DNA from: Bacteroidales bacterium
Lineage (GTDB): Bacteria > Bacteroidota > Bacteroidia > Bacteroidales > VadinHA17
Direction of reading: 5' to 3'
Assembly (NCBI GenBank): GCA_012513795.1
Contig: JAAZBN010000301.1
Coordinates: forward strand, 20,433 to 84,432
DNA: 64,000 bases
The notes under the pieces were generated by a model. It was not told where the DNA came from, made no database searches, and worked only from the letters and a program-made list of their open reading frames with translations. Numbering within the stretch: position 1 is the first letter of the stretch; the number at the start of each line of letters is the position of its first letter. This document shows positions 1-64,000 of the stretch, one piece after another. Position numbers and translations under genes: made by a program.

Positions 1-1
1 T

Positions 2-205
2 ACCACGGGGCTTGTTCCGTTCATCCTGGCAGCCGGCACAATGTGGCTCTTCCTGAAATATCTCCGCAAACTCTACTCACTCAAACGCTTCGAGATGATA
101 CAATCGATTGTGGTACTGATGGTTGTATCTTATACCGTGCTTACCGTTACCGGGATACTCTTCAGGGGAGAAGGAATGAACCTGGTGTGGCCGTGGAACA
201 TGTGA
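2..205 (+). CDS. 3' end of an integral membrane protein gene truncated by the window edge (possibly the cytochrome b-type partner of the downstream Rieske protein)
   Basis: Frame 2 is open from the window edge to TGA at 203-205. The translation TTGLVPFILAAGTMWLFLKYLRKLYSLKRFEMIQSIVVLMVVSYTVLTVTGILFRGEGMNLVWPWNM has two hydrophobic helices. It ends 23 nt before the Rieske gene. The family assignment rests on context only. Confidence 0.4.
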   Translation, partial: TTGLVPFILAAGTMWLFLKYLRKLYSLKRFEMIQSIVVLMVVSYTVLTVTGILFRGEGMNLVWPWNM

Positions 206-228
206 TTATGAAAGGATAAAGTCAGAAG

Positions 229-744
229 GTGAGCGGCAGAATAGAACATACAGGGTCGGAACACCAGAGAGTAAGGCGGAACTTCCTGAAGAGGCTCTGG
301 CAGATACTCGGCATCATTGCCCTGGCTGAATTTCTGTGGTTTATCCTCAGCCTTCTCAAACCATCAAAGGAAAACCATAAGAGCAGGCCGGCAGACACCC
401 TCCGCGTGATTGGCAGCGTAGAGGAGTTCCCGGCAGGCTCAGTCACCCCCGACAGGGTCAACAGGCTCTACATCGTCAGGGAGGAGGACGGTGGATTCCT
501 GGCGCTCTCACTGACCTGCCCGCACCTGGGCTGTTCGGTACTGTGGAATGAGGAGTGCCGCCAGTTCGACTGCCCGTGCCATTCATCGGCATTTGACCGC
601 AGGGGTATCGTTCTCAGCTCACCCGCACCCCGGCCACTTGACTACCTGCCCGTCATCATAGAGGAAGGAAAGTTGAAGGTCGATTTGGGCAGCATAACGA
701 GACGAAAGAGGTTTGAATCCAACCAGCTGACCTATGCTCTTTAA
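229..744 (+). CDS. Rieske [2Fe-2S] iron-sulfur protein
   Basis: 171-aa ORF with a GTG start. It has the two Rieske cluster-binding boxes CPHLGC and CPCHSS. An N-terminal twin-arginine-like RRNFLK is followed by a TM helix (ILGIIALAEFLWFILSLL). Confidence 0.85.
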   Translation: MSGRIEHTGSEHQRVRRNFLKRLWQILGIIALAEFLWFILSLLKPSKENHKSRPADTLRVIGSVEEFPAGSVTPDRVNRLYIVREEDGGFLALSLTCPHLGCSVLWNEECRQFDCPCHSSAFDRRGIVLSSPAPRPLDYLPVIIEEGKLKVDLGSITRRKRFESNQLTYAL

Positions 745-3301
745 TGATCACAGAGACGGGATGAGCGCCAGGGAAATGAAAGGGTCTGGCAGTGCGGAAG
801 GGATGAGGAACTGGAAGAGGACCGGTTTCATAGCCACAGTGCTGCTGGCAGTCTCATTTCCTGTTTACCTGTTGCGTACGGCTCCGGAAAGAGAAGGCAC
901 GGAGCGGGTGCAAGGTCCCTCTTTCACCGGCGCTGCAACCTGCATCGAATGCCACAAAAGGGAGTATGACCTCTGGAAGGGATCACACCATGACCTGGCG
1001 ATGGACATCGCCACAGACAGCACCGTTCTTGGTGATTTCAACGATTTTGAGTTCACGCACAGGGGAGAGGTGCACCGCTTCTTCCGCAGGGACGGGAAGT
1101 TCCTTGTCAACACCGAGGGAGCGACCGGTCAATTCGAGGATTTCGAAGTTACCTATACCTTCGGGTACACTCCCCTGCAGCAGTACCTGGTGCCGTTCGA
1201 AGGAGGACGTTTGCAGTGTCTGCCGATCGCATGGGATACGGAACGGGGGAGATGGTTCCACCTGGGTGACACCGTCTACACTGATGAAGAGGTGGGCCCC
1301 GGCAACTGGCTGCACTGGACACGGCAGGCCCAGAACTGGAACGGCATGTGCGCCGACTGCCACTCAACCAACCTGAAGAAGAGCTACAACCCGGCCACAA
1401 AAACATACAACACCACCTGGTCAGAGATCGATGTCAGCTGCGAGGCATGCCACGGTCCCGCGTCGGTGCACCTGGTATGGGCTGCACTGCCGGAGGGCTC
1501 GAGGCCGGAGGATGTCAATACGGGGCTGATTGTCCGGACCCGGGACCTGAACAACGAAGAGCTGCTGAACGTGTGCGCACGGTGCCACTCGCGAAGGGCG
1601 ATTATGGGAGACTATACAGACGACAACAGTGATCTGCTCAATTACATGATTCCTATGCTGACGGCGCAGCCACTGTATCATACAGACGGACAGTTATTGG
1701 ATGAAGTTTATGAATATGGTTCCTTCACCCAGAGCAGGATGTATGAGCAGGAGGTGATGTGCAGCGACTGCCATGACTCGCACTCTGTCAGAACCATTGA
1801 GCCAGACAACAGACTCTGCCTTCAGTGTCACCGTCCGGATATTTACGATACCCCCAGGCATCACTTCCACAAGATGGATCCGGCTGTCGGCGACGAGCCG
1901 CTTATGAGCAAGGCAAGTGCCTCCAGTGGGAACGTTTCGGGCGGGCAGCTTATGAACCAATCAAATGTTTACAGTGGGAACATCGCTGACGGGCTGCCGG
2001 CAGGCATGGGAACGCAGGCATACCGGGAGAGTACCGGCACCGGCCGGCTCATCAACCGTGGGGAACCAAAATATGTGGAGAGTACCGGCACCGGCCGGCT
2101 CATCAACCGCGGTGAACCAAGATATGTCGAGGGTACCGGGGCACAGTGTGTCAACTGCCACATGACCGGCAGGTATTACATTGGCAATGACTACCGTCGT
2201 GATCACAGCTTCCGGATACCCCGTCCTGACCTGACGGCAAAGACAGGTGCTCCCAATGCCTGCAATGACTGTCACAAGGACAAAAGTACATCGTGGTCGC
2301 AGCGTTATATACTGAAATGGTACGGTGAGCGCACGAGGCCGCACTACGGGGAGATCTTCGCGGCAGCGGAAATAGGGGACCGGAGGGTGATTTCTGATCT
2401 GATACTGTATCCGGAGAATGAGCTTTTCCCGCTGATGGTGAGGGCTACGGCGGTCAGGTTCCTCGGACAGTTCAACACCCCTGAGAGTAACCGTGCCGTG
2501 GAGCGGGCGTTAACCAACCCCGCCTCGCTGGTGAGGCATTCAGCTGTGATGAGCTATAATCCGACGGACATTGCATCATATGAGAAGCTTATGTTGCCTC
2601 TTCTCAATGACCCGGTTAAGGGGATAAGGGCTGAGGCAGCCATCAGGCTCTCCGAGGTGAGTGAGGAAAAGTTGAGCCCCGCTGCCCGCAAAGCCCGGAG
2701 GGCCGCGCTGGAAGAATACCGGGAGATCAATCTTTACAATGCCGACTTCCCCGGCGGGCTGTTCAATCTTGGTATCATGTACGCCAATGCCGGCGACCTG
2801 GGAAGGGCAGAAGCGGCATACCGCGAAGCTCTTGGAGTGGATGATCAGTTCTACATGGCGAAGGTGAACCTCGCAACAGTCTATGCAAAGCAGGGGAAGT
2901 CTGCCGAGGCTGAGAAGATGCTGCGAGAACTGATCAGGGACCATCCCGAACTTCACGAGCTCAACAGCTCGCTTGCCATGTTGCTCGCAGAGCAGGGCAG
3001 ATATGAGGAGAGCAGGATATACTTTCTTAAGGCTTCAAAGCTGATGCCGGACCAGACAAGGATACTCTACAACCTCGGACTTCTAGAGAACACACTGGGA
3101 AATACTGCCACGGCAGAAGAGTATCTGTTAAAAGCATTGAACAGAGACCCTGGCAGCTATGATTACCTATACGCCCTGGCCACCTTCTGTCTCGAGCATG
3201 GCATGAAGGATAAAGCCATGAAATATGCCCGCCGGCTGGCAGAAAGGTTCCCCGGAGATCGTGCCGGGAAGCAGCTGGTTGAGGTGGCAGGAAAGAAATG
3301 A
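734..3301 (+). CDS. Octahaem c-type cytochrome fused to C-terminal HEAT-like and TPR repeats, membrane anchored
   Basis: Eight CxxCH haem motifs: CIECH, CADCH, CEACH, CARCH, CSDCH, CLQCH, CVNCH, CNDCH. N-terminal TM helix (FIATVLLAVSFPVYLL). The C-terminal third is TPR-like (NLGIMYANAGDLGRAEAAYREAL..., ILYNLGLLENTLGNTATAEEYLLKAL...). The start is uncertain: ATG 734 overlaps the Rieske stop, and ATG 761 or 803 are alternatives. Confidence 0.85.
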   Translation: MLFNDHRDGMSAREMKGSGSAEGMRNWKRTGFIATVLLAVSFPVYLLRTAPEREGTERVQGPSFTGAATCIECHKREYDLWKGSHHDLAMDIATDSTVLGDFNDFEFTHRGEVHRFFRRDGKFLVNTEGATGQFEDFEVTYTFGYTPLQQYLVPFEGGRLQCLPIAWDTERGRWFHLGDTVYTDEEVGPGNWLHWTRQAQNWNGMCADCHSTNLKKSYNPATKTYNTTWSEIDVSCEACHGPASVHLVWAALPEGSRPEDVNTGLIVRTRDLNNEELLNVCARCHSRRAIMGDYTDDNSDLLNYMIPMLTAQPLYHTDGQLLDEVYEYGSFTQSRMYEQEVMCSDCHDSHSVRTIEPDNRLCLQCHRPDIYDTPRHHFHKMDPAVGDEPLMSKASASSGNVSGGQLMNQSNVYSGNIADGLPAGMGTQAYRESTGTGRLINRGEPKYVESTGTGRLINRGEPRYVEGTGAQCVNCHMTGRYYIGNDYRRDHSFRIPRPDLTAKTGAPNACNDCHKDKSTSWSQRYILKWYGERTRPHYGEIFAAAEIGDRRVISDLILYPENELFPLMVRATAVRFLGQFNTPESNRAVERALTNPASLVRHSAVMSYNPTDIASYEKLMLPLLNDPVKGIRAEAAIRLSEVSEEKLSPAARKARRAALEEYREINLYNADFPGGLFNLGIMYANAGDLGRAEAAYREALGVDDQFYMAKVNLATVYAKQGKSAEAEKMLRELIRDHPELHELNSSLAMLLAEQGRYEESRIYFLKASKLMPDQTRILYNLGLLENTLGNTATAEEYLLKALNRDPGSYDYLYALATFCLEHGMKDKAMKYARRLAERFPGDRAGKQLVEVAGKK
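2027..2128 (+). repeat. Near-perfect 51-bp tandem duplication inside the cytochrome gene (2 full copies plus about 11 nt of a third)
   Basis: 2027-2077 and 2078-2128 differ at 4 positions. They encode ESTGTGRLINRGEPKYV and ESTGTGRLINRGEPRYV. The next codons (gagggtaccgg) restart the unit. Confidence 0.95.
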
Positions 3302-3390
3302 GAAGGCACATCACCGGTGCCTCCCCATTTGGTTAATTGCCAATTCAATTGCCTGTTGCCCGTAACAGATCTGGCTGGATGTCCGGCCAG

Positions 3391-6300
3391 TTACCTGTCA
3401 ACCGGATACGGCTTATGCTGCAGCAGCGAGCGCGGTTCTTCCGAGATCTTTTTCATCACCACCTCCACCGCCTTCATAAGCTGAGTGTCATACCCTTCAG
3501 AGTATTTTTTCGAGTCAATGTCAATAATGATGTCAGGTGTCACACCCTCATTCTCCACTACCCATTCGCCCTTCTCATTGTAAATGCGGTAATCAGGAGC
3601 AGTAATGGATCCGCCGTCAATCAGCTCAATGAACATAGAAACACCTACCAGTCCGCCCCAGGTACGGGTGCCTATTATCGGCCCCATCCCGAACCAGCGG
3701 AACTCGTAAGGCAGCTCATCTCCGCCAGAGCCTGCATACCTGTTTGTTATCAGCGCCATCTTTGCGTCAACGGCAAGATGCGGAATGGGCTGGTCAACAG
3801 ATTGCCTGCGGGTCCAGTAGGCATGCGGCTTCTTCTGCAGCCTTTGCAGGAAGATCTCCGGATCAAGCCCTCCTCCGTTGAACCGGCCGTCAATTATGAG
3901 CCCTTCCTTTTTCGTCTGGGAGTAGAAGTACCGCGGGAAATCTGTAGCCGAGCCGTTCCAGGTGTCAGGAAGGTATATGTAACCAATCTTTCCGCCGGAG
4001 GCTTTGTCAACTGCCATGCGGTTTGATTCCAGCCAGTCCATGTAACGGAAGCTGGTCTCGCTTCCGGCCGGTATGACTACCACCTCGCGTGCCCCTGCCA
4101 TCGTCGGCTTCGAGTTCACAGTCAGTGTAACCTGCTTGCCGGCAAGGCCGGTGAAATAGCTGTAAACCTCCCTGTCAGCCTTTACCTCAGTATTGTTTAC
4201 CCTGAGGAGATAGTCGCCCTCAGAAATATTCACACCCGGTTTTGCAAGGGGCGGCCAGGCTTCGCGCGACCAGTCCTTCTCCCTGAATATCTTGCTGAAA
4301 CGGTAGAGGTTATTCTGTTTATCCACAGAGTAATCGGCTCCGAGCATGCCGGTATTAACCGGTTCGGAGCGCCGCTTGCTGTCACCGCCGTACACATAGG
4401 TATGTGAGGTATTCAGCTCTGCAATCATCTCCCCGATTATGAAGGTCAGATCCTGGCGGCATGTGGCCCTGTCGGCCAGCTTCTCGTACTTGAGTTTGAG
4501 AGCCGGCCAGTCCTGCCCGTGCATCCCTGGTTCATAATAATAGTCGCGTTCCATGCGCCAGGCCTCGTTAAAGATCTGCTTCCACTCGCTTACAGGGTCA
4601 TACCATACCTTAAGGTCTGCCAATTTCATAGGTGAAGGGTTTCCTCCATCTGCAGGCATAAGTGATACCCCGCCATCTTTCCGGAGTACGATCGTGCTTC
4701 CGTCACCGGATAGCCGGTAGTCGTCAATTCCTTCAATCAGTTGAGATTCCTTGCCGGATTTGAAGGACCATGAGAACAGGTTCATCGGCCCGTGTCCGGA
4801 AACCTCGAACCGGTTGAAGTTACCCTCATCACTGTTGAGCCAGAAGAGAGACCTTTCATTTACGGCGAGGCTGCGGTAGTTGCCCTTTGCGACCGGGATA
4901 GCTTCAACGCGGTCTGTTATTCCGTCAAAGTCAATCTGTACAATTACTGCTGAACCCTGTCCCTGTGCCGCCGGTGCTTTCATGGCAGACGGGGCGGCCG
5001 GTGTTTTCCCGGTTGCAGTTCCTTTCGCGGCAGCGGAACCTCTTCCGGCTGCACTGGTTACCGGGGCTGTCTCTGCCACTGTTATGGCGCCGGGCTCCTC
5101 ATCGCTCTTAAACGGGGTTAGTGATTTACCGTCCTTTCTGAGCGTTACAGCGTAGACCCCTGCTACTTTCTGATAGACCATCTCCCACTCGAGATCACAG
5201 TAGGTGGGTTCAAACCTGCGGTTGGAAATGAAAACGATATGCTCACCGTCATTTGTAAACACAGGATTGAAATCATGGAACAGCCCGTTGCTGATGCAGT
5301 TGATGCTCTTTGCCTCAAGTCTGTAGACATAAATCTGATACATGAATGCCTCGTTCATCTTCGAATAAACAATAAACCGGCTGTCAGGTGACCACGAATA
5401 ATCAGAGATTGATTTGACATCAAGAGAAACGTCCACGTTCTCATACTCTTCCTTATCCACCTTTGTAATTGCTTTTGAGGCGATGTCAATATACCAGAGG
5501 GTCAGTGTCTGGTCTGTCCAGGCAATCTTTTTGCTGTCAGGCGACCATTTCAGTGTATGGCGGTATCCGGCTCCCAGGGAGGTAAGCTTCAGCGGCTTCT
5601 CTTTGCCTTCAGGTTCAATGACATAGAGTTCATATTCGCCTGAGGCGTCAGAGAAGTATGCTATCCGTTTACCGTCGGGTGACCATACTGCATCCTTGTC
5701 ACGGGCGCCAGGTGAGGTGGTCAGGTTACGGACCGGGCCCTCCTTTTCAGGAAGGGTGAATATATCGCCCCGTGCGACTATCAGTGCACGGTTACCGGAT
5801 GGTGAGATGTCGGCACGGGTGATGTTACGGCTTACATCTTTCATGAACGGACGCCGCTCCTCCATGTCGGTAAGGATCTTTACCGGAACCCTGGCAGAGG
5901 TCCCTGAGGCCAGATCAAGCTTCCAGATCTCTCCTCCCAGTTCATATACAACCTGGTTGCCTCCGAAGTCGGGGTGTCTCACATCATATTCAGTGTGTCT
6001 TGTAACCTGTTCAATCTTCCCGGTGCCGGTGTCATATGACCAGATATTCAGTACCCTGTCGCGGTCAGAGCTGAAGAATATCTTATTGCCTATCCACATA
6101 GGCCACCTGTCTGACCCGTCATAGTTGCTAATATTGGTCTCCTTGTCGGTCGCAAGGTCATAGATATAGACCTCCTGTGCCCTTCCTCCCCTGTACCGCT
6201 TCCAGGTGGCATTATCCTGGGCATCCTTGTTATACGCAATTTTGCCGCCATCCGGCGAAAAACTTCCCCGTGCAGCATCATACATGATCATCTCTTCAAG

Positions 6301-6765
6301 GCCGGTGCCGTCGGGAGACACAAGGTACATCTTCACATACCGCGAAGGGCTGTTGCGGCCCGAGGTGAACATGATCTTGTTTTTGGCAGCATTCCACCCC
6401 ACAACCTCATCCGTTCCGGGATGCCAGGTGAGCCTAGTGATATTTCCACCGTTAATGTTCATGATATAGACATCGGCGTTACCGTCATATTCACCTGTGA
6501 AGGCTATCAGGCTGCCGTCAGGAGAGATTTCAGGCACACTTTCACGGCCGTCGCTGAAAGTCAGCCGGCAGGCTGTTCCGCCTTCAGCGGGTACTTTCCA
6601 GAGATCGCCACCGCTGGCGAATACAATGATATTGCCCTGTATGTCAGGGTATTGCATGAAAGAGTCCTGGGCGCTTCCGGAGATTGCGGAAGCCAGGAAG
6701 ATGAGGAGCATGGGTAATAATATACCGTTGCTTCTCCTGCAGGTAAAGCAATTAATGGTTTTCAT
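3391..6765 (-). CDS. Tricorn-protease-like peptidase (N-terminal TolB/WD40-type beta-propellers, PDZ-like region, C-terminal S41 peptidase domain), secreted
   Basis: The ORF track gives 3391..6900. I prefer the ATG at 6765 (MKTINCF...LLPMLLIFLASAISGSAQD signal peptide). The N-terminus YPDIQGNIIVFASGGDLWKVPAEGG and repeated SPDG motifs are typical of tricorn homologues. The C-terminus GLIIDGRFNGGG...NRYAGSGGDELP is S41-like. Confidence 0.8.
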   Translation of the reverse strand: MKTINCFTCRRSNGILLPMLLIFLASAISGSAQDSFMQYPDIQGNIIVFASGGDLWKVPAEGGTACRLTFSDGRESVPEISPDGSLIAFTGEYDGNADVYIMNINGGNITRLTWHPGTDEVVGWNAAKNKIMFTSGRNSPSRYVKMYLVSPDGTGLEEMIMYDAARGSFSPDGGKIAYNKDAQDNATWKRYRGGRAQEVYIYDLATDKETNISNYDGSDRWPMWIGNKIFFSSDRDRVLNIWSYDTGTGKIEQVTRHTEYDVRHPDFGGNQVVYELGGEIWKLDLASGTSARVPVKILTDMEERRPFMKDVSRNITRADISPSGNRALIVARGDIFTLPEKEGPVRNLTTSPGARDKDAVWSPDGKRIAYFSDASGEYELYVIEPEGKEKPLKLTSLGAGYRHTLKWSPDSKKIAWTDQTLTLWYIDIASKAITKVDKEEYENVDVSLDVKSISDYSWSPDSRFIVYSKMNEAFMYQIYVYRLEAKSINCISNGLFHDFNPVFTNDGEHIVFISNRRFEPTYCDLEWEMVYQKVAGVYAVTLRKDGKSLTPFKSDEEPGAITVAETAPVTSAAGRGSAAAKGTATGKTPAAPSAMKAPAAQGQGSAVIVQIDFDGITDRVEAIPVAKGNYRSLAVNERSLFWLNSDEGNFNRFEVSGHGPMNLFSWSFKSGKESQLIEGIDDYRLSGDGSTIVLRKDGGVSLMPADGGNPSPMKLADLKVWYDPVSEWKQIFNEAWRMERDYYYEPGMHGQDWPALKLKYEKLADRATCRQDLTFIIGEMIAELNTSHTYVYGGDSKRRSEPVNTGMLGADYSVDKQNNLYRFSKIFREKDWSREAWPPLAKPGVNISEGDYLLRVNNTEVKADREVYSYFTGLAGKQVTLTVNSKPTMAGAREVVVIPAGSETSFRYMDWLESNRMAVDKASGGKIGYIYLPDTWNGSATDFPRYFYSQTKKEGLIIDGRFNGGGLDPEIFLQRLQKKPHAYWTRRQSVDQPIPHLAVDAKMALITNRYAGSGGDELPYEFRWFGMGPIIGTRTWGGLVGVSMFIELIDGGSITAPDYRIYNEKGEWVVENEGVTPDIIIDIDSKKYSEGYDTQLMKAVEVVMKKISEEPRSLLQHKPYPVDR

Positions 6766-6863
6766 ATGATCTGATAATTTAATGATTGACACCAATCGGC
6801 GACAACAATCCACGGTCTCATTGCCATACAATAAGAAGCTGTACCGGACGAACTTACCATGTC

Positions 6864-7136
6864 TTAATCTGTCACCACAATCCATGGCCTGACAGACCAT
6901 TCTGTTATGAGGCCGTTCTTTACGTATGGATCACGGCTGACGAATTCATGGGCAGCTTCCGGTGTGTCACCGCGGAATACCAGCACCGCTCCGTCAGCCG
7001 GCTCCGCCAGTGCACCGGCCATAAACAGGCGGCCGTCATTATGAAACTCATGAACCAGACCGAGATGATCTTCGCGGAAAGAAACCCTTCGCTCTATGTA
7101 GTTCTCAACAGTCTTGTAAAACAGAATGTAAAACAT
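6864..7136 (-). CDS. YciI-like (YCII-related) small protein
   Basis: 90 aa from the ATG at 7136: MFYILFYKTVENYIERRVSFREDHLGLVHEFHNDGRLFMAGAL...DPYVKNGL. The length and the H..H / DP(Y/F)...GL pattern fit the YciI family. The upstream 29 codons of the tracked ORF look like non-coding extension. Confidence 0.65.
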   Translation of the reverse strand: MFYILFYKTVENYIERRVSFREDHLGLVHEFHNDGRLFMAGALAEPADGAVLVFRGDTPEAAHEFVSRDPYVKNGLITEWSVRPWIVVTD

Positions 7137-7385
7137 ACGGAAGTTATTTATCTGTAATCTTATCTTGTTACAACTGATTTCAGTTGCATGATTTCTTTTG
7201 ACGTTACAAGTTATATATTTCAACGGAGGTAATTAAGGCCGGACAGGTTAAAACCATGCCCCGGCAATTAATTTCTTCTCAAAGAAAGAAGCCCGGATAA
7301 TTTCTGAAAGGTTACTTTTATACACTGATTCGGGTACCTGATCAGTTCATCGCTGACAGAACCTGACTATAGGCAATCAATTCTT

Positions 7386-8621
7386 ATGAAGGAGACTGAA
7401 TTCAGGATTTACGGTTACAGGTGGGTCATGCTGTCCGTTTACATGCTTGCGATAGCTGTCAATCAGATCATGTGGATCACTTTTGCACCGATTACCAGGG
7501 ATGCCGCGGCATTCTATGGTGTTACTGACCTGCAGATCGGCATACTCTCCATGAGCTTCATGATAGTTTACCTGATTGTGTCAATCCCGGCATCGTGGAT
7601 CATCGACACTTATGGCATCCGTGCAGGTGTCGGTGCAGGGGTTGTTCTCACCGGTGTGTTCGGACTTTTACGCGGCATCTTTGCAACTGACTATAACCTT
7701 TTGCTCATATTTCAGATAGGGATTGCCGTTGGCCAGCCGTTTCTCCTGAATTCAATCACCAAGGTGGCTTCAAGGTGGTTTCCGGTCAGTGAGAGAGCCA
7801 CTGCCTCGGGGCTGGGTACCCTGGCGATGTATTTCGGGATACTCCTGGGAATGAGCCTGACTCCGTTCCTGGTGAACGGCAGCAACATTGACGGAATGCT
7901 TAAGTTATACGGCATGGTATCCATGGCAACCGCAATGATATTTTTTATTCTGGCCAGGGAGCGGCCCGTCACCCCGCCGTGCAGCCCCGACCAGGAGGAG
8001 CGCGCCCTGGCTATCGACGGAATGAGGCTCCTCTTCCGCAACAGGGATTTCCTGTGGCTCATGCTCATCTATTTTATCGGCCTGGGAGTATTTAATTCCG
8101 TTACCACCTGGATTGAAAACATCCTCAGTCCGAGAGGATTTTCCGCCGAGCAGGCGGGAATCACCGGAGGATTAATGATACTCGGAGGTGTGGTTGGTGC
8201 ACTCATAATGCCGATCCTTTCAGACCGCTCCAGGAAACGGGTCCCATTCATTGAGATCGCCCTTGCGGGAGCAACCATAAGCCTTGCCGGAGTCACCTTC
8301 ACCGGAAACTACGCCTTGCTTCTTGTGTCGGCAGCTGCTTTTGGATTTTTCCTGCTCAGTTCCGGACCGATAGGATTCCAGTACGGGGCAGAAGTAACCT
8401 TCCCTGTGTCAGAGGGCACCTCAAACGGCTTTCTCCTACTTATGGGACAGGTTTCAGGCATTGCATTCATTTTCGGCATGGACTGGTTCAAATCACCGGT
8501 GACAGGGTCAATGACAATTCCATTATCAGTACTCTGCTTACTGATGCTGATAAGTTATTTTCTTTCGTCAAGACTGAAGGAATCTGCTTTCCTGGCCGGA
8601 AATCAAAAAGGTGATGCATGA
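7386..8621 (+). CDS. MFS transporter (resembles the FLVCR/MFSD7-like subgroup)
   Basis: 411 aa with about 12 predicted hydrophobic helices. The N-terminus YRWVMLSVYMLAIAVNQIMWITFAPI is reminiscent of FLVCR-like MFS proteins. The substrate is unknown. Confidence 0.7.
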   Translation: MKETEFRIYGYRWVMLSVYMLAIAVNQIMWITFAPITRDAAAFYGVTDLQIGILSMSFMIVYLIVSIPASWIIDTYGIRAGVGAGVVLTGVFGLLRGIFATDYNLLLIFQIGIAVGQPFLLNSITKVASRWFPVSERATASGLGTLAMYFGILLGMSLTPFLVNGSNIDGMLKLYGMVSMATAMIFFILARERPVTPPCSPDQEERALAIDGMRLLFRNRDFLWLMLIYFIGLGVFNSVTTWIENILSPRGFSAEQAGITGGLMILGGVVGALIMPILSDRSRKRVPFIEIALAGATISLAGVTFTGNYALLLVSAAAFGFFLLSSGPIGFQYGAEVTFPVSEGTSNGFLLLMGQVSGIAFIFGMDWFKSPVTGSMTIPLSVLCLLMLISYFLSSRLKESAFLAGNQKGDA

Positions 8622-9415
8622 TGAAAAGCTTATGCAACAGGTTGTGTAGCTCCGCAGTGGTTATCTGTGGTCTCTTTCTATGCAATTCCATTACCATATC
8701 GGGACAGGAAATTATCCGCGACACCATGACCGGCAAGGAATTTAAGGAGATACACCGGGATGCCTTCAGGGGTCACGCAGGCGATACCGGAGCAGTCGCA
8801 CAGAAAGACTTACCGGAAATTCAGCTGACAGCTCTGAGGGACAAGGCTGGCGCCGAACGATGGTGGTATGCATGGCTTGCCGGGTACAGTGCCGCCACCG
8901 TCGGTCAGGGTGTGGTTTATTTCACCTCAGATGACAGGATCCTGCGGCAGGATATGGCTCTGGGGGCAGCAACCACATTCCTCGGAGCGATGGGCCAGGT
9001 TATCACCCCGGTTCTGACGAAAAGTCCAGCGTATCCCTCTTACCGTGAGTATGCCTCCGGCGAAGCATCATTATCTGCGGATCAGGCTGCCGCTCTCCTG
9101 AAGGCACTGTCCGGGAGGGAAAAGGAGGGAAGGTCATGGAAAACGCATGCCATTGCCGGGGTGGTGAACCTCGGCAGCGGACTCATCACCTGGCTGGGAT
9201 ACAAACGGACATTCATGGACGGGCTGGAGAACTTTGCACTGAACACGTTAATTACAGAAGCACAGATTTGGACTCAGCCCATGAAAGCCGTAAGAGATTA
9301 TGAAAAATACTGTCAGACAACAGGTTCCGGAACCGAAACAATGACTTCCCGGCGGGATGGTGAATGGAGCTGGAGCATTTATCCGGGCGGATTCCATGTA
9401 AGATACGTTTTCTGA
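8618..9415 (+). CDS. Hypothetical exported protein
   Basis: 265 aa. It overlaps the upstream MFS stop by 4 nt (ATGA). Signal-like N-terminus (SSAVVICGLFLCNSITISGQE). I recognise no motif. Confidence 0.5.
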   Translation: MMKSLCNRLCSSAVVICGLFLCNSITISGQEIIRDTMTGKEFKEIHRDAFRGHAGDTGAVAQKDLPEIQLTALRDKAGAERWWYAWLAGYSAATVGQGVVYFTSDDRILRQDMALGAATTFLGAMGQVITPVLTKSPAYPSYREYASGEASLSADQAAALLKALSGREKEGRSWKTHAIAGVVNLGSGLITWLGYKRTFMDGLENFALNTLITEAQIWTQPMKAVRDYEKYCQTTGSGTETMTSRRDGEWSWSIYPGGFHVRYVF

Positions 9416-9454
9416 ACAACCTGAATCACAGCCTGTTCGGCAGCAAAAATCCTG

Positions 9455-10789
9455 ATGAGACGAAGGAATAAACAGAGCGGTTCGATACCATTAAGAGTGA
9501 ATACCATTTTCCGGTCACTCCGTCACCGCAATTACAGGCTGTTTTTCAGCGGGCAGAGTATTTCGCTGATTGGCACCTGGATGCAGAGGATAGCGTTGCC
9601 CTGGGTGGTCTACCGTATGACTGACTCCGAGGTGTTGCTGGGTGTTGTGGGTTTTGCCAGCTCGATACCCTCTTTTCTGCTGGCCCCCATTGCCGGCGTT
9701 CTTATTGACCGCTGGAGCCGTTACCGGGTGATGCTGGTGACCCAGATAATCTCGATGATCCAGGCGGGTGTGCTTGCATGGCTCAGCCTCAGCGGAAACC
9801 TGGGAATATGGCATATATTGGTACTGAGCGTGGCGCTGGGATGCATCAACTCATTCGACATGCCGGCACGCCACTCTTTTGTAATCAATATGGTAAACGG
9901 CAAGGAGGATATCGGCAATGCCATAGCCCTTAACTCCATGATGTTCAACGGCGCCAGGTTGATTGGGCCTTCCGTGGCCGGGATAGTGCTTGCCTCCGTT
10001 GGCGAGGGCGCCTGTTTCCTCATCAATGCGCTGAGTTACATCTTCGTTATCGCTTCGCTGATGATGATGAGAGTGACGGAGGATCGCGAAAAGAAAGAAC
10101 GGGTTCCGATGTTCCGGGAGATGAAGGAGGGGATGGATTACGTCTTCGGCTTTGCGCCGATAAAACATATCATTCTGCTCCTGGGACTGGTGAGTCTTAT
10201 GGGAGCTTCATACCAGGTGCTGATGCCGGTTTATGCGAAGGACATATTGCAGGGCGACTCGCACACGTACGGGTTCCTGATGGGCGGGGCAGGCGCCGGA
10301 GCCCTTCTCGGGGCCATTTACCTCGCTTCACGCGATACGGTTCTCAGGCTGGGACGACTGATTCCCGCAGCGACGGCATTGCTTTCGGCAGGATTGATTG
10401 CTATCTCGCTCAGCTCTTCGTTCTTCATATCGATGTTCCTGATATTCTTTACCGGTCTTGGGATGATGGCGCACACAGCCGCCAGCAACACCATCCTGCA
10501 GACCATTGCCGACGATGACAAGCGAGGGAGGGTCATGAGCTTCTATACAATGGCCCTCATGGGCACTGCGCCGTTCGGGAGCCTGCTGGCCGGATGGATG
10601 GCAAAGGTACTGGGTACGCCATGGACAATATTCATCGGTGGCGCTGTCTGCCTCCTCGGAGCGCTGGTCTTCTACAGGAGGCTGCCCGAGCTCAGACGGC
10701 TGGTAAGACCCGTTTATGTAAGGATGGGCATCCTGCCCGAAGTGGCCGAGGGAATCCGCACAGCCTCTGAACCCGTATCAGGAACCTGA
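9455..10789 (+). CDS. MFS transporter, MFS_3/EntS-like (DHA3-type efflux) family
   Basis: 444 aa. The N-terminus FRSLRHRNYRLFFSGQSISLIGTWMQRIALPWVVY...DRWSRYRVM is characteristic of the 'transmembrane secretion effector' MFS_3 group. Confidence 0.7.
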   Translation: MRRRNKQSGSIPLRVNTIFRSLRHRNYRLFFSGQSISLIGTWMQRIALPWVVYRMTDSEVLLGVVGFASSIPSFLLAPIAGVLIDRWSRYRVMLVTQIISMIQAGVLAWLSLSGNLGIWHILVLSVALGCINSFDMPARHSFVINMVNGKEDIGNAIALNSMMFNGARLIGPSVAGIVLASVGEGACFLINALSYIFVIASLMMMRVTEDREKKERVPMFREMKEGMDYVFGFAPIKHIILLLGLVSLMGASYQVLMPVYAKDILQGDSHTYGFLMGGAGAGALLGAIYLASRDTVLRLGRLIPAATALLSAGLIAISLSSSFFISMFLIFFTGLGMMAHTAASNTILQTIADDDKRGRVMSFYTMALMGTAPFGSLLAGWMAKVLGTPWTIFIGGAVCLLGALVFYRRLPELRRLVRPVYVRMGILPEVAEGIRTASEPVSGT

Positions 10790-10805
10790 TTATTCCCGCC
10801 TTTCG

Positions 10806-10836
10806 TTCCGTCGGTAAAAAAATCCTTTCCGTCGGT
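10806..10836. promoter_or_regulatory. Pair of 10-bp direct repeats TTCCGTCGGT with 21-bp periodicity upstream of the efflux operon (candidate LytTR-regulator site)
   Basis: TTCCGTCGGT occurs at 10806-10815 and again at 10827-10836. It is flanked by a second repeat, TTCCCGCC, at 10793-10800 and 10843-10850. The pair lies 65-95 nt upstream of the TolC-like start. Confidence 0.35.
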
Positions 10837-10885
10837 GAGTATTTCCCGCCGGTCTAAAAAATTTTCAGCCGGCACCTGCCCATAA

Positions 10886-10893
10886 TAGTTTTG
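10886..10893 (+). promoter_or_regulatory. Bacteroidota -7 box-like motif (TAnnTTTG)
   Basis: TAGTTTTG at 10886-10893, just upstream of the TolC-like ORF. If it is used, the true start codon is more likely ATG 10913 or 10922 than 10901. Confidence 0.3.
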
Positions 10894-10900
10894 TCTCACC

Positions 10901-12238
10901 ATGTTTCATAAAATGAATAGAATGAGAACGAAACGATTTATTGCAATGGCAGCGGCCTTAATTATTACCTCCGTCGCTGTCACTGCCCAGACGAAGCAGT
11001 GGTCACTGACTGACTGCATCGGGTATGCGCTTGAAAAGAATATCCAGGTGAGGAAAGCCGGCGTATCTGTCAGCCTGGGGGAACTGAGCCTTCAGCAGGC
11101 GAAGGATAATCTGCTCCCTTCACTAAGCGCAACAGTGGGAGAAAATCTTGGCTTTCAAAATGTGACCGGCACAGGAGGTGAGACTTCATGGAAAGGTTCA
11201 TCGCGTACCAATGCCTCTCTCAGCAGCGGGCTGACGCTATTCAGCGGCTTTCAGCTCAGGAACAGGGTCAGGCTTGCAGAGCTTGACCATAAATCACTGC
11301 AGTACAGTGCAGATCAGACAATGGAGAGCGTCTCCCTGAGCATTATGAGCGCTTACCTCCAGGTGCTTTATTCGGAGGAACAGGTCACAAATGCCCGTAA
11401 CCAGGCGGAGGCTACCCGCGAGGAGCTGGCACTGGCGGCAGAGAGACTAACGCTTGGCGCCATCGCCAACAGTGACTACCTCCAGGTAAAGACACAGCTC
11501 GCATCAGAGGAGTCTTCGCTGGCATCGGCTGTCAACAACCTCAAGATGGCAAAGCTGAACCTGATGCAGCTGATGGAATACCCTGTAGACGAGTCGTTTG
11601 AATTAACCCGCCCGGATATTGATGCAATAATATCCACTGTACCTGCTCCAGAGGCAGCAGCCGTTTATGCTGATGCCCTTGCTGTCAAACCTCAGGTGCA
11701 AATAGCCTCTATAAACCGTGAGAGCGCCTTACTGGATCTTGAAATTGCCAAAGGCGGATTTTTTCCTTCTGTATCAGCCAGTGCCGGCATGAGCACAGGA
11801 TTTACCCGGGCGGCAGAGATGGGATCACAGCTTAAAAGCGGTTTCTCTCCGTCGCTGGGATTATCGGCTTCGATACCAATATTCAGGAACAATCAGAACA
11901 AGGCTTCTGTTTCCAGGGCCAAATACGGTATCACCACTGCGGAGCTTGATGAGCTCAATACAAGGAACCAGCTCCGCAAGGAGGTGGAACAGGCAGTGCT
12001 TGATGCAGAGTCAGCACTCATAAGTTACCAGGCAGCAGTGAACAGGTATGACGCCTCTGCTGAAACCTACAGCGTGTCAGAGGAGAAATTCAAGCTGGGT
12101 GCAATGAACTCGGTCGATTTCCTGATACAGAAGACCAATCTTACCGCTGCCGAGAGCAACCTGCTCCAGGCAAAGTACGAGCTTGTCTACTCTCACAAGA
12201 TTATCGACTTCTACAGGGGAGTCGCCCTTACATTCTGA
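10901..12238 (+). CDS. TolC-family outer membrane efflux protein
   Basis: 445 aa with a signal peptide (FIAMAAALIITSVAVTAQ). N-terminal WSLTDCIGYALEKNIQVRKA plus a two-fold internal repeat structure are typical of the OEP/TolC family. It is first in an operon with a MacA/MacB-like pump. Confidence 0.85.
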   Translation: MFHKMNRMRTKRFIAMAAALIITSVAVTAQTKQWSLTDCIGYALEKNIQVRKAGVSVSLGELSLQQAKDNLLPSLSATVGENLGFQNVTGTGGETSWKGSSRTNASLSSGLTLFSGFQLRNRVRLAELDHKSLQYSADQTMESVSLSIMSAYLQVLYSEEQVTNARNQAEATREELALAAERLTLGAIANSDYLQVKTQLASEESSLASAVNNLKMAKLNLMQLMEYPVDESFELTRPDIDAIISTVPAPEAAAVYADALAVKPQVQIASINRESALLDLEIAKGGFFPSVSASAGMSTGFTRAAEMGSQLKSGFSPSLGLSASIPIFRNNQNKASVSRAKYGITTAELDELNTRNQLRKEVEQAVLDAESALISYQAAVNRYDASAETYSVSEEKFKLGAMNSVDFLIQKTNLTAAESNLLQAKYELVYSHKIIDFYRGVALTF

Positions 12239-12266
12239 TAAAAACAATCCGTCAAACATTAATAAG

Positions 12267-13679
12267 ATGAAAAGAAAAAACACATTCATAAGCATCGGGC
12301 TGCTTGCAGCAGTTGCCGTCACACTGCTTTCTGTCCATAGTTGCAGGAAGGACAGTACATACATTTATGAAACAGCAAAGGTGACGAAAGGCTCCATAGT
12401 GAACACTGTCACCGCTACCGGTACGCTTGAGGCAATCACTTCGGTTGTTGTAGGGACACAGGTATCAGGCATAGTTGAAAAGCTGTATGTTGATTTTAAC
12501 TCACCTGTAAAGAAGGGCACGGTTCTGGCTGAGCTTGACAAGACGGCGCTTAGGTCGAGCGTTCAGCAGGCGCTTGCCACCCTTGACAATGCAAAGGCTG
12601 AGATGGAATACCAGGCTTCGAACTATGAGCGCAGCAAGGCTCTCTGGGAAAAGAACCTTATTGCCGAGGCTGATTATGACCAGGCCAAGTACAACTATGA
12701 CAGGTCGGTGGCCACCCTGAAGAACTCCCAGGCGCAGTATGATAAAGCTTTGGTTCAGCTGGGGTACGCCACAATTTATTCACCCATTGACGGAGTTGTA
12801 ATGAACCGTGCCGTTGATGAGGGTCAGACCGTAGCTGCAAGCTTCAACACCCCTGAGATATTCACCATAGCACAGGACCTTACACAGATGCAGGTTGAGG
12901 CAGATATTGACGAGTCAGACATAGGCCAGGTGAAGCAAGGTCAGCGGGTGGAGTTTGATGTTGACGCCTATCCCGGTGAAATGTTCACAGGGACGGTTGA
13001 ACAGATCAGGCTCTCACCTGTGACCACCTCAACCGTTGTCACATATACGGTTATTATCAATGCTCCCAATCCTGATCAGAAGCTTCTGCCCGGGATGACA
13101 GCCAACATTGTCATATATGCAGAGGAGGTAAAGGATGTGCTCATTATTCCTTACAAAGCCGTGAAATTCACCCCTGATGCTGAATTCCTGGCACAACAAT
13201 GGAAGGAGATGGCTTCAAAGAATGGTATGGCCGGAGGACCCGGGATGTCCGGCGGTGCCGGTATGTCAGGAGGCGCCGGCATTCCGGGAGGTACCGGCAG
13301 GATGCCCTCTGGCATGAGTGGTTCAGGAGCGCCCGGCGTCGCCGGGGCAGGCTTCGGCATGCAGGGCATGCCCGGCGGCCAGATGCCGGAAGGCTTCAAG
13401 TTGCCTGAAGGATTCAAAATGCCAACAATGGTATGGGTTAAGGATGATAAGGGGATCCACCCTGTGCCGGTAGAACTTGGGTCGAATGACGGAAGCAATA
13501 CTGAAGTAAAATCCGGATTGGAAGAGGGTTCCGAGGTCGTTACGAAGATGACTATCGCATCCGCGAAGGAGAAAAAGGTGCAGGAAGTAAGCTCGAATCC
13601 TTTCATGCCAACGCCTCCGGGAAGAAGAAACACTCAGTCTTCATCCAGGACGGGCGCAAACGCTGCAACAAGAAACTGA
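12267..13679 (+). CDS. Efflux periplasmic adaptor (HlyD/MacA family) with a Gly/Met-rich insertion
   Basis: I prefer ATG 12267 (MKRKNTFISIGLLAAVAVTLLSVHSC, lipobox) over the tracked 12183 start, which overlaps the TolC-like gene. Adaptor hallmarks: VTATGTLEAITSVVVGTQVSGIV, a coiled-coil stretch, and YATIYSPIDGVV. Confidence 0.85.
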   Translation: MKRKNTFISIGLLAAVAVTLLSVHSCRKDSTYIYETAKVTKGSIVNTVTATGTLEAITSVVVGTQVSGIVEKLYVDFNSPVKKGTVLAELDKTALRSSVQQALATLDNAKAEMEYQASNYERSKALWEKNLIAEADYDQAKYNYDRSVATLKNSQAQYDKALVQLGYATIYSPIDGVVMNRAVDEGQTVAASFNTPEIFTIAQDLTQMQVEADIDESDIGQVKQGQRVEFDVDAYPGEMFTGTVEQIRLSPVTTSTVVTYTVIINAPNPDQKLLPGMTANIVIYAEEVKDVLIIPYKAVKFTPDAEFLAQQWKEMASKNGMAGGPGMSGGAGMSGGAGIPGGTGRMPSGMSGSGAPGVAGAGFGMQGMPGGQMPEGFKLPEGFKMPTMVWVKDDKGIHPVPVELGSNDGSNTEVKSGLEEGSEVVTKMTIASAKEKKVQEVSSNPFMPTPPGRRNTQSSSRTGANAATRN

Positions 13680-13681
13680 CC

Positions 13682-14422
13682 ATGAAGACAATCATAGATA
13701 TCACCACCCTTAAAAAGGACTATCACGTGGGTGAAGTCACAGTGCATGCACTGAGAGGGGTGGACCTGAAGATAAACGAGGGGGAGTTTGTTGCGATAAT
13801 GGGCGCCAGCGGCTCCGGCAAATCAACCATGCTGAATATTATCGGATGCCTTGACAGGCCAACTGACGGCACCTATTTCCTTGACGGCGTAAACGTGGCA
13901 GGAATGTCAAAAAATGAACGTGCAGCAATGCGCAACCTGAAGCTGGGTTTTGTATTTCAGTCGTATAATCTGCTTTCGCGCACTTCAGCCCTTGAGAATG
14001 TTGAACTTCCGCTGATGTACAATCGTGTCATCAGTGCCAGAGAGCGCAGGGAAAAGGCTGTTGCAGCACTTGAAGCAGTTGGGCTGGCTGACAGGATGGG
14101 CCATATGCCCAACCAGCTCTCCGGAGGGCAGCAGCAGAGGGTGGCAATAGCGCGCTCACTTGTGAATGACCCTGTGGTGATCCTTGCCGATGAGGCTACC
14201 GGTAACCTTGATACAAGGACCTCATATGAGATAATGTCGTTGTTCCAGGATCTGAACGCCAAAGGCAAAACAATCGTGTTCGTGACCCATGAGCCTGACA
14301 TAGCCCGCTGCATGACGCGCAGCGTTGTTTTCCGTGACGGCCATATAATAAGAGAAGAGGAAGTAAAAAACAGGCTTGATGCAGCGGAACTGCTCAGAGC
14401 CCTTCCTGTGGAGCAAGACTAA
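13682..14422 (+). CDS. ABC transporter ATP-binding protein (MacB/LolD-type)
   Basis: Walker A GASGSGKST, signature LSGGQQQRVAIARSL, Walker B ILADEATGNLD. Confidence 0.92.
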   Translation: MKTIIDITTLKKDYHVGEVTVHALRGVDLKINEGEFVAIMGASGSGKSTMLNIIGCLDRPTDGTYFLDGVNVAGMSKNERAAMRNLKLGFVFQSYNLLSRTSALENVELPLMYNRVISARERREKAVAALEAVGLADRMGHMPNQLSGGQQQRVAIARSLVNDPVVILADEATGNLDTRTSYEIMSLFQDLNAKGKTIVFVTHEPDIARCMTRSVVFRDGHIIREEEVKNRLDAAELLRALPVEQD

Positions 14423-14434
14423 AAAAACAAAGAA

Positions 14435-15655
14435 ATGAATCCGCGAAATCTTTTAAAAGTAGCAATCAACGCATTGAAGCGCAATAAAATGCGCTCATTC
14501 CTGACGATGCTGGGAATTATAATCGGGGTTGCATCTGTAATTACAATGCTTGCAATTGGCCAGGGGTCAAAGAAAAGCATCCAGGACCAGATAGCGAGCA
14601 TGGGCTCCAATATGCTTTTCGTCATGCCCGGAACCATGAGGATGGGAGGGGTCCAGCAGGGAAGCTCGTCATCGCAGAGGCTTACAGTAGCTGACATAAA
14701 AGCCATCAAAATGGAATGCGATGCTGTTGTTGCCGTCTCACCGGAGGTAAGAAGCAGCGGCCAGGTCGTTTACGGAAATTCGAACTGGCCCACTACAATC
14801 TACGGCGGGAGCGAACAATACCTTGAGATAAGGAGCTGGAGTGTGGTCAGCGGGCGCAATATCACTGACAGTGAAGCGGAAGGCTCAGCCAAGGTATGCC
14901 TTCTGGGACGGACGGTTGCTGACGAGCTCTTCGGTGAGGGCGTTGATCCAACGGGAGAAACATTACGATTCAAGAACATCCCCTTTAAGATAATAGGCAT
15001 TCTCTCAGAGAAAGGACAGAATAGTTTCGGGCAGGACCAGGATGACGTGATAATAGCACCGTACACAACGGTTCAAAAAAGAATCCTGGCCCAGACTCAT
15101 ATACAGTCTATCCAGATGTCGGCCCGCAGCGCAGAGGAATCAGTCCTTGCTGAGTCGCAGGTGGAGGAGGTGCTTCGCCGCACGCACAGGTTACGTGAGA
15201 ACGAGGACAACGACTTTGAGATCAGGAGCCAGGAGGAGCTTGCAACGACAATGACTTCTGTGACTGAGATACTCACCATATTGCTTGGAGCCATAGCCGG
15301 TATATCGCTCCTTGTCGGGGGCATAGGCATCATGAATATCATGTATGTTTCAGTCACTGAGCGTACACGGGAAATAGGCCTCAGGATGTCGGTCGGTGGC
15401 CGCAGCGTTGACATATTGCTTCAGTTCCTTATTGAGTCTATATTGCTGAGCGTTTTCGGGGGCCTGATCGGGATAGTCATTGGCTTCGGAGCCTCATCCG
15501 TTGTTGAGGCCCTGACCTCGTGGCCTATTAGCGTGATGTGGGGGTCGGTGATACTGGCCTTTGTGGTATGCACCCTGATCGGGGTCTTCTTCGGTTGGTA
15601 CCCGGCACGCCGGGCCTCAGACCTTGACCCGATAGATGCTTTAAGGTTTGAGTGA
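14435..15655 (+). CDS. ABC transporter permease (MacB-type, FtsX-like domain)
   Basis: 406 aa. N-terminal TM helix, a large periplasmic domain, then a C-terminal FtsX-like 3-helix bundle (GGIGIMNIMYVSVTERTREIGLRMSVGG). Confidence 0.88.
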   Translation: MNPRNLLKVAINALKRNKMRSFLTMLGIIIGVASVITMLAIGQGSKKSIQDQIASMGSNMLFVMPGTMRMGGVQQGSSSSQRLTVADIKAIKMECDAVVAVSPEVRSSGQVVYGNSNWPTTIYGGSEQYLEIRSWSVVSGRNITDSEAEGSAKVCLLGRTVADELFGEGVDPTGETLRFKNIPFKIIGILSEKGQNSFGQDQDDVIIAPYTTVQKRILAQTHIQSIQMSARSAEESVLAESQVEEVLRRTHRLRENEDNDFEIRSQEELATTMTSVTEILTILLGAIAGISLLVGGIGIMNIMYVSVTERTREIGLRMSVGGRSVDILLQFLIESILLSVFGGLIGIVIGFGASSVVEALTSWPISVMWGSVILAFVVCTLIGVFFGWYPARRASDLDPIDALRFE

Positions 15656-15689
15656 ATTGTAAGTGATATTCATTAGCTTTGATGATGAT

Positions 15690-16775
15690 ATGAATAATAC
15701 TGGTGTGATAAGAAAACGGAAAGGACTGCCTGTGATTCTGCATCTGACAGGGTGGATCATACTTTTCATCCTGCCGCAGTTTCTTATTTCAGGAGGTTTG
15801 TTCAAGGATGAACGTACCACGAGGATTGTGCTGTTCAATACCCTTGTTTTTGTGATTCTTTTCTACACGAACTACCTGTGGCTGGTTCCGAAGCTGGCGC
15901 AGAAGGGGAGATGGCTTGCCTTCCTGGTGCTGGCAGCGTCACTGATAGTCTTTCTCGGCTGGGCCTCGGGTAAATTTTATGAGAATCTTTTCGCACCGCC
16001 GCGCGAAGTAAGGGAACAGATCGCCCAGACGGAGCAGAGACCTCCGCGTGATGATCATGGCCGGCGCCGTGGCGGGGGAATAGCACTCTATAACTTCTTC
16101 ATCACATCTTTCCTGGTGTCAGGCTTTGCGGTCGGCATCAGGTATGCTGAAAGCGCAGTGAGAAAGGAGGAGGAGATCAAGGAACTGGAACGCGAGAAGC
16201 TGAACTCGGAGCTGGCATTGCTGAAGAACCAGGTCAGCCCCCATTTCTTCTTCAATACCCTGAACAATATTTATGCGCTGATAGAGATTAACCGCGAGGA
16301 TGCCAGGGAGGCCGTACTGAGCCTCTCAAAAATGATGCGGTATATGCTCTATGAGTCAGAACAGGGAAACACCAGGCTCAGCCATGAGATTGAATTCATG
16401 AAGGGATATATTGACCTGATGAAGCTGAGGCTCAGTGACCGTGTAAGGCTGACTGTAAGCTTCCCGGAGGAGTATGAAGATCAGGATCTCCCGCCCCTGC
16501 TTTTCATTCCTTTTATTGAGAATGCCTTCAAGCACGGGGTGAGTAACATGGGCAACTCCTTCATTGATATAGCACTCAGGGCTGAGGACGGAGAGATCAC
16601 ATTCCTTACTGCCAACAGCATCAGCCGGCCTGGCGCTGAGGCTCCACGGCCAGCCTCAGGAATCGGGCTTGACAATGTGAGGAAAAGACTGTCACTCCTG
16701 TACCCTGGCCGCCATGAGCTGAGAATCAGCGACCAGGAGTCGATCTTTACGGTGGTGCTGACGATCAGGACCTGA
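15690..16775 (+). CDS. Sensor histidine kinase, LytS/YehU-type (His_kinase domain)
   Basis: N-terminal TM helices, then the H-box region QVSPHFFFNTLNNIYALI typical of LytS-type kinases, and a C-terminal ATPase (GIGLDNVRKRL). I prefer ATG 15690 to the tracked GTG 15663. Confidence 0.85.
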   Translation: MNNTGVIRKRKGLPVILHLTGWIILFILPQFLISGGLFKDERTTRIVLFNTLVFVILFYTNYLWLVPKLAQKGRWLAFLVLAASLIVFLGWASGKFYENLFAPPREVREQIAQTEQRPPRDDHGRRRGGGIALYNFFITSFLVSGFAVGIRYAESAVRKEEEIKELEREKLNSELALLKNQVSPHFFFNTLNNIYALIEINREDAREAVLSLSKMMRYMLYESEQGNTRLSHEIEFMKGYIDLMKLRLSDRVRLTVSFPEEYEDQDLPPLLFIPFIENAFKHGVSNMGNSFIDIALRAEDGEITFLTANSISRPGAEAPRPASGIGLDNVRKRLSLLYPGRHELRISDQESIFTVVLTIRT

Positions 16776-16863
16776 CCCTGGCCGGCAGAAAAATGGTGGC
16801 GGAGCAAAATAATAGGACGGACTTCCGATTCCGGAGCGGTTGAAGTTAACAATGTAAACAGAG

Positions 16864-17577
16864 ATGATCAGGGTTGTTGCTATAGATGATGAGCCGCTGG
16901 CGCTGCAGCTGGTGAAGGGTTATGTGGAGAAAACCCCCACCCTGGAGCTTGCCGGGGCATTTGACAACCCCGTTGATGCCGTGGCATTCATCAGGGCGAA
17001 TGAAACAGACCTTGTGCTCCTCGACATCCAGATGCCTGACCTGACGGGAACCGAGCTGGCCAGGGTCATCTCAGGCGGACCGAAGGTGATCTTCACCACT
17101 GCCTATGAGAAGTATGCACTGGAGGGATTCAGGCTTGATGCCGTTGATTACCTGTTGAAGCCCTTTAGTTACGCGGAGTTCCTGAAAGCCATACAGAAGG
17201 CAGAGCGGCTGATCGGCGCTGAGCGAAATCAGTTGCCGGCCCTGGAAGTGAGCCACGATTTTCTCTTTTTAAAGTCGGAAAGCAGGATCCGCCGCATAAA
17301 CTTTTCCGAGATCCATTATATAGAAGGACTCAAAGACTATGTGAAGATATGGCTGAAAGACGAAAAGAAACCTGTCCTCTCGCTTTCCACACTGAAGGCG
17401 CTTGAGTCCAGGCTTCCCGGAGACCGGTTCATGCGTGTTCACCGTTCATTCATCGTCAACCTTGAGACAGTCAAGGTCATAGAGCGCGGCCGCATTGTCT
17501 TCGGTGAGGTTCGCATCCCGGTCACCGAACAGTATATTGATAATTTCCGTAAGTTCCTCGACAGGAATTTTATCTGA
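16864..17577 (+). CDS. LytTR-family response regulator
   Basis: Receiver domain (VVAIDDEPLA...LVLLDIQMPDLTG...KP). C-terminal LytTR domain (IRRINFSEIHYIEGLKDYVKIW...RVHRSFIVNL). Confidence 0.92.
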   Translation: MIRVVAIDDEPLALQLVKGYVEKTPTLELAGAFDNPVDAVAFIRANETDLVLLDIQMPDLTGTELARVISGGPKVIFTTAYEKYALEGFRLDAVDYLLKPFSYAEFLKAIQKAERLIGAERNQLPALEVSHDFLFLKSESRIRRINFSEIHYIEGLKDYVKIWLKDEKKPVLSLSTLKALESRLPGDRFMRVHRSFIVNLETVKVIERGRIVFGEVRIPVTEQYIDNFRKFLDRNFI

Positions 17578-17808
17578 AGTTAATTATGTGACTTAATTAA
17601 GCAGACATTTCTTGACCAATATCAATAATTCTTAATACTAGTTAGTCGCTGGAGAAACTTCCTTAATTTTGTTTTTGAGGACATTATTAATTATTGACAA
17701 ATCTGCTTTTTCTCCACATTCTGTTAATATTAAAAATGACTTGAGTTATAATTGTACAAAAAGCTTGATCTACATCTATTTACATAATAAATCAATACTA
17801 GTATAACG

Positions 17809-18837
17809 ATGCATAGTAGTGTAAATGATATTCGAGACCTTGCTAGATTACTTGGTTTATCACCAACAACTGTATCCCGTGTTTTAAATGGGAAATCAGA
17901 AAAATACAGAATTAGTAATCTGACTGCACAAAAAGTAAGGCAAGCCGCCAAAGAATATAATTATTCCCCTAGCAAGATTGCGAGAGGCCTGAAGATGGAC
18001 AGGACAGATACGATAGGTTTAATTATTCCAGATATTTCCAATCCATTTTTTGCTGACATCGCCTACAGTATCGAAAAAGAGGCAAGATTAAAAGGTTATT
18101 CAATTATTTTATGTGACAGTGTGGATGATCTTAAAGTGGAAAAGGAGTTAATTACTTTGCTCAGAAGTCATAAGGTCGACGGTATTATAATTGCACCGGT
18201 TGGAATTAGATATGAGCACATAATTAACGTATATAATTCAGGAATACCTTTAGTCGTAATTGACAGATGTTTTCCCGGATTAGATCTTCCATCAATTACA
18301 TCAGACAATTATCAGGGAGGATATGATGCAACTAATCATTTAATATCTCTTGGTCATAAAAAAATTGCATGCATTCAGGGTATGCCTGAAAGCTTTCCGA
18401 ATAAGGAACGTTTGAGGGGTTATATAGAGGCTCATGAGAATAATAACCTTGAAATTGACAAGACTATGATCGTGGGAGATAGCTTTGTTATCGAAAACGG
18501 TTACAGGCAGACCAGGATAATATTCAGTATGGAAAATCCTCCAACTGCTGTATTTGCTTTCAGCAATCTCATCTCAATCGGTGTAATAAAAGCTCTAAAT
18601 GAAATGAGTCTTAAAATACCGGCAGATGTTTCCCTTGTATCATTTGATGAGCAGCCTTACTCAGCTTATCTGGGGACACCAATGACCACAGTCAATCAAA
18701 AGAAGAGCGAAATAGGACAATTGGCTATTGATGTTCTTTTCAAGTATATAATGGATAAGGAATACAGACAAGTAGTTTACATGAAATTGAAGACTGAACT
18801 CATTGTTCGTGATTCTGTCAGAAATCTGAGAAATTAA
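17809..18837 (+). CDS. LacI-family transcriptional regulator (PUL-1)
   Basis: N-terminal HTH DIRDLARLLGLSPTTVSRVLNG, followed by a periplasmic-binding-protein-like sugar-binding core (IGLIIPDISNPFF..., VDGIIIAP). Confidence 0.92.
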   Translation: MHSSVNDIRDLARLLGLSPTTVSRVLNGKSEKYRISNLTAQKVRQAAKEYNYSPSKIARGLKMDRTDTIGLIIPDISNPFFADIAYSIEKEARLKGYSIILCDSVDDLKVEKELITLLRSHKVDGIIIAPVGIRYEHIINVYNSGIPLVVIDRCFPGLDLPSITSDNYQGGYDATNHLISLGHKKIACIQGMPESFPNKERLRGYIEAHENNNLEIDKTMIVGDSFVIENGYRQTRIIFSMENPPTAVFAFSNLISIGVIKALNEMSLKIPADVSLVSFDEQPYSAYLGTPMTTVNQKKSEIGQLAIDVLFKYIMDKEYRQVVYMKLKTELIVRDSVRNLRN

Positions 18838-18851
18838 TTATTTATAAGATT

Positions 18852-18869
18852 TGCGCAATCGTTTACGCA
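18852..18869. promoter_or_regulatory. Candidate LacI-type operator (imperfect palindrome centred on CG), variant copy
   Basis: TGCGCAATCGTTTACGCA matches its own reverse complement at 14 of 18 positions. It is related to the 16-mer at 21292 and 23309 and lies upstream of the GH127 gene. Confidence 0.4.
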
Positions 18870-18976
18870 TCATTTCTTGTATATTTATCTCCTGACAGGG
18901 AAAGTTGATGACTTTATGTTATTTAATTAAACAATATCATTTTATGCAATTAAATGAAAATGAGTTTTTGTATATC

Positions 18977-20896
18977 ATGAAAGCAGAAAATACCCTAAAT
19001 CAATTAAGTAAATACTGCTTAATATTCTTGCTTTGCTGCACTTTTTCTTCATTTAAAGCAAATGCACAAAACCAGTGTGATGACAAAGTGAATTATATAA
19101 TGGAGGTTCCGATAATTTCAGATATAAAGGTGGAAGGTGTTATGGGGCAGGCAATTGAAAAAGGCATGAATGGTAGATTAAAGACTCTGCCCAGATGGAA
19201 TGAAGGAGAGCTTATAACCGTGTTCAGCAAGGAATCAAGACTTTCAAATACAACAAATGACTGGTATGGTGAACATGCGGGTAAATGGCTTATCACAGCT
19301 TCAAGAGCAGCGTTTCGTTCAGGAGATCGTGAATTAAAAGACCTATTATTGAAAACGGCCGAATATTTAATCAGCACGCAAGAACATAATGGCTATCTGG
19401 GAACCTATTCACTTCAAAGACGAATAACTAATCACCAGGCTTTGACACATGCCACCTCATGGGATGCATGGAATATGAGTTATTTAATATTAGGATTACT
19501 GGAGGTTTACAAGTATTTTCCTGAAGAAAGTTATCTCCTGGCATCAAAAAAAATAGGGGACCTCTTTTTAGAGAATTTCAGTGAAGGCCGGCAGAATATA
19601 ACGGAATATGGAACACGAAGAGGTATTTCTGCAACAGTTATTCTTGATCCTATGGTTGAGCTATTTAGGGAGACAGGAGATAAGCGCTATCTAGATTACT
19701 TGAATTTGGTGATCAGACAAATGGAAGAAAAGGAGGGTTTGAAGCTAATATCATCTGCATTGGATAACCGCGACCTGGAGTGGATAGGAGATGGGAAAAT
19801 CTACCAGCTCTTATGGAACATTACAGCAGTGGCAAAGTTGTACCAGGTAACTGGTAATACTGATTATTTGAGAGCTGCCGAGAATATCTGGAACAAAGTA
19901 CGTAATTATCATCTTACTATCATTGGCGGGCCATGGGGAGGGATAGGCAAACATAAAGAGTGTTTCAATAGCAGAGGATACTGGAGTCCCTACGGATATA
20001 CAGAAACTTGCAGTGTGATGTCATGGATTCAGTTTAATAGTGAAATGTTTAAACTCACGGGTAAGGCAATTTATGTTCAGGAAGTAGAGAAGTCAGTCTA
20101 CAACACACTCCTGGGCGCACAATTTCCTAACGGGATGGACTGGGCATATCATACATTTACTAACGGGGCCTTGCACTCAGCTAATTTTAACGATTGTTGT
20201 CCCTCCAGTGGAGCATTAGCCCTCGAAGAGTTGCCTTCTTTAATATATACAACTACTGATAGGGGAATCGCCTGCAATTTATATTCTGAGAGTTCTGCCA
20301 TTGTAAATATTTCCGGAGTCGGCAGAGTAAAAATAAATCAGAATACAGAATATCCTTTTGATGGGTACGTGAGAATCTCGATTCAGCCTGAGAATATAGC
20401 CAGTTTTCAGGTGCTTCTCAGAATACCTGATTGGGCAAAAGATGCAAGTGTGAAAGTAAATGGCAAGATTATAGATGCCTCAATGATTATGCAGGGTGAT
20501 TACTTAGCCGTGGAAAGGACATGGCAGGCCGGAGATATTATTGATCTTCATTTTCCCATGACATTGAAGGTTATAAGACAAATTGAAGTTTCCATGGCGC
20601 CCCAGCGAGGTGGCCCCATATACCAGGTGCAATGGTTCGCGCTTGCACGCGGTCCTTTGATATATTGCGTGAATGGCCTTATCGGTGGCATGGAAAGAGA
20701 AGAAATCTTTACCCTGCCGGAACATGACCCTGAAACTCTGTTTACATCCATACCAGCCCCAAAAACAGTAAAAGGAGAGGCATATGAATTAAGAATTCCT
20801 GATAAACCATCTTTGATATTTATCCCCTTTATTGAGTCAGGAGAAGGTGTATCTGGAACATGGCGTCTCACATGGGTACAGGAAAAAATCAGGTAG
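18977..20896 (+). CDS. GH127-like glycoside hydrolase (DUF1680; beta-L-arabinofuranosidase family), secreted
   Basis: I prefer ATG 18977 (MKAENTLNQLSKYCLIFLLCCTFSSFKANAQ signal peptide). It has the GH127-type Cys/Glu motifs ETCSVMSW and NDCCPSSGA, which I read as the Zn/catalytic-Cys region of HypBA1-type enzymes. It also has YGEHAGKWL. Confidence 0.75.
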   Translation: MKAENTLNQLSKYCLIFLLCCTFSSFKANAQNQCDDKVNYIMEVPIISDIKVEGVMGQAIEKGMNGRLKTLPRWNEGELITVFSKESRLSNTTNDWYGEHAGKWLITASRAAFRSGDRELKDLLLKTAEYLISTQEHNGYLGTYSLQRRITNHQALTHATSWDAWNMSYLILGLLEVYKYFPEESYLLASKKIGDLFLENFSEGRQNITEYGTRRGISATVILDPMVELFRETGDKRYLDYLNLVIRQMEEKEGLKLISSALDNRDLEWIGDGKIYQLLWNITAVAKLYQVTGNTDYLRAAENIWNKVRNYHLTIIGGPWGGIGKHKECFNSRGYWSPYGYTETCSVMSWIQFNSEMFKLTGKAIYVQEVEKSVYNTLLGAQFPNGMDWAYHTFTNGALHSANFNDCCPSSGALALEELPSLIYTTTDRGIACNLYSESSAIVNISGVGRVKINQNTEYPFDGYVRISIQPENIASFQVLLRIPDWAKDASVKVNGKIIDASMIMQGDYLAVERTWQAGDIIDLHFPMTLKVIRQIEVSMAPQRGGPIYQVQWFALARGPLIYCVNGLIGGMEREEIFTLPEHDPETLFTSIPAPKTVKGEAYELRIPDKPSLIFIPFIESGEGVSGTWRLTWVQEKIR

Positions 20897-21252
20897 CAGG
20901 AAGTGTCATAATATAAAACAATTGTATGGATCTTAAAACAAAATGAGATAATCAGATTTCAGAAAGACTGGTGATTGAATAACAGGGACAATCTTTATGG
21001 GATTAAGTTAATGAAAGGTGGCGTGATCCTCAGTTTTAAAAAAAATCAATACTCTACAAATCAGGTGTATGCTCAGATTCGGACATTCTGCAGGCAAGCC
21101 AGGGGCTTCCAATGAATCCCAATAATAATACGAATTCCGGGGGAGAGCCAGTGACAAAGTTTAAATTTGGTTATTATAGAGATCCGGAACTGCAATTATA
21201 GAGAATTGAAAGGCATTTTATCAGATTTGAGGGATGAGGAATAAATTAATGA

Positions 21253-21289
21253 TAAAGAAATATTTTGATAATTGAAAAATATTTCTTTA
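21253..21289. repeat. Perfect 14-bp AT-rich inverted repeat (stem-loop, 9-nt loop) immediately upstream of the operator
   Basis: TAAAGAAATATTTT (21253-21266) pairs with AAAATATTTCTTTA (21276-21289). Confidence 0.9.
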
Positions 21290-21291
21290 AT

Positions 21292-21307
21292 TGCACAAAC
21301 GTTTGAG
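21292..21307. promoter_or_regulatory. Candidate LacI-type operator TGCACAAACGTTTGAG
   Basis: Palindromic around the central CG (GCaCAAACGTTTGaGC). It lies 24 nt upstream of the transporter ATG. The identical 16-mer recurs at 23309-23324. Confidence 0.5.
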
Positions 21308-21330
21308 CTATTAATTAAATACAGTCAATT

Positions 21331-22332
21331 ATGTTTATCGTAAACTCGTATTCCTGGGCGGTGGTTCTTTGCACAATCACAATGTTATGCTGGGGTTCAT
21401 GGGCAAATACTCAGAAGCTTTCTACAAAAAAATGGGCTTTTCAGTTATTCTATTGGGATTATAGTCTTGGTGTTCTTCTTCTCTCTCTACTGTTGGCCTT
21501 TACACTGGGAAGTACAGGTGGTGAAGGCAGAAGTTTTCTTCCTGATCTTGCCCAGGCAGATTCAAATTCGATTGCAATGGCAATTTTGGGAGGAGTAATA
21601 TTCAATCTGGCTAATATTATGTTAGTAATAGCCATTGATATAGCTGGAATGGCTGTTGCATTCCCGGTAGGCATCGGACTGGCTCTGGTAATTGGAGTAA
21701 TAACAAATTATATAGGAGAACCGGTTGGCAATGCAATACTCTTGTTTACCGGTGTAGCCTTAGTAACAGTGGCAATTATCCTGGATGCCCTTGCTTATCG
21801 AAAAGTGCCATCACACGGAGGAAGAACCCCGGCAAAAGGGATATTGATTTCAATAGTTGCAGGAGTATTAATGGGCTTTTTCTATCGATTTGTTGCCTCT
21901 TCAATGGCGGTCGATTTTGCACAACCTGAGGCAGGAAAGTTAACTCCTTATACTGCATCTGTGATATTCTCGGTAGGGCTATTAGTTTCGAACTTTCTAT
22001 GGAACACAATAGCTATGTATAAACCTGTTGTGGGAGAAAAAGTAACATTCAGAGATTATTTTACACATGGTAATTTTAAACTTCACACCATCGGTATTCT
22101 GGGAGGCGCCATTTGGAGTCTTGGAATGACGTTCAATATTATTGCATCCGGGCAGGCTGGTTTTGCTATCTCTTATGGACTTGGACAGGGGGCAACACTT
22201 ATAGCTGCGTTATGGGGTGTATTTATTTGGAAGGAGTTCAAAGGAGTAAAAGGAGTCAATGGTTTGATATCTATGATGTTTATTCTCTTCATAATTGGCC
22301 TTGGATTGATTATTGCCGCCAAAGTTTATTAA
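21331..22332 (+). CDS. GRP/DMT-type sugar transporter (ribose/glucose uptake-like permease)
   Basis: 333 aa with about 10 TM helices. The N-terminus MFIVNSYSWAVVLCTITMLCWGSWANTQKL matches what I recall for Bacteroidota proteins annotated as GRP family sugar transporters. It sits directly upstream of the ribokinase. Confidence 0.65.
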   Translation: MFIVNSYSWAVVLCTITMLCWGSWANTQKLSTKKWAFQLFYWDYSLGVLLLSLLLAFTLGSTGGEGRSFLPDLAQADSNSIAMAILGGVIFNLANIMLVIAIDIAGMAVAFPVGIGLALVIGVITNYIGEPVGNAILLFTGVALVTVAIILDALAYRKVPSHGGRTPAKGILISIVAGVLMGFFYRFVASSMAVDFAQPEAGKLTPYTASVIFSVGLLVSNFLWNTIAMYKPVVGEKVTFRDYFTHGNFKLHTIGILGGAIWSLGMTFNIIASGQAGFAISYGLGQGATLIAALWGVFIWKEFKGVKGVNGLISMMFILFIIGLGLIIAAKVY

Positions 22333-22337
22333 GACAA

Positions 22338-23303
22338 ATGGATTCTGATATGAGAAAACCAAAAATTGTTGTGATAGGCAGCTCTAACACTGATATGATC
22401 TTAAAACTATCTCATATACCAGGTCCGGGAGAGACTGTATTGGGTGGTGAATTCTCAATTGCTCAGGGTGGCAAAGGAGCAAACCAGGCAGTAGCTTCAG
22501 CCCGTGCTGGTGGTGATGTTGTGTTTATTTCATGCGTTGGTGATGATCAGTTTGGCAAAAAGGCTATTGAAAAGCTGGGAGATGAAGGGATAGAGACTTC
22601 CTATATAAAAGTAATAAGAGATGTTGCCTCCGGAATTGCAATGATTAACGTCGCTGAATCCGGTGAGAATAGTATTTCAGTTGCTCCGGGGGCTAATAGT
22701 TATTTGTTACCTGCAGACATTCAGGTTGCCGAAGATGTAGTTAAAATGGCAGATGTGATTTTAATACAATTGGAAATTCCGGTTGAAACAGTTTTAAAAG
22801 CCGTGAAAATTGCCAGGAAATTCAATGTGCCTGTTATACTCAACCCTGCGCCTGCATGCGCCCTTTCAGACGAACTATTATCAAATATTGATATCATTAC
22901 CCCAAATGAAAACGAAGCTGCTGTCATAGCAGGAATGGAGCCAGTAAGTAGCAGTATTCCTGATCTGGCTGTGTGTCTTTGTAAAAAAGTGTCAGGAACT
23001 GTAATAATTACTCTAGGGAAGGATGGAGCTTATTATTGTCAAAACGATGTCGGAAGGCAAATCGATGGATATAAGGTAAATGTAGTTGATACCACAGCAG
23101 CAGGCGATACCTTTAATGGATACCTGGCAGTTTCACTTGCTTCCGGTAACAGGCTTGAGGATGCAATCAGGATAGCAAACAAGGCAGCCTCATTATCGGT
23201 AATGCGGCTGGGAGCCCAGCCTTCCATTCCATATCTTGATGAAGTGGTTGAGAAATCGACGATTGGGAGAAATTACGATACTGACCTGGGGAAAATTAAA
23301 TAA
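22338..23303 (+). CDS. rbsK: Ribokinase (PfkB family)
   Basis: I prefer ATG 22338 (MDSDMRKPKIVVIGSSNTDM); the tracked 22113 start overlaps the transporter gene. Motifs GGKGANQAVA, NEAA and DTTAAGDTFNG are typical of RbsK. Confidence 0.85.
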   Translation: MDSDMRKPKIVVIGSSNTDMILKLSHIPGPGETVLGGEFSIAQGGKGANQAVASARAGGDVVFISCVGDDQFGKKAIEKLGDEGIETSYIKVIRDVASGIAMINVAESGENSISVAPGANSYLLPADIQVAEDVVKMADVILIQLEIPVETVLKAVKIARKFNVPVILNPAPACALSDELLSNIDIITPNENEAAVIAGMEPVSSSIPDLAVCLCKKVSGTVIITLGKDGAYYCQNDVGRQIDGYKVNVVDTTAAGDTFNGYLAVSLASGNRLEDAIRIANKAASLSVMRLGAQPSIPYLDEVVEKSTIGRNYDTDLGKIK

Positions 23304-23308
23304 ATATA

Positions 23309-23324
23309 TGCACAAACGTTTGAG
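23309..23324. promoter_or_regulatory. Candidate LacI-type operator TGCACAAACGTTTGAG (second identical copy)
   Basis: Exact repeat of 21292-21307, 86 nt upstream of the SusC-like start. Confidence 0.5.
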
Positions 23325-23409
23325 GATATTAATCTCGCATAAGCATCAATGTTTCTATATATGTTATCAACCAATTGTATGTAAATAATCATCTAACCAA
23401 AATTAACCA

Positions 23410-26400
23410 ATGAAAAGCAATCAGTTAAATAGGGGTCGGACTCCTATTTGGGGAAATCTGGTGATGTGTGTGCGGCAGTCGGTAATGCTCCTGCTTCTGA
23501 GCTTAGCAACATTTACCCTGCAAGGCATATCGCATGTCAATGACTCTGAAAAAAATAACGAGAGTCAAATTGACAATTATCTCAAACATAATGATCATCG
23601 GTTTGGAGATGATCTGACTATTATCGGTTCAGTAATCAAAATGACAAAGACCGGGAGCCTGCAATCAAAAGATATAACGGGTAAGGTAACCGCGGAAACC
23701 GGTCAACCTCTAGCCGGTGTTACTGTTTTTGCAAAAGGGACTACCTCAGGTACATTTACTGATAGTGATGGCAGATACAAGCTGTCAATTCCATCAGGTA
23801 CGATGGCATTGGTCTTTTCCTTTGTCGGAATGAAAACAGTTGAGGAGCCGATTGGAAACAGGACAGTTATTGATATGGTGCTTTATGCAGAGGAGATTGG
23901 CCTTGATGAAGTGGTTGTTGTTGGTTACGGAGAGCAAAAAAAGGTAAACCTGACCGGGTCCGTGTCTACAGTACAAAAGGAAGACCTAGTAAAAGTTCCT
24001 TCGGCAAATATTTCTGAAATACTGACAGGTAAGGCTCCAGGTCTGTTAACCAAGCAAAGTACAGGTGTTCCGGGACAGGACTTTACCACTTTGAGTATCA
24101 GGGGATATGATGACCCATTAGTCCTGGTGGATGGAATAGAAACATCCTGGTCGCGATTAGATCCAACTGAGATAGAGTCTATTAGTGTACTGAAGGACGC
24201 TGCTGCAGCTGTTTATGGTAGCAGGGCCGGAAACGGAGTAGTTCTTATTACTACCAAAAGAGGAGCAGGGACAAAGCCTTCAATAAATTATTCCAGCAAT
24301 TTCACATTTCAGAATCCAACAGTACTGCCAGAGTATATCTCTTCATGGAAATATGCTGAAATGTTGCGCGAAGGCGAGTTTAACAGCGGAATTCCTTACA
24401 CATATACCGAGGAGGAGATACAATTATTCAAAGATGGGACAGATCCGGATTACATAAATGAGGATTGGTATAGTGCAATTTTTAGAAACTGGGCCCTCAT
24501 GCAATCTCATAACCTTGGGGTATCAGGAGGAAATGAAAGGGTAAAATTCTTTTTATCCGTCGGATTCCTGGATCAGCAAAGTACTTTCAAATCGGGTGAC
24601 CTGAAATTTGGAAGATACAATGCACGGTCTAATGTAGATGCTCAAATATCGGACAGGTTGTCGGTTTCAATAGATCTTTCATACCGGAATGAACAACGTT
24701 ATGAGCCGCAGGCAACATTTCAGAACAGTGATCCCCTGACAAATATTTGGACCGATTTAAAACTTGCACTTCCCGTTTGGCCTTCCAGACTGCCTGATCC
24801 GAATATAGGTGGCGCTTATTCAGGGTTTACTACAAGGAGTCCTCTGGCACAGACATATAGCGATCTTACAGGCTCCATAGATAACAGACAACAGTACTGG
24901 ACTGGGCGCATCAGCCTGAACTATAAAATTCCCGGAATTAAAGGATTGGAATTTAATGCTGCACTTAATTATACCGGTAACAATACATATGTTAAAAATC
25001 AGGATAAACCATTTGAGGTATTCAGTTATGACTATGCCAATGACCTGTATGTAAGTTGGGGTATTAACGGAGAAAATGCACTTGCCGAAGAGTTTACCAG
25101 TTATACCCAGTTATACCCATTAATTTCATTAAAATATGAGAATACATTTGGGAATCACGCAATTCAGGGTCTTCTTCTGGCAGAAGGAATCAATACGGAC
25201 TATAATTATCTTTCTGGAGGACGAGTAGACCTTTTATCATTGGAAATACCATATATGTTTGCAGGTTCGCCTGAGAATATAACAAATAACAGTGGTGCTG
25301 TTGAGACCGGACGGGTCAGTTATGTTGGAAGGGCTAACTATAGTTTTAAAGGGAAATATCTGGTTGAAGGTACTTTCAGATATGACGCTAGTCATAAATT
25401 CCCCGAGGAGACAAGATGGGGATTTTTCCCGAGTGTGTCAGCCGGATGGAGGATCTCGGAAGAATCTTTTGTGAAGGACAATATTTCATGGATTGATAAT
25501 TTAAAGATCAGAGCTTCCTACAGTAAAGCAGGTGATGACAATGTTAGTGCTTTTAAATACCTTACAGGCTATGAAATATTAAGTGATCCTACACAGGTTT
25601 ATGTTTTCGGGAGTAATGTTTACAGGTTAATCAGGTCAACAGGTCTGCCCAATCCTGACATTACATGGCTTGATATGACAAGCTATAATATAGGCTTGGA
25701 TAGCAGGTTCCTTGATGGACTCATAGGGGTAGAATTCGATCTTTTCTATCGCTTAACTGAGAACATTTTCGGTCAACCGCTGGAGGCTTATCCGTCTACT
25801 TTTGGTGCAACTCTTCCACAGCTTAATTTGAACTCTACTGATGACAGAGGATTTGAACTAACTCTTAGTCACAGAAATAAAATTGGAGGAGATTTTACCT
25901 ACAGTATGGCAGGAACGGTAAGTCTGGCAAGAGAAAAATACAAAGATTGGTCAGAAGTTCTTTATGATGATCCGGATGAAATTAGAATTTATAAGAGAAC
26001 CGGTAACTATACTAACCGATGGATAGGTTATAAAACCGACGGATTGTTCATGAGCCAGCAGGAAATTGATGAGTGTGATGTCAATCAGGATGAGGCTAAT
26101 AATACAACATTGGTACCTGGAGATATACGCTATGTTGACCTTAACGGTGATAAGATAATAGACTGGCGAGATCAGGACCAGATTGGATATGGTACATTTC
26201 CAGATCTTGTATATGCTTTGGATATGCAAGCTGATTACAAGGGGATTGGCGTCACCATCCTTTTTCAGGGAGCATCAATGTTCAACATTAATATTGATGA
26301 CACCTATAGAGGCCCGCTGACAAACTGGGGGCCTCCACTTGAATTTCATTATAAATATCGTTGGCAGCCTGACCCGGCAAACCCCGATATAAATATCAAT

Positions 26401-26712
26401 CCGGATGCCAGACTCCCGGCTCTTGTAGGTGATGGTACCGGAACTCGCACTCATAACAGAAAAACTTCGGACTTTTGGCTACAGGATGCAACATATCTGA
26501 GGTTGAAGAACCTGAATATAAGCTACACTATTCCTCATGAGTTGACCAAAAAAGTAGGCATTCAGGACTTGCGGTTTTTCGTTGCCGGAAGCAATTTGTT
26601 AACAATCAGTAAACTTGGTATTTACAAGAATTCACAGGACCCTGAAGGAGGTGGTCTGAAGTACTATCCTCCGGTTAAAACGGTTTCCTTCGGATTGAAT
26701 GTAACATTATAA
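23410..26712 (+). CDS. SusC/RagA-family TonB-dependent outer membrane transporter (PUL-1)
   Basis: 1100 aa. Carboxypeptidase-regulatory-like domain (ITGKVTAETGQPLAGVTVFAKGTTSGTFTDSDGRYKL). Plug region (VVVVGYGEQKKVNLTGSV). A long beta-barrel follows, and a susD-like gene comes next. Confidence 0.93.
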   Translation: MKSNQLNRGRTPIWGNLVMCVRQSVMLLLLSLATFTLQGISHVNDSEKNNESQIDNYLKHNDHRFGDDLTIIGSVIKMTKTGSLQSKDITGKVTAETGQPLAGVTVFAKGTTSGTFTDSDGRYKLSIPSGTMALVFSFVGMKTVEEPIGNRTVIDMVLYAEEIGLDEVVVVGYGEQKKVNLTGSVSTVQKEDLVKVPSANISEILTGKAPGLLTKQSTGVPGQDFTTLSIRGYDDPLVLVDGIETSWSRLDPTEIESISVLKDAAAAVYGSRAGNGVVLITTKRGAGTKPSINYSSNFTFQNPTVLPEYISSWKYAEMLREGEFNSGIPYTYTEEEIQLFKDGTDPDYINEDWYSAIFRNWALMQSHNLGVSGGNERVKFFLSVGFLDQQSTFKSGDLKFGRYNARSNVDAQISDRLSVSIDLSYRNEQRYEPQATFQNSDPLTNIWTDLKLALPVWPSRLPDPNIGGAYSGFTTRSPLAQTYSDLTGSIDNRQQYWTGRISLNYKIPGIKGLEFNAALNYTGNNTYVKNQDKPFEVFSYDYANDLYVSWGINGENALAEEFTSYTQLYPLISLKYENTFGNHAIQGLLLAEGINTDYNYLSGGRVDLLSLEIPYMFAGSPENITNNSGAVETGRVSYVGRANYSFKGKYLVEGTFRYDASHKFPEETRWGFFPSVSAGWRISEESFVKDNISWIDNLKIRASYSKAGDDNVSAFKYLTGYEILSDPTQVYVFGSNVYRLIRSTGLPNPDITWLDMTSYNIGLDSRFLDGLIGVEFDLFYRLTENIFGQPLEAYPSTFGATLPQLNLNSTDDRGFELTLSHRNKIGGDFTYSMAGTVSLAREKYKDWSEVLYDDPDEIRIYKRTGNYTNRWIGYKTDGLFMSQQEIDECDVNQDEANNTTLVPGDIRYVDLNGDKIIDWRDQDQIGYGTFPDLVYALDMQADYKGIGVTILFQGASMFNINIDDTYRGPLTNWGPPLEFHYKYRWQPDPANPDININPDARLPALVGDGTGTRTHNRKTSDFWLQDATYLRLKNLNISYTIPHELTKKVGIQDLRFFVAGSNLLTISKLGIYKNSQDPEGGGLKYYPPVKTVSFGLNVTL

Positions 26713-26723
26713 TCTTCAAGATC

Positions 26724-28478
26724 ATGAAAAAGTCAAAGTATTTAGTCCTTATTTTTCTCATAATATTAACAGGATGTGAGAATTTTCTGGACAAAGAGCC
26801 ACTTGATATTATTTCTGACGCCCTGGTGTGGGAAGATGAAAACCTGATTAATTCCTATTTAGCTGACCTGTACTACAGAACAGATTTCATGGAGAGAAAA
26901 GGTAATGATGATTGTGTATCTCTTTGTATGATAGCTTCAATGGGTGGGGAAGGAAGATCATATGGGGCGCATCACCAACCATATATAGCCTCTACCAATG
27001 TAATAACAGCGGCTGGTCCAAATGCTCAGCTTGACTATTGGAATTACAAAAATATCAGAGATTGTAACTTCTTTATAGAAAAGATGGACAACAATCCCAA
27101 TTTTGATCAGGCATACAATAAACAGCGAATTGCTGAAGTAAGGTTCCTGAGAGCATATATGTACTTCGAAATGGTAAAAAGATTTGGAGGAGTACCAATT
27201 ATCGTTAAGGCTCAGGCGATGGATGCCACGGAGGAAGAGCTATATCTCCCGCGTAACTCCGAAAAGGAGGTTTATGATTTTATCATTGCTGAGATGGACA
27301 CACTTTCTCAGGAATTGCCAAATGAATATTCGGCTGAGGATAAAGGCAGGCCGACTAAATGGGCGGCATTGGCTCTCAAAAGTCGTGCTGCCCTGTATGC
27401 TGCCAGCATCGCAAAATATGGTCAGGTTCAGTTAGATGGACTACTTGGTTTCCAGTCATCAGATGTAGAATACTATGCGGACCTATCATATGATGCATCT
27501 AAAGCAATCATCAATAATGGCATCCATTTCTTGTATGAGAAACAAGCTGACCCGGTATTAAATTATCAGAATCTTTTCCTAGATGAATCGTCAGACAACA
27601 AGGAAGTGATCATGTCAGAAGTGTATGATTATGCAAAGAACCGGGCACATGCCTTCTCATTACGTACTATGCCACATGATTTCTCCGGGACATGGGCCTC
27701 AATGTATTATTTGTATGACTTTGTTGAAAGGTTTGAGTTTGCAGATGGCAGTCCGGGTAATTCCATTTCAAGGTCACAACTTACAGCAACAGGCTCAGAA
27801 TGGACACCTGCGGAACTTTGGGAGAATCGTGATGCACGTTTCAGGGCAACCGTCTTTTACCCGGAGAGTCCCTGGCAGGGTGGGAAGGTGTTATTTCATT
27901 CTTCTACAATACGGGGTGGAGTTACATATACTTCCGGCTTTGCCGAAGACGGCTGGCCATATAAAGCTTCAACCAGAAACACTACCAAGACCGGATTTAT
28001 GGTCCGAAAGCGTTGTAATGAAAGCATGAAGATGCCAACTGATGTTTTCAACGACCAGACTGATGTAATAATTTTCAGACTCGGAGAGATCTATCTGAAT
28101 CTTGCTGAAGCCGCATATTATCTCAATTTTACAGATGAAGCACTTACAACGCTCAATCGCCTTAGAGAACGGGCAAATATGCCGCCAAAAACAACCATTG
28201 ATGAAGCTACAATTCAGAATGAGAGACTTGTCGAGCTTAGCTGGGAGAATCACAGTTACTGGGATATAAGAAGATGGCGAATTGCCAAGCAACTACTTGA
28301 TGGAGTACGGACCCAGGGATTGGTTTTCACTTATAATTATGATACAAAGAAGTATAGAATCAGGTTGATTGCGGCTGAGGGTGTGGCAAGGATTTTTCAG
28401 GACAGAAATTACTACCTGCCTCTGGGTGTTAGCAGAGTTGCCGAGAACCCCAATTTCGTGGAAAATCCTGATTATTAG
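26724..28478 (+). CDS. SusD/RagB-family surface glycan-binding lipoprotein (PUL-1)
   Basis: Lipobox ILTGC. NFLDKEPLD..., RFLRAYMYFEMVKRFGGVPI and IFRLGEIYLNLAEA are SusD hallmarks. Confidence 0.93.
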   Translation: MKKSKYLVLIFLIILTGCENFLDKEPLDIISDALVWEDENLINSYLADLYYRTDFMERKGNDDCVSLCMIASMGGEGRSYGAHHQPYIASTNVITAAGPNAQLDYWNYKNIRDCNFFIEKMDNNPNFDQAYNKQRIAEVRFLRAYMYFEMVKRFGGVPIIVKAQAMDATEEELYLPRNSEKEVYDFIIAEMDTLSQELPNEYSAEDKGRPTKWAALALKSRAALYAASIAKYGQVQLDGLLGFQSSDVEYYADLSYDASKAIINNGIHFLYEKQADPVLNYQNLFLDESSDNKEVIMSEVYDYAKNRAHAFSLRTMPHDFSGTWASMYYLYDFVERFEFADGSPGNSISRSQLTATGSEWTPAELWENRDARFRATVFYPESPWQGGKVLFHSSTIRGGVTYTSGFAEDGWPYKASTRNTTKTGFMVRKRCNESMKMPTDVFNDQTDVIIFRLGEIYLNLAEAAYYLNFTDEALTTLNRLRERANMPPKTTIDEATIQNERLVELSWENHSYWDIRRWRIAKQLLDGVRTQGLVFTYNYDTKKYRIRLIAAEGVARIFQDRNYYLPLGVSRVAENPNFVENPDY

Positions 28479-28496
28479 ACTGAGTAATTCCGGACA

Positions 28497-28563
28497 GGAA
28501 GATGCCAAAGGGAGAGTGACCGGTGTTTAAAGGAGTTTAATTTGGAATCTTCCGTCATTTTTT
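28497..28563 (+). terminator. Long stem-loop plus T-run after susD (candidate terminator or processing/stability element)
   Basis: GGAAGATGCCAAA (28497-28509) pairs with TTTGGAATCTTCC (28541-28553): 13 bp with 1 mismatch. It is followed by TTTTTT at 28558-28563. Confidence 0.4.
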
Positions 28564-28648
28564 GAACATGATGTCTTTGAGCACAATAACACAGTTTATG
28601 AAGAATCTTTTAACTTGAATAAATTATCAATCTCATTAAGCAATAATT

Positions 28649-30217
28649 ATGAAAATACTTAAATCAGCTTTTATTGTACTGACAGTCTTAGTACTCTGGC
28701 CGAGCACAGGATGTACGGGAAAAAAGAAGGATGTGTCTCAGCTCCCTTCAAAAGTGACAATGACCAAGGATTTGTTGATGGACAAGATAAAAGGTGGCTG
28801 GGCAGGCCAAACACTTGGAGTGACTTACGGGGGACCAACAGAATTCAGGTACCGGAGCAGGATCATTCCTGATAGCATTGAAATTCCCTGGCCTGTCAGC
28901 GGATACTGTAAATCATGGTTTGAGAGCAAACAAAAGGCTGGACTATATGATGATATTTATATGGACCTGACTTTTGTGGATGTGATAGAGAAATATGGCA
29001 TTGATGCACCGGCTGACAGCTTTGCGCTTGCATTTGCCAGGGCCCCTTACCCTCTCTGGCATGCAAACCAGGCTGCCAGGTATAATATACTTAACGGAAT
29101 CATGCCCCCGAAGTCAGGATACTGGAAATTCAATCCACATGCTGATGATATCGATTTTCAAATCGAATCTGATTTTGCCGGACTGATGTCACCCGGAATG
29201 CCTGTTGCTGCATCCGAGGTAACGGATCGGATCGGACATATAATGAACTATGGCGATGGTTGGTATGGAGGAGTGTATGTGGCAGCAATGTATTCCCTGG
29301 CGTTCCTGACAGATGACATCGACCTGATAGTCCGCGAAGCCTTGAAGATGCTTCCACAGGAGAGCAATTTCCATAAATTTATGAGTGATGTTATTAATTG
29401 GAGTAAAGTATATACTGACTGGAAACGTACCTGGGAGGAAATTGAGAAAAAATATGGAGATGATAAAACATGCCCTCAGGGTTATGGTGATCCGTTTAAT
29501 ATTGAAGCAACAATGAACTGTGCATATATTCTGGTAGGTTTACTTTATGGTGATGGAGATATGGGTAGGACCGTAGATATATCCACTCGTTGCGGCGCAG
29601 ACTCGGATTGTAACCCCTCAAATGCGGCAGGCATTCTTGGTACAGCAATGGGCTATAGCAAAATTCCGGATTATTGGCTGAATAATGTGAAAGAAGTTGA
29701 GGACATTACTTTCCCCTATACCAGCCTTTCACTGAATCATACCTATGAGCTTAGTCTTAAGCATGCCCTGGAGGCTGTTCAACGCAACGGCGGAAAAATA
29801 AGGGGAGAAAAGGTGACCATTTCCTGTCAGGTTCCTGAACCTGTAAGATATGAGAAGAGTTTCGAAGGAATTACTCCTGTTAAGAAGGAAAAAATCGATT
29901 TGCCATTAACGGAAAAAGGATTTGAATATTCATTCGAGGGTACAGGGGTCCTTATATCAGCTGAATTTCCCGGAAAAAGACAGTCAACAGGTGAATATAT
30001 TGCATACGTTGAAGTATTTGTTGATGGTAAACCTGCTGAGGTTGTTAAGTTCCCGGCTGATTTCATGGTTAGAAAGCTTGATCTTTACTGGAACTTTGAT
30101 CTGCCATCAGGAGATCATCTAATTGAACTTAAACTTCAGAATCCGGATAAGGAGCAGGTTATTGACCTGAACTATGTTGTCATCTATAACAATTTGGATA
30201 AGGACATTGCACAATGA
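28649..30217 (+). CDS. ADP-ribosylglycohydrolase-family protein, lipoprotein, with an extra C-terminal beta-rich domain
   Basis: Lipobox WPSTGC. ARH-like N-terminal motif DKIKGGWAGQTLGVTYGGPTEF and metal-site-like GADSDCNPSNAAGILG. About 150 residues beyond a normal ARH fold (VPEPVRYEKSFEG...LNYVVIYNN). The stop overlaps the next ATG (ATGA at 30214-30217). Confidence 0.75.
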   Translation: MKILKSAFIVLTVLVLWPSTGCTGKKKDVSQLPSKVTMTKDLLMDKIKGGWAGQTLGVTYGGPTEFRYRSRIIPDSIEIPWPVSGYCKSWFESKQKAGLYDDIYMDLTFVDVIEKYGIDAPADSFALAFARAPYPLWHANQAARYNILNGIMPPKSGYWKFNPHADDIDFQIESDFAGLMSPGMPVAASEVTDRIGHIMNYGDGWYGGVYVAAMYSLAFLTDDIDLIVREALKMLPQESNFHKFMSDVINWSKVYTDWKRTWEEIEKKYGDDKTCPQGYGDPFNIEATMNCAYILVGLLYGDGDMGRTVDISTRCGADSDCNPSNAAGILGTAMGYSKIPDYWLNNVKEVEDITFPYTSLSLNHTYELSLKHALEAVQRNGGKIRGEKVTISCQVPEPVRYEKSFEGITPVKKEKIDLPLTEKGFEYSFEGTGVLISAEFPGKRQSTGEYIAYVEVFVDGKPAEVVKFPADFMVRKLDLYWNFDLPSGDHLIELKLQNPDKEQVIDLNYVVIYNNLDKDIAQ

Positions 30218-32079
30218 AGTTTCTTTCATCCTCAGCTTCGTTATGTTTCCTGAGTATTGCATCCGGAATATCTGCTGCAGGTTTCAGCGAGCTCAGCATT
30301 GATAAAAAGACTGGTGGAGCAGCGAAACCGAATGTAATACTGGTTATTACTGATGATCAGGGGTATGGAGAGCTTTCATGTCACGGAAATCCAGTGTTGA
30401 AGACACCTGCCCTTGATCAATTTCATAGTGTAAGTGTCAGGTTTACAGATTATCATGTGGCTCCTATGAGCGCACCAACAAGGGGACAGTTGCTAACGGG
30501 ACTTGATGCAGCCAGGAACGGAGCTGTGAATGTTAGCAGTGGACGGTCATTGTTAAGGACTGAACTTCCGACCATGGCCGATATATTTTCTGATAATGGT
30601 TACAATACTGGCATTTTCGGAAAATGGCATCTCGGGGATAACTATCCTTTCAGGCCGGAAGACAGAGGTTTTATGGAGTCAGTCTGGTTCCCATCCTCTC
30701 ATATTGGGTCGTTGCCCGACTTCTGGGGGAATAATTACAACGATGATGTATTCATACATAACGGCAAACGGGAGGAATATAAAGGCTATTGTACAGATGT
30801 CTTTTTTGATGAGGCAATTGACTTTATGAATACATCCTCAGGTAAGGGGGCTCCATTTTTTGTATACCTTGCAACAAATACTCCGCACAGTCCATTCATA
30901 GCGCCTCCTGGGGATCAAGAAGTAATCAGTGAGCTAATAGCTGCATCCGAATTTTCTGATTTGGAGCCTGCGATTAAGGCAAGGCTTATTTCGTACCTGG
31001 CAATGGTTCGAAATATTGATACAAATTTTGGAAAACTGATTAGTTTTCTGACGGATAATGGGCTACTTGAAAATACGATTCTGATTTTTACAACAGACAA
31101 TGGCAGCACACAGGGTCCGGACTATTACAATGCTAATATGAGAGGACGAAAGGCCGAACTTTATGAAGGTGGGCACAGAGTCCCATTGTTCATCAGCTGG
31201 CCAGCAGGAATAATAAATGCTCCGCGTGACATCGACGGGCTAACACAGGCCCAGGATATACTTCCTACACTTATTGATCTATGCTGCCTGAAGAAGCCTA
31301 AATCAACAAAATTTGACGGATCGAGTTTGGCGAATGTATTAACAGGGAAGAAGGATGTCGACCGTGATAGAATGATAGTAATTAATTATAGTCGGATGCC
31401 GATGGGGTTTGAATATCCATCTCCTTCCGGACCCACATTAATTACGCCTAAAAGAGCTGCAGTATTATGGAAGCAATGGCGTTTGATTGAAAATCTGGAA
31501 TTGTATGACCTTAAGTCAGATCCTTTGCAGCAGACCAATGTGATTGAGAAATTCCCTGAAATCAGGGATAAAATGCAAGCATATTTATACAAGTGGTGGG
31601 AAGGTGTTAAAGATATCGCAAATGAACCTCAGCGGATTGTGATTGGAAATGATAACGAGAATCCAATTATGCTGACAGCATGCGAATGGATGGATGTATT
31701 TGTTGATCAGCAGGCTCAGGTAAGACGTGGAGTGAGGAGAAACAGTTACTGGAATTTAATGGTGGACAGGGCAGGAGAATACGAGATTGAACTCAGGAGG
31801 TGGCCTCGTGAGACAGGCCTTACTCTTGCTGGCAGAGATTCCGGAGGAAATGCTATTCCTGTCTCATCAGCCCGGATACTTATAACCGGAGCGGTGGAGA
31901 GAGAAGTTGAAAGACCTATGGCTTTTGAGGGGTTACAGAAAAAAGTCCGGCCTGAGGATGTAGCCGTTATATTCAGGGTATCCCTTTTAGAAGGCCCTGT
32001 ATCTCTTCACACCTGGTTTGACGATAAGGATAACAATGTCTTGAGCGGAGCGTATTATGTTTATATTAAACGACTGTAA
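30214..32079 (+). CDS. S1-family sulfatase, Ser-type, with a C-terminal accessory domain
   Basis: Signal peptide. PNVILVITDDQGYGE. Maturation motif SAPTRGQLLTG, with the Ser codon AGC at 30469-30471. Also GKWHLG and TTDNGS. Confidence 0.9.
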   Translation: MKFLSSSASLCFLSIASGISAAGFSELSIDKKTGGAAKPNVILVITDDQGYGELSCHGNPVLKTPALDQFHSVSVRFTDYHVAPMSAPTRGQLLTGLDAARNGAVNVSSGRSLLRTELPTMADIFSDNGYNTGIFGKWHLGDNYPFRPEDRGFMESVWFPSSHIGSLPDFWGNNYNDDVFIHNGKREEYKGYCTDVFFDEAIDFMNTSSGKGAPFFVYLATNTPHSPFIAPPGDQEVISELIAASEFSDLEPAIKARLISYLAMVRNIDTNFGKLISFLTDNGLLENTILIFTTDNGSTQGPDYYNANMRGRKAELYEGGHRVPLFISWPAGIINAPRDIDGLTQAQDILPTLIDLCCLKKPKSTKFDGSSLANVLTGKKDVDRDRMIVINYSRMPMGFEYPSPSGPTLITPKRAAVLWKQWRLIENLELYDLKSDPLQQTNVIEKFPEIRDKMQAYLYKWWEGVKDIANEPQRIVIGNDNENPIMLTACEWMDVFVDQQAQVRRGVRRNSYWNLMVDRAGEYEIELRRWPRETGLTLAGRDSGGNAIPVSSARILITGAVEREVERPMAFEGLQKKVRPEDVAVIFRVSLLEGPVSLHTWFDDKDNNVLSGAYYVYIKRL

Positions 32080-32116
32080 AACAGATAGATATAATAACAA
32101 ATAAAGAACGTCTTGT

Positions 32117-33715
32117 ATGAAAAAGGATAAATCTCTTTTGGTCAAGATTGGGCTGGGTATTTTAGGTACTGCGCCATTAATGATAACAGAAGGTTGTTAT
32201 GGAAACAAAGAGATTAAACCCAATGTTATCTTTTTTCTTGTTGATGATCTTGGATGGACTGATCTGGGCTGTTACGGCAGCAGTTTCTATGAAACTCCCA
32301 ATATAGATAAATTCGCAAGTGAAAATGTCCGGTTTACTTCTGCATATGCTGCCTGCCATGTCTCTTCTCCAACAAGGGCAAGCATATTAACCGGGAAATA
32401 TCCTGCTACGATTAATATGACAGATTGGTTACCCGGACGTAAGGATTTCCCATTCCAACGACTTGCCAACGTTGAAGTTAACCAACATTTACCATACGGT
32501 GAGATTACGATAGCAGAGGCATTAAAAGCTGATGGTTATGCGACGGCGATTTTTGGCAAGTGGCATCTGGGAGAGGATCCATCCAGCCCAATGAAACATG
32601 GTTTTGATGTACATGTGCCGAATTGGGCTAAAGGATGGCCAAACGGGGGCTACTATCATCCCTTTAAACTTGAAGGCTTGGAGAGCAGGGAAGGTGATTA
32701 TCTGACAGACCGCCTTACAGATGAGGCGCTTGATTGGATTGAGTCGAACAAGGGAAAGCCCTTTTTCCTGTATTTATCACATTATGCTGTCCATGACCCG
32801 ATAAATGGACGCCCGGACCTGGTCAAAAAATATCAGGAAAAGTTGGGAAATATATTAAAAAAGGAGGGAGAGCCATTTCTTTTAGAGGGCAACCCTGACT
32901 CCGGTAATCCGGTCTCTATTGAGGAGGCACAAAGGATGCTCAGCGAAAAAGAATATGAAGGTTACAGCCAGCTGCCACAGCAAATGGTGAAAGTTAAGCA
33001 ATTTCAGGATAATGTTCATTTTGCTGCTATGGTTGAAAGCATGGATGAGAGTTTTGGAAGGGTTATGGGAAAACTACAGGAGTTGGGACTGGAAAACAAT
33101 ACCATTGTTATATTCTTTTCTGATAATGGCGGGATGGCTGCTGCCAACTTTGGCAATCCGCAAAGGGTGGTGACCAGCGAACAGTTGGACAGGGCATTCA
33201 GTACGGCAAATCTGCCACTGAGAGGAGCGAAGGGGTGGCTTTATGAGGGTGGAATACGTGTACCCTTAATAGTGAAATGGCCCGGCAGCAAGCTGAAGGA
33301 GACCGTATGCGATGTACCAGTAATAAGTGTGGACTTTTACGCAACAATTTTAGATATGCTGGGGGGGAAAGTACCTGAATATCACAAAGTGGATGGAGTA
33401 AGTCTGGTCCCGTTGTTATTGGGTGAAGGAAGCCTTGAAAGAGATGCCATCTATTGGCACTTTCCTCATTACAGCAATCACGGGATGCAGAGTCCGGGTG
33501 GAGCAATCCGATGGGGTGACTATAAGTTGATAGAATATTATGAAAACGGCACTGTGCAGTTATTCAATCTGAAAAATGATATCGGAGAGCAACATGAAAT
33601 TTCGACAGTAAATCCGGAAATAACATTAAAATTAAAGAATGAGCTCCATGATTGGAGGGCCCGTATAAATGCTCATATGATGGAGCTCAACCCGAATTAT
33701 CAGCCGGGCATATGA
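32117..33715 (+). CDS. S1-family sulfatase, Ser-type
   Basis: PNVIFFLVDDLGWTD. Motif SSPTRASILTGKYP. Also GKWHLG and FSDNGG. Confidence 0.9.
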   Translation: MKKDKSLLVKIGLGILGTAPLMITEGCYGNKEIKPNVIFFLVDDLGWTDLGCYGSSFYETPNIDKFASENVRFTSAYAACHVSSPTRASILTGKYPATINMTDWLPGRKDFPFQRLANVEVNQHLPYGEITIAEALKADGYATAIFGKWHLGEDPSSPMKHGFDVHVPNWAKGWPNGGYYHPFKLEGLESREGDYLTDRLTDEALDWIESNKGKPFFLYLSHYAVHDPINGRPDLVKKYQEKLGNILKKEGEPFLLEGNPDSGNPVSIEEAQRMLSEKEYEGYSQLPQQMVKVKQFQDNVHFAAMVESMDESFGRVMGKLQELGLENNTIVIFFSDNGGMAAANFGNPQRVVTSEQLDRAFSTANLPLRGAKGWLYEGGIRVPLIVKWPGSKLKETVCDVPVISVDFYATILDMLGGKVPEYHKVDGVSLVPLLLGEGSLERDAIYWHFPHYSNHGMQSPGGAIRWGDYKLIEYYENGTVQLFNLKNDIGEQHEISTVNPEITLKLKNELHDWRARINAHMMELNPNYQPGI

Positions 33716-34003
33716 TTGGGTTTTTAAGAGCAGCAGACTGATTACAGAAAGTTCCTTACGATATTTGGATCCTTTTTGATTTTGACTGCTTCTGACACCT
33801 TCTGTTAGCCCTTTCACTAAAGAAACCAGGATAAATTATCAAGTTGGTACCTGCTTTATAAGTGTTCTTCAGGTAGTTTTGACTACTTCCAGGAGAGGAC
33901 TTGCTGGTTCTGCAGAGTACAGTTTCAATGATTTTTTTTACCTTTCGGGTATAAGATATGTTATAAAACACAAAAAATATTTTTTTCGTGAAACGATTAA
34001 GCT

Positions 34004-34011
34004 TATATTTG
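34004..34011 (+). promoter_or_regulatory. Bacteroidota -7 box-like motif (TAnnTTTG) upstream of the PUL-2 regulator
   Basis: TATATTTG lies 58 nt upstream of ATG 34069. It is preceded by TGAAACGATTAA (33989-34000), which shares a half-site with the 35106 palindrome. Confidence 0.3.
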
Positions 34012-34068
34012 TTACAGTATTAATTTTAATTAAGCGGATTATCTTGGTGATTGGGTAAACTACCAGCT

Positions 34069-35088
34069 ATGGTGAATAAGAAAAAAAGTAAACGGGTTTC
34101 TTTAAAGGATATAGCTGAGAAAGTTGGAGTTTCCACAGCCCTTGTTTCTTATGTATTGAACGGACAGGAGAAAGAAAAAAGGGTTGGTGAAAAGCTGGTA
34201 ACGGAAATAAGAGCTGCGCTTAAGGAAATGAATTACGTACCTAATCATATTGCCCGGAGCTTAAGAAATGGTAAAACACAGACAATCGGGTTTATTGTAA
34301 CTGACATTGCAAACCCTTTTTTCAGTACAATGGCAAGATGTGTAGAGGATGAGGCCAGCAAATATGGATATACAGTAATTATCGGTAGTTCAGATGAAAA
34401 TTGCGAAAAGTCAAAGCGTCTTGTTAATACCTTGCTTAACCGGCAGGTTGATGGCTTTATAATTGTTCCAGCAGATGGTTGTTATGACTATGCAGTAACC
34501 CTGGCAAATGATGAAGTTCCCATGGTCATGGTTGACAGATACATCCCTGACCTGACTTCAAGTTATATTGTTCTGGAAAACTTTAAGGCTTCATTTGATG
34601 CAGTTCAATATTTAATTAAGAAAGGGTATAAAAATATTGGAATGTTAGCCTATAAGACAAGCCTTATTCATATGAAGGAAAGAATCAGGGGTTATGAAGA
34701 AGCGGTCAGGCTAAACGGACTAGAGAAAAACCTCTATAATATAAGATACGGATTTCTTAAAAGTGATATTCATAAAGCCTTGCAATCCTTAGACGGAAGC
34801 AGCAAAAATAAGATTGATGCTCTTTTTTTTGCAACCAACACTCTTTCAATAGCGGGTTTATACCAGATTCGTCAGATGAATCTTAAAGTTCCTCAGGATA
34901 TTGCCCTGATAGGTTTTGATGGAAATGAAGCATTTGACTTTTTTTATTCACCATTGACATATGTTAAACAGCCAGTATATGAAATGGGAAAGGAAGCTGT
35001 ACGGATTTTAATTGAACAAATAGATGGTTCGAAGAAGATTTCGCATATAAGTCTTCCTCCGCAATTGGTACTGAGAGATTCTTGTTAA
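34069..35088 (+). CDS. LacI-family transcriptional regulator (PUL-2)
   Basis: I prefer ATG 34069 (MVNKKKSKRVSLKDIAEKVGVSTALVSYVLNG HTH). The sugar-binding core has IGFIVTDIANPFF and VDGFIIVP. Confidence 0.9.
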   Translation: MVNKKKSKRVSLKDIAEKVGVSTALVSYVLNGQEKEKRVGEKLVTEIRAALKEMNYVPNHIARSLRNGKTQTIGFIVTDIANPFFSTMARCVEDEASKYGYTVIIGSSDENCEKSKRLVNTLLNRQVDGFIIVPADGCYDYAVTLANDEVPMVMVDRYIPDLTSSYIVLENFKASFDAVQYLIKKGYKNIGMLAYKTSLIHMKERIRGYEEAVRLNGLEKNLYNIRYGFLKSDIHKALQSLDGSSKNKIDALFFATNTLSIAGLYQIRQMNLKVPQDIALIGFDGNEAFDFFYSPLTYVKQPVYEMGKEAVRILIEQIDGSKKISHISLPPQLVLRDSC

Positions 35089-35105
35089 TTTTTTTATTAT
35101 AGAAT

Positions 35106-35117
35106 TTAATCGATTAA
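35106..35117. promoter_or_regulatory. Perfect 12-bp palindrome TTAATCGATTAA (candidate operator for the PUL-2 LacI regulator)
   Basis: CG-centred palindrome 13 nt upstream of the first GH172 start codon and 18 nt after the regulator stop. Confidence 0.35.
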
Positions 35118-35129
35118 TTGAATATAAAA

Positions 35130-36317
35130 ATGAAAAAAAGAGCAGGTTTATTATTAATCGCAGTCTTTTTGACAGGACAAGGATTATTTGCCCAGGTTGA
35201 TGATAATAGTCTGAATTTGGGCATGGGCAACCTATTTATGCTATCCTCAGCAAAAACCAGATCAATCAGCCCGGAGAATTACACGGGAGAAAAGGGTAAA
35301 GGAGGAATGGCAAAAATCGAAGACAAAGACATACCAAATGTAGCTAACGCTGCTGCAGCAGCCCAGGAGCTTGGTCAGGGATGGAAAGTCAACCCTTACA
35401 TTAATGTCGGACCGGGCGAAACATTTACTCTGGCTGAAATTGTTGGACCAGGAGCAATTCAGCACATATGGATGACACCTACCGGCAACAGAAGGCTCTC
35501 AATTTTCAGAGTTTACTGGGATGATGAAAAGACACCTTCAATTGAAGCTCCGTTAGGTGATTTCTTTGCCAATGGGTGGGGTGAGTACGCACAGGTATCA
35601 TCCCTTGCAGTTTGTGTTAATCCCGGAAGTGCCTATAACTGCTATTGGGTCATGCCATTCAGGAAGAAATGCAGAATGACAATTACTAACATTGATGACC
35701 GGCCCATGAGACTGTATTATCAGATCGATTACACTCTGACTGATGTGCCTGTCAATGCAGCCTACTTTCATGCTCAGTTCAGAAGAGTTAATCCACTTCC
35801 CTATAAAGAGGATTACACCATTATTGATGGCATTAAGGGTAAGGGGCACTTTGTAGGAACCTATATGTGTTGGGGAGTTAATAATAATGGCTGGTGGGGT
35901 GAAGGTGAAATAAAATTCTTCATGGATGGAGATAAAAATTTTCCAACTATTTGTGGCACTGGTCTTGAAGACTACTTCTGCGGATCATACAATTTCCATG
36001 TGCGAGACCCGGCAACTAATCAGGGTGACGCGATAGGGTACAGAGAATTTACCACCCCTTATAGCGGCCTCCCCCAGGTAATTAAATCGGATGGCTTGTA
36101 CAGATCGCAGATGCGTTTTGGAATGTATCGTTGGCACATCCTTGATCCTATTCGCTTCGAGAAAGATCTCAGAGTTACTATTCAGGCTCTTGGCTGGAGA
36201 GGCGGCAAATATCTCCCATTACAGGATGATATATCATCTGTAGCATTCTGGTATCAGGCAGAACCGCATGCTGATTATCCGGTCTTTCCTGACCGTCTTA
36301 AACTTGAGATAAATTAA
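35130..36317 (+). CDS. GH172 (DUF2961) family protein, short single-domain form, secreted
   Basis: Signal peptide MKKRAGLLLIAVFLTGQGLFAQ. RSISPENYTGEKGKGG. The acidic motifs WWGEGEIKFFMDGD...PTICGTGLEDYF are characteristic of DUF2961. Confidence 0.8.
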   Translation: MKKRAGLLLIAVFLTGQGLFAQVDDNSLNLGMGNLFMLSSAKTRSISPENYTGEKGKGGMAKIEDKDIPNVANAAAAAQELGQGWKVNPYINVGPGETFTLAEIVGPGAIQHIWMTPTGNRRLSIFRVYWDDEKTPSIEAPLGDFFANGWGEYAQVSSLAVCVNPGSAYNCYWVMPFRKKCRMTITNIDDRPMRLYYQIDYTLTDVPVNAAYFHAQFRRVNPLPYKEDYTIIDGIKGKGHFVGTYMCWGVNNNGWWGEGEIKFFMDGDKNFPTICGTGLEDYFCGSYNFHVRDPATNQGDAIGYREFTTPYSGLPQVIKSDGLYRSQMRFGMYRWHILDPIRFEKDLRVTIQALGWRGGKYLPLQDDISSVAFWYQAEPHADYPVFPDRLKLEIN

Positions 36318-36347
36318 GTGAATTAATTACTTTAATAAATCAATCAT

Positions 36348-38120
36348 ATGAATAACCGATTAATAGGGAGGTTACCCAAAGTAGGCATTCGTCCGGTAAT
36401 TGATGGCAGGGAAAAAGGAATCAGAGAATCTCTTGAGCATCAAACCATGGATATGGCAAAGGCAGCAGCCAAACTGATTGAATCCAGTCTGCGTTTTCCT
36501 TCAGGAGAAAAAGTTGAATGTATCATATCTGATACTACTATTGGAGGAGTGGCAGATGCTGCACGTTGTGCGGATCAGTTTAAACGTGAAGGTGTTGGCG
36601 TTTCACTTACAGTCACACCCTGCTGGTGTTATGGCACCGAGGTCATGGATAGCGATAATATGATTCCTAAAGCGGTTTGGGGGTTCAACGGTACAGAACG
36701 CCCGGGTGCTGTTTATCTGGCAGCTGCCTTGGCCGGGTACAATCAAAAAGGGTTGCCGACTTTCGGCATTTATGGTAAAGACGTCCAGGATGCCGGCGAT
36801 GTTTTGATACCTGAAGATGTAAAAGTTAAGATCCTCCGTTTTGTGAAAGCAGCTCTAGCTGTAGCCCTTATGAAGGATAAAACATATCTGTCAGTAGGGT
36901 ACACTTCGATGGGGATTGCAGGATCAATGGTCGATCCCGACTTCTTCCAGGACTATCTGGGAATGAGAACCGAATTTGTAGATATGAGTGAAATCAAGGG
37001 ACGAATGGATGATGGAATCTATGATCATGAGGAATTCGGGAAAGCTATGCAGTGGGTGAAAGAAAAGTGTATTGAAGGGCCGGATCCTGAAGGAAAACCA
37101 CTTGACCGAAAAAAGAAGGATTCAGATTGGGAAGCTGTTGTAAAGATGACACTTATTTTCAGGGACCTGATGATTGGTAATCCCAGACTGGCTGATATGG
37201 GTTATGGAGAAGAAGCCAGAGGAAGAAATGCCATTGCAGGAGGTTTTCAGGGTCAGCGTCAATGGACCAACTTTTATCCTACAGGGGATTTCACCGAAGC
37301 AATTTTAAATTCTTCTTTTGACTGGAACGGCATAAGGGAAGCTTTCATCGTAGCCACTGAAAATGATAGTCTTAATGGAGTCTCTATGCTTTTTGGCCAT
37401 TTGTTGACAAACACCGCACAGATTTTCTCTGATGTCAGGACGTACTGGAGTCATGAATCTGTTAAGCGAGTTACAAATTATGAATTATCCGGTCTTGCTG
37501 AGGATGGATTTATCCATTTAATTAACTCGGGTTCGACTGCCCTTGATGCTACGGCACAACAGAAAGATAAGGAGGGTAAACCCGCAATGAAACCTTTCTG
37601 GGAAATAACCCGGGAGGAGGTGGATAAATGTCTTGAGAAAACACGATGGTGCCCTGCAGTTGATTATTTCAAGGGGGGTGGATTCTCTTCGCAATTTTTA
37701 ACTGAAGGACAAATGCCGGTTACTATGACCAGAGTAAACCTTGTAAAAGGATTGGGTCCGGTAATCCAGATAGCAGAGGGGTGGACTATTCAATTGCCGG
37801 AGGCCGTGCATAGTACGCTGGATAAACGAACTGACCCAACCTGGCCAACAACCTGGTTTGTTCCACGAATAAATGGACAGGGCAACTTTAAAGATGTTTA
37901 TTCAGTTATGGCTTCCTGGGGAGCAAATCACGGAGCCATTTCATATGGTCATATAGGTGCAGATCTGATAACATTGGCAGCAATGCTGAGGATTCCTGTC
38001 AATATGCATAATGTTGATCATGATAACCTTTTCAGGCCATCTGCCTGGTCAGCATTCGGATCAGAGGCCGAAGGAGCAGATTACAGGGCATGTAAGAATT
38101 ATGGACCTCTCTACAGGTAG
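36348..38120 (+). CDS. fucI: L-fucose isomerase (also D-arabinose isomerase in the E. coli enzyme)
   Basis: 590 aa and collinear with E. coli FucI as I recall it. Matching stretches include [76 protein letters not shown] and NYGPLY. No signal peptide. Confidence 0.95.
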
Positions 38121-38157
38121 ATGGAAATATATGGCAGCAACGTCAAAAAAATGAGAA

Positions 38158-39378
38158 ATGAAAAAGTATCTCAAATATCTAATAATCACTTCACTAGTTG
38201 GACTGGCAGTTTCTTGTAGTCAATCAAAAAGTAAATATCAGATGGGAACTTACGGATATGATAAATTGTTTTTCGAGGCGAATAAAATAGATTTTATTGA
38301 GCTTAAGAGCGAAGACGAGACTGCAAGGCTACTTATTGTCCCTGCTTATCAGGGCAGAGTCATGACCTCTACTGCTGGTGGTGATAATGGCAAAAGCTTC
38401 GGGTGGATTAACTACAAATTTATTGAATCCGGGAAAAAGGATCCTCAGTTTAATGTATATGGAGGAGAAGAGCGTTTCTGGCTTGGACCGGAAGGTGGCC
38501 CTTATTCTATTTATTTCAAAGAGGGAGCTAGCCAGGTTTATGAAAATTGGATAGTACCGCCAATAATTGATACAGAAGCTTTTGATATATCCTCAGTTGA
38601 TAACCAAAATGTAAAGTTTATTAAGGAAGCAAGCCTGACTAATGCAAGTGGAACAGAGTTCAGAATTGGGATAGAAAGGACAGTGTCTATTTTGTCAAGA
38701 AATCTGGTCGAACAATCTCTGAACCATAACATTCCTGAGGGGATTAACATCGTTGCCTATCAGACAGATAACTTAATAACAAACCTGGGTGATGCGCCAT
38801 GGACAAAGAAGGGAGGTCTTCTTTCGATATGGCTTCTTTGTATGTTTAATCCATCACCTGAAACAACGGTTTTTCTTCCGTATAACAGTGATGCTGAAGG
38901 AGTAATCGTAAATGATGATTACTTTGGTAAAGTACCTGCAGACAGGCTTATAGTTGATAGTTCTACCGTCTATTTTAAAATTGATGGAAAGTATCGTAGC
39001 AAAATCGGGATTCCTCCTGGCAGAGCCATGGAGTTATGTGGAAGTTATGACTCGGGAAGTAAGGTATTAACCCTTTTATGGTGCAGCCTGCCAGACGAAC
39101 CAAAACCATATGTCAATTCGAAATGGGGCGAACAGGAAGATTCTTATAATGGAGATGCTATAAATTCCTATAATGACGGACCTGTCGAGGATGGGTCTAT
39201 AATGGGACCATTCTACGAAATTGAAACATCGTCGCCTGCTGCAGAGCTTTATCCAAATGAATCTATTCGTCATATTCAGAGAATAATTCATTTACAGGGA
39301 GAGGAGGCCGATCTCGCTGGTCTGGTACGCGATCTGTTCAAACTGGAATTACAGGAAATCGCAGGGAAATTTAATTAG
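38158..39378 (+). CDS. Hypothetical lipoprotein of unknown function
   Basis: Lipobox LAVSC. 406 aa and beta-rich. The motif YGGEERFWLGPEGGP is notable. I cannot assign a family from memory. Confidence 0.6.
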   Translation: MKKYLKYLIITSLVGLAVSCSQSKSKYQMGTYGYDKLFFEANKIDFIELKSEDETARLLIVPAYQGRVMTSTAGGDNGKSFGWINYKFIESGKKDPQFNVYGGEERFWLGPEGGPYSIYFKEGASQVYENWIVPPIIDTEAFDISSVDNQNVKFIKEASLTNASGTEFRIGIERTVSILSRNLVEQSLNHNIPEGINIVAYQTDNLITNLGDAPWTKKGGLLSIWLLCMFNPSPETTVFLPYNSDAEGVIVNDDYFGKVPADRLIVDSSTVYFKIDGKYRSKIGIPPGRAMELCGSYDSGSKVLTLLWCSLPDEPKPYVNSKWGEQEDSYNGDAINSYNDGPVEDGSIMGPFYEIETSSPAAELYPNESIRHIQRIIHLQGEEADLAGLVRDLFKLELQEIAGKFN

Positions 39379-39396
39379 GATTTGAATCATAGTAAC

Positions 39397-40830
39397 ATGG
39401 AAAACCATCGTTTAGTTCCAAAAGGCATTGTTTTGCCATTCATTCTGCTCTGCTCTTTATTCTTTGCCTGGGCAGTCCCCAATAATCTTACTGATACAAT
39501 GCTTGCTGCATTTAAAAGGATTATGAGTCTAAGTGATACCAAGACAGCATGGATCCAGGTGGCATGCTATTTACTTGGTTATGGCTGCTTTGCTATTCCA
39601 GGAGCCTTATTTATTAAAAAATACACTTATAAGTCCGGGGTTCTGCTCGGGCTGGGTCTATATGCATCCGGCACTTTCCTTTTCTACCCGGCCATGATAG
39701 TCTCAGGTACAAGCAATAGTGTTGGCTTTGGTCTGTTTCTTGGAGCTATTGTAATACTTTTCGCAGGCCTGTCAATTCTTGAGACCTCCGCAAACTCATA
39801 TGTATGTGCTATAGGCCCTGAATCAACAGCTACCCGTCGCCTTAATTTTGCCCAGTCTTTTAATCCCTTCGGAGCAATAACCGGCGTAGTAATAAGTCAG
39901 GTGTTTATTCTTTCCCAGCTCAGTACCATGTCCGCTGAAGCCAGGGCCGTACTTCCTGTGGAAGAATTAGGAAGAATACAGGAAAGGGAACTGGGAGTTC
40001 TGACTTACACGTATATGACAATAGGCCTGATAATGGTAGGATTATTTCTGGCGATTTATTTTACCCGTATGCCAAAACTGAAAGAGGATGATAAAAGCCT
40101 AGACTTTAAAGGGACATGGCACAGACTGAGAAAGAACAAAAACTATATCTGGGGAGTGGTGGCACAGTTCTTTTATGTGGGAGCACAGATTGCTGTCTGG
40201 TCATTTATTATCAGGTATGTAATGCAGCAGTTGAAATTTGATGCTGTAATTGCTCAATTAGGTCCGGAAGCAACCACACAGAGTATTATTTCTGCTCTTC
40301 GACATGTTGAACCTGTTGCTGCCGGATTCTATTCTTTTGTAGATGGAATTGGATTGGATGCACTGTTGCCAAGAACAGCTGAACAGGCAGGTGCGACTTA
40401 TTACATAATGTCTCTTATTCTGTTTGTTGCAGGCCGTTTTGTATGCACAGCCCTGATGAAGTTCATTAAACCCAGATATCTCCTGGCCATTCTTTCGGCT
40501 CTGGCAGTTGTATTGTGCCTGGTAACTATATATGGAAGGGGCTTCATCGGTGTCTATTCACTTATGGGTATTTCAGCTTGTATGTCCTTAATGTTCCCGA
40601 CAATATATGGGCTTGGTATTGAAGGGCTGGGAGAGGACACAAAATTAGGTGGATCAGGGATGATAATGGCAATTGCCGGGGCTGCCGTACTAACCCAAAT
40701 CCAGGGAATTGTATCTGATCAATCGGGGAGTATTGTCTACTCATACTGGGTACCAGCGATAGCATTTATGGTTATACTTTTTTATGCTGCTGTTATTTCC
40801 CGTAAACATGAAGTTCTTAAAGAATCTTAA
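39397..40830 (+). CDS. fucP: L-fucose:H+ symporter-type MFS permease
   Basis: I prefer ATG 39397. 12-TM MFS. The N-terminal FFAWAVPNNLTDTMLAAFKRIMSLSD resembles the FucP signature region. It lies in a fucI context. Confidence 0.8.
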   Translation: MENHRLVPKGIVLPFILLCSLFFAWAVPNNLTDTMLAAFKRIMSLSDTKTAWIQVACYLLGYGCFAIPGALFIKKYTYKSGVLLGLGLYASGTFLFYPAMIVSGTSNSVGFGLFLGAIVILFAGLSILETSANSYVCAIGPESTATRRLNFAQSFNPFGAITGVVISQVFILSQLSTMSAEARAVLPVEELGRIQERELGVLTYTYMTIGLIMVGLFLAIYFTRMPKLKEDDKSLDFKGTWHRLRKNKNYIWGVVAQFFYVGAQIAVWSFIIRYVMQQLKFDAVIAQLGPEATTQSIISALRHVEPVAAGFYSFVDGIGLDALLPRTAEQAGATYYIMSLILFVAGRFVCTALMKFIKPRYLLAILSALAVVLCLVTIYGRGFIGVYSLMGISACMSLMFPTIYGLGIEGLGEDTKLGGSGMIMAIAGAAVLTQIQGIVSDQSGSIVYSYWVPAIAFMVILFYAAVISRKHEVLKES

Positions 40831-40869
40831 ATTATGTACCATCTATATTAACTAACTAAAACCAGAAAA

Positions 40870-43800
40870 ATGGAGCTTTTAAGAAAGATTGCCTTAAAAA
40901 TTTGCCTGGTCCTTGTACTGGCGGTAATCCCAGCAACATTCTCTCTTGCAGAAATAATGGCTCAACAGTCATATATTGTAAGAGGCAAGGTATCAGACGT
41001 ATCCAACGAACCTATTGCGAGTGTCACGGTTCAGGTAAAAGGAACTTCAATCGGGACTTTTACAAACAATGATGGAAATTATACCATCGAAATCCGGGAC
41101 ACTCCTGAACCAGTGCTTGTATTCTCGTTTGTAGGGATGAAGACTGTCGAAGAACCCGTTAATGGGAGATCTGTAGTTGACATTACGATGGATGAGGATC
41201 TTATCGGACTTGCAGAAGTAGTAATGGTAGGGTACGCTACAACTAAAAAAGCAGATATTGTGGGTGCTGTATCATCGGTAAGGACAGATGAGATTGCCAG
41301 TAAACCGGTCGGAAGCCTTACTCAATCCCTTACCGGAACAATACCAGGGCTTATTGTACGCGACGAAGGCGGGGTGCCCGGTAGTACAGCAGGAACATTT
41401 CAAATAAGACGCCTTGGATCGCCATTGGTTATCGTTGACGGCATGGAGCAATCATTCAGCTATATGGACCCGAATGAGATAGAAAGCATTACTGTTCTTA
41501 AGGATGCTTCTGCCGCAATATATGGTGCAAGGGCCGGTAATGGAGTTATACTTGTTACCACCAGAAGAGGTTCGGAAAAGAAACAGGAATTCAATGTTTC
41601 TGCCACTCAGACTATGTCCAGGCCCACCGTCTTCCCTGAGCTGGCTGATGCAGCAACTTATGCAATTCTAAAGAATGAAGGCAACCTGAGCGCCGGACTT
41701 GCACCCAGGTATACTGAGGAAGAAATAGAAAAGTTCAGAGACGGATCTGATCCGATGTATCCAAACACTGATATGTGGAGTGAAACATTCAAAAAGTGGG
41801 CTTTGATGACCGATCTGAATATCAACTCATCCGGAGGGAATAAGGTGGCTAACTACTTTGTTTCAGCCGGTGTAAAAGACCAGGGGACATCATTAAGAAG
41901 CGGCTCCATAACTTTCAGGCGGATTAGTTTAAGATCCAACCTTGACGTTAACATAACTAAACGACTTAAAGCGACCCTTGATTTGAGCGGCAGGTTTGAA
42001 GACAGAAATGAACCGGGACTTGATTTTGCTCAATTAATGACAGGGATGTACATGTCATTGCCGGTTTATCCGGTTAAATATCCTGATAAGTCAATTGTAC
42101 CCTATACCGGGTTAAATGCTTATAATCCTTATTATGCTTCTCAAACTGAATTCAGCGGGTATAATGCCGATAAATTTAAGATGTTTCGCGGAACTTTTGG
42201 CCTGAATTATAATTTCAATGATTTTATCAAGGGGTTATCTGCCGACTTCCGGTTTGATTACAAAATATATGATACTTTCCGGAAGACGTTTAAGAAACCA
42301 TTTACCACTTATTATTATAGCTATGACTATGACACCCAGGAGTATTCTTACCAACCGTCTTCAATTGTCTTTAATGGCGGAAAAACAACATTGAATGAAT
42401 CTTATAGCCGGGACTGGGACTGGCTGCTCAATTATAAGCTGCTGTATCAAAGAGACTTTGGAAGGCACAACGTGGGAGCATTGGTGCTTTACGAAGCTTT
42501 ATCAGGCAGACATGATGTTTTCACAGCTTATCGTGAAGGATTTATTTCTCCGGTCATCGATCAGATTTTTGCCGGATCTGATATCGGTAAGGATAACAGC
42601 GGTTCAGCCAGTGAGTCAGGAAGACATTCTGTGGTTGGCAGGTTTAATTATTCTTATGCAGAAAAGTACCTGGCAGAATTTATTTTCAGATACGATGCAT
42701 CCCCTAAGTTTGCTGAAGACTACAGGTGGGGATTCTTCCCCGGAGTTTCTATCGGCTGGAGAATAAGTGAAGAAGAATTTATTAAAAGCTCTTTGCCTGT
42801 AATCAGCAACCTTAAGTTAAAGGCCTCTTATGGACAAACCGGGCTTGAGGGAAGTGTTAATTTCAATTACCTTTCAGGTTATGAATTCACCGGTAACTAT
42901 ATTTTTGATGCGGGCAATACCTTAGCACCGGGCCTAGCAACTACCGGGCTGGCTAATGAGGCTGCCACATGGGCAACATCGACTATTTATAATGCCGGAC
43001 TCGAGGGCAGCCTGTTCAAGGATAAACTATTCTTCGAGGTCAATGGATTTTATAATATAAGGGAGGGAATTCTCGCTACCAGACAGGCTGCGATACCTAA
43101 TACTTTTGGCGCTAGATTGCCGGAAGAGAATTTAAATAGTTTTGATACCCGGGGCTTTGAAGTTGAATTGGGTTACCGTAACGTAATCGGTAAACTATTC
43201 TACACAATTACAGGTAATGCATCGTGGGCAAGATCAAAATGGCTACACTATGAGGAACCGGACTATTCAACCCCAGAAGAACAATACAGGTATCAACGTA
43301 CAGGCAACTGGACAAATCTGACCTATGGCCTGCTTACTGACGGTTTATTCTCATCACAGGAGGAAATTGACGGTTGGGCTGATATTACCAATGGAGCAAA
43401 CAACAATGTGATAATGGTCGGTGATATTAGGTTTTTGGATCTCAATGATGACGGAGTAATTGACTGGAGAGATGAAAGGGTGATTGGGAAAAATGAACTT
43501 CCGGAAGCAAACTTCAGTCTCAATATCAACTTAGCCTACAGGGGCTTTGAATTAAATACGTTATTAACTGGAGCTGCTGGCTTTAGCAAGTATTACGGAG
43601 GACAGACCGTGGTACCATTTGGAACTGATCTGAGGTGTTTTGCATTCTGGGAAGATGCCTGGACAACTACCAATCCAAATCCGAATGCACCATATCCAAG
43701 AATTAGAAACGGAGCCGAGAATTCACATCCCAACACAAGTAATTCATCTGATTTCTGGACAATCGGGAATGCATGGTTTACCAGATTGAAGAATGTTCAG

Positions 43801-43983
43801 CTGGCATATAATTTTGGACGAATAAACAAATTGAACGTTCAAAATATGCGAGTCTATGTACAAGCATATAACTATGGATTACTTACAAACGTAAGGAACC
43901 TGGACCCCGAGAATCTGGCAACTGCAGCACGCTATTATCCTCAGCAAAAGTCCCTTAGCTTTGGGATTGATGTAAAATTCTAA
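40870..43983 (+). CDS. SusC/RagA-family TonB-dependent outer membrane transporter (PUL-2)
   Basis: 1037 aa. VRGKVSDVSNEPIASVTVQVKGTSIGTFTNNDGNYTI. VVMVGYATTKKADIVGAV. Terminal aromatic residue (...GIDVKF). Confidence 0.93.
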   Translation: MELLRKIALKICLVLVLAVIPATFSLAEIMAQQSYIVRGKVSDVSNEPIASVTVQVKGTSIGTFTNNDGNYTIEIRDTPEPVLVFSFVGMKTVEEPVNGRSVVDITMDEDLIGLAEVVMVGYATTKKADIVGAVSSVRTDEIASKPVGSLTQSLTGTIPGLIVRDEGGVPGSTAGTFQIRRLGSPLVIVDGMEQSFSYMDPNEIESITVLKDASAAIYGARAGNGVILVTTRRGSEKKQEFNVSATQTMSRPTVFPELADAATYAILKNEGNLSAGLAPRYTEEEIEKFRDGSDPMYPNTDMWSETFKKWALMTDLNINSSGGNKVANYFVSAGVKDQGTSLRSGSITFRRISLRSNLDVNITKRLKATLDLSGRFEDRNEPGLDFAQLMTGMYMSLPVYPVKYPDKSIVPYTGLNAYNPYYASQTEFSGYNADKFKMFRGTFGLNYNFNDFIKGLSADFRFDYKIYDTFRKTFKKPFTTYYYSYDYDTQEYSYQPSSIVFNGGKTTLNESYSRDWDWLLNYKLLYQRDFGRHNVGALVLYEALSGRHDVFTAYREGFISPVIDQIFAGSDIGKDNSGSASESGRHSVVGRFNYSYAEKYLAEFIFRYDASPKFAEDYRWGFFPGVSIGWRISEEEFIKSSLPVISNLKLKASYGQTGLEGSVNFNYLSGYEFTGNYIFDAGNTLAPGLATTGLANEAATWATSTIYNAGLEGSLFKDKLFFEVNGFYNIREGILATRQAAIPNTFGARLPEENLNSFDTRGFEVELGYRNVIGKLFYTITGNASWARSKWLHYEEPDYSTPEEQYRYQRTGNWTNLTYGLLTDGLFSSQEEIDGWADITNGANNNVIMVGDIRFLDLNDDGVIDWRDERVIGKNELPEANFSLNINLAYRGFELNTLLTGAAGFSKYYGGQTVVPFGTDLRCFAFWEDAWTTTNPNPNAPYPRIRNGAENSHPNTSNSSDFWTIGNAWFTRLKNVQLAYNFGRINKLNVQNMRVYVQAYNYGLLTNVRNLDPENLATAARYYPQQKSLSFGIDVKF

Positions 43984-43994
43984 TAACGCGAAAT

Positions 43995-45719
43995 ATGAAA
44001 AAGATAATAATATTATGCATAGTATTAGTTTCCATTGCCTGTGAAAAGGTCGTGGACAAGCAACCTTTGGATATGATATCAGACTCCCAGGTCTGGGATG
44101 ATCAGGCTTTGGTTGATGCCCATCTGAACTATCTATACAATGCGACCCCTGTCTATGTTCCATGGGAATATCAGCAGCATGCACCTCTCGTCACTTTGAC
44201 TGATGAAGCACGTACATGTATCGGGTGGTCGGATGTATTGGTGACATTCACTCTCGGTATACTTAATCCGGCAAATTGCGATGATAACAATTATCTGTCC
44301 AGCTGGCCGTACGAAAGAATAAGAGAATATAATGATTTCCTTCAGAAAATTGAAACCGGGAATGTTTCAGATGAATTCAAGCAAAAAAGAGTTGCTGAAG
44401 TAAGATTTCTAAGAGCCTGGGTATATTTCAATATGGCAATTCGATATGGCGGAGTCCCTCTTATCACTGAACCCCAGGAGCTTGATGATGATCTCTATGT
44501 TTTTAGAAACAAGGAAGATGAGATTTACGAATTCGTCAGAACAGAACTGGACGAAATTATCGACATTCTGCCAGCCTCAAACCCTGCCGCTGACCAATGG
44601 AGAGTTAATAAGTATGTGGCTCTGGCATTAAAGAGCCGCGCCATGCTGCATGCTGCTTCAATTGCAAAGTATGGTGAGGTTAAACTTGACGGTATAGTAG
44701 GTGTTCCGTCGTCAAAAGCACAATTTTATTTCCAGGAATCTTATGATGCTTCCAAGGCAATCCTGGAGTCTGGTCCTTATGCATTGTACAGGAAATATAC
44801 AGATAAGGTTAAGAACTATCAGTATTTATTTCTCGAAGAAAACAATAATGAGATTATATTCTGCAAAAAGTACGTTGAGTTTGATAAAGGACACAGCCTC
44901 GATACTGACTGGCAACCCATTTTGTACAAAGCAACCATTGCATCGATTGTTAACCCTACAATTGAAATGGTAGACGAATATGAATTTATCGATGGAACCC
45001 CCGGATCTGCAATTAATTACAATCAGGAAATTCATACAGGAGTCCTGTACAGGAATAAAGAACCGAGGTTTCACGCTACAATTTTATTTAACCGTGCTTT
45101 CTGGGTAGATGACACTATATCTACTCATTACTTTACTGTTCAGAACAGTCTTGCCGATCCGAGGAAAAACACTGCAGCCTTCAGAGGTAAACACGTCAAT
45201 GACAGGGAAGCAGGTGCCACCCAGACAGGGTTTCTTATTAAAAAATTTCTTAATGAAAGACGCGGCATGGTACCAGGAGACTCAGGTCAGGATTTCATTA
45301 TTTTCAGGCTTGGAGAGATTTATCTCAACCTTGCAGAGGCTGCCTTCCAGCTAGGTGGAGCAGAAAAGGAGCTTGAGGCTTTAAATGCTTTGAATGAAAT
45401 ACGTGACCGTGGTGGTGTTCCTGACAGGACTGAAATTACAATGGATCATATCAAGCATGAAAGAAAAATTGAGCTGGCTTTTGAGGGATTCAGGATGTGG
45501 GATGCCAGAAGATGGAGAGATGCAGTGACCGAATTCTCAGGAGTATTTCATAAGATGACTGCTTACTACATTACCAGCAAGGCAACTTATGGTTATATAA
45601 TTGAGAACTGTCAGGGGAGCGCTGTACGGGTTTTCCAGGAGGCTCATTATTACAATCCGATTGCACAGGAGAGGATCTTTGAAAATCCAAATCTTGTTCA
45701 GAATCCGGGCTATAATTAG
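43995..45719 (+). CDS. SusD/RagB-family surface glycan-binding lipoprotein (PUL-2)
   Basis: Lipobox SIAC. RFLRAWVYFNMAIRYGGVPL and IFRLGEIYLNLAEA. Confidence 0.93.
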   Translation: MKKIIILCIVLVSIACEKVVDKQPLDMISDSQVWDDQALVDAHLNYLYNATPVYVPWEYQQHAPLVTLTDEARTCIGWSDVLVTFTLGILNPANCDDNNYLSSWPYERIREYNDFLQKIETGNVSDEFKQKRVAEVRFLRAWVYFNMAIRYGGVPLITEPQELDDDLYVFRNKEDEIYEFVRTELDEIIDILPASNPAADQWRVNKYVALALKSRAMLHAASIAKYGEVKLDGIVGVPSSKAQFYFQESYDASKAILESGPYALYRKYTDKVKNYQYLFLEENNNEIIFCKKYVEFDKGHSLDTDWQPILYKATIASIVNPTIEMVDEYEFIDGTPGSAINYNQEIHTGVLYRNKEPRFHATILFNRAFWVDDTISTHYFTVQNSLADPRKNTAAFRGKHVNDREAGATQTGFLIKKFLNERRGMVPGDSGQDFIIFRLGEIYLNLAEAAFQLGGAEKELEALNALNEIRDRGGVPDRTEITMDHIKHERKIELAFEGFRMWDARRWRDAVTEFSGVFHKMTAYYITSKATYGYIIENCQGSAVRVFQEAHYYNPIAQERIFENPNLVQNPGYN

Positions 45720-45737
45720 CATGGTTAGTTTAGGGTC

Positions 45738-45775
45738 ATATATCGCCGGGGGGCTCAGGCTCCCTGGTGATATAT
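45738..45775 (+). terminator. 14-bp stem-loop directly after susD (candidate terminator/attenuator or mRNA-stability hairpin)
   Basis: ATATATCGCCGGGG (45738-45751) pairs with CCCTGGTGATATAT (45762-45775). The two non-Watson-Crick positions are G.U in RNA. The loop is 10 nt. Only a short T-run follows. Confidence 0.4.
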
Positions 45776-45830
45776 TTGAAACTGCCTGAATTAAGCGCCT
45801 GATTATTAAAAAAATATAAAAGACAGACAA

Positions 45831-47195
45831 ATGTTCAGACGGATTTTCTTTCTTTTCATCAGCTCTTTTTTAACCATGATCATTCATGGCAGAGATAAGA
45901 AAGACCTGCCAAATTTTATAATCATATTATGTGATGATCTTGGTTACGGGGACATCGGTGTTTATGGACATCCCACAATTCGGACGTCAAACATAGACAG
46001 GCTTGCTGAAGAAGGGCAGAAGTGGACGTCATTCTATACTGCTGCCAGTGTTTCTTCGCCCAGCAGAGCCGGACTTATTACAGGCAGACTCCCTGTCAGG
46101 TATGGCATGTGTCACGATTCGATAAGGGTCCTGACGCCAAATTCCTCAGGTGGGTTGCCACAGAGTGAGATAACCATTGCCGAACAACTAAAGAAAGGTG
46201 GTTATACAACTGCCTGCATCGGCAAATGGCATTTAGGTCATTTACGTCAGTTCCTGCCGCTAAATAACGGGTTTGATTACTTCTACGGACTACCATATTC
46301 TAATGGCGGAATGACCAGAAAGGTTGTCAATGGAAAAGCAGTTTACGATGTTCCCTTGATAAGAGGAAATGACGAGATTGAAAGGCCTGTTGATCAGTCA
46401 ACTCTGACAAAAAGATATACAGAGGAGGCATTGAAATTCATAAAACAGAACAGTGACAAACACTTTTTCCTTTACCTGGCACACACAATGCCTCATGTTC
46501 CGCTCTCAAGGTCAGAGGATTTTGCAGATGTCAGCCTGAGAGGCCTGTATGGTGATGCAGTAGAAGAGATAGATTGGAGCGTTGGCGAGATAATCAAAGA
46601 GCTGAAGGAACTCGGCATTGACAAGAACACTCTGGTTGTCTTTACTTCCGATAATGGCCCGTGGGTAACACAGAAACTAAATGGCGGCTCGGCTGGTATA
46701 TTATCAGGTGAAAAGGGGAACACCTTTGAAGGAGGCCTCAGAGTGCCTGCCCTCTTTTGGTGGCCTGGCACAATAAGACCGGATGTGATCATGAATGCCG
46801 CCACTACAATGGATCTTTTTCCCACTTTTTCAGCATTGGCCGGAATACCGATGCCTAAAGACAAGATTTACGACGGATATGACCTTTCAAAGGTTATTGA
46901 CGGAACGGGCAGTTCAGAAAGAGACGTTGTTTTTTATTACAGGGGGACCAGGGTATTCGCCGTCAGGAAAGGAGAGTTCAAGGCTCATTTCATAACTAAA
47001 ACAGCCTATGGCGTAATGGACGAGAGGGTGCTCGATCAGCCATTATTGTTTAACCTTAATCATGATCCGGCGGAGCAGTTTAATCTGGCGAAAGAGTATC
47101 CGGAGATCATCAGTGAAATCAGAAATGTCCTCCGGGAACATTTAAACACCCTTACAGAAGTTGAGAATCAACATGAAAAGATCATTCGCAAGTAA
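45831..47195 (+). CDS. S1-family sulfatase, Ser-type (arylsulfatase-A-like size class)
   Basis: PNFIIILCDDLGYGD. Motif SSPSRAGLITGRLP. Also GKWHLGH and TSDNGP. Confidence 0.9.
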   Translation: MFRRIFFLFISSFLTMIIHGRDKKDLPNFIIILCDDLGYGDIGVYGHPTIRTSNIDRLAEEGQKWTSFYTAASVSSPSRAGLITGRLPVRYGMCHDSIRVLTPNSSGGLPQSEITIAEQLKKGGYTTACIGKWHLGHLRQFLPLNNGFDYFYGLPYSNGGMTRKVVNGKAVYDVPLIRGNDEIERPVDQSTLTKRYTEEALKFIKQNSDKHFFLYLAHTMPHVPLSRSEDFADVSLRGLYGDAVEEIDWSVGEIIKELKELGIDKNTLVVFTSDNGPWVTQKLNGGSAGILSGEKGNTFEGGLRVPALFWWPGTIRPDVIMNAATTMDLFPTFSALAGIPMPKDKIYDGYDLSKVIDGTGSSERDVVFYYRGTRVFAVRKGEFKAHFITKTAYGVMDERVLDQPLLFNLNHDPAEQFNLAKEYPEIISEIRNVLREHLNTLTEVENQHEKIIRK

Positions 47196-47228
47196 TCGTT
47201 AAGGCAGAAACCAAGAAAAATTACAGCT

Positions 47229-48710
47229 ATGAAATATGAAGCTTTAGCAAAATACGCCGCAACTGCGGCGATACTGGCCACAGGATCTCAGGTCTCAGCA
47301 GAAGTACCTAAGAATAACAAGCAGGAGAATCCCAATATCATTTTAATCTTTATTGATGATGAAGGATATGGAGATGTGGGCAGTTTCGGAGCCACGGGGT
47401 TTTCAACACCAAACCTTGATCAATTGGCAAGTCAGGGTATGCGTTTCACAAATTTCTACAGCGGGAGTGCCGTTTCAAGCCCTTCGCGTGCAGCACTGCT
47501 GACAGGCTGCTATCCACCCAGAGTTGGGATTACAAAGGTTTTATTCCCATCAGATGACATTGGAATTAACTCCGGTGAGACCACCATGGCGGAGATTCTG
47601 AAATCTAAGGGGTATCGTACAGCTGCCGTTGGTAAATGGCATCTTGGCTGCCTTCCGGAATTTCTTCCGCTTCAACATGGCTTTGATGAATACTTCGGAT
47701 TGCCTTATTCCAATGATATGTGGCCTGTTCACTACAATGGCTTACCTGTTTCTAAGGATAACTATGGCAAAGGATGGAAACTAACCTGCCCACCTCTGCC
47801 ACTCTATGATGGGAATAAAAAAATTGAGGAGATACAAACTCTTGGAGATATGGATCAGATTACCACCAGGTATACTGAACGGGCGGTTGATTTTATTAAA
47901 AGAAACCATAAAAATCCATTCTTTCTCTATTTGCCACATACAATGGCACATGTGCCACTTGGCGTCTCTGATAAATTCAGAGGTAAAAGTGAACAGGGTT
48001 TTTATGGTGATGTTATGATGGAGTTGGACTGGTCTGTCGGTGAAATAATGAAGGTCCTGACAAAGTACGGCCTTGAGGATAACACTCTTATAATCTATAC
48101 TACAGACAATGGCCCATGGCTTAATTATGGAAATCATGGCGGGTCAGCTGGCGGACTCCGCGAAGGTAAAGGAAGTCCATTCGAAGGTGGGTTCCGAGTT
48201 CCGTGCATAGTTAAATGGCCGGCAGTAATTCCGGCGGGCACTGTTTGTAACAGTATGGTAGGTTCAATCGACATGTTACCAACCATTGCCGAAATTATAA
48301 AGGCCGACCTGCCGGAATCAAAGATCGATGGGATAAGTGTACTATCATTGTTCAAAGGAGATTTTGAATCAAATCCGAGAGAGGAATATTTCTATTATTC
48401 GGGCCGTAACCTGACAGCTGTACGAATGGGTAATTGGAAGTACATCTATCCAAACAAGTATGGTTCAAATGTCGGATCTACAGTTGGCAAGGATGGATGG
48501 CCAGGTATTATGGCCGAAATGGATTTTGAGGGAGGCCTCTATGATCTGCGACGTGACCCGGGAGAAAGGTATGATCTGAAGGATCTGCACCCGGAAATCG
48601 TAGAGAAACTTAAGACATTGGCAGATAATAAAAGAAAGGAACTCGGAGACCTGAGATTCAGGATTGAAGGTACAGAAAACCGGGCGCCTGGCATGGTAAC
48701 ACTCAAATAA
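47229..48710 (+). CDS. S1-family sulfatase, Ser-type (paralogue of 45831)
   Basis: PNIILIFIDDEGYGD. Motif SSPSRAALLTGCYP. Also GKWHLGC and TTDNGP. It shares LPL..GFD.(Y/F)(Y/F)GLPYSN with the upstream gene. Confidence 0.9.
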   Translation: MKYEALAKYAATAAILATGSQVSAEVPKNNKQENPNIILIFIDDEGYGDVGSFGATGFSTPNLDQLASQGMRFTNFYSGSAVSSPSRAALLTGCYPPRVGITKVLFPSDDIGINSGETTMAEILKSKGYRTAAVGKWHLGCLPEFLPLQHGFDEYFGLPYSNDMWPVHYNGLPVSKDNYGKGWKLTCPPLPLYDGNKKIEEIQTLGDMDQITTRYTERAVDFIKRNHKNPFFLYLPHTMAHVPLGVSDKFRGKSEQGFYGDVMMELDWSVGEIMKVLTKYGLEDNTLIIYTTDNGPWLNYGNHGGSAGGLREGKGSPFEGGFRVPCIVKWPAVIPAGTVCNSMVGSIDMLPTIAEIIKADLPESKIDGISVLSLFKGDFESNPREEYFYYSGRNLTAVRMGNWKYIYPNKYGSNVGSTVGKDGWPGIMAEMDFEGGLYDLRRDPGERYDLKDLHPEIVEKLKTLADNKRKELGDLRFRIEGTENRAPGMVTLK

Positions 48711-48752
48711 ATTTACCACTTAGACCAGTTAAACCTATTAACTAACATATTT

Positions 48753-50825
48753 ATGAAAAAGGCAGCTAGTGCAATCACCGGAATGTTCATCATTCTACTC
48801 TTGTTCAGTTCATGCTCGATGATTCCAGAGAAGGTAACGCTCGAAACACTGCTTGACGAGATGGTAGACCGTGAAAACATGGCAAGGTTTCCTGATCCTT
48901 ACTATAATTGCATACAATCAAGTAGTTATGACAGGAAGTCGGTTAGCCCTGATTCTGCTGGGTGGTTCGCCAATGCAGACCGCAGTAACTTTATCCGCAC
49001 TGAAGAAAATAATGGGCGGGTTGAACAGGTACTGCTTGACGCAGAGGGTCCTGGAGCGATAGTCAGGTTTTGGATAACTTTCGCCAATTACCAGGGAAAT
49101 GGAATTCTCAGATTCTATTTTGATGGGGAAAATGAGCCCAGATTATCTGGTGAGCCTTTCAATCTTATCAGCAGGGGCGAACTGGTCAGTGACCCTTTGT
49201 CCGCATCAGTTTCTCTATTAACCGAGTTTGATCGGAGGGGCCATAATCTTTACCTGCCAATACCTTACAGCAATCATCTGAAGGTGACATATGAAAGTGA
49301 CAGAGTTGAAAATAACGGAGGCAAGCCTGGTACAGAAGCATTCTACTACCAGATTAACTACAGGACCTATCAGGGGAAAGTAAAGGTGAAGTCATTTGAA
49401 ATGTCAGATCTTCTTACCTACGCTGAACGGATTGCTGAGGTGCAGAACTTATTGGCAAACAGAATAAAAGACCCTGAGAAGGTGAAGGCCGGTTCATTGT
49501 CTTTCCAAAATAAACTACAACCCGGAGAAAGTACATCTTTTAAAATAGATGGCAACAAAGCGATACGTTCTCTGAGACTGAAGCTGGAAGCAGATAATCT
49601 TCCTCAAGCTTTAAGGTCTACGGTAATGGCAGTTAACTTTGACGGCAACAGGACAGTCTGGTCTCCGGTAGGCGATTTTTTTGGAACGGGATATCAGTTG
49701 TATCCATCAAGAACCTGGTACCAGGAGGTTTCAGATGATGGGATAATGGAAGTCTTCTGGATAATGCCCTTCAGGGAAAGTTGCGTTTTCGAGTTTACTA
49801 ACCTTGGTTCACAACCAGTTGAAATAAAAGAAGGATCGGTGTCTTATTCAAAATGGAAGTGGGGTAGTAATTCAATGTATTTCGGCGCTTCGTGGAGACA
49901 ATACACCCATGATACTGAAAAACCGAGAGATCTTAATTATACTATGTTGGAGGGTGCAGGAGTATTTGTCGGTGACGGGGTGGCACTCTTTGACTGTAAC
50001 CCAGGGTGGTGGGGTGAAGGGGATGAAAAGATATATGTTGATAACGAGTCGTTCCCGTCACATTTTGGAACCGGAACAGAAGATTACTACGGCTATGCAT
50101 GGTGCCGGCATCCTGAATTTTCCCATCCATTCATTTCGCAGCCCGCCGGCTATGCAAACCGGTTCGTTGGCAATACAGTTAATATGAGATACAGGGCATT
50201 GGATGCTATTCCATTCACTGAAAGCCTGAGGTTTGACATGGAACTACTCCATTGGACAAAGACAGTCGTTAATTTCTCCCCGGTATCTTATTGGTACATG
50301 AAACCAGGAGGAATTTGTCATGTCCAGCCTGAAACGGAAGAAGCAAAGAAGCCCGTGATCATGAAAAGACAGGATATATTCAGCCCGATTCTGGGAGAAA
50401 AGGGGATAATTGAAGGTGAAGACCTTATTCTCAGCCATAAGAGTAATGACACTGCCAGGGTTGTCACTTTCATTCTGCCTCTGCAGCCCAGATGGCAAAT
50501 ACTGGAAATGCGATGGGCCAATGCCAGATATGATGAAGATATTGCTGTAAAATTTATGTCTGAGCAAAGTGGAGATTTCAGGATAAAAGCAAAGTTATCA
50601 AATGGGCAAAACCATGGGAGATTCAGTATATCTGTTAACGATGGGCGTTCCCCGGTTCAGGTCAACAGCTATTCTAAGGAATTTGCAATGACAACAATTG
50701 ACCTCGGGAATCATAAAATCAATGCCGGAGAGAACGTCATCCGGATCAGATGTCTTGAAGAAGATCCTAAAGGTGAAGCGGGATCAGTATTCGGGCTGGA
50801 TAATCTGATTTTTGAAAAGAGATAA
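48753..50825 (+). CDS. GH172 (DUF2961) family lipoprotein, long form with a C-terminal beta-sandwich-like extension
   Basis: Lipobox LFSSC. SSYDRKS, AEGPGAIVRFW and WWGEGDEKIYVDNESFPSHFGTGTEDYYGYAW. About 180 residues follow YWYMKPGG. Confidence 0.8.
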   Translation: MKKAASAITGMFIILLLFSSCSMIPEKVTLETLLDEMVDRENMARFPDPYYNCIQSSSYDRKSVSPDSAGWFANADRSNFIRTEENNGRVEQVLLDAEGPGAIVRFWITFANYQGNGILRFYFDGENEPRLSGEPFNLISRGELVSDPLSASVSLLTEFDRRGHNLYLPIPYSNHLKVTYESDRVENNGGKPGTEAFYYQINYRTYQGKVKVKSFEMSDLLTYAERIAEVQNLLANRIKDPEKVKAGSLSFQNKLQPGESTSFKIDGNKAIRSLRLKLEADNLPQALRSTVMAVNFDGNRTVWSPVGDFFGTGYQLYPSRTWYQEVSDDGIMEVFWIMPFRESCVFEFTNLGSQPVEIKEGSVSYSKWKWGSNSMYFGASWRQYTHDTEKPRDLNYTMLEGAGVFVGDGVALFDCNPGWWGEGDEKIYVDNESFPSHFGTGTEDYYGYAWCRHPEFSHPFISQPAGYANRFVGNTVNMRYRALDAIPFTESLRFDMELLHWTKTVVNFSPVSYWYMKPGGICHVQPETEEAKKPVIMKRQDIFSPILGEKGIIEGEDLILSHKSNDTARVVTFILPLQPRWQILEMRWANARYDEDIAVKFMSEQSGDFRIKAKLSNGQNHGRFSISVNDGRSPVQVNSYSKEFAMTTIDLGNHKINAGENVIRIRCLEEDPKGEAGSVFGLDNLIFEKR

Positions 50826-50902
50826 ATGAATAAATGCCTTTGACCATTGACAGGGTTATAATTAGATACTATTTCCGGTTGATAACAATAATAACTAGAA
50901 CT

Positions 50903-53461
50903 ATGAAGAGCCTAATCTACTCAATGATCGTTTTACTTCTTGTAGTTGTCTCTTCCTGTAAAAGTAAAACAGGAGCAACAGAGGGAATCACAAGCAGGGG
51001 TTTTAACGAAGTTTATACAGGAAAGTACCTCGACCATATTGCCTTCCCGATAGGTGGAATAGGTGCCGGTATGATTTGTCTCGAGGGGACAGGAGCTATT
51101 TCTCATGTTTCGGTAAATAACAGGCCGGATGTATTCAATGAGCCATGCATGTTTGCTGCAATATCTGTTTCAGGAATTGAAAAAGGAGCAAAAGTAATCG
51201 AAGGCCCTGTGCCTGATTTTAAGGTATTTGGACGACCTAACACTGCAAAGGGGAGCCCGCGTACCAGTTATGGTCTTCCAAGATTTGAAAACGCAGTATT
51301 TGAAGCACGTTTTCCTTTTGGTAATGTCTATTTGAAGGATAAGGATATCCCTATGGAGATTTCGGTTCAGGGTTGGAGTCCTTTCATTCCCCTCGATGCA
51401 GATAATTCAAGCCTGCCATGCGGTGCTCTGGAATATAAATTCAGGAATACAGGTTCTAATGAGTATGAGGCGGTGTTTTCTTATAACACTGTCAATTTTA
51501 TGACACAAGCCGGAGCCATAAATAGTGTCAGATCTCTTTCCAATGGTTTTGTTCTCTCAACCCAGGGATTAGAAAACAATAATACCCTCCCGGGTGATTT
51601 TGCTGTTTTCACTGATGATAATTCTACAGTGGTTGATCATTGCTGGTTTCGCGGTTCATGGTATGACCCATTATCCATAACATGGAAGGCCATTGAGGAT
51701 GGGAATCCCAGGATAGTACCTCCGGTTCAGTCAGGAGCCCCTGGTGCATCATTGTATGTTCCTTTTAAACTAAAGCCAGGAGAGGAAAAAGTAATCAGGC
51801 TTATGATGTCATGGTATGTACCGGAAACAAAGCTTAAAACAGGCGAGGACCCCAGAACCGGTCAGGCGGATACTGAGTCGGAAGCCTGTTGTGAATCACC
51901 CTATTACAAACCCTGGTATACAAGCAAATTTGGTAACATAAATGATGTTGTAAACTATTGGCTGACAAATTATAATGATCTGAAACACCGTACGGATCAA
52001 TTTACCGGGACATTCTACAATAGCACATTACCGCCCGAAGTAATTGAAGCAATTGCGGCAAACCTGACAATTCTTAAATCACCAACGGTATTACGTCAAC
52101 CTGATGGAAAGTTATGGGCATGGGAGGGTTGTAATGATGCCTCCGGATGTTGTGCCGGTTCATGTACACACGTGTGGAATTATGCACAGGCGATACCGCA
52201 TCTTTTCCCAATGCTCGAAAGATCACTCCGTGAAACGGAATTCTTTGTCAGCCAGAACCAGGATGGTCACCAGATTTTCCGATCTGCTCTGCCAATCAGG
52301 GAGATTGAACATAATTTCTACGCTGCAGCTGACGGTCAATTAGGAGGTATTATGAAGGTTTATCGTGACTGGAGAATCTCAGGCGATGATAGCTGGCTTA
52401 TTAAAATTTTCCCAAAGGTTAAACAGAGTTTGGATTATTGCATTAAAGAATGGGATCCGCGTGAGACTGGCACTCTTGAAGAGCCGCATCATAATACCTA
52501 TGATGTAGAATTCTGGGGCCCCGACGGCATGTGCACCAGCTTTTATCTTGGTGCATTAAAGGCTTTTATACTTATGGGAGAGCATCTGGGTGAACCTACG
52601 GATCATTATCAGTCCCTGCTGCAAAAGGGAATAAGTGCCATGCAGGAAAGCTTGTTTAATGGCGAATACTTTATTCAGAAGATCACTACAGAGGGTTTGA
52701 ATTCTGTCAATCCCATCGAAGCAGCAAAAATGTCGATCAGATCTGACTATTCTGAAGAGGCTAAAGCAATCCTGGCTGCAGAGGGGCCAAAGTATCAGTA
52801 TGGAAATGGGTGCTTGTCTGATGGCGTTCTTGGATTGTGGATAGCCAAGGTAAGTGGAATTGATAATGAAATCATTGATAATAAATTGGTTGTAAGCCAT
52901 CTGGCATCTGTTCATAAGTACAACTTCAGGCCGGATCTGAGTGATCATGCAAATCCACAAAGACCAACATTCGCAATGCGCAATGACGGAGGGCTCCTCC
53001 TTTGCTCCTGGCCTCATGGCGATGCCCTCTCTTTGCCGTTTGTTTACAGTAACGAAGTTTGGACCGGGATTGAATACCAGGTGGCCTCTCATCTTATGTT
53101 TCAGGGGATGACTGATGAGGCTCTGGAAATTGTCAGGGCTTGTAGAACCAGGTATGATGGTAGCACCAGAAATCCTTATGATGAATATGAATGCGGTCAC
53201 TGGTATGCCAGAGCAATGTCCAGCTACGGAATGATCCAGGGTATTACAGGAATCAGGTATGATGCCGTTACCAAAACACTCTATTATGATTCTATGATGG
53301 GGGATGACTTTAAAACCTTCTTTTCCTGTCAGACCGGTTATGGATTAGTCGGAATGGAAAATGGTAATCCTTTCGTCAAGATGACAGTGGGTTCAATTGA
53401 TATAAAGAAATGTGTTGTTTCAGGCTCGGAAATAGATGTGGCAAAACTAAAAATACTCTAA
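50903..53461 (+). CDS. GH116-family glycoside hydrolase (GBA2/beta-glucosidase-type fold), lipoprotein
   Basis: I prefer ATG 50903 (MKSLIYSMIVLLLVVVSSC lipobox). N-terminal domain motif FPIGGIGAGMICLEGTGAISHVSVNN. Catalytic-domain motifs WEGCNDASGCCAGSCTHVWNYAQA and NTYDVEFWGPDGMCTSFYLGAL. Confidence 0.85.
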   Translation: MKSLIYSMIVLLLVVVSSCKSKTGATEGITSRGFNEVYTGKYLDHIAFPIGGIGAGMICLEGTGAISHVSVNNRPDVFNEPCMFAAISVSGIEKGAKVIEGPVPDFKVFGRPNTAKGSPRTSYGLPRFENAVFEARFPFGNVYLKDKDIPMEISVQGWSPFIPLDADNSSLPCGALEYKFRNTGSNEYEAVFSYNTVNFMTQAGAINSVRSLSNGFVLSTQGLENNNTLPGDFAVFTDDNSTVVDHCWFRGSWYDPLSITWKAIEDGNPRIVPPVQSGAPGASLYVPFKLKPGEEKVIRLMMSWYVPETKLKTGEDPRTGQADTESEACCESPYYKPWYTSKFGNINDVVNYWLTNYNDLKHRTDQFTGTFYNSTLPPEVIEAIAANLTILKSPTVLRQPDGKLWAWEGCNDASGCCAGSCTHVWNYAQAIPHLFPMLERSLRETEFFVSQNQDGHQIFRSALPIREIEHNFYAAADGQLGGIMKVYRDWRISGDDSWLIKIFPKVKQSLDYCIKEWDPRETGTLEEPHHNTYDVEFWGPDGMCTSFYLGALKAFILMGEHLGEPTDHYQSLLQKGISAMQESLFNGEYFIQKITTEGLNSVNPIEAAKMSIRSDYSEEAKAILAAEGPKYQYGNGCLSDGVLGLWIAKVSGIDNEIIDNKLVVSHLASVHKYNFRPDLSDHANPQRPTFAMRNDGGLLLCSWPHGDALSLPFVYSNEVWTGIEYQVASHLMFQGMTDEALEIVRACRTRYDGSTRNPYDEYECGHWYARAMSSYGMIQGITGIRYDAVTKTLYYDSMMGDDFKTFFSCQTGYGLVGMENGNPFVKMTVGSIDIKKCVVSGSEIDVAKLKIL

Positions 53462-53492
53462 AACAGAAATCAGCGAATTAATAATTCAAGTT

Positions 53493-55619
53493 ATGATAAA
53501 AATCAATACCCGAATTCCTATATGGATAGCTCTGATGATCATTTGGTCAGGTTGTTCCCATCAAAGTCAGATCATAACAACCGGCTCACTTTTAAGTGAA
53601 ATGACTGATCGTGAACAAATGGCTTATTTCCCGGAGCAGACTTACACTTGTAAACAGTTCAGCAGCTACAACCAGACGTCGACTGAACCAGAACATTTTA
53701 CCTGGTTTGCTAACCTTGATAACAACTATTTTCTCAGGACTGAGGAGAATCATGGAAGAAGAGAGTTCGTACTTTTTGATGCTGAAGGGCCCGGGGCTGT
53801 CGTGAGATTCTGGACAACTTTCAACAGGTATGACCAGGAAGGTGTCCTAAGATTTTATTTTGATAAAGAAACAGAGCCACGGATAGAAGGAGAACCAATG
53901 GCACTTATCAGTGGCGGCAAACTGGCCGGCTTCCCTCTTTCCTTTTCTGTTTCCGAAGAGACAGATTATTCCAGAAGGGGGCATAATCTATATCTTCCAA
54001 TTCCATATTCCAAACATCTGAAAATTACCTATGAAACAGACGGGATAAAGGAAGCGAGAGATGGTATTGATGAAGGACCTGATCAGGAGCAGGAGATGTT
54101 TTATTACCAGATTAACTATCGCACATATAAAAAAGGGACAAAAGTGCTCTCTTTTGCCCCTGAACAATTAAACGAGTATAATGATATACTTAATTTAACC
54201 CTGGAAAAGTTAAAAACGAACGATAGAGGCCTGACAGATATTGAACTCTTAACCAAAGGTTTTTCAGGTAAGCTGGCCCCCGGGGAAAGCCTGTCACTGA
54301 TGGATGATAAAGGAGGGGCGATCAGGAAATTCCAGGTAAAAATCAATGCGGATAATATAAATCAGGCCTTGAGATCAACAGTTTTATCATTCAGGTTCGA
54401 TGATAGTCAGACTGTTTGGTCACCTTTAGGAGATTTCTTTGGTACAGGTTATCAGATAAAGCCTTTTTCCACATGGTATAATGAAGTCCTTCCAGACAGT
54501 ACTCTTCTGGTATATTGGATTATGCCATTCAGGAAGGATTATGAACTTCAAATTTCAAATTTGGGTGATCAGGTTGTCGAGATTCTAAATGGAGAGGTTT
54601 CAACTTCTGAATGGAATTGGAATGCCAGTAGCATGCATTTCGGGTCGTCCTGGTATCAGAATACCAAGATAAACACCGGTCTTATCAAAGGCCGGGATGG
54701 GAAAGGCGAATTCTCTGACATTAAGTACACAGCTCTTAATGGCCAGGGAGTCTTTGTAGGTGACGCTGTGACCCTCTTTAATTGTTCACCGGCATGGTGG
54801 GGTGAAGGAGATGAGAAAATTTTTGTTGATAATGAACCTTTCCCATCTCATTTCGGAACTGGTACAGAAGACTATTACGGATACGCCTGGTGCAGACCTG
54901 AACCCTTCGTGCATTCATTTATAGCTCAGCCTGATGGCTCCGGGAACCTGAATGTTGGCTATACCCTGAATATGAGGTACAGAACACTGGACGCAATCCC
55001 ATTTAACAGCAGACTTAAATTTGATATGGAGATGTGGCACTGGGGATATACCCTGATGAACCATGCTCCTGTTACCTTTTGGTATTTGAAACCCGGAGGC
55101 ACCTGCGAGATAAACCCTGATCCCGAAGGCGCTAAAGAGCCTGTTGTCCTGCAGCGTGAACAACTTTTCCCTGCGGTTATTAACGATAACGGAATTATTG
55201 AAGGAGAGGATCTCATTGTCGAATTTATTAAAGGGAAGTCGGAGGCGAGAATCAGACCCATTCCCGTTCCTGAGAAACCTAACTGGACCAGGGCAATGAT
55301 TTTATGGAATGGTATCAGTGAAGGTGATGAAATTGCCTATAGGTTCTATTGTGATAAACCAGGCTATTATGACATAACTCTTCTTACAATGATCGGAAGG
55401 GGCCGGGCCACCATAAGCATAGGAGTTAACGGGAAAACCATATTGCCAGGGTACAGGATGGAGACCAGCATGAGCGGCGAGGTGCCTGTGCCATTAACTA
55501 ATATTCCTCTGGAGAAAGGGGCTAATATGATTACTATTAAGGCAATAAATTACTCGGGTGTGGCAAATAAATCACTGGGTATTGATCATCTTAGCTTTGC
55601 AGCATCCATTGACAGGTAA
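53493..55619 (+). CDS. GH172 (DUF2961) family lipoprotein, long form
   Basis: Lipobox IWSGC. SSYNQTS, AEGPGAVVRFW and WWGEGDEKIFVDNEPFPSHFGTGTEDYYGYAW. C-terminal extension. Confidence 0.8.
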   Translation: MIKINTRIPIWIALMIIWSGCSHQSQIITTGSLLSEMTDREQMAYFPEQTYTCKQFSSYNQTSTEPEHFTWFANLDNNYFLRTEENHGRREFVLFDAEGPGAVVRFWTTFNRYDQEGVLRFYFDKETEPRIEGEPMALISGGKLAGFPLSFSVSEETDYSRRGHNLYLPIPYSKHLKITYETDGIKEARDGIDEGPDQEQEMFYYQINYRTYKKGTKVLSFAPEQLNEYNDILNLTLEKLKTNDRGLTDIELLTKGFSGKLAPGESLSLMDDKGGAIRKFQVKINADNINQALRSTVLSFRFDDSQTVWSPLGDFFGTGYQIKPFSTWYNEVLPDSTLLVYWIMPFRKDYELQISNLGDQVVEILNGEVSTSEWNWNASSMHFGSSWYQNTKINTGLIKGRDGKGEFSDIKYTALNGQGVFVGDAVTLFNCSPAWWGEGDEKIFVDNEPFPSHFGTGTEDYYGYAWCRPEPFVHSFIAQPDGSGNLNVGYTLNMRYRTLDAIPFNSRLKFDMEMWHWGYTLMNHAPVTFWYLKPGGTCEINPDPEGAKEPVVLQREQLFPAVINDNGIIEGEDLIVEFIKGKSEARIRPIPVPEKPNWTRAMILWNGISEGDEIAYRFYCDKPGYYDITLLTMIGRGRATISIGVNGKTILPGYRMETSMSGEVPVPLTNIPLEKGANMITIKAINYSGVANKSLGIDHLSFAASIDR

Positions 55620-55680
55620 ATCCGAACTATGATCAGGTACTTATCAGGATGAGGAGAAATGTGCCATTTTGAATGCAAAT

Positions 55681-57261
55681 ATGATGAATTTTAATTCACA
55701 CTCCTGGGTATGCCTCAGCTCTGGAACTGCTATGGTTTTATTGAGCGGTTGTTCCGGGGAAATAGACCCTCGTCCAAATATTCTTTTATGCATTGCGGAT
55801 GATGTTTCATATCCTCATATGGGGCGGGAGGCTGACTGGATAAATACTCCAGGATTCAATATGGTGGCGGATGAAGGACTATTGTTTTTAAAAGCTTATA
55901 CTCCAAATGCCAAATCTGCTCCTTCACGCTCATGTATTCTTACCGGAAGAAATTCATGGCAACTTGAGGAGGCGGCCAACCATTTCTGTTATTTCCCCTC
56001 AAAATTTAAAACATATCCTGATGTTTTGGAGGAACATGGTTATTATGTCGGTTATACAGGGAAGGGATGGCTTCCGGGAAATCCGGGGACTAAAAATGGC
56101 AAACCCCGTGAATTAGTGGGAAGGGAATGGAACCAGATCAAGACCCGGCCACCTACCAGGTATATATCTGCTATTGACTATTCTGCCAATTTTGAGGCAT
56201 TTTACAATGACAAACCATCGGGCAAACCGTTTTGTTTCTGGTATGGCGGTCATGAACCACACAGAAAATATGAATATGGTTCTTCTCTAAAGGAGGGCAG
56301 GCTGACAGATGATGTTGATACTGTGCCGGAATTCCTTCCCGACGTGACAGAGGTACGTACAGATCTGCTCGATTATGCCCTTGAAATTGAATATTTCGAT
56401 CAACATCTGCAAGAGATCCTGGCTTTTCTTGAGGAGAAGGATGATCTGGAAAACACTGTTGTTATTGTGACAGCCGACAATGGCATGCCGTTTCCCCGTG
56501 CCAAAAGTGATGAATATGAATACTCTAACCACGTCCCAATGGCCATCATGTGGAGAAAGGGGATCAGAAAAGCCGGACGTATTATCAATGATTATATTAG
56601 TTTCGTAGACCTTGCTCCCACCTTTCTTGATGTCACAGGAATAAGCTGGTCTGAAAGCGGTATGCATCCAACACCTGGGAAAAGTATGCGTCCTCTTTTC
56701 TCTGGAAGGAAACAAAAATCTCCATTCAATGAATTTGTGCTGATCGGAAAAGAAAGACATGATGTAGGACGGCCTGATGATCTGGGTTACCCCATCAGAG
56801 GGATAATCTGTGACGGCTGGCTATACCTGAAGAATTACCGTACCGATCTCTGGCCGGCAGGAAATCCTCAGACAGGTTATCCTACTGTAGGTGGAAGCCC
56901 AACAAAGACATGGATACTAGAGAACAGAAAAACACCCGGTATGGAACATTTCTGGACCTGGTCATTCGGGAAAAGGCCGGAGGAGGAACTCTATTTTATT
57001 GAAGATGATCCCTGGTGCCTCGTTAATATGGCTGATTCAGCTGAATATGATTCGCTCAGGCAGACCATCAGGGACAAAATGGAGGATGAACTCAGACAAC
57101 AGGATGACCCTAGAATGTTTGGCAAAGGTGATGTCTTCCAGAAGTACATTGTCTCAGACGAGAGATGGCGCAACGGTTACGAAAAGATTGTGATCCAAAA
57201 ACAGAAACTTGTTTTTCCCTGGATCAATGCTTCTGATATCGACCCCGGCTTTGAGGAATAG
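55681..57261 (+). CDS. S1-family sulfatase, Ser-type, lipoprotein
   Basis: I prefer ATG 55681 (…MVLLSGC lipobox). PNILLCIADD. Motif SAPSRSCILTGRNSW. Also GHEPHRKYEYGS and ADNGMPFPRAKS. Confidence 0.88.
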   Translation: MMNFNSHSWVCLSSGTAMVLLSGCSGEIDPRPNILLCIADDVSYPHMGREADWINTPGFNMVADEGLLFLKAYTPNAKSAPSRSCILTGRNSWQLEEAANHFCYFPSKFKTYPDVLEEHGYYVGYTGKGWLPGNPGTKNGKPRELVGREWNQIKTRPPTRYISAIDYSANFEAFYNDKPSGKPFCFWYGGHEPHRKYEYGSSLKEGRLTDDVDTVPEFLPDVTEVRTDLLDYALEIEYFDQHLQEILAFLEEKDDLENTVVIVTADNGMPFPRAKSDEYEYSNHVPMAIMWRKGIRKAGRIINDYISFVDLAPTFLDVTGISWSESGMHPTPGKSMRPLFSGRKQKSPFNEFVLIGKERHDVGRPDDLGYPIRGIICDGWLYLKNYRTDLWPAGNPQTGYPTVGGSPTKTWILENRKTPGMEHFWTWSFGKRPEEELYFIEDDPWCLVNMADSAEYDSLRQTIRDKMEDELRQQDDPRMFGKGDVFQKYIVSDERWRNGYEKIVIQKQKLVFPWINASDIDPGFEE

Positions 57262-57362
57262 GGTTCCGGATCAGGTATTGTGACATATTGGCTGAGGAGA
57301 AAATGCCTTATTGATTGAGCCCGGAACGGATGATTAGTTGACGGGACTTAATTTGAGTAAAG

Positions 57363-59048
57363 ATGAATGTTGCAGATATAAATAATCCGGGTATTGCGGT
57401 TAAAAATTTCATTAACTGGGAGTCGGTTATTCGTACTTGTAAAATACTCCCTTTACTGCCGGGATCCTGCATTATGCTCTCTTGCGATGCGGAAATGAAA
57501 TCATCGGATAACCGGCCTAATGTACTCCTGTGTATTTTCGATGACGCCTCTTATCAGCACATGGGGGCCTACGGTTGCACCTACTCAAGGACCCCTGCAT
57601 TTGACAGGGTGGCCTCAGACGGGTTGCTATTCATGAAAGCATATACTCCCAAATCCCTCAGTGCTCCATCCAGAGCTGTAATTTTGACAGGGAGGTATCC
57701 ATGGCAACTTGAACAGGCTTCAAGCCAATTTTCCTTTTTCCCGTCTCAGCATAAGACTTTCACGGAAGCTTTGAGGGATTATGGTTATGTTACTGGTTTT
57801 ACGGGTAAAGGATGGGCTCCGGGTGATCCGGGTGAGATAGACGGAAAGCCAAGGCTTCTAATAGGAGAATCATGGCAAAATAAAAGAATCGAACCTCCGG
57901 CAGGAGGGATATCCAGAATCGATTATTCTGCCAATTTCGAAGATTTTCTAAAAGAGGTAGATCCGGATGCCCCCTGGTTCTTCTGGTGTGGACCCCATGA
58001 ACCACATAGAAAGTATGAATATGGAAGCGGTGTCTCAAAAGGAGGTAAGGACCCGGCTGACGTTGACAGTGTGATGTCATTCTGGCCCGATACTATTGCA
58101 ACAAGAGTGGATATTCTTGATTATGTCTATGAGATTGAGTATGCTGATAGCCATTTTCTTAAATGTATTCAGATCCTGGAAGATCAGGGCAAACTGGACA
58201 ATACCATTGTCATTATTACTTCTGATAACGGAATGCCCTTTCCCAGAGTTAAATCAAATGCTTATGAATACTCCCTGCATGTGCCAATGGCAATAATGTG
58301 GCATAATGGGATAAAAAATCCTGGTCGGGTAATAAAAGAAATGATTGGCTTTATTGACCTGGCTCCCACTATCTTTGATGTGGCTGGTGTCCGGTTTGAT
58401 GAATCCGGCCTTAAGCCATTTTCAGGACAGAGTCTTACATATATTCTGAAAGATAAAGAGCAAAAGAAAAATGAAGTACGAAATCATTTGCTCTTAGGTC
58501 AGGAACGACAGGGTAACAGCCGGCCAAACAACGAGGGTTACCCGATAAGAGGAATAATCACTGATGACTTCCTTTATCTTAATAATCTTAAAATTGACCG
58601 ATGGCCAGCAGGGAATCCGGAGGCAGGCTACATGAACTGTGACGGCTCTCCTGTAAAATCTCTGATTCTTAATTTATACAGGCAGGGTAAAAGCAGATTT
58701 TATTGGGATCTTGCCTTTGGGAAGAGAACAAGTGAAGAGGAGCTGTATAAAGTAACGGAAGATAAGGAATGCATGATCAATCTGGCAGAGGATTCGCAAT
58801 ATGATGAGCTCAGAAAAACCCTCAGGGAAGTCATGCTGCGTGAGTTGAAGGAGCAAAATGACCCCAGGGTATCAGGAACCGGAGATGTTTTTGATGCCTA
58901 CCCTTTCAGTCAGCCTTATATGAATAACCTCTATGAAAAATATATGGATAATAGAACTGATGAAGATATTGTCAGCTGGATAACCATCACTGATATTGAA
59001 GACAGGAATTTCTATTTTGGGTATAAACAGGAGGGGCAAAAGAGATGA
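57363..59048 (+). CDS. S1-family sulfatase, Ser-type (paralogue of 55681)
   Basis: PNVLLCIFDD. Motif SAPSRAVILTGRYPW. Also GPHEPHRKYEYGS and SDNGMPFPRVKS. The exact start is uncertain (possible lipobox IMLSC). Confidence 0.85.
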   Translation: MNVADINNPGIAVKNFINWESVIRTCKILPLLPGSCIMLSCDAEMKSSDNRPNVLLCIFDDASYQHMGAYGCTYSRTPAFDRVASDGLLFMKAYTPKSLSAPSRAVILTGRYPWQLEQASSQFSFFPSQHKTFTEALRDYGYVTGFTGKGWAPGDPGEIDGKPRLLIGESWQNKRIEPPAGGISRIDYSANFEDFLKEVDPDAPWFFWCGPHEPHRKYEYGSGVSKGGKDPADVDSVMSFWPDTIATRVDILDYVYEIEYADSHFLKCIQILEDQGKLDNTIVIITSDNGMPFPRVKSNAYEYSLHVPMAIMWHNGIKNPGRVIKEMIGFIDLAPTIFDVAGVRFDESGLKPFSGQSLTYILKDKEQKKNEVRNHLLLGQERQGNSRPNNEGYPIRGIITDDFLYLNNLKIDRWPAGNPEAGYMNCDGSPVKSLILNLYRQGKSRFYWDLAFGKRTSEEELYKVTEDKECMINLAEDSQYDELRKTLREVMLRELKEQNDPRVSGTGDVFDAYPFSQPYMNNLYEKYMDNRTDEDIVSWITITDIEDRNFYFGYKQEGQKR

Positions 59049-59085
59049 TCTGACATTATGGTAACCACTTAAATAAATTGATAAT

Positions 59086-61059
59086 ATGAGAACCCTGAAA
59101 AATATAACCATAATCCGTACGACTTTTTTAATAATATCCCTTGCGTTATTTCAGACCTTATCATCTGATCTTAATGCCCAGGGCCTGATCTGTGAGCTTA
59201 AGCAGTTGTCACGTATAGATCTGCTGCCTGGATATATTATTAACGGCACGGTTGAACAATTTTCCAGTTATGACCGGAAAGGCGGTAACGATGATGGATT
59301 TGAAGGAACGTATTCTTTCATCAGGATGGAAGGAGAAGACCAGATTATTGCAGAAATGACAGGGCCTGGAGTGATAAATCGAATCTGGACTCCAACTCCT
59401 ACTGCCGATACTATATCCTTCTATTTTGATGGTAGTAACGAGCCAGGCCTAAGCCTTCCATTCAATGAGTTGTTCGAGGGTACACGATTCCCGTTTTTAG
59501 AGCCGGTTTGCGGGCATGAGATCGGGGGTTACTATTGTTATACGCCTATTGTTTATAACAAATCCTGCAAAGTAGTCTTTAAAGGGAAAATGTTATTCTA
59601 CCAGATACAATACAGGAATTACCCCAAAAATTCCCAGGTAAAAACCTTTTCTGACAACTGGACGGCTGAAGAAAGAGATGCGCTCCAGCAGGCTGTAGAT
59701 CTGTGGAAAGGGTATGGTAATAACTTCTTAGCCGGGATGTACAATAATCTCAGGATGGAAAACAGGACAGTTCGAATTACTTCAGGCCAGAATCTGCCTC
59801 TTTTGAACCTGGATAAGGGCGGCAGGATCGTGGGAATTGAGGTGGAGGGGCTGACCCGGATTGACCGGGCTGATAACCGTCTCATAATGAAAGTAAGATG
59901 GGATGGTGAGCCTGAATACGCAGTAGCCGCACCCATAAAGGATCTTTTTGGATTCTTCTTCGGAAAACCGGCGATGAGATCACTCCTTGCGGGGACATCA
60001 GGAAACAGGTCATATTTATACTATCCTATGCCTTTTTCCAAATCAGCATCTATCAGTCTTGAGTATCTGGATGACAAAAACGGGTCTGGCAAGAGCGCAG
60101 ATCTTACATTCAGGATTTATTATACTGATGAATCAAAGAAAAAGGGCGAAGGCAGGTTTTTTGTACAGTGGAACCGGATTGCCAATCCTCCTGAAGGAAT
60201 ACCATATCCAATTATGAAAGACTACAGGGGGGAAGGCCACCTTGTAGGAACTATCCTGGCCTGCCAGGGTTTGGTGCCGGGTTCAACTAACTTTTTTGAA
60301 GGTGATGATCAGGCTGTTATAGACGGGAATCTTAGCATCCATGGTACAGGAAGTGAGGATTATTTCAATGGAGGATGGTACCTGATTCCTGATCGTTGGG
60401 ATATGGGGCACAGCCTTCCCTCTCACGGTTGTCTTGATTACAATATTGCTCTTAGTCGGACAGGAGGTTATCGTCATTATTTTTCGGATAAGCTTAATTT
60501 CCGTAACAGCTTTTCTTTGACCATCGAGCATGGACCCGTCGGGAATAAGTTTCCGGTTGATTACCGCTCAGTGGCTTTCTTTTATGGGGAACAACCCGAT
60601 CCGGGCATGCTGCCATCATATGATATAACAGCTTATCCCGGATCAGGATCAATAAGATATCAGGGTTATTTGTTTGAGATCCTGTCCTTCAGGAACGGGA
60701 AATTATATAATGGAGATCGTGTAGGCAGGACGCGTGTGCTAACCATGCAGCCAACGGGTGGTGCAGATCCTATGCTTGTTAAAATTAAAGTTGAAGCCCC
60801 AGAAGATGGTGATTACAAGGTATACGGCTCATGGTACCAGAGTAATGTGAATGGAGAAATCCGATTCATGCAACGTCAGGTTGCCATGTCCGATTGGATA
60901 CCAGTTCCTGTTGGAGATGTGGATTATGTTGAGAGGGAGTATGTAGGAACTCTCAGGATACGGGAAGGGTTCGGAACTCTTACAATACACCTGAATGCTG
61001 GTGCTGAAAGCCGTTTCATGCTTCACGAATTGTTACTGGAAGAAAAATCAGACAGATAA
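59086..61059 (+). CDS. GH172 (DUF2961) family protein, divergent long form, secreted
   Basis: Signal peptide. QFSSYDRKGGNDDGFEG, MTGPGVINRIWTP and FFEGDDQAVIDGNLSIHGTGSEDYFNGGWY. Confidence 0.78.
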   Translation: MRTLKNITIIRTTFLIISLALFQTLSSDLNAQGLICELKQLSRIDLLPGYIINGTVEQFSSYDRKGGNDDGFEGTYSFIRMEGEDQIIAEMTGPGVINRIWTPTPTADTISFYFDGSNEPGLSLPFNELFEGTRFPFLEPVCGHEIGGYYCYTPIVYNKSCKVVFKGKMLFYQIQYRNYPKNSQVKTFSDNWTAEERDALQQAVDLWKGYGNNFLAGMYNNLRMENRTVRITSGQNLPLLNLDKGGRIVGIEVEGLTRIDRADNRLIMKVRWDGEPEYAVAAPIKDLFGFFFGKPAMRSLLAGTSGNRSYLYYPMPFSKSASISLEYLDDKNGSGKSADLTFRIYYTDESKKKGEGRFFVQWNRIANPPEGIPYPIMKDYRGEGHLVGTILACQGLVPGSTNFFEGDDQAVIDGNLSIHGTGSEDYFNGGWYLIPDRWDMGHSLPSHGCLDYNIALSRTGGYRHYFSDKLNFRNSFSLTIEHGPVGNKFPVDYRSVAFFYGEQPDPGMLPSYDITAYPGSGSIRYQGYLFEILSFRNGKLYNGDRVGRTRVLTMQPTGGADPMLVKIKVEAPEDGDYKVYGSWYQSNVNGEIRFMQRQVAMSDWIPVPVGDVDYVEREYVGTLRIREGFGTLTIHLNAGAESRFMLHELLLEEKSDR

Positions 61060-61096
61060 GAATTTTAAAATTAGTTACCTAAATAAACAACGCGAT

Positions 61097-63199
61097 ATGA
61101 ATGCATTCCAAAACCTGTTTAAAAGTATTCTCCTGGTTGCTTTGCCAATATTTCTTCTTTCATGCAATAAGGACACTGTCTCCATGCAAACCCTGCTTGA
61201 GGAAATGACTGACAGGGAAAATATAGCCAGGCTACCCGTCATCCCGTTTACATTGAAACAGTTCAGCAGTTACGACCGGGAATCGGTAAGCCCTGATCAA
61301 CCGGGCTGGTTTGCAAACTCTGATCGTACTATGTTTATAAGGAAAGAACTGAATCAGGGAAGGGATGAGTACGTAATGATGGATGCTGAAGGCCCCGGAG
61401 CTGTTGTCAGAATATGGATGACTTTTGCCGGAAAAGACTCTGGTACGGGAATAATGAGGTTCTATTTTGATGATCAGCCCGAACCTGCAATTCAGGGAAC
61501 AGCGTTTGAAATATTGTCTGGTGGTGCATTGGTTGAAGAGCCACTTGCAGCATCAGTGTCTGACCTATCGCCATATGAAAACAGGGGACATAATCTATAT
61601 CTTCCTTTACCCTATGGTAAAAGATGCAAAATAACTTATGAGAGTCAGAATATTACAACTCCGGGGAACAAAGGGAACACTGGAGAGAGTGTTTATTACA
61701 ATATCAACTACAGGACCTACCCGCTGGGTACAAATGTTCTGACTTTCAGCAATGATGAGCTGGAGAAGGCAAAGGGAAAAATTAATCAGGTACAAGAGCA
61801 GTTGAGAAACCGGAACACAGACATTGACGGAATAAAGCTGAAAACTACCGCCATTTCCAGTAATCTGATGGGCGGGGAACATCTGAGTATAGAGATGCCG
61901 GGTAGTGGAGCCATCAGGTATTTGCGTCTGAAGGTTGAGGCGGAAGACCTTCCTCAAGCCCTCAGAAATACTATCCTGGAGGGGGAGTTTGATGGAGAAA
62001 AGTGTATCTGGAGCCCTGTCGGAGACTTCTTTGGCACAGGATATCAGGTCAGATACCTGAATACATGGTATGCTAAGGTGGACGAGGATGGCACAATGCA
62101 GGTCTTCTGGATAATGCCGTTTGAAAATAGTGCAACTCTGAAAATAACAAACATCGGGGACACAAATGTGAAGATCCTGGGCGAGGTTGGCTGGAGCGGA
62201 TGGAAATGGGATGATCGGAGTATGCATTTCAGGGCATCATGGCATCAGTATACAAATATCTTTACACGTGAAGGATTCACTTCCGGTGATCCGGGAATGC
62301 CATTTGATTTGAATTATGTTGAATTATCGGGCAGGGGCACCTATGTGGGCGACGGTCTGACACTTTTCAACACTTCATATATCTGGTGGGGAGAGGGTGA
62401 TGAAAAGATTTATGTGGATGGGGAAAACTTTCCCTCTCATTTCGGGACAGGAACGGAGGACTATTACGGCTATGCGTGGGGTGGTCGGTCTATGAAGTTC
62501 TCAAACCATCCCCTGATAGCCCAACCTGATGCCAGCGGTAACTTCAGGCCCGGGTATGTGGTTAATCTTCGCTACAGGAGCCTTGATGTAATACCTTTCA
62601 GTGAAAGTCTTAAAGTAGATATGGAATTGTGGCACTGGCATACCACCTGGATGAATTATGCGCCTGTTTGCTATTATTACATGAGACCGGGAGGAAAAAC
62701 GAATATCTTGCCAGATACGGCAGGGGCACTGGAGAAAACTGCAATAAAGAGTACGGATATCATTCCAAATACGGTATCAGATGGGAAGATTGAGGCCGAA
62801 AAAATGGCCTTCCATAACTCCTGCGGTAATAAACGGGGGAGCATGTCGATCAATCCATTTGCTGACCTTCCTTTAAGTGGAAATCTTCAGGTAATGTGGA
62901 ACGATGGAACCCCAGGGGATACGATATTCTTTTCATTCGTCTCACCCAGCGAAGGTTATTTCAGGTTAACCGGTCATTTCACTTCAGGTCCTGGATTTGG
63001 CAGCTTTAGCGCAAACCTCAACGAAAATCAATTGTCCGGCGATTTGTCCCTGTTCGCTGCAAAAAGGGGAAATAAGGTTATCCGATTCGACAAAGTATAC
63101 ATCAAAGAAGGAGTTAATACCATTTCATTCATAATAAAAAAGAACGGAAGAGACAGTCATCTTTTTGGGCTTGACAGGATTGATTTGTCACACGAATAA
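61097..63199 (+). CDS. GH172 (DUF2961) family lipoprotein, long form
   Basis: I prefer ATG 61097 (MNAFQNLFKSILLVALPIFLLSC lipobox); the tracked 60995 start overlaps the previous gene. SSYDRES, AEGPGAVVRIW and WWGEGDEKIYVDGENFPSHFGTGTEDYYGYAW. Confidence 0.8.
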   Translation: MNAFQNLFKSILLVALPIFLLSCNKDTVSMQTLLEEMTDRENIARLPVIPFTLKQFSSYDRESVSPDQPGWFANSDRTMFIRKELNQGRDEYVMMDAEGPGAVVRIWMTFAGKDSGTGIMRFYFDDQPEPAIQGTAFEILSGGALVEEPLAASVSDLSPYENRGHNLYLPLPYGKRCKITYESQNITTPGNKGNTGESVYYNINYRTYPLGTNVLTFSNDELEKAKGKINQVQEQLRNRNTDIDGIKLKTTAISSNLMGGEHLSIEMPGSGAIRYLRLKVEAEDLPQALRNTILEGEFDGEKCIWSPVGDFFGTGYQVRYLNTWYAKVDEDGTMQVFWIMPFENSATLKITNIGDTNVKILGEVGWSGWKWDDRSMHFRASWHQYTNIFTREGFTSGDPGMPFDLNYVELSGRGTYVGDGLTLFNTSYIWWGEGDEKIYVDGENFPSHFGTGTEDYYGYAWGGRSMKFSNHPLIAQPDASGNFRPGYVVNLRYRSLDVIPFSESLKVDMELWHWHTTWMNYAPVCYYYMRPGGKTNILPDTAGALEKTAIKSTDIIPNTVSDGKIEAEKMAFHNSCGNKRGSMSINPFADLPLSGNLQVMWNDGTPGDTIFFSFVSPSEGYFRLTGHFTSGPGFGSFSANLNENQLSGDLSLFAAKRGNKVIRFDKVYIKEGVNTISFIIKKNGRDSHLFGLDRIDLSHE

Positions 63200-63241
63200 A
63201 TGTAAAAATGAAGTTGCATATTGAAATCTGGGGATTGCATA

Positions 63242-64000
63242 ATGATTAATTCGAAAACCGCTTTTTCAACCCTGTTGTTGTTTTTCATTACATTCAATAT
63301 TGCCCGGTGCCAGGATATGGGTGAGATTAAAGCTTTGGAAGGTAATAATATCCCTGCTGCCTGGTTGTCAGAATTCAATGTTAAGGGACCTCGGAAAATA
63401 TACTCCGGGGCGGAGCTGAAGACAATAGGTATGCCATGTGGTGGTATTGCTTCCGGTCAGTTGTATGTTCGCGGCGATGGCACTCTTGCAGGATGGTGGA
63501 TAGCCAATAACGCATATAATACAGGCTATGGCGTTGAGAATTTATTGAATTTTAATACTCCTCTTGGACCCTGGAAGGTATGCTACCAGACGTTTGAGCC
63601 TTTCAGCTATATAGAGCAGGGATTTACGATTGTTACGGGCAAAAAGGGCCAGGGATTATCCAGACCTCTGAATAATCTCGGATTTAATAATATTCAATTC
63701 ATCGGTGAATATCCCGTTGCAGAAATAATCTACAGGGATTCTTTGAATCCACTCAGCGTAGACGTTTCGCTTGAGGTTTTTTCCCCTTTCATCCCGCTTA
63801 ACAGTAAAGAGTCAGCGCTGCCAGCTACTATAATGCAATTCTCACTTCGGAATACTACTGATGAAGAACAATATGTCGAATTACAAGGCTACCAGCAAAA
63901 TATGGTAATGCTCGACGCAAAGTACTATATCCGGGGATATAGTCGTAACAGGATGATCAGAAAACCGGGTGTACTATCCTTATACATGGATTTCGTTAGC
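63242..64000 (+). CDS. Second GH116-like glycoside hydrolase, 5' part (runs off the 3' window edge)
   Basis: This gene is not in the ORF track because it has no stop within the window. ATG 63242 opens a frame that stays open to 64000 (253 codons). Signal peptide MINSKTAFSTLLLFFITFNIARC. The stretch GAELKTIGMPCGGIASGQLYVRGDGTLAGWW parallels the N-terminal domain motif of the 50903 GH116 gene, and VFSPFIPLN parallels WSPFIPLD. Confidence 0.6.
   Translation, partial: MINSKTAFSTLLLFFITFNIARCQDMGEIKALEGNNIPAAWLSEFNVKGPRKIYSGAELKTIGMPCGGIASGQLYVRGDGTLAGWWIANNAYNTGYGVENLLNFNTPLGPWKVCYQTFEPFSYIEQGFTIVTGKKGQGLSRPLNNLGFNNIQFIGEYPVAEIIYRDSLNPLSVDVSLEVFSPFIPLNSKESALPATIMQFSLRNTTDEEQYVELQGYQQNMVMLDAKYYIRGYSRNRMIRKPGVLSLYMDFVS

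Follow-up and report, generated by a model that had tools for sequence, protein, structure and literature searches.

The window (the whole stretch of 64,000 nucleotides that was analysed) originates from an uncultured anaerobic Bacteroidales bacterium that is represented by metagenomes alone. It contains a locus, PUL-1, of nine genes at positions 17809-33715, all on the + strand, in the order LacI, GH127-like glycosidase, DMT/GRP-type permease, ribokinase, SusC, SusD, ARH-fold lipoprotein and two S1 sulfatases. A sequence-only reading had proposed this co-directional order, which was borne out by the open reading frames, the Pfam/NCBIfam profile matches and the Ser-type motifs of the sulfatases. 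The genes and the candidate operators are the following:

17809..18837, + strand: LacI1, LacI-family repressor and probable PUL-1 regulator (PF00356 plus Peripla_BP, PF00532/PF13377)
18852..18869, no strand: degenerate palindromic candidate operator O1, TGCGCAATCGTTTACGCA, ahead of GH127 (direct sequence reading)
18905..20896, + strand: GH127-like glycosidase, probably periplasmic (PF07944, 2.6e-36, 125.9 bits; PF20736, 8.9e-23, 80.7 bits)
21293..21308, no strand: candidate operator O2, GCACAAACGTTTGAGC, with the permease start 23 bp downstream
21331..22332, + strand: DMT-superfamily (ureide-permease/GRP-like) sugar permease, probable ribose importer (PF07168, 7e-23; PF06800 (GRP), 3e-5)
22338..23303, + strand: ribokinase (TIGR02152, 357.9 bits, cutoff 299.65; NF008353, 345, cutoff 341)
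23310..23325, no strand: candidate operator O3, GCACAAACGTTTGAGG, 85 bp upstream of SusC
23410..26712, + strand: SusC-like TonB-dependent transporter (TIGR04056, 862 bits)
26724..28478, + strand: SusD-like surface lipoprotein (PF07980, PF14322)
28649..30217, + strand: ARH-fold lipoprotein, probable ribose-releasing hydrolase (PF03747, 9.9e-33, residues 49-341; C-terminal beta-sandwich)
30214..32079, + strand: S1 sulfatase 1, Ser-type (SAPTR), extended by an additional C-terminal domain (PF00884, 4.5e-50)
32117..33715, + strand: S1 sulfatase 2, Ser-type (SSPTR), S1_16-like (match to 9fo1, 8e-141, nearly full length)

The genes fall into three predicted transcription units, specifically GH127, permease-ribokinase, and SusC-SusD-ARH-sulfatase 1-sulfatase 2. 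One type of palindromic candidate operator, with the core ACAAACGTTTG, precedes each of GH127, permease-ribokinase and SusC, and all three positions are kept in two relative loci, L174 and L010. The equivalents of O1 upstream of GH127 are TGCGCAATCGTTTATGC in L174 and TGCGCAAACGTTTATTC in L010, a site identical to O2 precedes the permease in both, and SusC is preceded by a conserved O3 in L010, L174, L009, L170, L172, L173 and L175. An operator scan gave four strand-matches (the sites at 21293 and 23310) against 0.37 expected, a result reached by none of 100 shuffles. The best NCBIfam matches of LacI1, which is 88% identical to its counterpart in L174, are RbsR, PurR and CytR, every one of them under cutoff. 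The PUL-1 genes are predicted to form a regulon under this common operator.

The grouping of the genes exceeds chance, since they share an operator, their order is identical in L174 and L010 (67-92% amino-acid identity), and both borders are marked: the left one by a drop in GC3 from 0.55-0.68 to 0.30-0.46, the right one by a second LacI gene, whose palindrome differs. Recent horizontal transfer was considered as the source of the GC3 step and rejected, because L174 has the same junction with the same step, and there the flank genes have diverged as much as the locus genes (78-92%). No RNA family matches were found in an Rfam scan of positions 17000-35500, and scans for sigma-70 promoters and terminators, with models that are ill-suited to Bacteroidota, remained at chance level.

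The ribokinase open reading frame as listed (22113-23303) is over-extended, with the actual start at 22338 or 22350; the kinase exceeds the equivalog cutoff for ribokinase (TIGR02152). The permease shares 55-90% identity with the one encoded beside ribokinase and ARH genes in 45 of 83 and 52 of 80 sampled loci, including 55-61% with those of the RK-ARH-NH-permease clusters of Parabacteroides and Bacteroides faecichinchillae. Pfam detects no STN domain in the SusC protein. The initial filing of the locus as rus-like (ribose-utilisation) is supported by the SusC/D pair, a ribokinase above its equivalog cutoff, a permease family associated with ribokinases in many Bacteroidota and the LacI regulator.

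The seventh gene encodes the protein that we consider the most interesting of the locus. Its PF03747 domain scores 114.5 bits (threshold 26.2) and is followed by a C-terminal beta-sandwich of about 180 aa, while its lipobox ends in STGC, with a Cys22 that is almost invariant across the family. A search of PDB sequences found no relative of the single protein, and a profile of the family found weak C-terminal matches alone (Tri1 (6dre), 0.003; ARH3, about 1). The structure model (pLDDT 79.7) matched DraG and ARH3 in Foldseek with a probability of 1.00, at about 13% identity and target-normalised TM-scores of about 0.6. In the alignment, GADSDC lies opposite GGDTDT of ARH3, the C-terminal metal motif D-x-D-[T/S/C]. 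Residues E65, D102, D318 and D320 are invariant in the family and D101 is nearly so; judged by motif position and invariance only, E65 and D101-D102 would be the equivalents of E41 and D77-D78 in ARH3. As the metal and acid motifs appear to be kept, the lipoprotein is probably a ribose-releasing hydrolase. A literature search brought up no biochemical study of the family, no assayed member and no paper on a ribofuranosidase, and a search combining ADP-ribosylglycohydrolase with PUL, sulfatase or Bacteroides found a sole relevant paper (Glowacki et al., bioRxiv 10.1101/574913).

The ARH-fold family is large in Bacteroidota, with thousands of members including those of human-gut Parabacteroides, Alistipes and Bacteroides, and across the phylum it is genomically tied to ribokinase and permease. 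A ribokinase lies at most 10 kb from the ARH family gene in 49 of 83 genome loci and in 60 of 80 metagenome loci (30 of 36 among the metagenome loci of 15 kb or more), and ribokinase and the same permease both lie beside it in about 60-80% of the sampled loci. The commonest order is RK-ARH-(NH)-permease, and a fusion of the ARH-fold with a nucleoside hydrolase was found as well, in addition to fusions with GH92, GH84, GH43-like, lectin-like and T9SS sorting domains. Sulfatases occur in seven of the nine loci of the closest ARH clade and are replaced by esterases in two close-clade loci; when metagenomes were scanned with the ARH protein by itself, no more than two close relatives were found among 80 loci. 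We searched the sulfatase-linked clade for clade-specific sulfate-binding residues and found conservative substitutions only, which gives no evidence of an altered specificity.

The characterised ARH enzymes cleave ADP-ribosyl linkages (ADP-ribose conjugates), not glycans. The ribose that the lipoprotein scavenges could accordingly come from ADP-ribosylated proteins or from small molecules derived from ADP-ribose or NAD, with the GH127-like enzyme and the sulfatases as unrelated neighbours. Such a role would fit the use of ADP-ribose by B. thetaiotaomicron, which is rus-dependent (bioRxiv 10.1101/574913), the nucleotide pyrophosphatase gene that follows the L010 locus, and the many ARH loci that are simple RK-ARH-NH-permease operons without SusC/D. 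We regard it as very unlikely for PUL-1, where the shared operator spans both GH127 and the SusC-to-sulfatase unit and the stop of the ARH gene and the start of the sulfatase 1 gene overlap by 4 bp. In addition, the combination of ARH, GH127 and sulfatase recurs in unrelated contexts, and the fusion partners of the family (apart from the nucleoside hydrolase) are typical of glycan-active enzymes.

The true start of the GH127-like gene is likely at 18977, which would yield a signal peptide. Both the catalytic and the middle GH127 domain are above the Pfam thresholds. In the alignment with HypBA1 (3wre), HKECF, TETC and DCCP lie opposite GESF, GETC and ACCP, and the protein thus keeps the acid/base Glu, the E-x-C motif and the C-C Zn/nucleophile motif of HypBA1 (3wkw). 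It is nevertheless distant from the solved GH127 structures (3wkw, 4qjy, 6ex6 and 5mqo; 1e-17 to 1e-31) and belongs to a separate large clade with members of 630-650 aa. In three inspected loci this clade adjoins sulfatases, ARH or LacI-SusC/D, and L092, L175 and L176 combine it with ARH and sulfatases. The GH127 activities on record are those of beta-L-arabinofuranosidase and aceric acid hydrolase, neither of which acts on ribose. The family also includes 3,6-anhydro-D-galactosidases from a carrageenan locus, which are not ribose-active either.

Both sulfatases have complete formylglycine motifs (C/S-x-P-x-R) and PF00884 scores of 171 and 192 bits, respectively. No characterised protein is close to sulfatase 1 (best PDB match only 6e-46); its orthologues follow ARH in L091 (81%) and L170 (a 623-aa sulfatase). 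The nearest solved structure to sulfatase 2 is 9fo1, an S1_16 kappa-carrageenan sulfatase, which is Cys-type, whereas sulfatase 2 is Ser-type and has about 50 inserted residues (244-293). Orthologues of sulfatase 2 (61-81% identity) accompany ARH in L091, L010, L090 and L009, and a GH20 gene adjoins the orthologue in L010, L009 and L170. The S1_16 enzymes BT3057 and BT3796 of B. thetaiotaomicron are 4S-Gal/GalNAc sulfatases. Being S1_16-like, sulfatase 2 would probably act on a 4-sulfated Gal/GalNAc-type residue, and this likeness together with GH20 in the relatives makes it more likely that the sulfate sits on a hexose or hexosamine than on the pentose.

These same observations can be turned into a different proposal, in which PUL-1 targets a sulfated galactan or a host- or GAG-type glycan with Gal/GalNAc-4-sulfate, the GH127-like enzyme is an anhydro-galactosidase or another non-ribose glycosidase, and ribokinase and permease serve as a sensing or salvage hub only. 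The close match of sulfatase 2 to a carrageenan sulfatase, the activity of the B. thetaiotaomicron S1_16 enzymes, the neighbouring GH20 genes and the anhydro-galactosidases within GH127 all point in this direction. However, PUL-1 encodes no GH16, GH82, GH150 or lyase, and it is ribokinase, permease and ARH that form the conserved core while sulfatases and GH20 vary, up to the substitution of sulfatases by esterases in the two close-clade members. We therefore consider a galactan or GAG target unlikely.

The locus next to PUL-1 encodes six GH172 enzymes, a GH116 enzyme, an L-fucose/D-arabinose isomerase, four sulfatases and a second SusC/D pair. In its predicted gene content it resembles a D-arabinofuranose locus: PUL42 of Dysgonomonas gadei acts on D-arabinan via GH172 and fucose isomerase, and GH116 is a known exo-beta-D-arabinofuranosidase family. 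Several GH172 genes and the isomerase within a SusC/D locus are common to both, but the neighbour locus differs from PUL42 in its four sulfatases and in adjoining a ribose locus. No DUF4185/GH183 endo-arabinanase was found in the neighbour locus within the window.

This proximity raises the question of whether PUL-1 is autonomous. It might be the ribose arm of a compositional island of at least 46 kb (from 17.8 to beyond 63.2 kb), in which both loci jointly dismantle one sulfated glycan rich in D-pentofuranose. The adjacency is kept in L091 (permease-RK-ARH-Sulf1-Sulf2-LacI2-GH172-FucI-DUF6786-MFS, with no SusC/D between), L090 and L093 have ARH homologues in the midst of GH172, GH116 and sulfatase genes, and the two loci in the window have a low GC3 in common as well as related SusC (39% identity) and SusD proteins (38%). 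PUL42 also provides a precedent for the combined action of GH172 and fucose isomerase on D-arabinan. On the other hand, the two LacI proteins share just 32% identity and each has a palindrome of its own, the second locus contains no copy of the PUL-1 operator, and the PUL-1-type loci L010, L170 and L172 have no second-locus genes within the flanks examined. A single joint system is rather unlikely in our view. In the reading that we prefer, the substrate of PUL-1 is probably a relative of whatever the neighbouring D-arabinofuranose-type locus targets.

Taken together, we propose that PUL-1 is a LacI-controlled member of the rus class of PULs, with a mechanism to which, as a whole, we assign a probability of roughly 55%. 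SusC/D would import an oligosaccharide or small glycoconjugate, from which the two formylglycine sulfatases would strip sulfate esters in the periplasm. Terminal furanosyl residues would then be trimmed by two enzymes, the metal-dependent ARH-fold hydrolase, which most likely frees D-ribose, and the GH127-like enzyme, whose active site is of the Cys/Zn furanosidase type. The permease would import the ribose, the ribokinase would phosphorylate it for the pentose-phosphate pathway, and ribose or ribose phosphate may lift the repression by LacI. Ribose is thus probably released by the exported ARH-fold enzyme from a sugar chain that carries sulfate, and the substrate in nature is probably a sulfated heteroglycan of microbes or algae that bears ribofuranose as side groups. 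No endo-acting enzyme is encoded within PUL-1, and no sulfated ribofuranose-containing glycan was found in a literature search.

The sequence-only reading had also suggested a sulfated, ribofuranose- or pentofuranose-containing substrate, of a class that it did not know to have been defined for any PUL. The idea of such a substrate is strengthened rather than shown by the comparative context, namely the link of ARH to ribokinase and permease, the link of the closest ARH clade to sulfatases, the GH127 clade with ARH and sulfatases, and the D-arabinofuranose-type neighbour with its four sulfatases; the pentose as carrier of the sulfate has become the less likely part. The novelty holds for the substrate, as none is defined for such loci, but not for the gene content, as described below. 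More speculative still, and offered tentatively, is the possibility that the ARH-fold lipoprotein founds an unrecognised family of metal-dependent glycoside hydrolases, most likely D-ribofuranosidases, which would be the core releasing enzymes of ribose scavenging in Bacteroidota, with the two-locus island degrading undescribed sulfated glycans that contain D-ribofuranose and D-arabinofuranose. PUL-1 and its relatives single out the ARH-fold lipoprotein family as a concrete biochemical target; assaying it might establish a new family of glycosidases and show what rus systems live on. The variants linked to sulfatases and arabinofuranosidases suggest an overlooked class of nutrients, the sulfated pentofuranose-bearing glycans of microbes or algae.

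Compared with the characterised ARH enzymes, the lipoprotein has the fold, the C-terminal metal motif and probably an N-terminal Glu in common with ARH3, ARH1 and DraG (PF03747), but it is exported, has the additional C-terminal beta-sandwich, and belongs to a family whose genes, unlike theirs, sit between ribokinase and sugar permease or within PULs. As a gene cluster, PUL-1 varies a published theme in a way that was to be expected. Seventy rus configurations have been described, with variants that contain LacI (the second commonest rus regulator), ADP-ribosylglycohydrolases and aryl sulfatases (Glowacki et al., bioRxiv 10.1101/574913), and PUL-1 is therefore a further variant of a described kind. 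We should note that RusGH of B. thetaiotaomicron was considered as a member of the ARH-fold family, an assignment that was dropped because the paper keeps GH* and ADP-RGH as separate categories. The published systems are ribose-induced and variable in enzyme content, and the rus hydrolases and SusC/D of B. thetaiotaomicron are dispensable on all substrates tested (bioRxiv 10.1101/574913), so that the prototype, too, is without a defined polymer and no rus-type locus has been assigned a natural one. PUL-1 has the adjacent SusC/SusD, the single ribokinase and the linked LacI regulator by which rus loci are recognised. It has SusC/D, a ribokinase, a dedicated permease (likened to RusT at the family level, DMT/GRP-like) and a regulator in common with the rus locus of B. 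thetaiotaomicron (BT2802-BT2809), which has two ribokinases and RusR where PUL-1 has one ribokinase and LacI. The hydrolases differ as well, with RusGH (unassigned family) and RusNH in B. thetaiotaomicron versus the GH127-like enzyme, the ARH-fold lipoprotein and two sulfatases in PUL-1. Both loci thus combine a core for monosaccharide assimilation with a variable set of hydrolases.

PUL-1 (17809-33715) is an uninterrupted series of genes on the forward strand, and the functions that the sequence-only reading had given to all nine of them were borne out by Pfam and NCBIfam.

Features of PUL-1 and of the locus downstream
17809-18837, +, LacI repressor (Pfam/NCBIfam)
18905-20896, +, ORF of a GH127-like protein, both GH127 domains
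21331-22332, +, permease of the DMT superfamily; top match Ureide_permease, weaker match to GRP 'Sugar_transport'
22113-23303, +, ribokinase (ORF as listed); TIGR02152, 357.9 bits against a cutoff of 299.65
23410-26712, +, SusC (Pfam/NCBIfam)
26724-28478, +, SusD (Pfam/NCBIfam)
28649-30217, +, protein of 522 aa with an ADP-ribosylglycohydrolase (ARH) domain (Pfam/NCBIfam)
30214-32079, +, S1 sulfatase 1, Ser-type formylglycine motif SAPTR
32117-33715, +, S1 sulfatase 2, Ser-type formylglycine motif SSPTR
34051 to beyond 63199, second locus: LacI, six GH172 (DUF2961), L-fucose/D-arabinose isomerase, DUF6786, MFS transporter, SusC/D, GH116 and four sulfatases

The ribokinase ORF is over-extended, its real start being 22338 or 22350 (as called in the homologous loci L001 and L003). 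The start of sulfatase 1 overlaps the ARH stop codon by 4 bp, and the Ser-type motif is the usual one among sulfatases of anaerobic Bacteroidales. The same ARH protein, in a matching flanking gene order, occurs in six independent metagenome assemblies; no isolate was found to encode the identical protein, and its annotated relatives are MAGs labelled Bacteroidales.

PUL-1 is predicted to form a LacI regulon of its own, with three transcription units, since its palindrome occurs at three conserved sites and the second locus has both another palindrome and another LacI. The palindrome, with core ACAAACGTTTG, is found 23 bp upstream of the permease gene (21293-21308) and 85 bp upstream of SusC (23310-23325), giving four strand matches against 0.37 expected (none of 100 shuffles reaches four), and a degenerate copy, TGCGCAATCGTTTACGCA, lies between LacI and GH127 (18852-18869). 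All three sites are kept at equivalent positions in the homologous loci L010 and L174, and similar palindromes precede SusC in five others (L009, L170, L172, L173, L175). The second locus carries another candidate operator, TTAATCGATTAA, at about 35106, and its LacI is only 32% identical to that of PUL-1. The boundaries first drawn around PUL-1 are thus right, with the shared palindromes inside and another system next door. The 434-bp non-coding gap between GH127 and permease (20897-21330) contains no ORF of at least 50 aa and no Rfam match; the corresponding gap is shorter in L174 (176 bp) and longer in L010 (533 bp), with conservation limited to the operator at the 3' end.

The junction at 17578-17808 is marked by a sharp composition step: GC3 is 0.55-0.68 in the upstream genes (734-17577) versus 0.30-0.46 in all genes of both loci (17809-63199). 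L174 has an identical step at the matching LytTR/LacI junction, with flank and locus genes equally diverged (78-92% amino-acid identity), and the L010 locus is also flanked by a composition step. Neither an integrase nor a tRNA was found at the border. The low-GC3 region looks like an old, stable island. The upstream genes encode a protein with a Rieske domain and one of 855 aa with multihaem cytochrome c motifs and TPR repeats (229-3301). Next come a tricorn-like protease, a set of TolC/HlyD/MacB efflux proteins and a two-component pair (LytS/LytTR); all of these are unrelated to PUL-1.

Of the leads, the ARH-fold lipoproteins are the most valuable, as they may constitute a new family of glycosidases. 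The window protein has a lipobox (…STGC) whose Cys22 is nearly invariant among homologues. A PDB sequence search detected no relative; the AlphaFold model (pLDDT 79.7, pTM 0.82) comprises an all-helical domain (residues 35-380) and a beta-sandwich (383-515), and Foldseek gave DraG, ARH3, ARH1 and Tri1 as matches with a probability of 1.00 and a sequence identity of about 13%. In the family profile an invariant GADSDC (D318, D320, C321) aligns to GGDTDT of ARH3, a motif that contains the metal ligands D314, D316 and T317, and GGPTEF (E65) aligns to the GxxLEF motif of Tri1. Among 30 homologues, down to 53% identity, E65, D102, D106, D318 and D320 are invariant and D101 nearly so. From fold matches, motif alignments and invariant residues, we infer a catalytically competent, metal-dependent hydrolase.

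Matches to the family form more than 8000 clusters at 90% identity (at 50% identity and E < 1e-30 the number is 428), and species-representative genomes hold at least 591 such loci, nearly all in Bacteroidota, including Parabacteroides, Alistipes, Bacteroides, Muribaculaceae, Spirosoma and Chitinophagaceae. In a Pirellulales MAG (Planctomycetota; L036, 10001-16784), two ARH-fold copies stand on either side of a sulfatase, which suggests a cross-phylum spread of the ARH-sulfatase pairing. Neighbours were counted in the fetched flanks of 83 genome and 80 metagenome loci, which were searched by tblastn with the window proteins. A ribokinase lies within 10 kb of the ARH gene in 49/83 and 60/80 loci, respectively (30 of the 36 metagenome loci of at least 15 kb), a PUL-1-type permease is nearby in 45/83 and 52/80, and a nucleoside hydrolase in 15/83 and 29/80. 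The prevailing order is (SusC…)-ribokinase-ARH-(nucleoside hydrolase)-permease. One protein, P0111 (L008, 10001-12487), fuses ARH to a nucleoside hydrolase (PF01156); other partners are GH92, GH84, GH43-like, endonuclease/exonuclease-phosphatase, lectin-like, PKD and T9SS sorting domains (P0242, P0244, P0278, P0251, P0292), and some fusions could be gene-calling artefacts of metagenomes. Given the ribokinase and permease neighbours and the fusions, the family appears to behave as a secreted glycan-active enzyme feeding ribose assimilation; a role as protein de-ADP-ribosylase does not fit this context or these fusions. From the genomic context, we infer that the ARH-fold enzyme would release ribose. 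A literature search found no assay of a family member.

The GH127-like protein retains two features of HypBA1, the acid/base Glu and the zinc-nucleophile site (Glu/Cys/Cys-Cys), and matches characterised members at only 1e-17 to 1e-31. Members of its clade are flanked by two ARH paralogues within a ribokinase…permease cluster (L092), lie between LacI-SusC-SusD and three sulfatases (L175), or occur in the order GH127-DUF4838-ARH-sulfatase-ARH (L176); the gene combination picked out by the sequence-only reading is therefore a recurrent module, not an accident of this genome.

Sulfatases are present in seven of nine inspected loci with an ARH protein at least 62% identical to that of the window (window, L091, L010, L090, L170, L172, L009), and esterases replace them in the other two (L171, L173). 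Only conservative substitutions set this close clade apart from the rest of the family. The chemistry performed by ARH is probably unchanged, and its accessory enzymes probably handle differing decorations. Over almost the full length of sulfatase 2, the best alignment (8e-141) is with 9fo1, an S1_16 kappa-carrageenan sulfatase, which has Cys at the formylglycine position whereas sulfatase 2 has Ser; relative to 9fo1, sulfatase 2 also carries an insertion of about 50 residues (244-293; window 32846-32995). In B. thetaiotaomicron, S1_16 enzymes cleave the 4-sulfate of Gal/GalNAc, and a GH20 hexosaminidase adjoins the orthologue of sulfatase 2 in three loci (L010, L009, L170). S1_16 likeness and neighbouring GH20 make sulfate on a hexose or hexosamine more likely than on the pentose. 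For sulfatase 1, a PDB search gave no close characterised relative. The sulfated, pentofuranose-bearing substrate proposed by the sequence-only reading gains support from context and is plausible, and the sulfate is probably not carried by the pentose. Two sulfatase and ARH loci each encode a 282-aa protein without Pfam match (L170, 9094-9942, directly upstream of ARH; L176, 1623-2471), which is absent from the window.

The second locus is similar to PUL42, the Dysgonomonas gadei locus for D-arabinan, whose signature is GH172 enzymes plus a 'fucose isomerase', but has sulfatases in addition; exo-beta-D-arabinofuranosidases are found within GH116, and no GH183 endo-arabinanase was seen within the window. 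Both loci are still adjacent in L091 (there, ribokinase and ARH have no intervening SusC/D), ARH homologues lie amid GH172, GH116 and sulfatase genes in L090 and L093, and SusC and SusD of the two loci are 39% and 38% identical. Together with the PUL42-type content, this supports related substrates. Separate regulators and PUL-1-type loci lacking the neighbour within the fetched flanks (L010, L170, L172) argue that PUL-1 could work alone.

The ribose utilisation system (rus) was defined in B. thetaiotaomicron by Glowacki et al. (bioRxiv 10.1101/574913), who described 70 configurations across Bacteroidetes. In the prototype, hydrolases and SusC/D were dispensable on every substrate tested and the polymer was not identified. 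In nearly all rus, SusC/D and one or two ribokinases are accompanied by a RusT-type permease and by a regulator, LacI being the second commonest; the enzymes are 'exceptionally variable', and ADP-ribosylglycohydrolases and aryl sulfatases are named among them (bioRxiv 10.1101/574913). PUL-1 shows the features of rus membership that can be read from sequence, and its filing as rus-like was correct, with SusC/D, ribokinase and LacI as in rus and a candidate RusT-type permease. By gene content, PUL-1 is thus assigned to the rus kind already described, and the novelty of the locus is modest.
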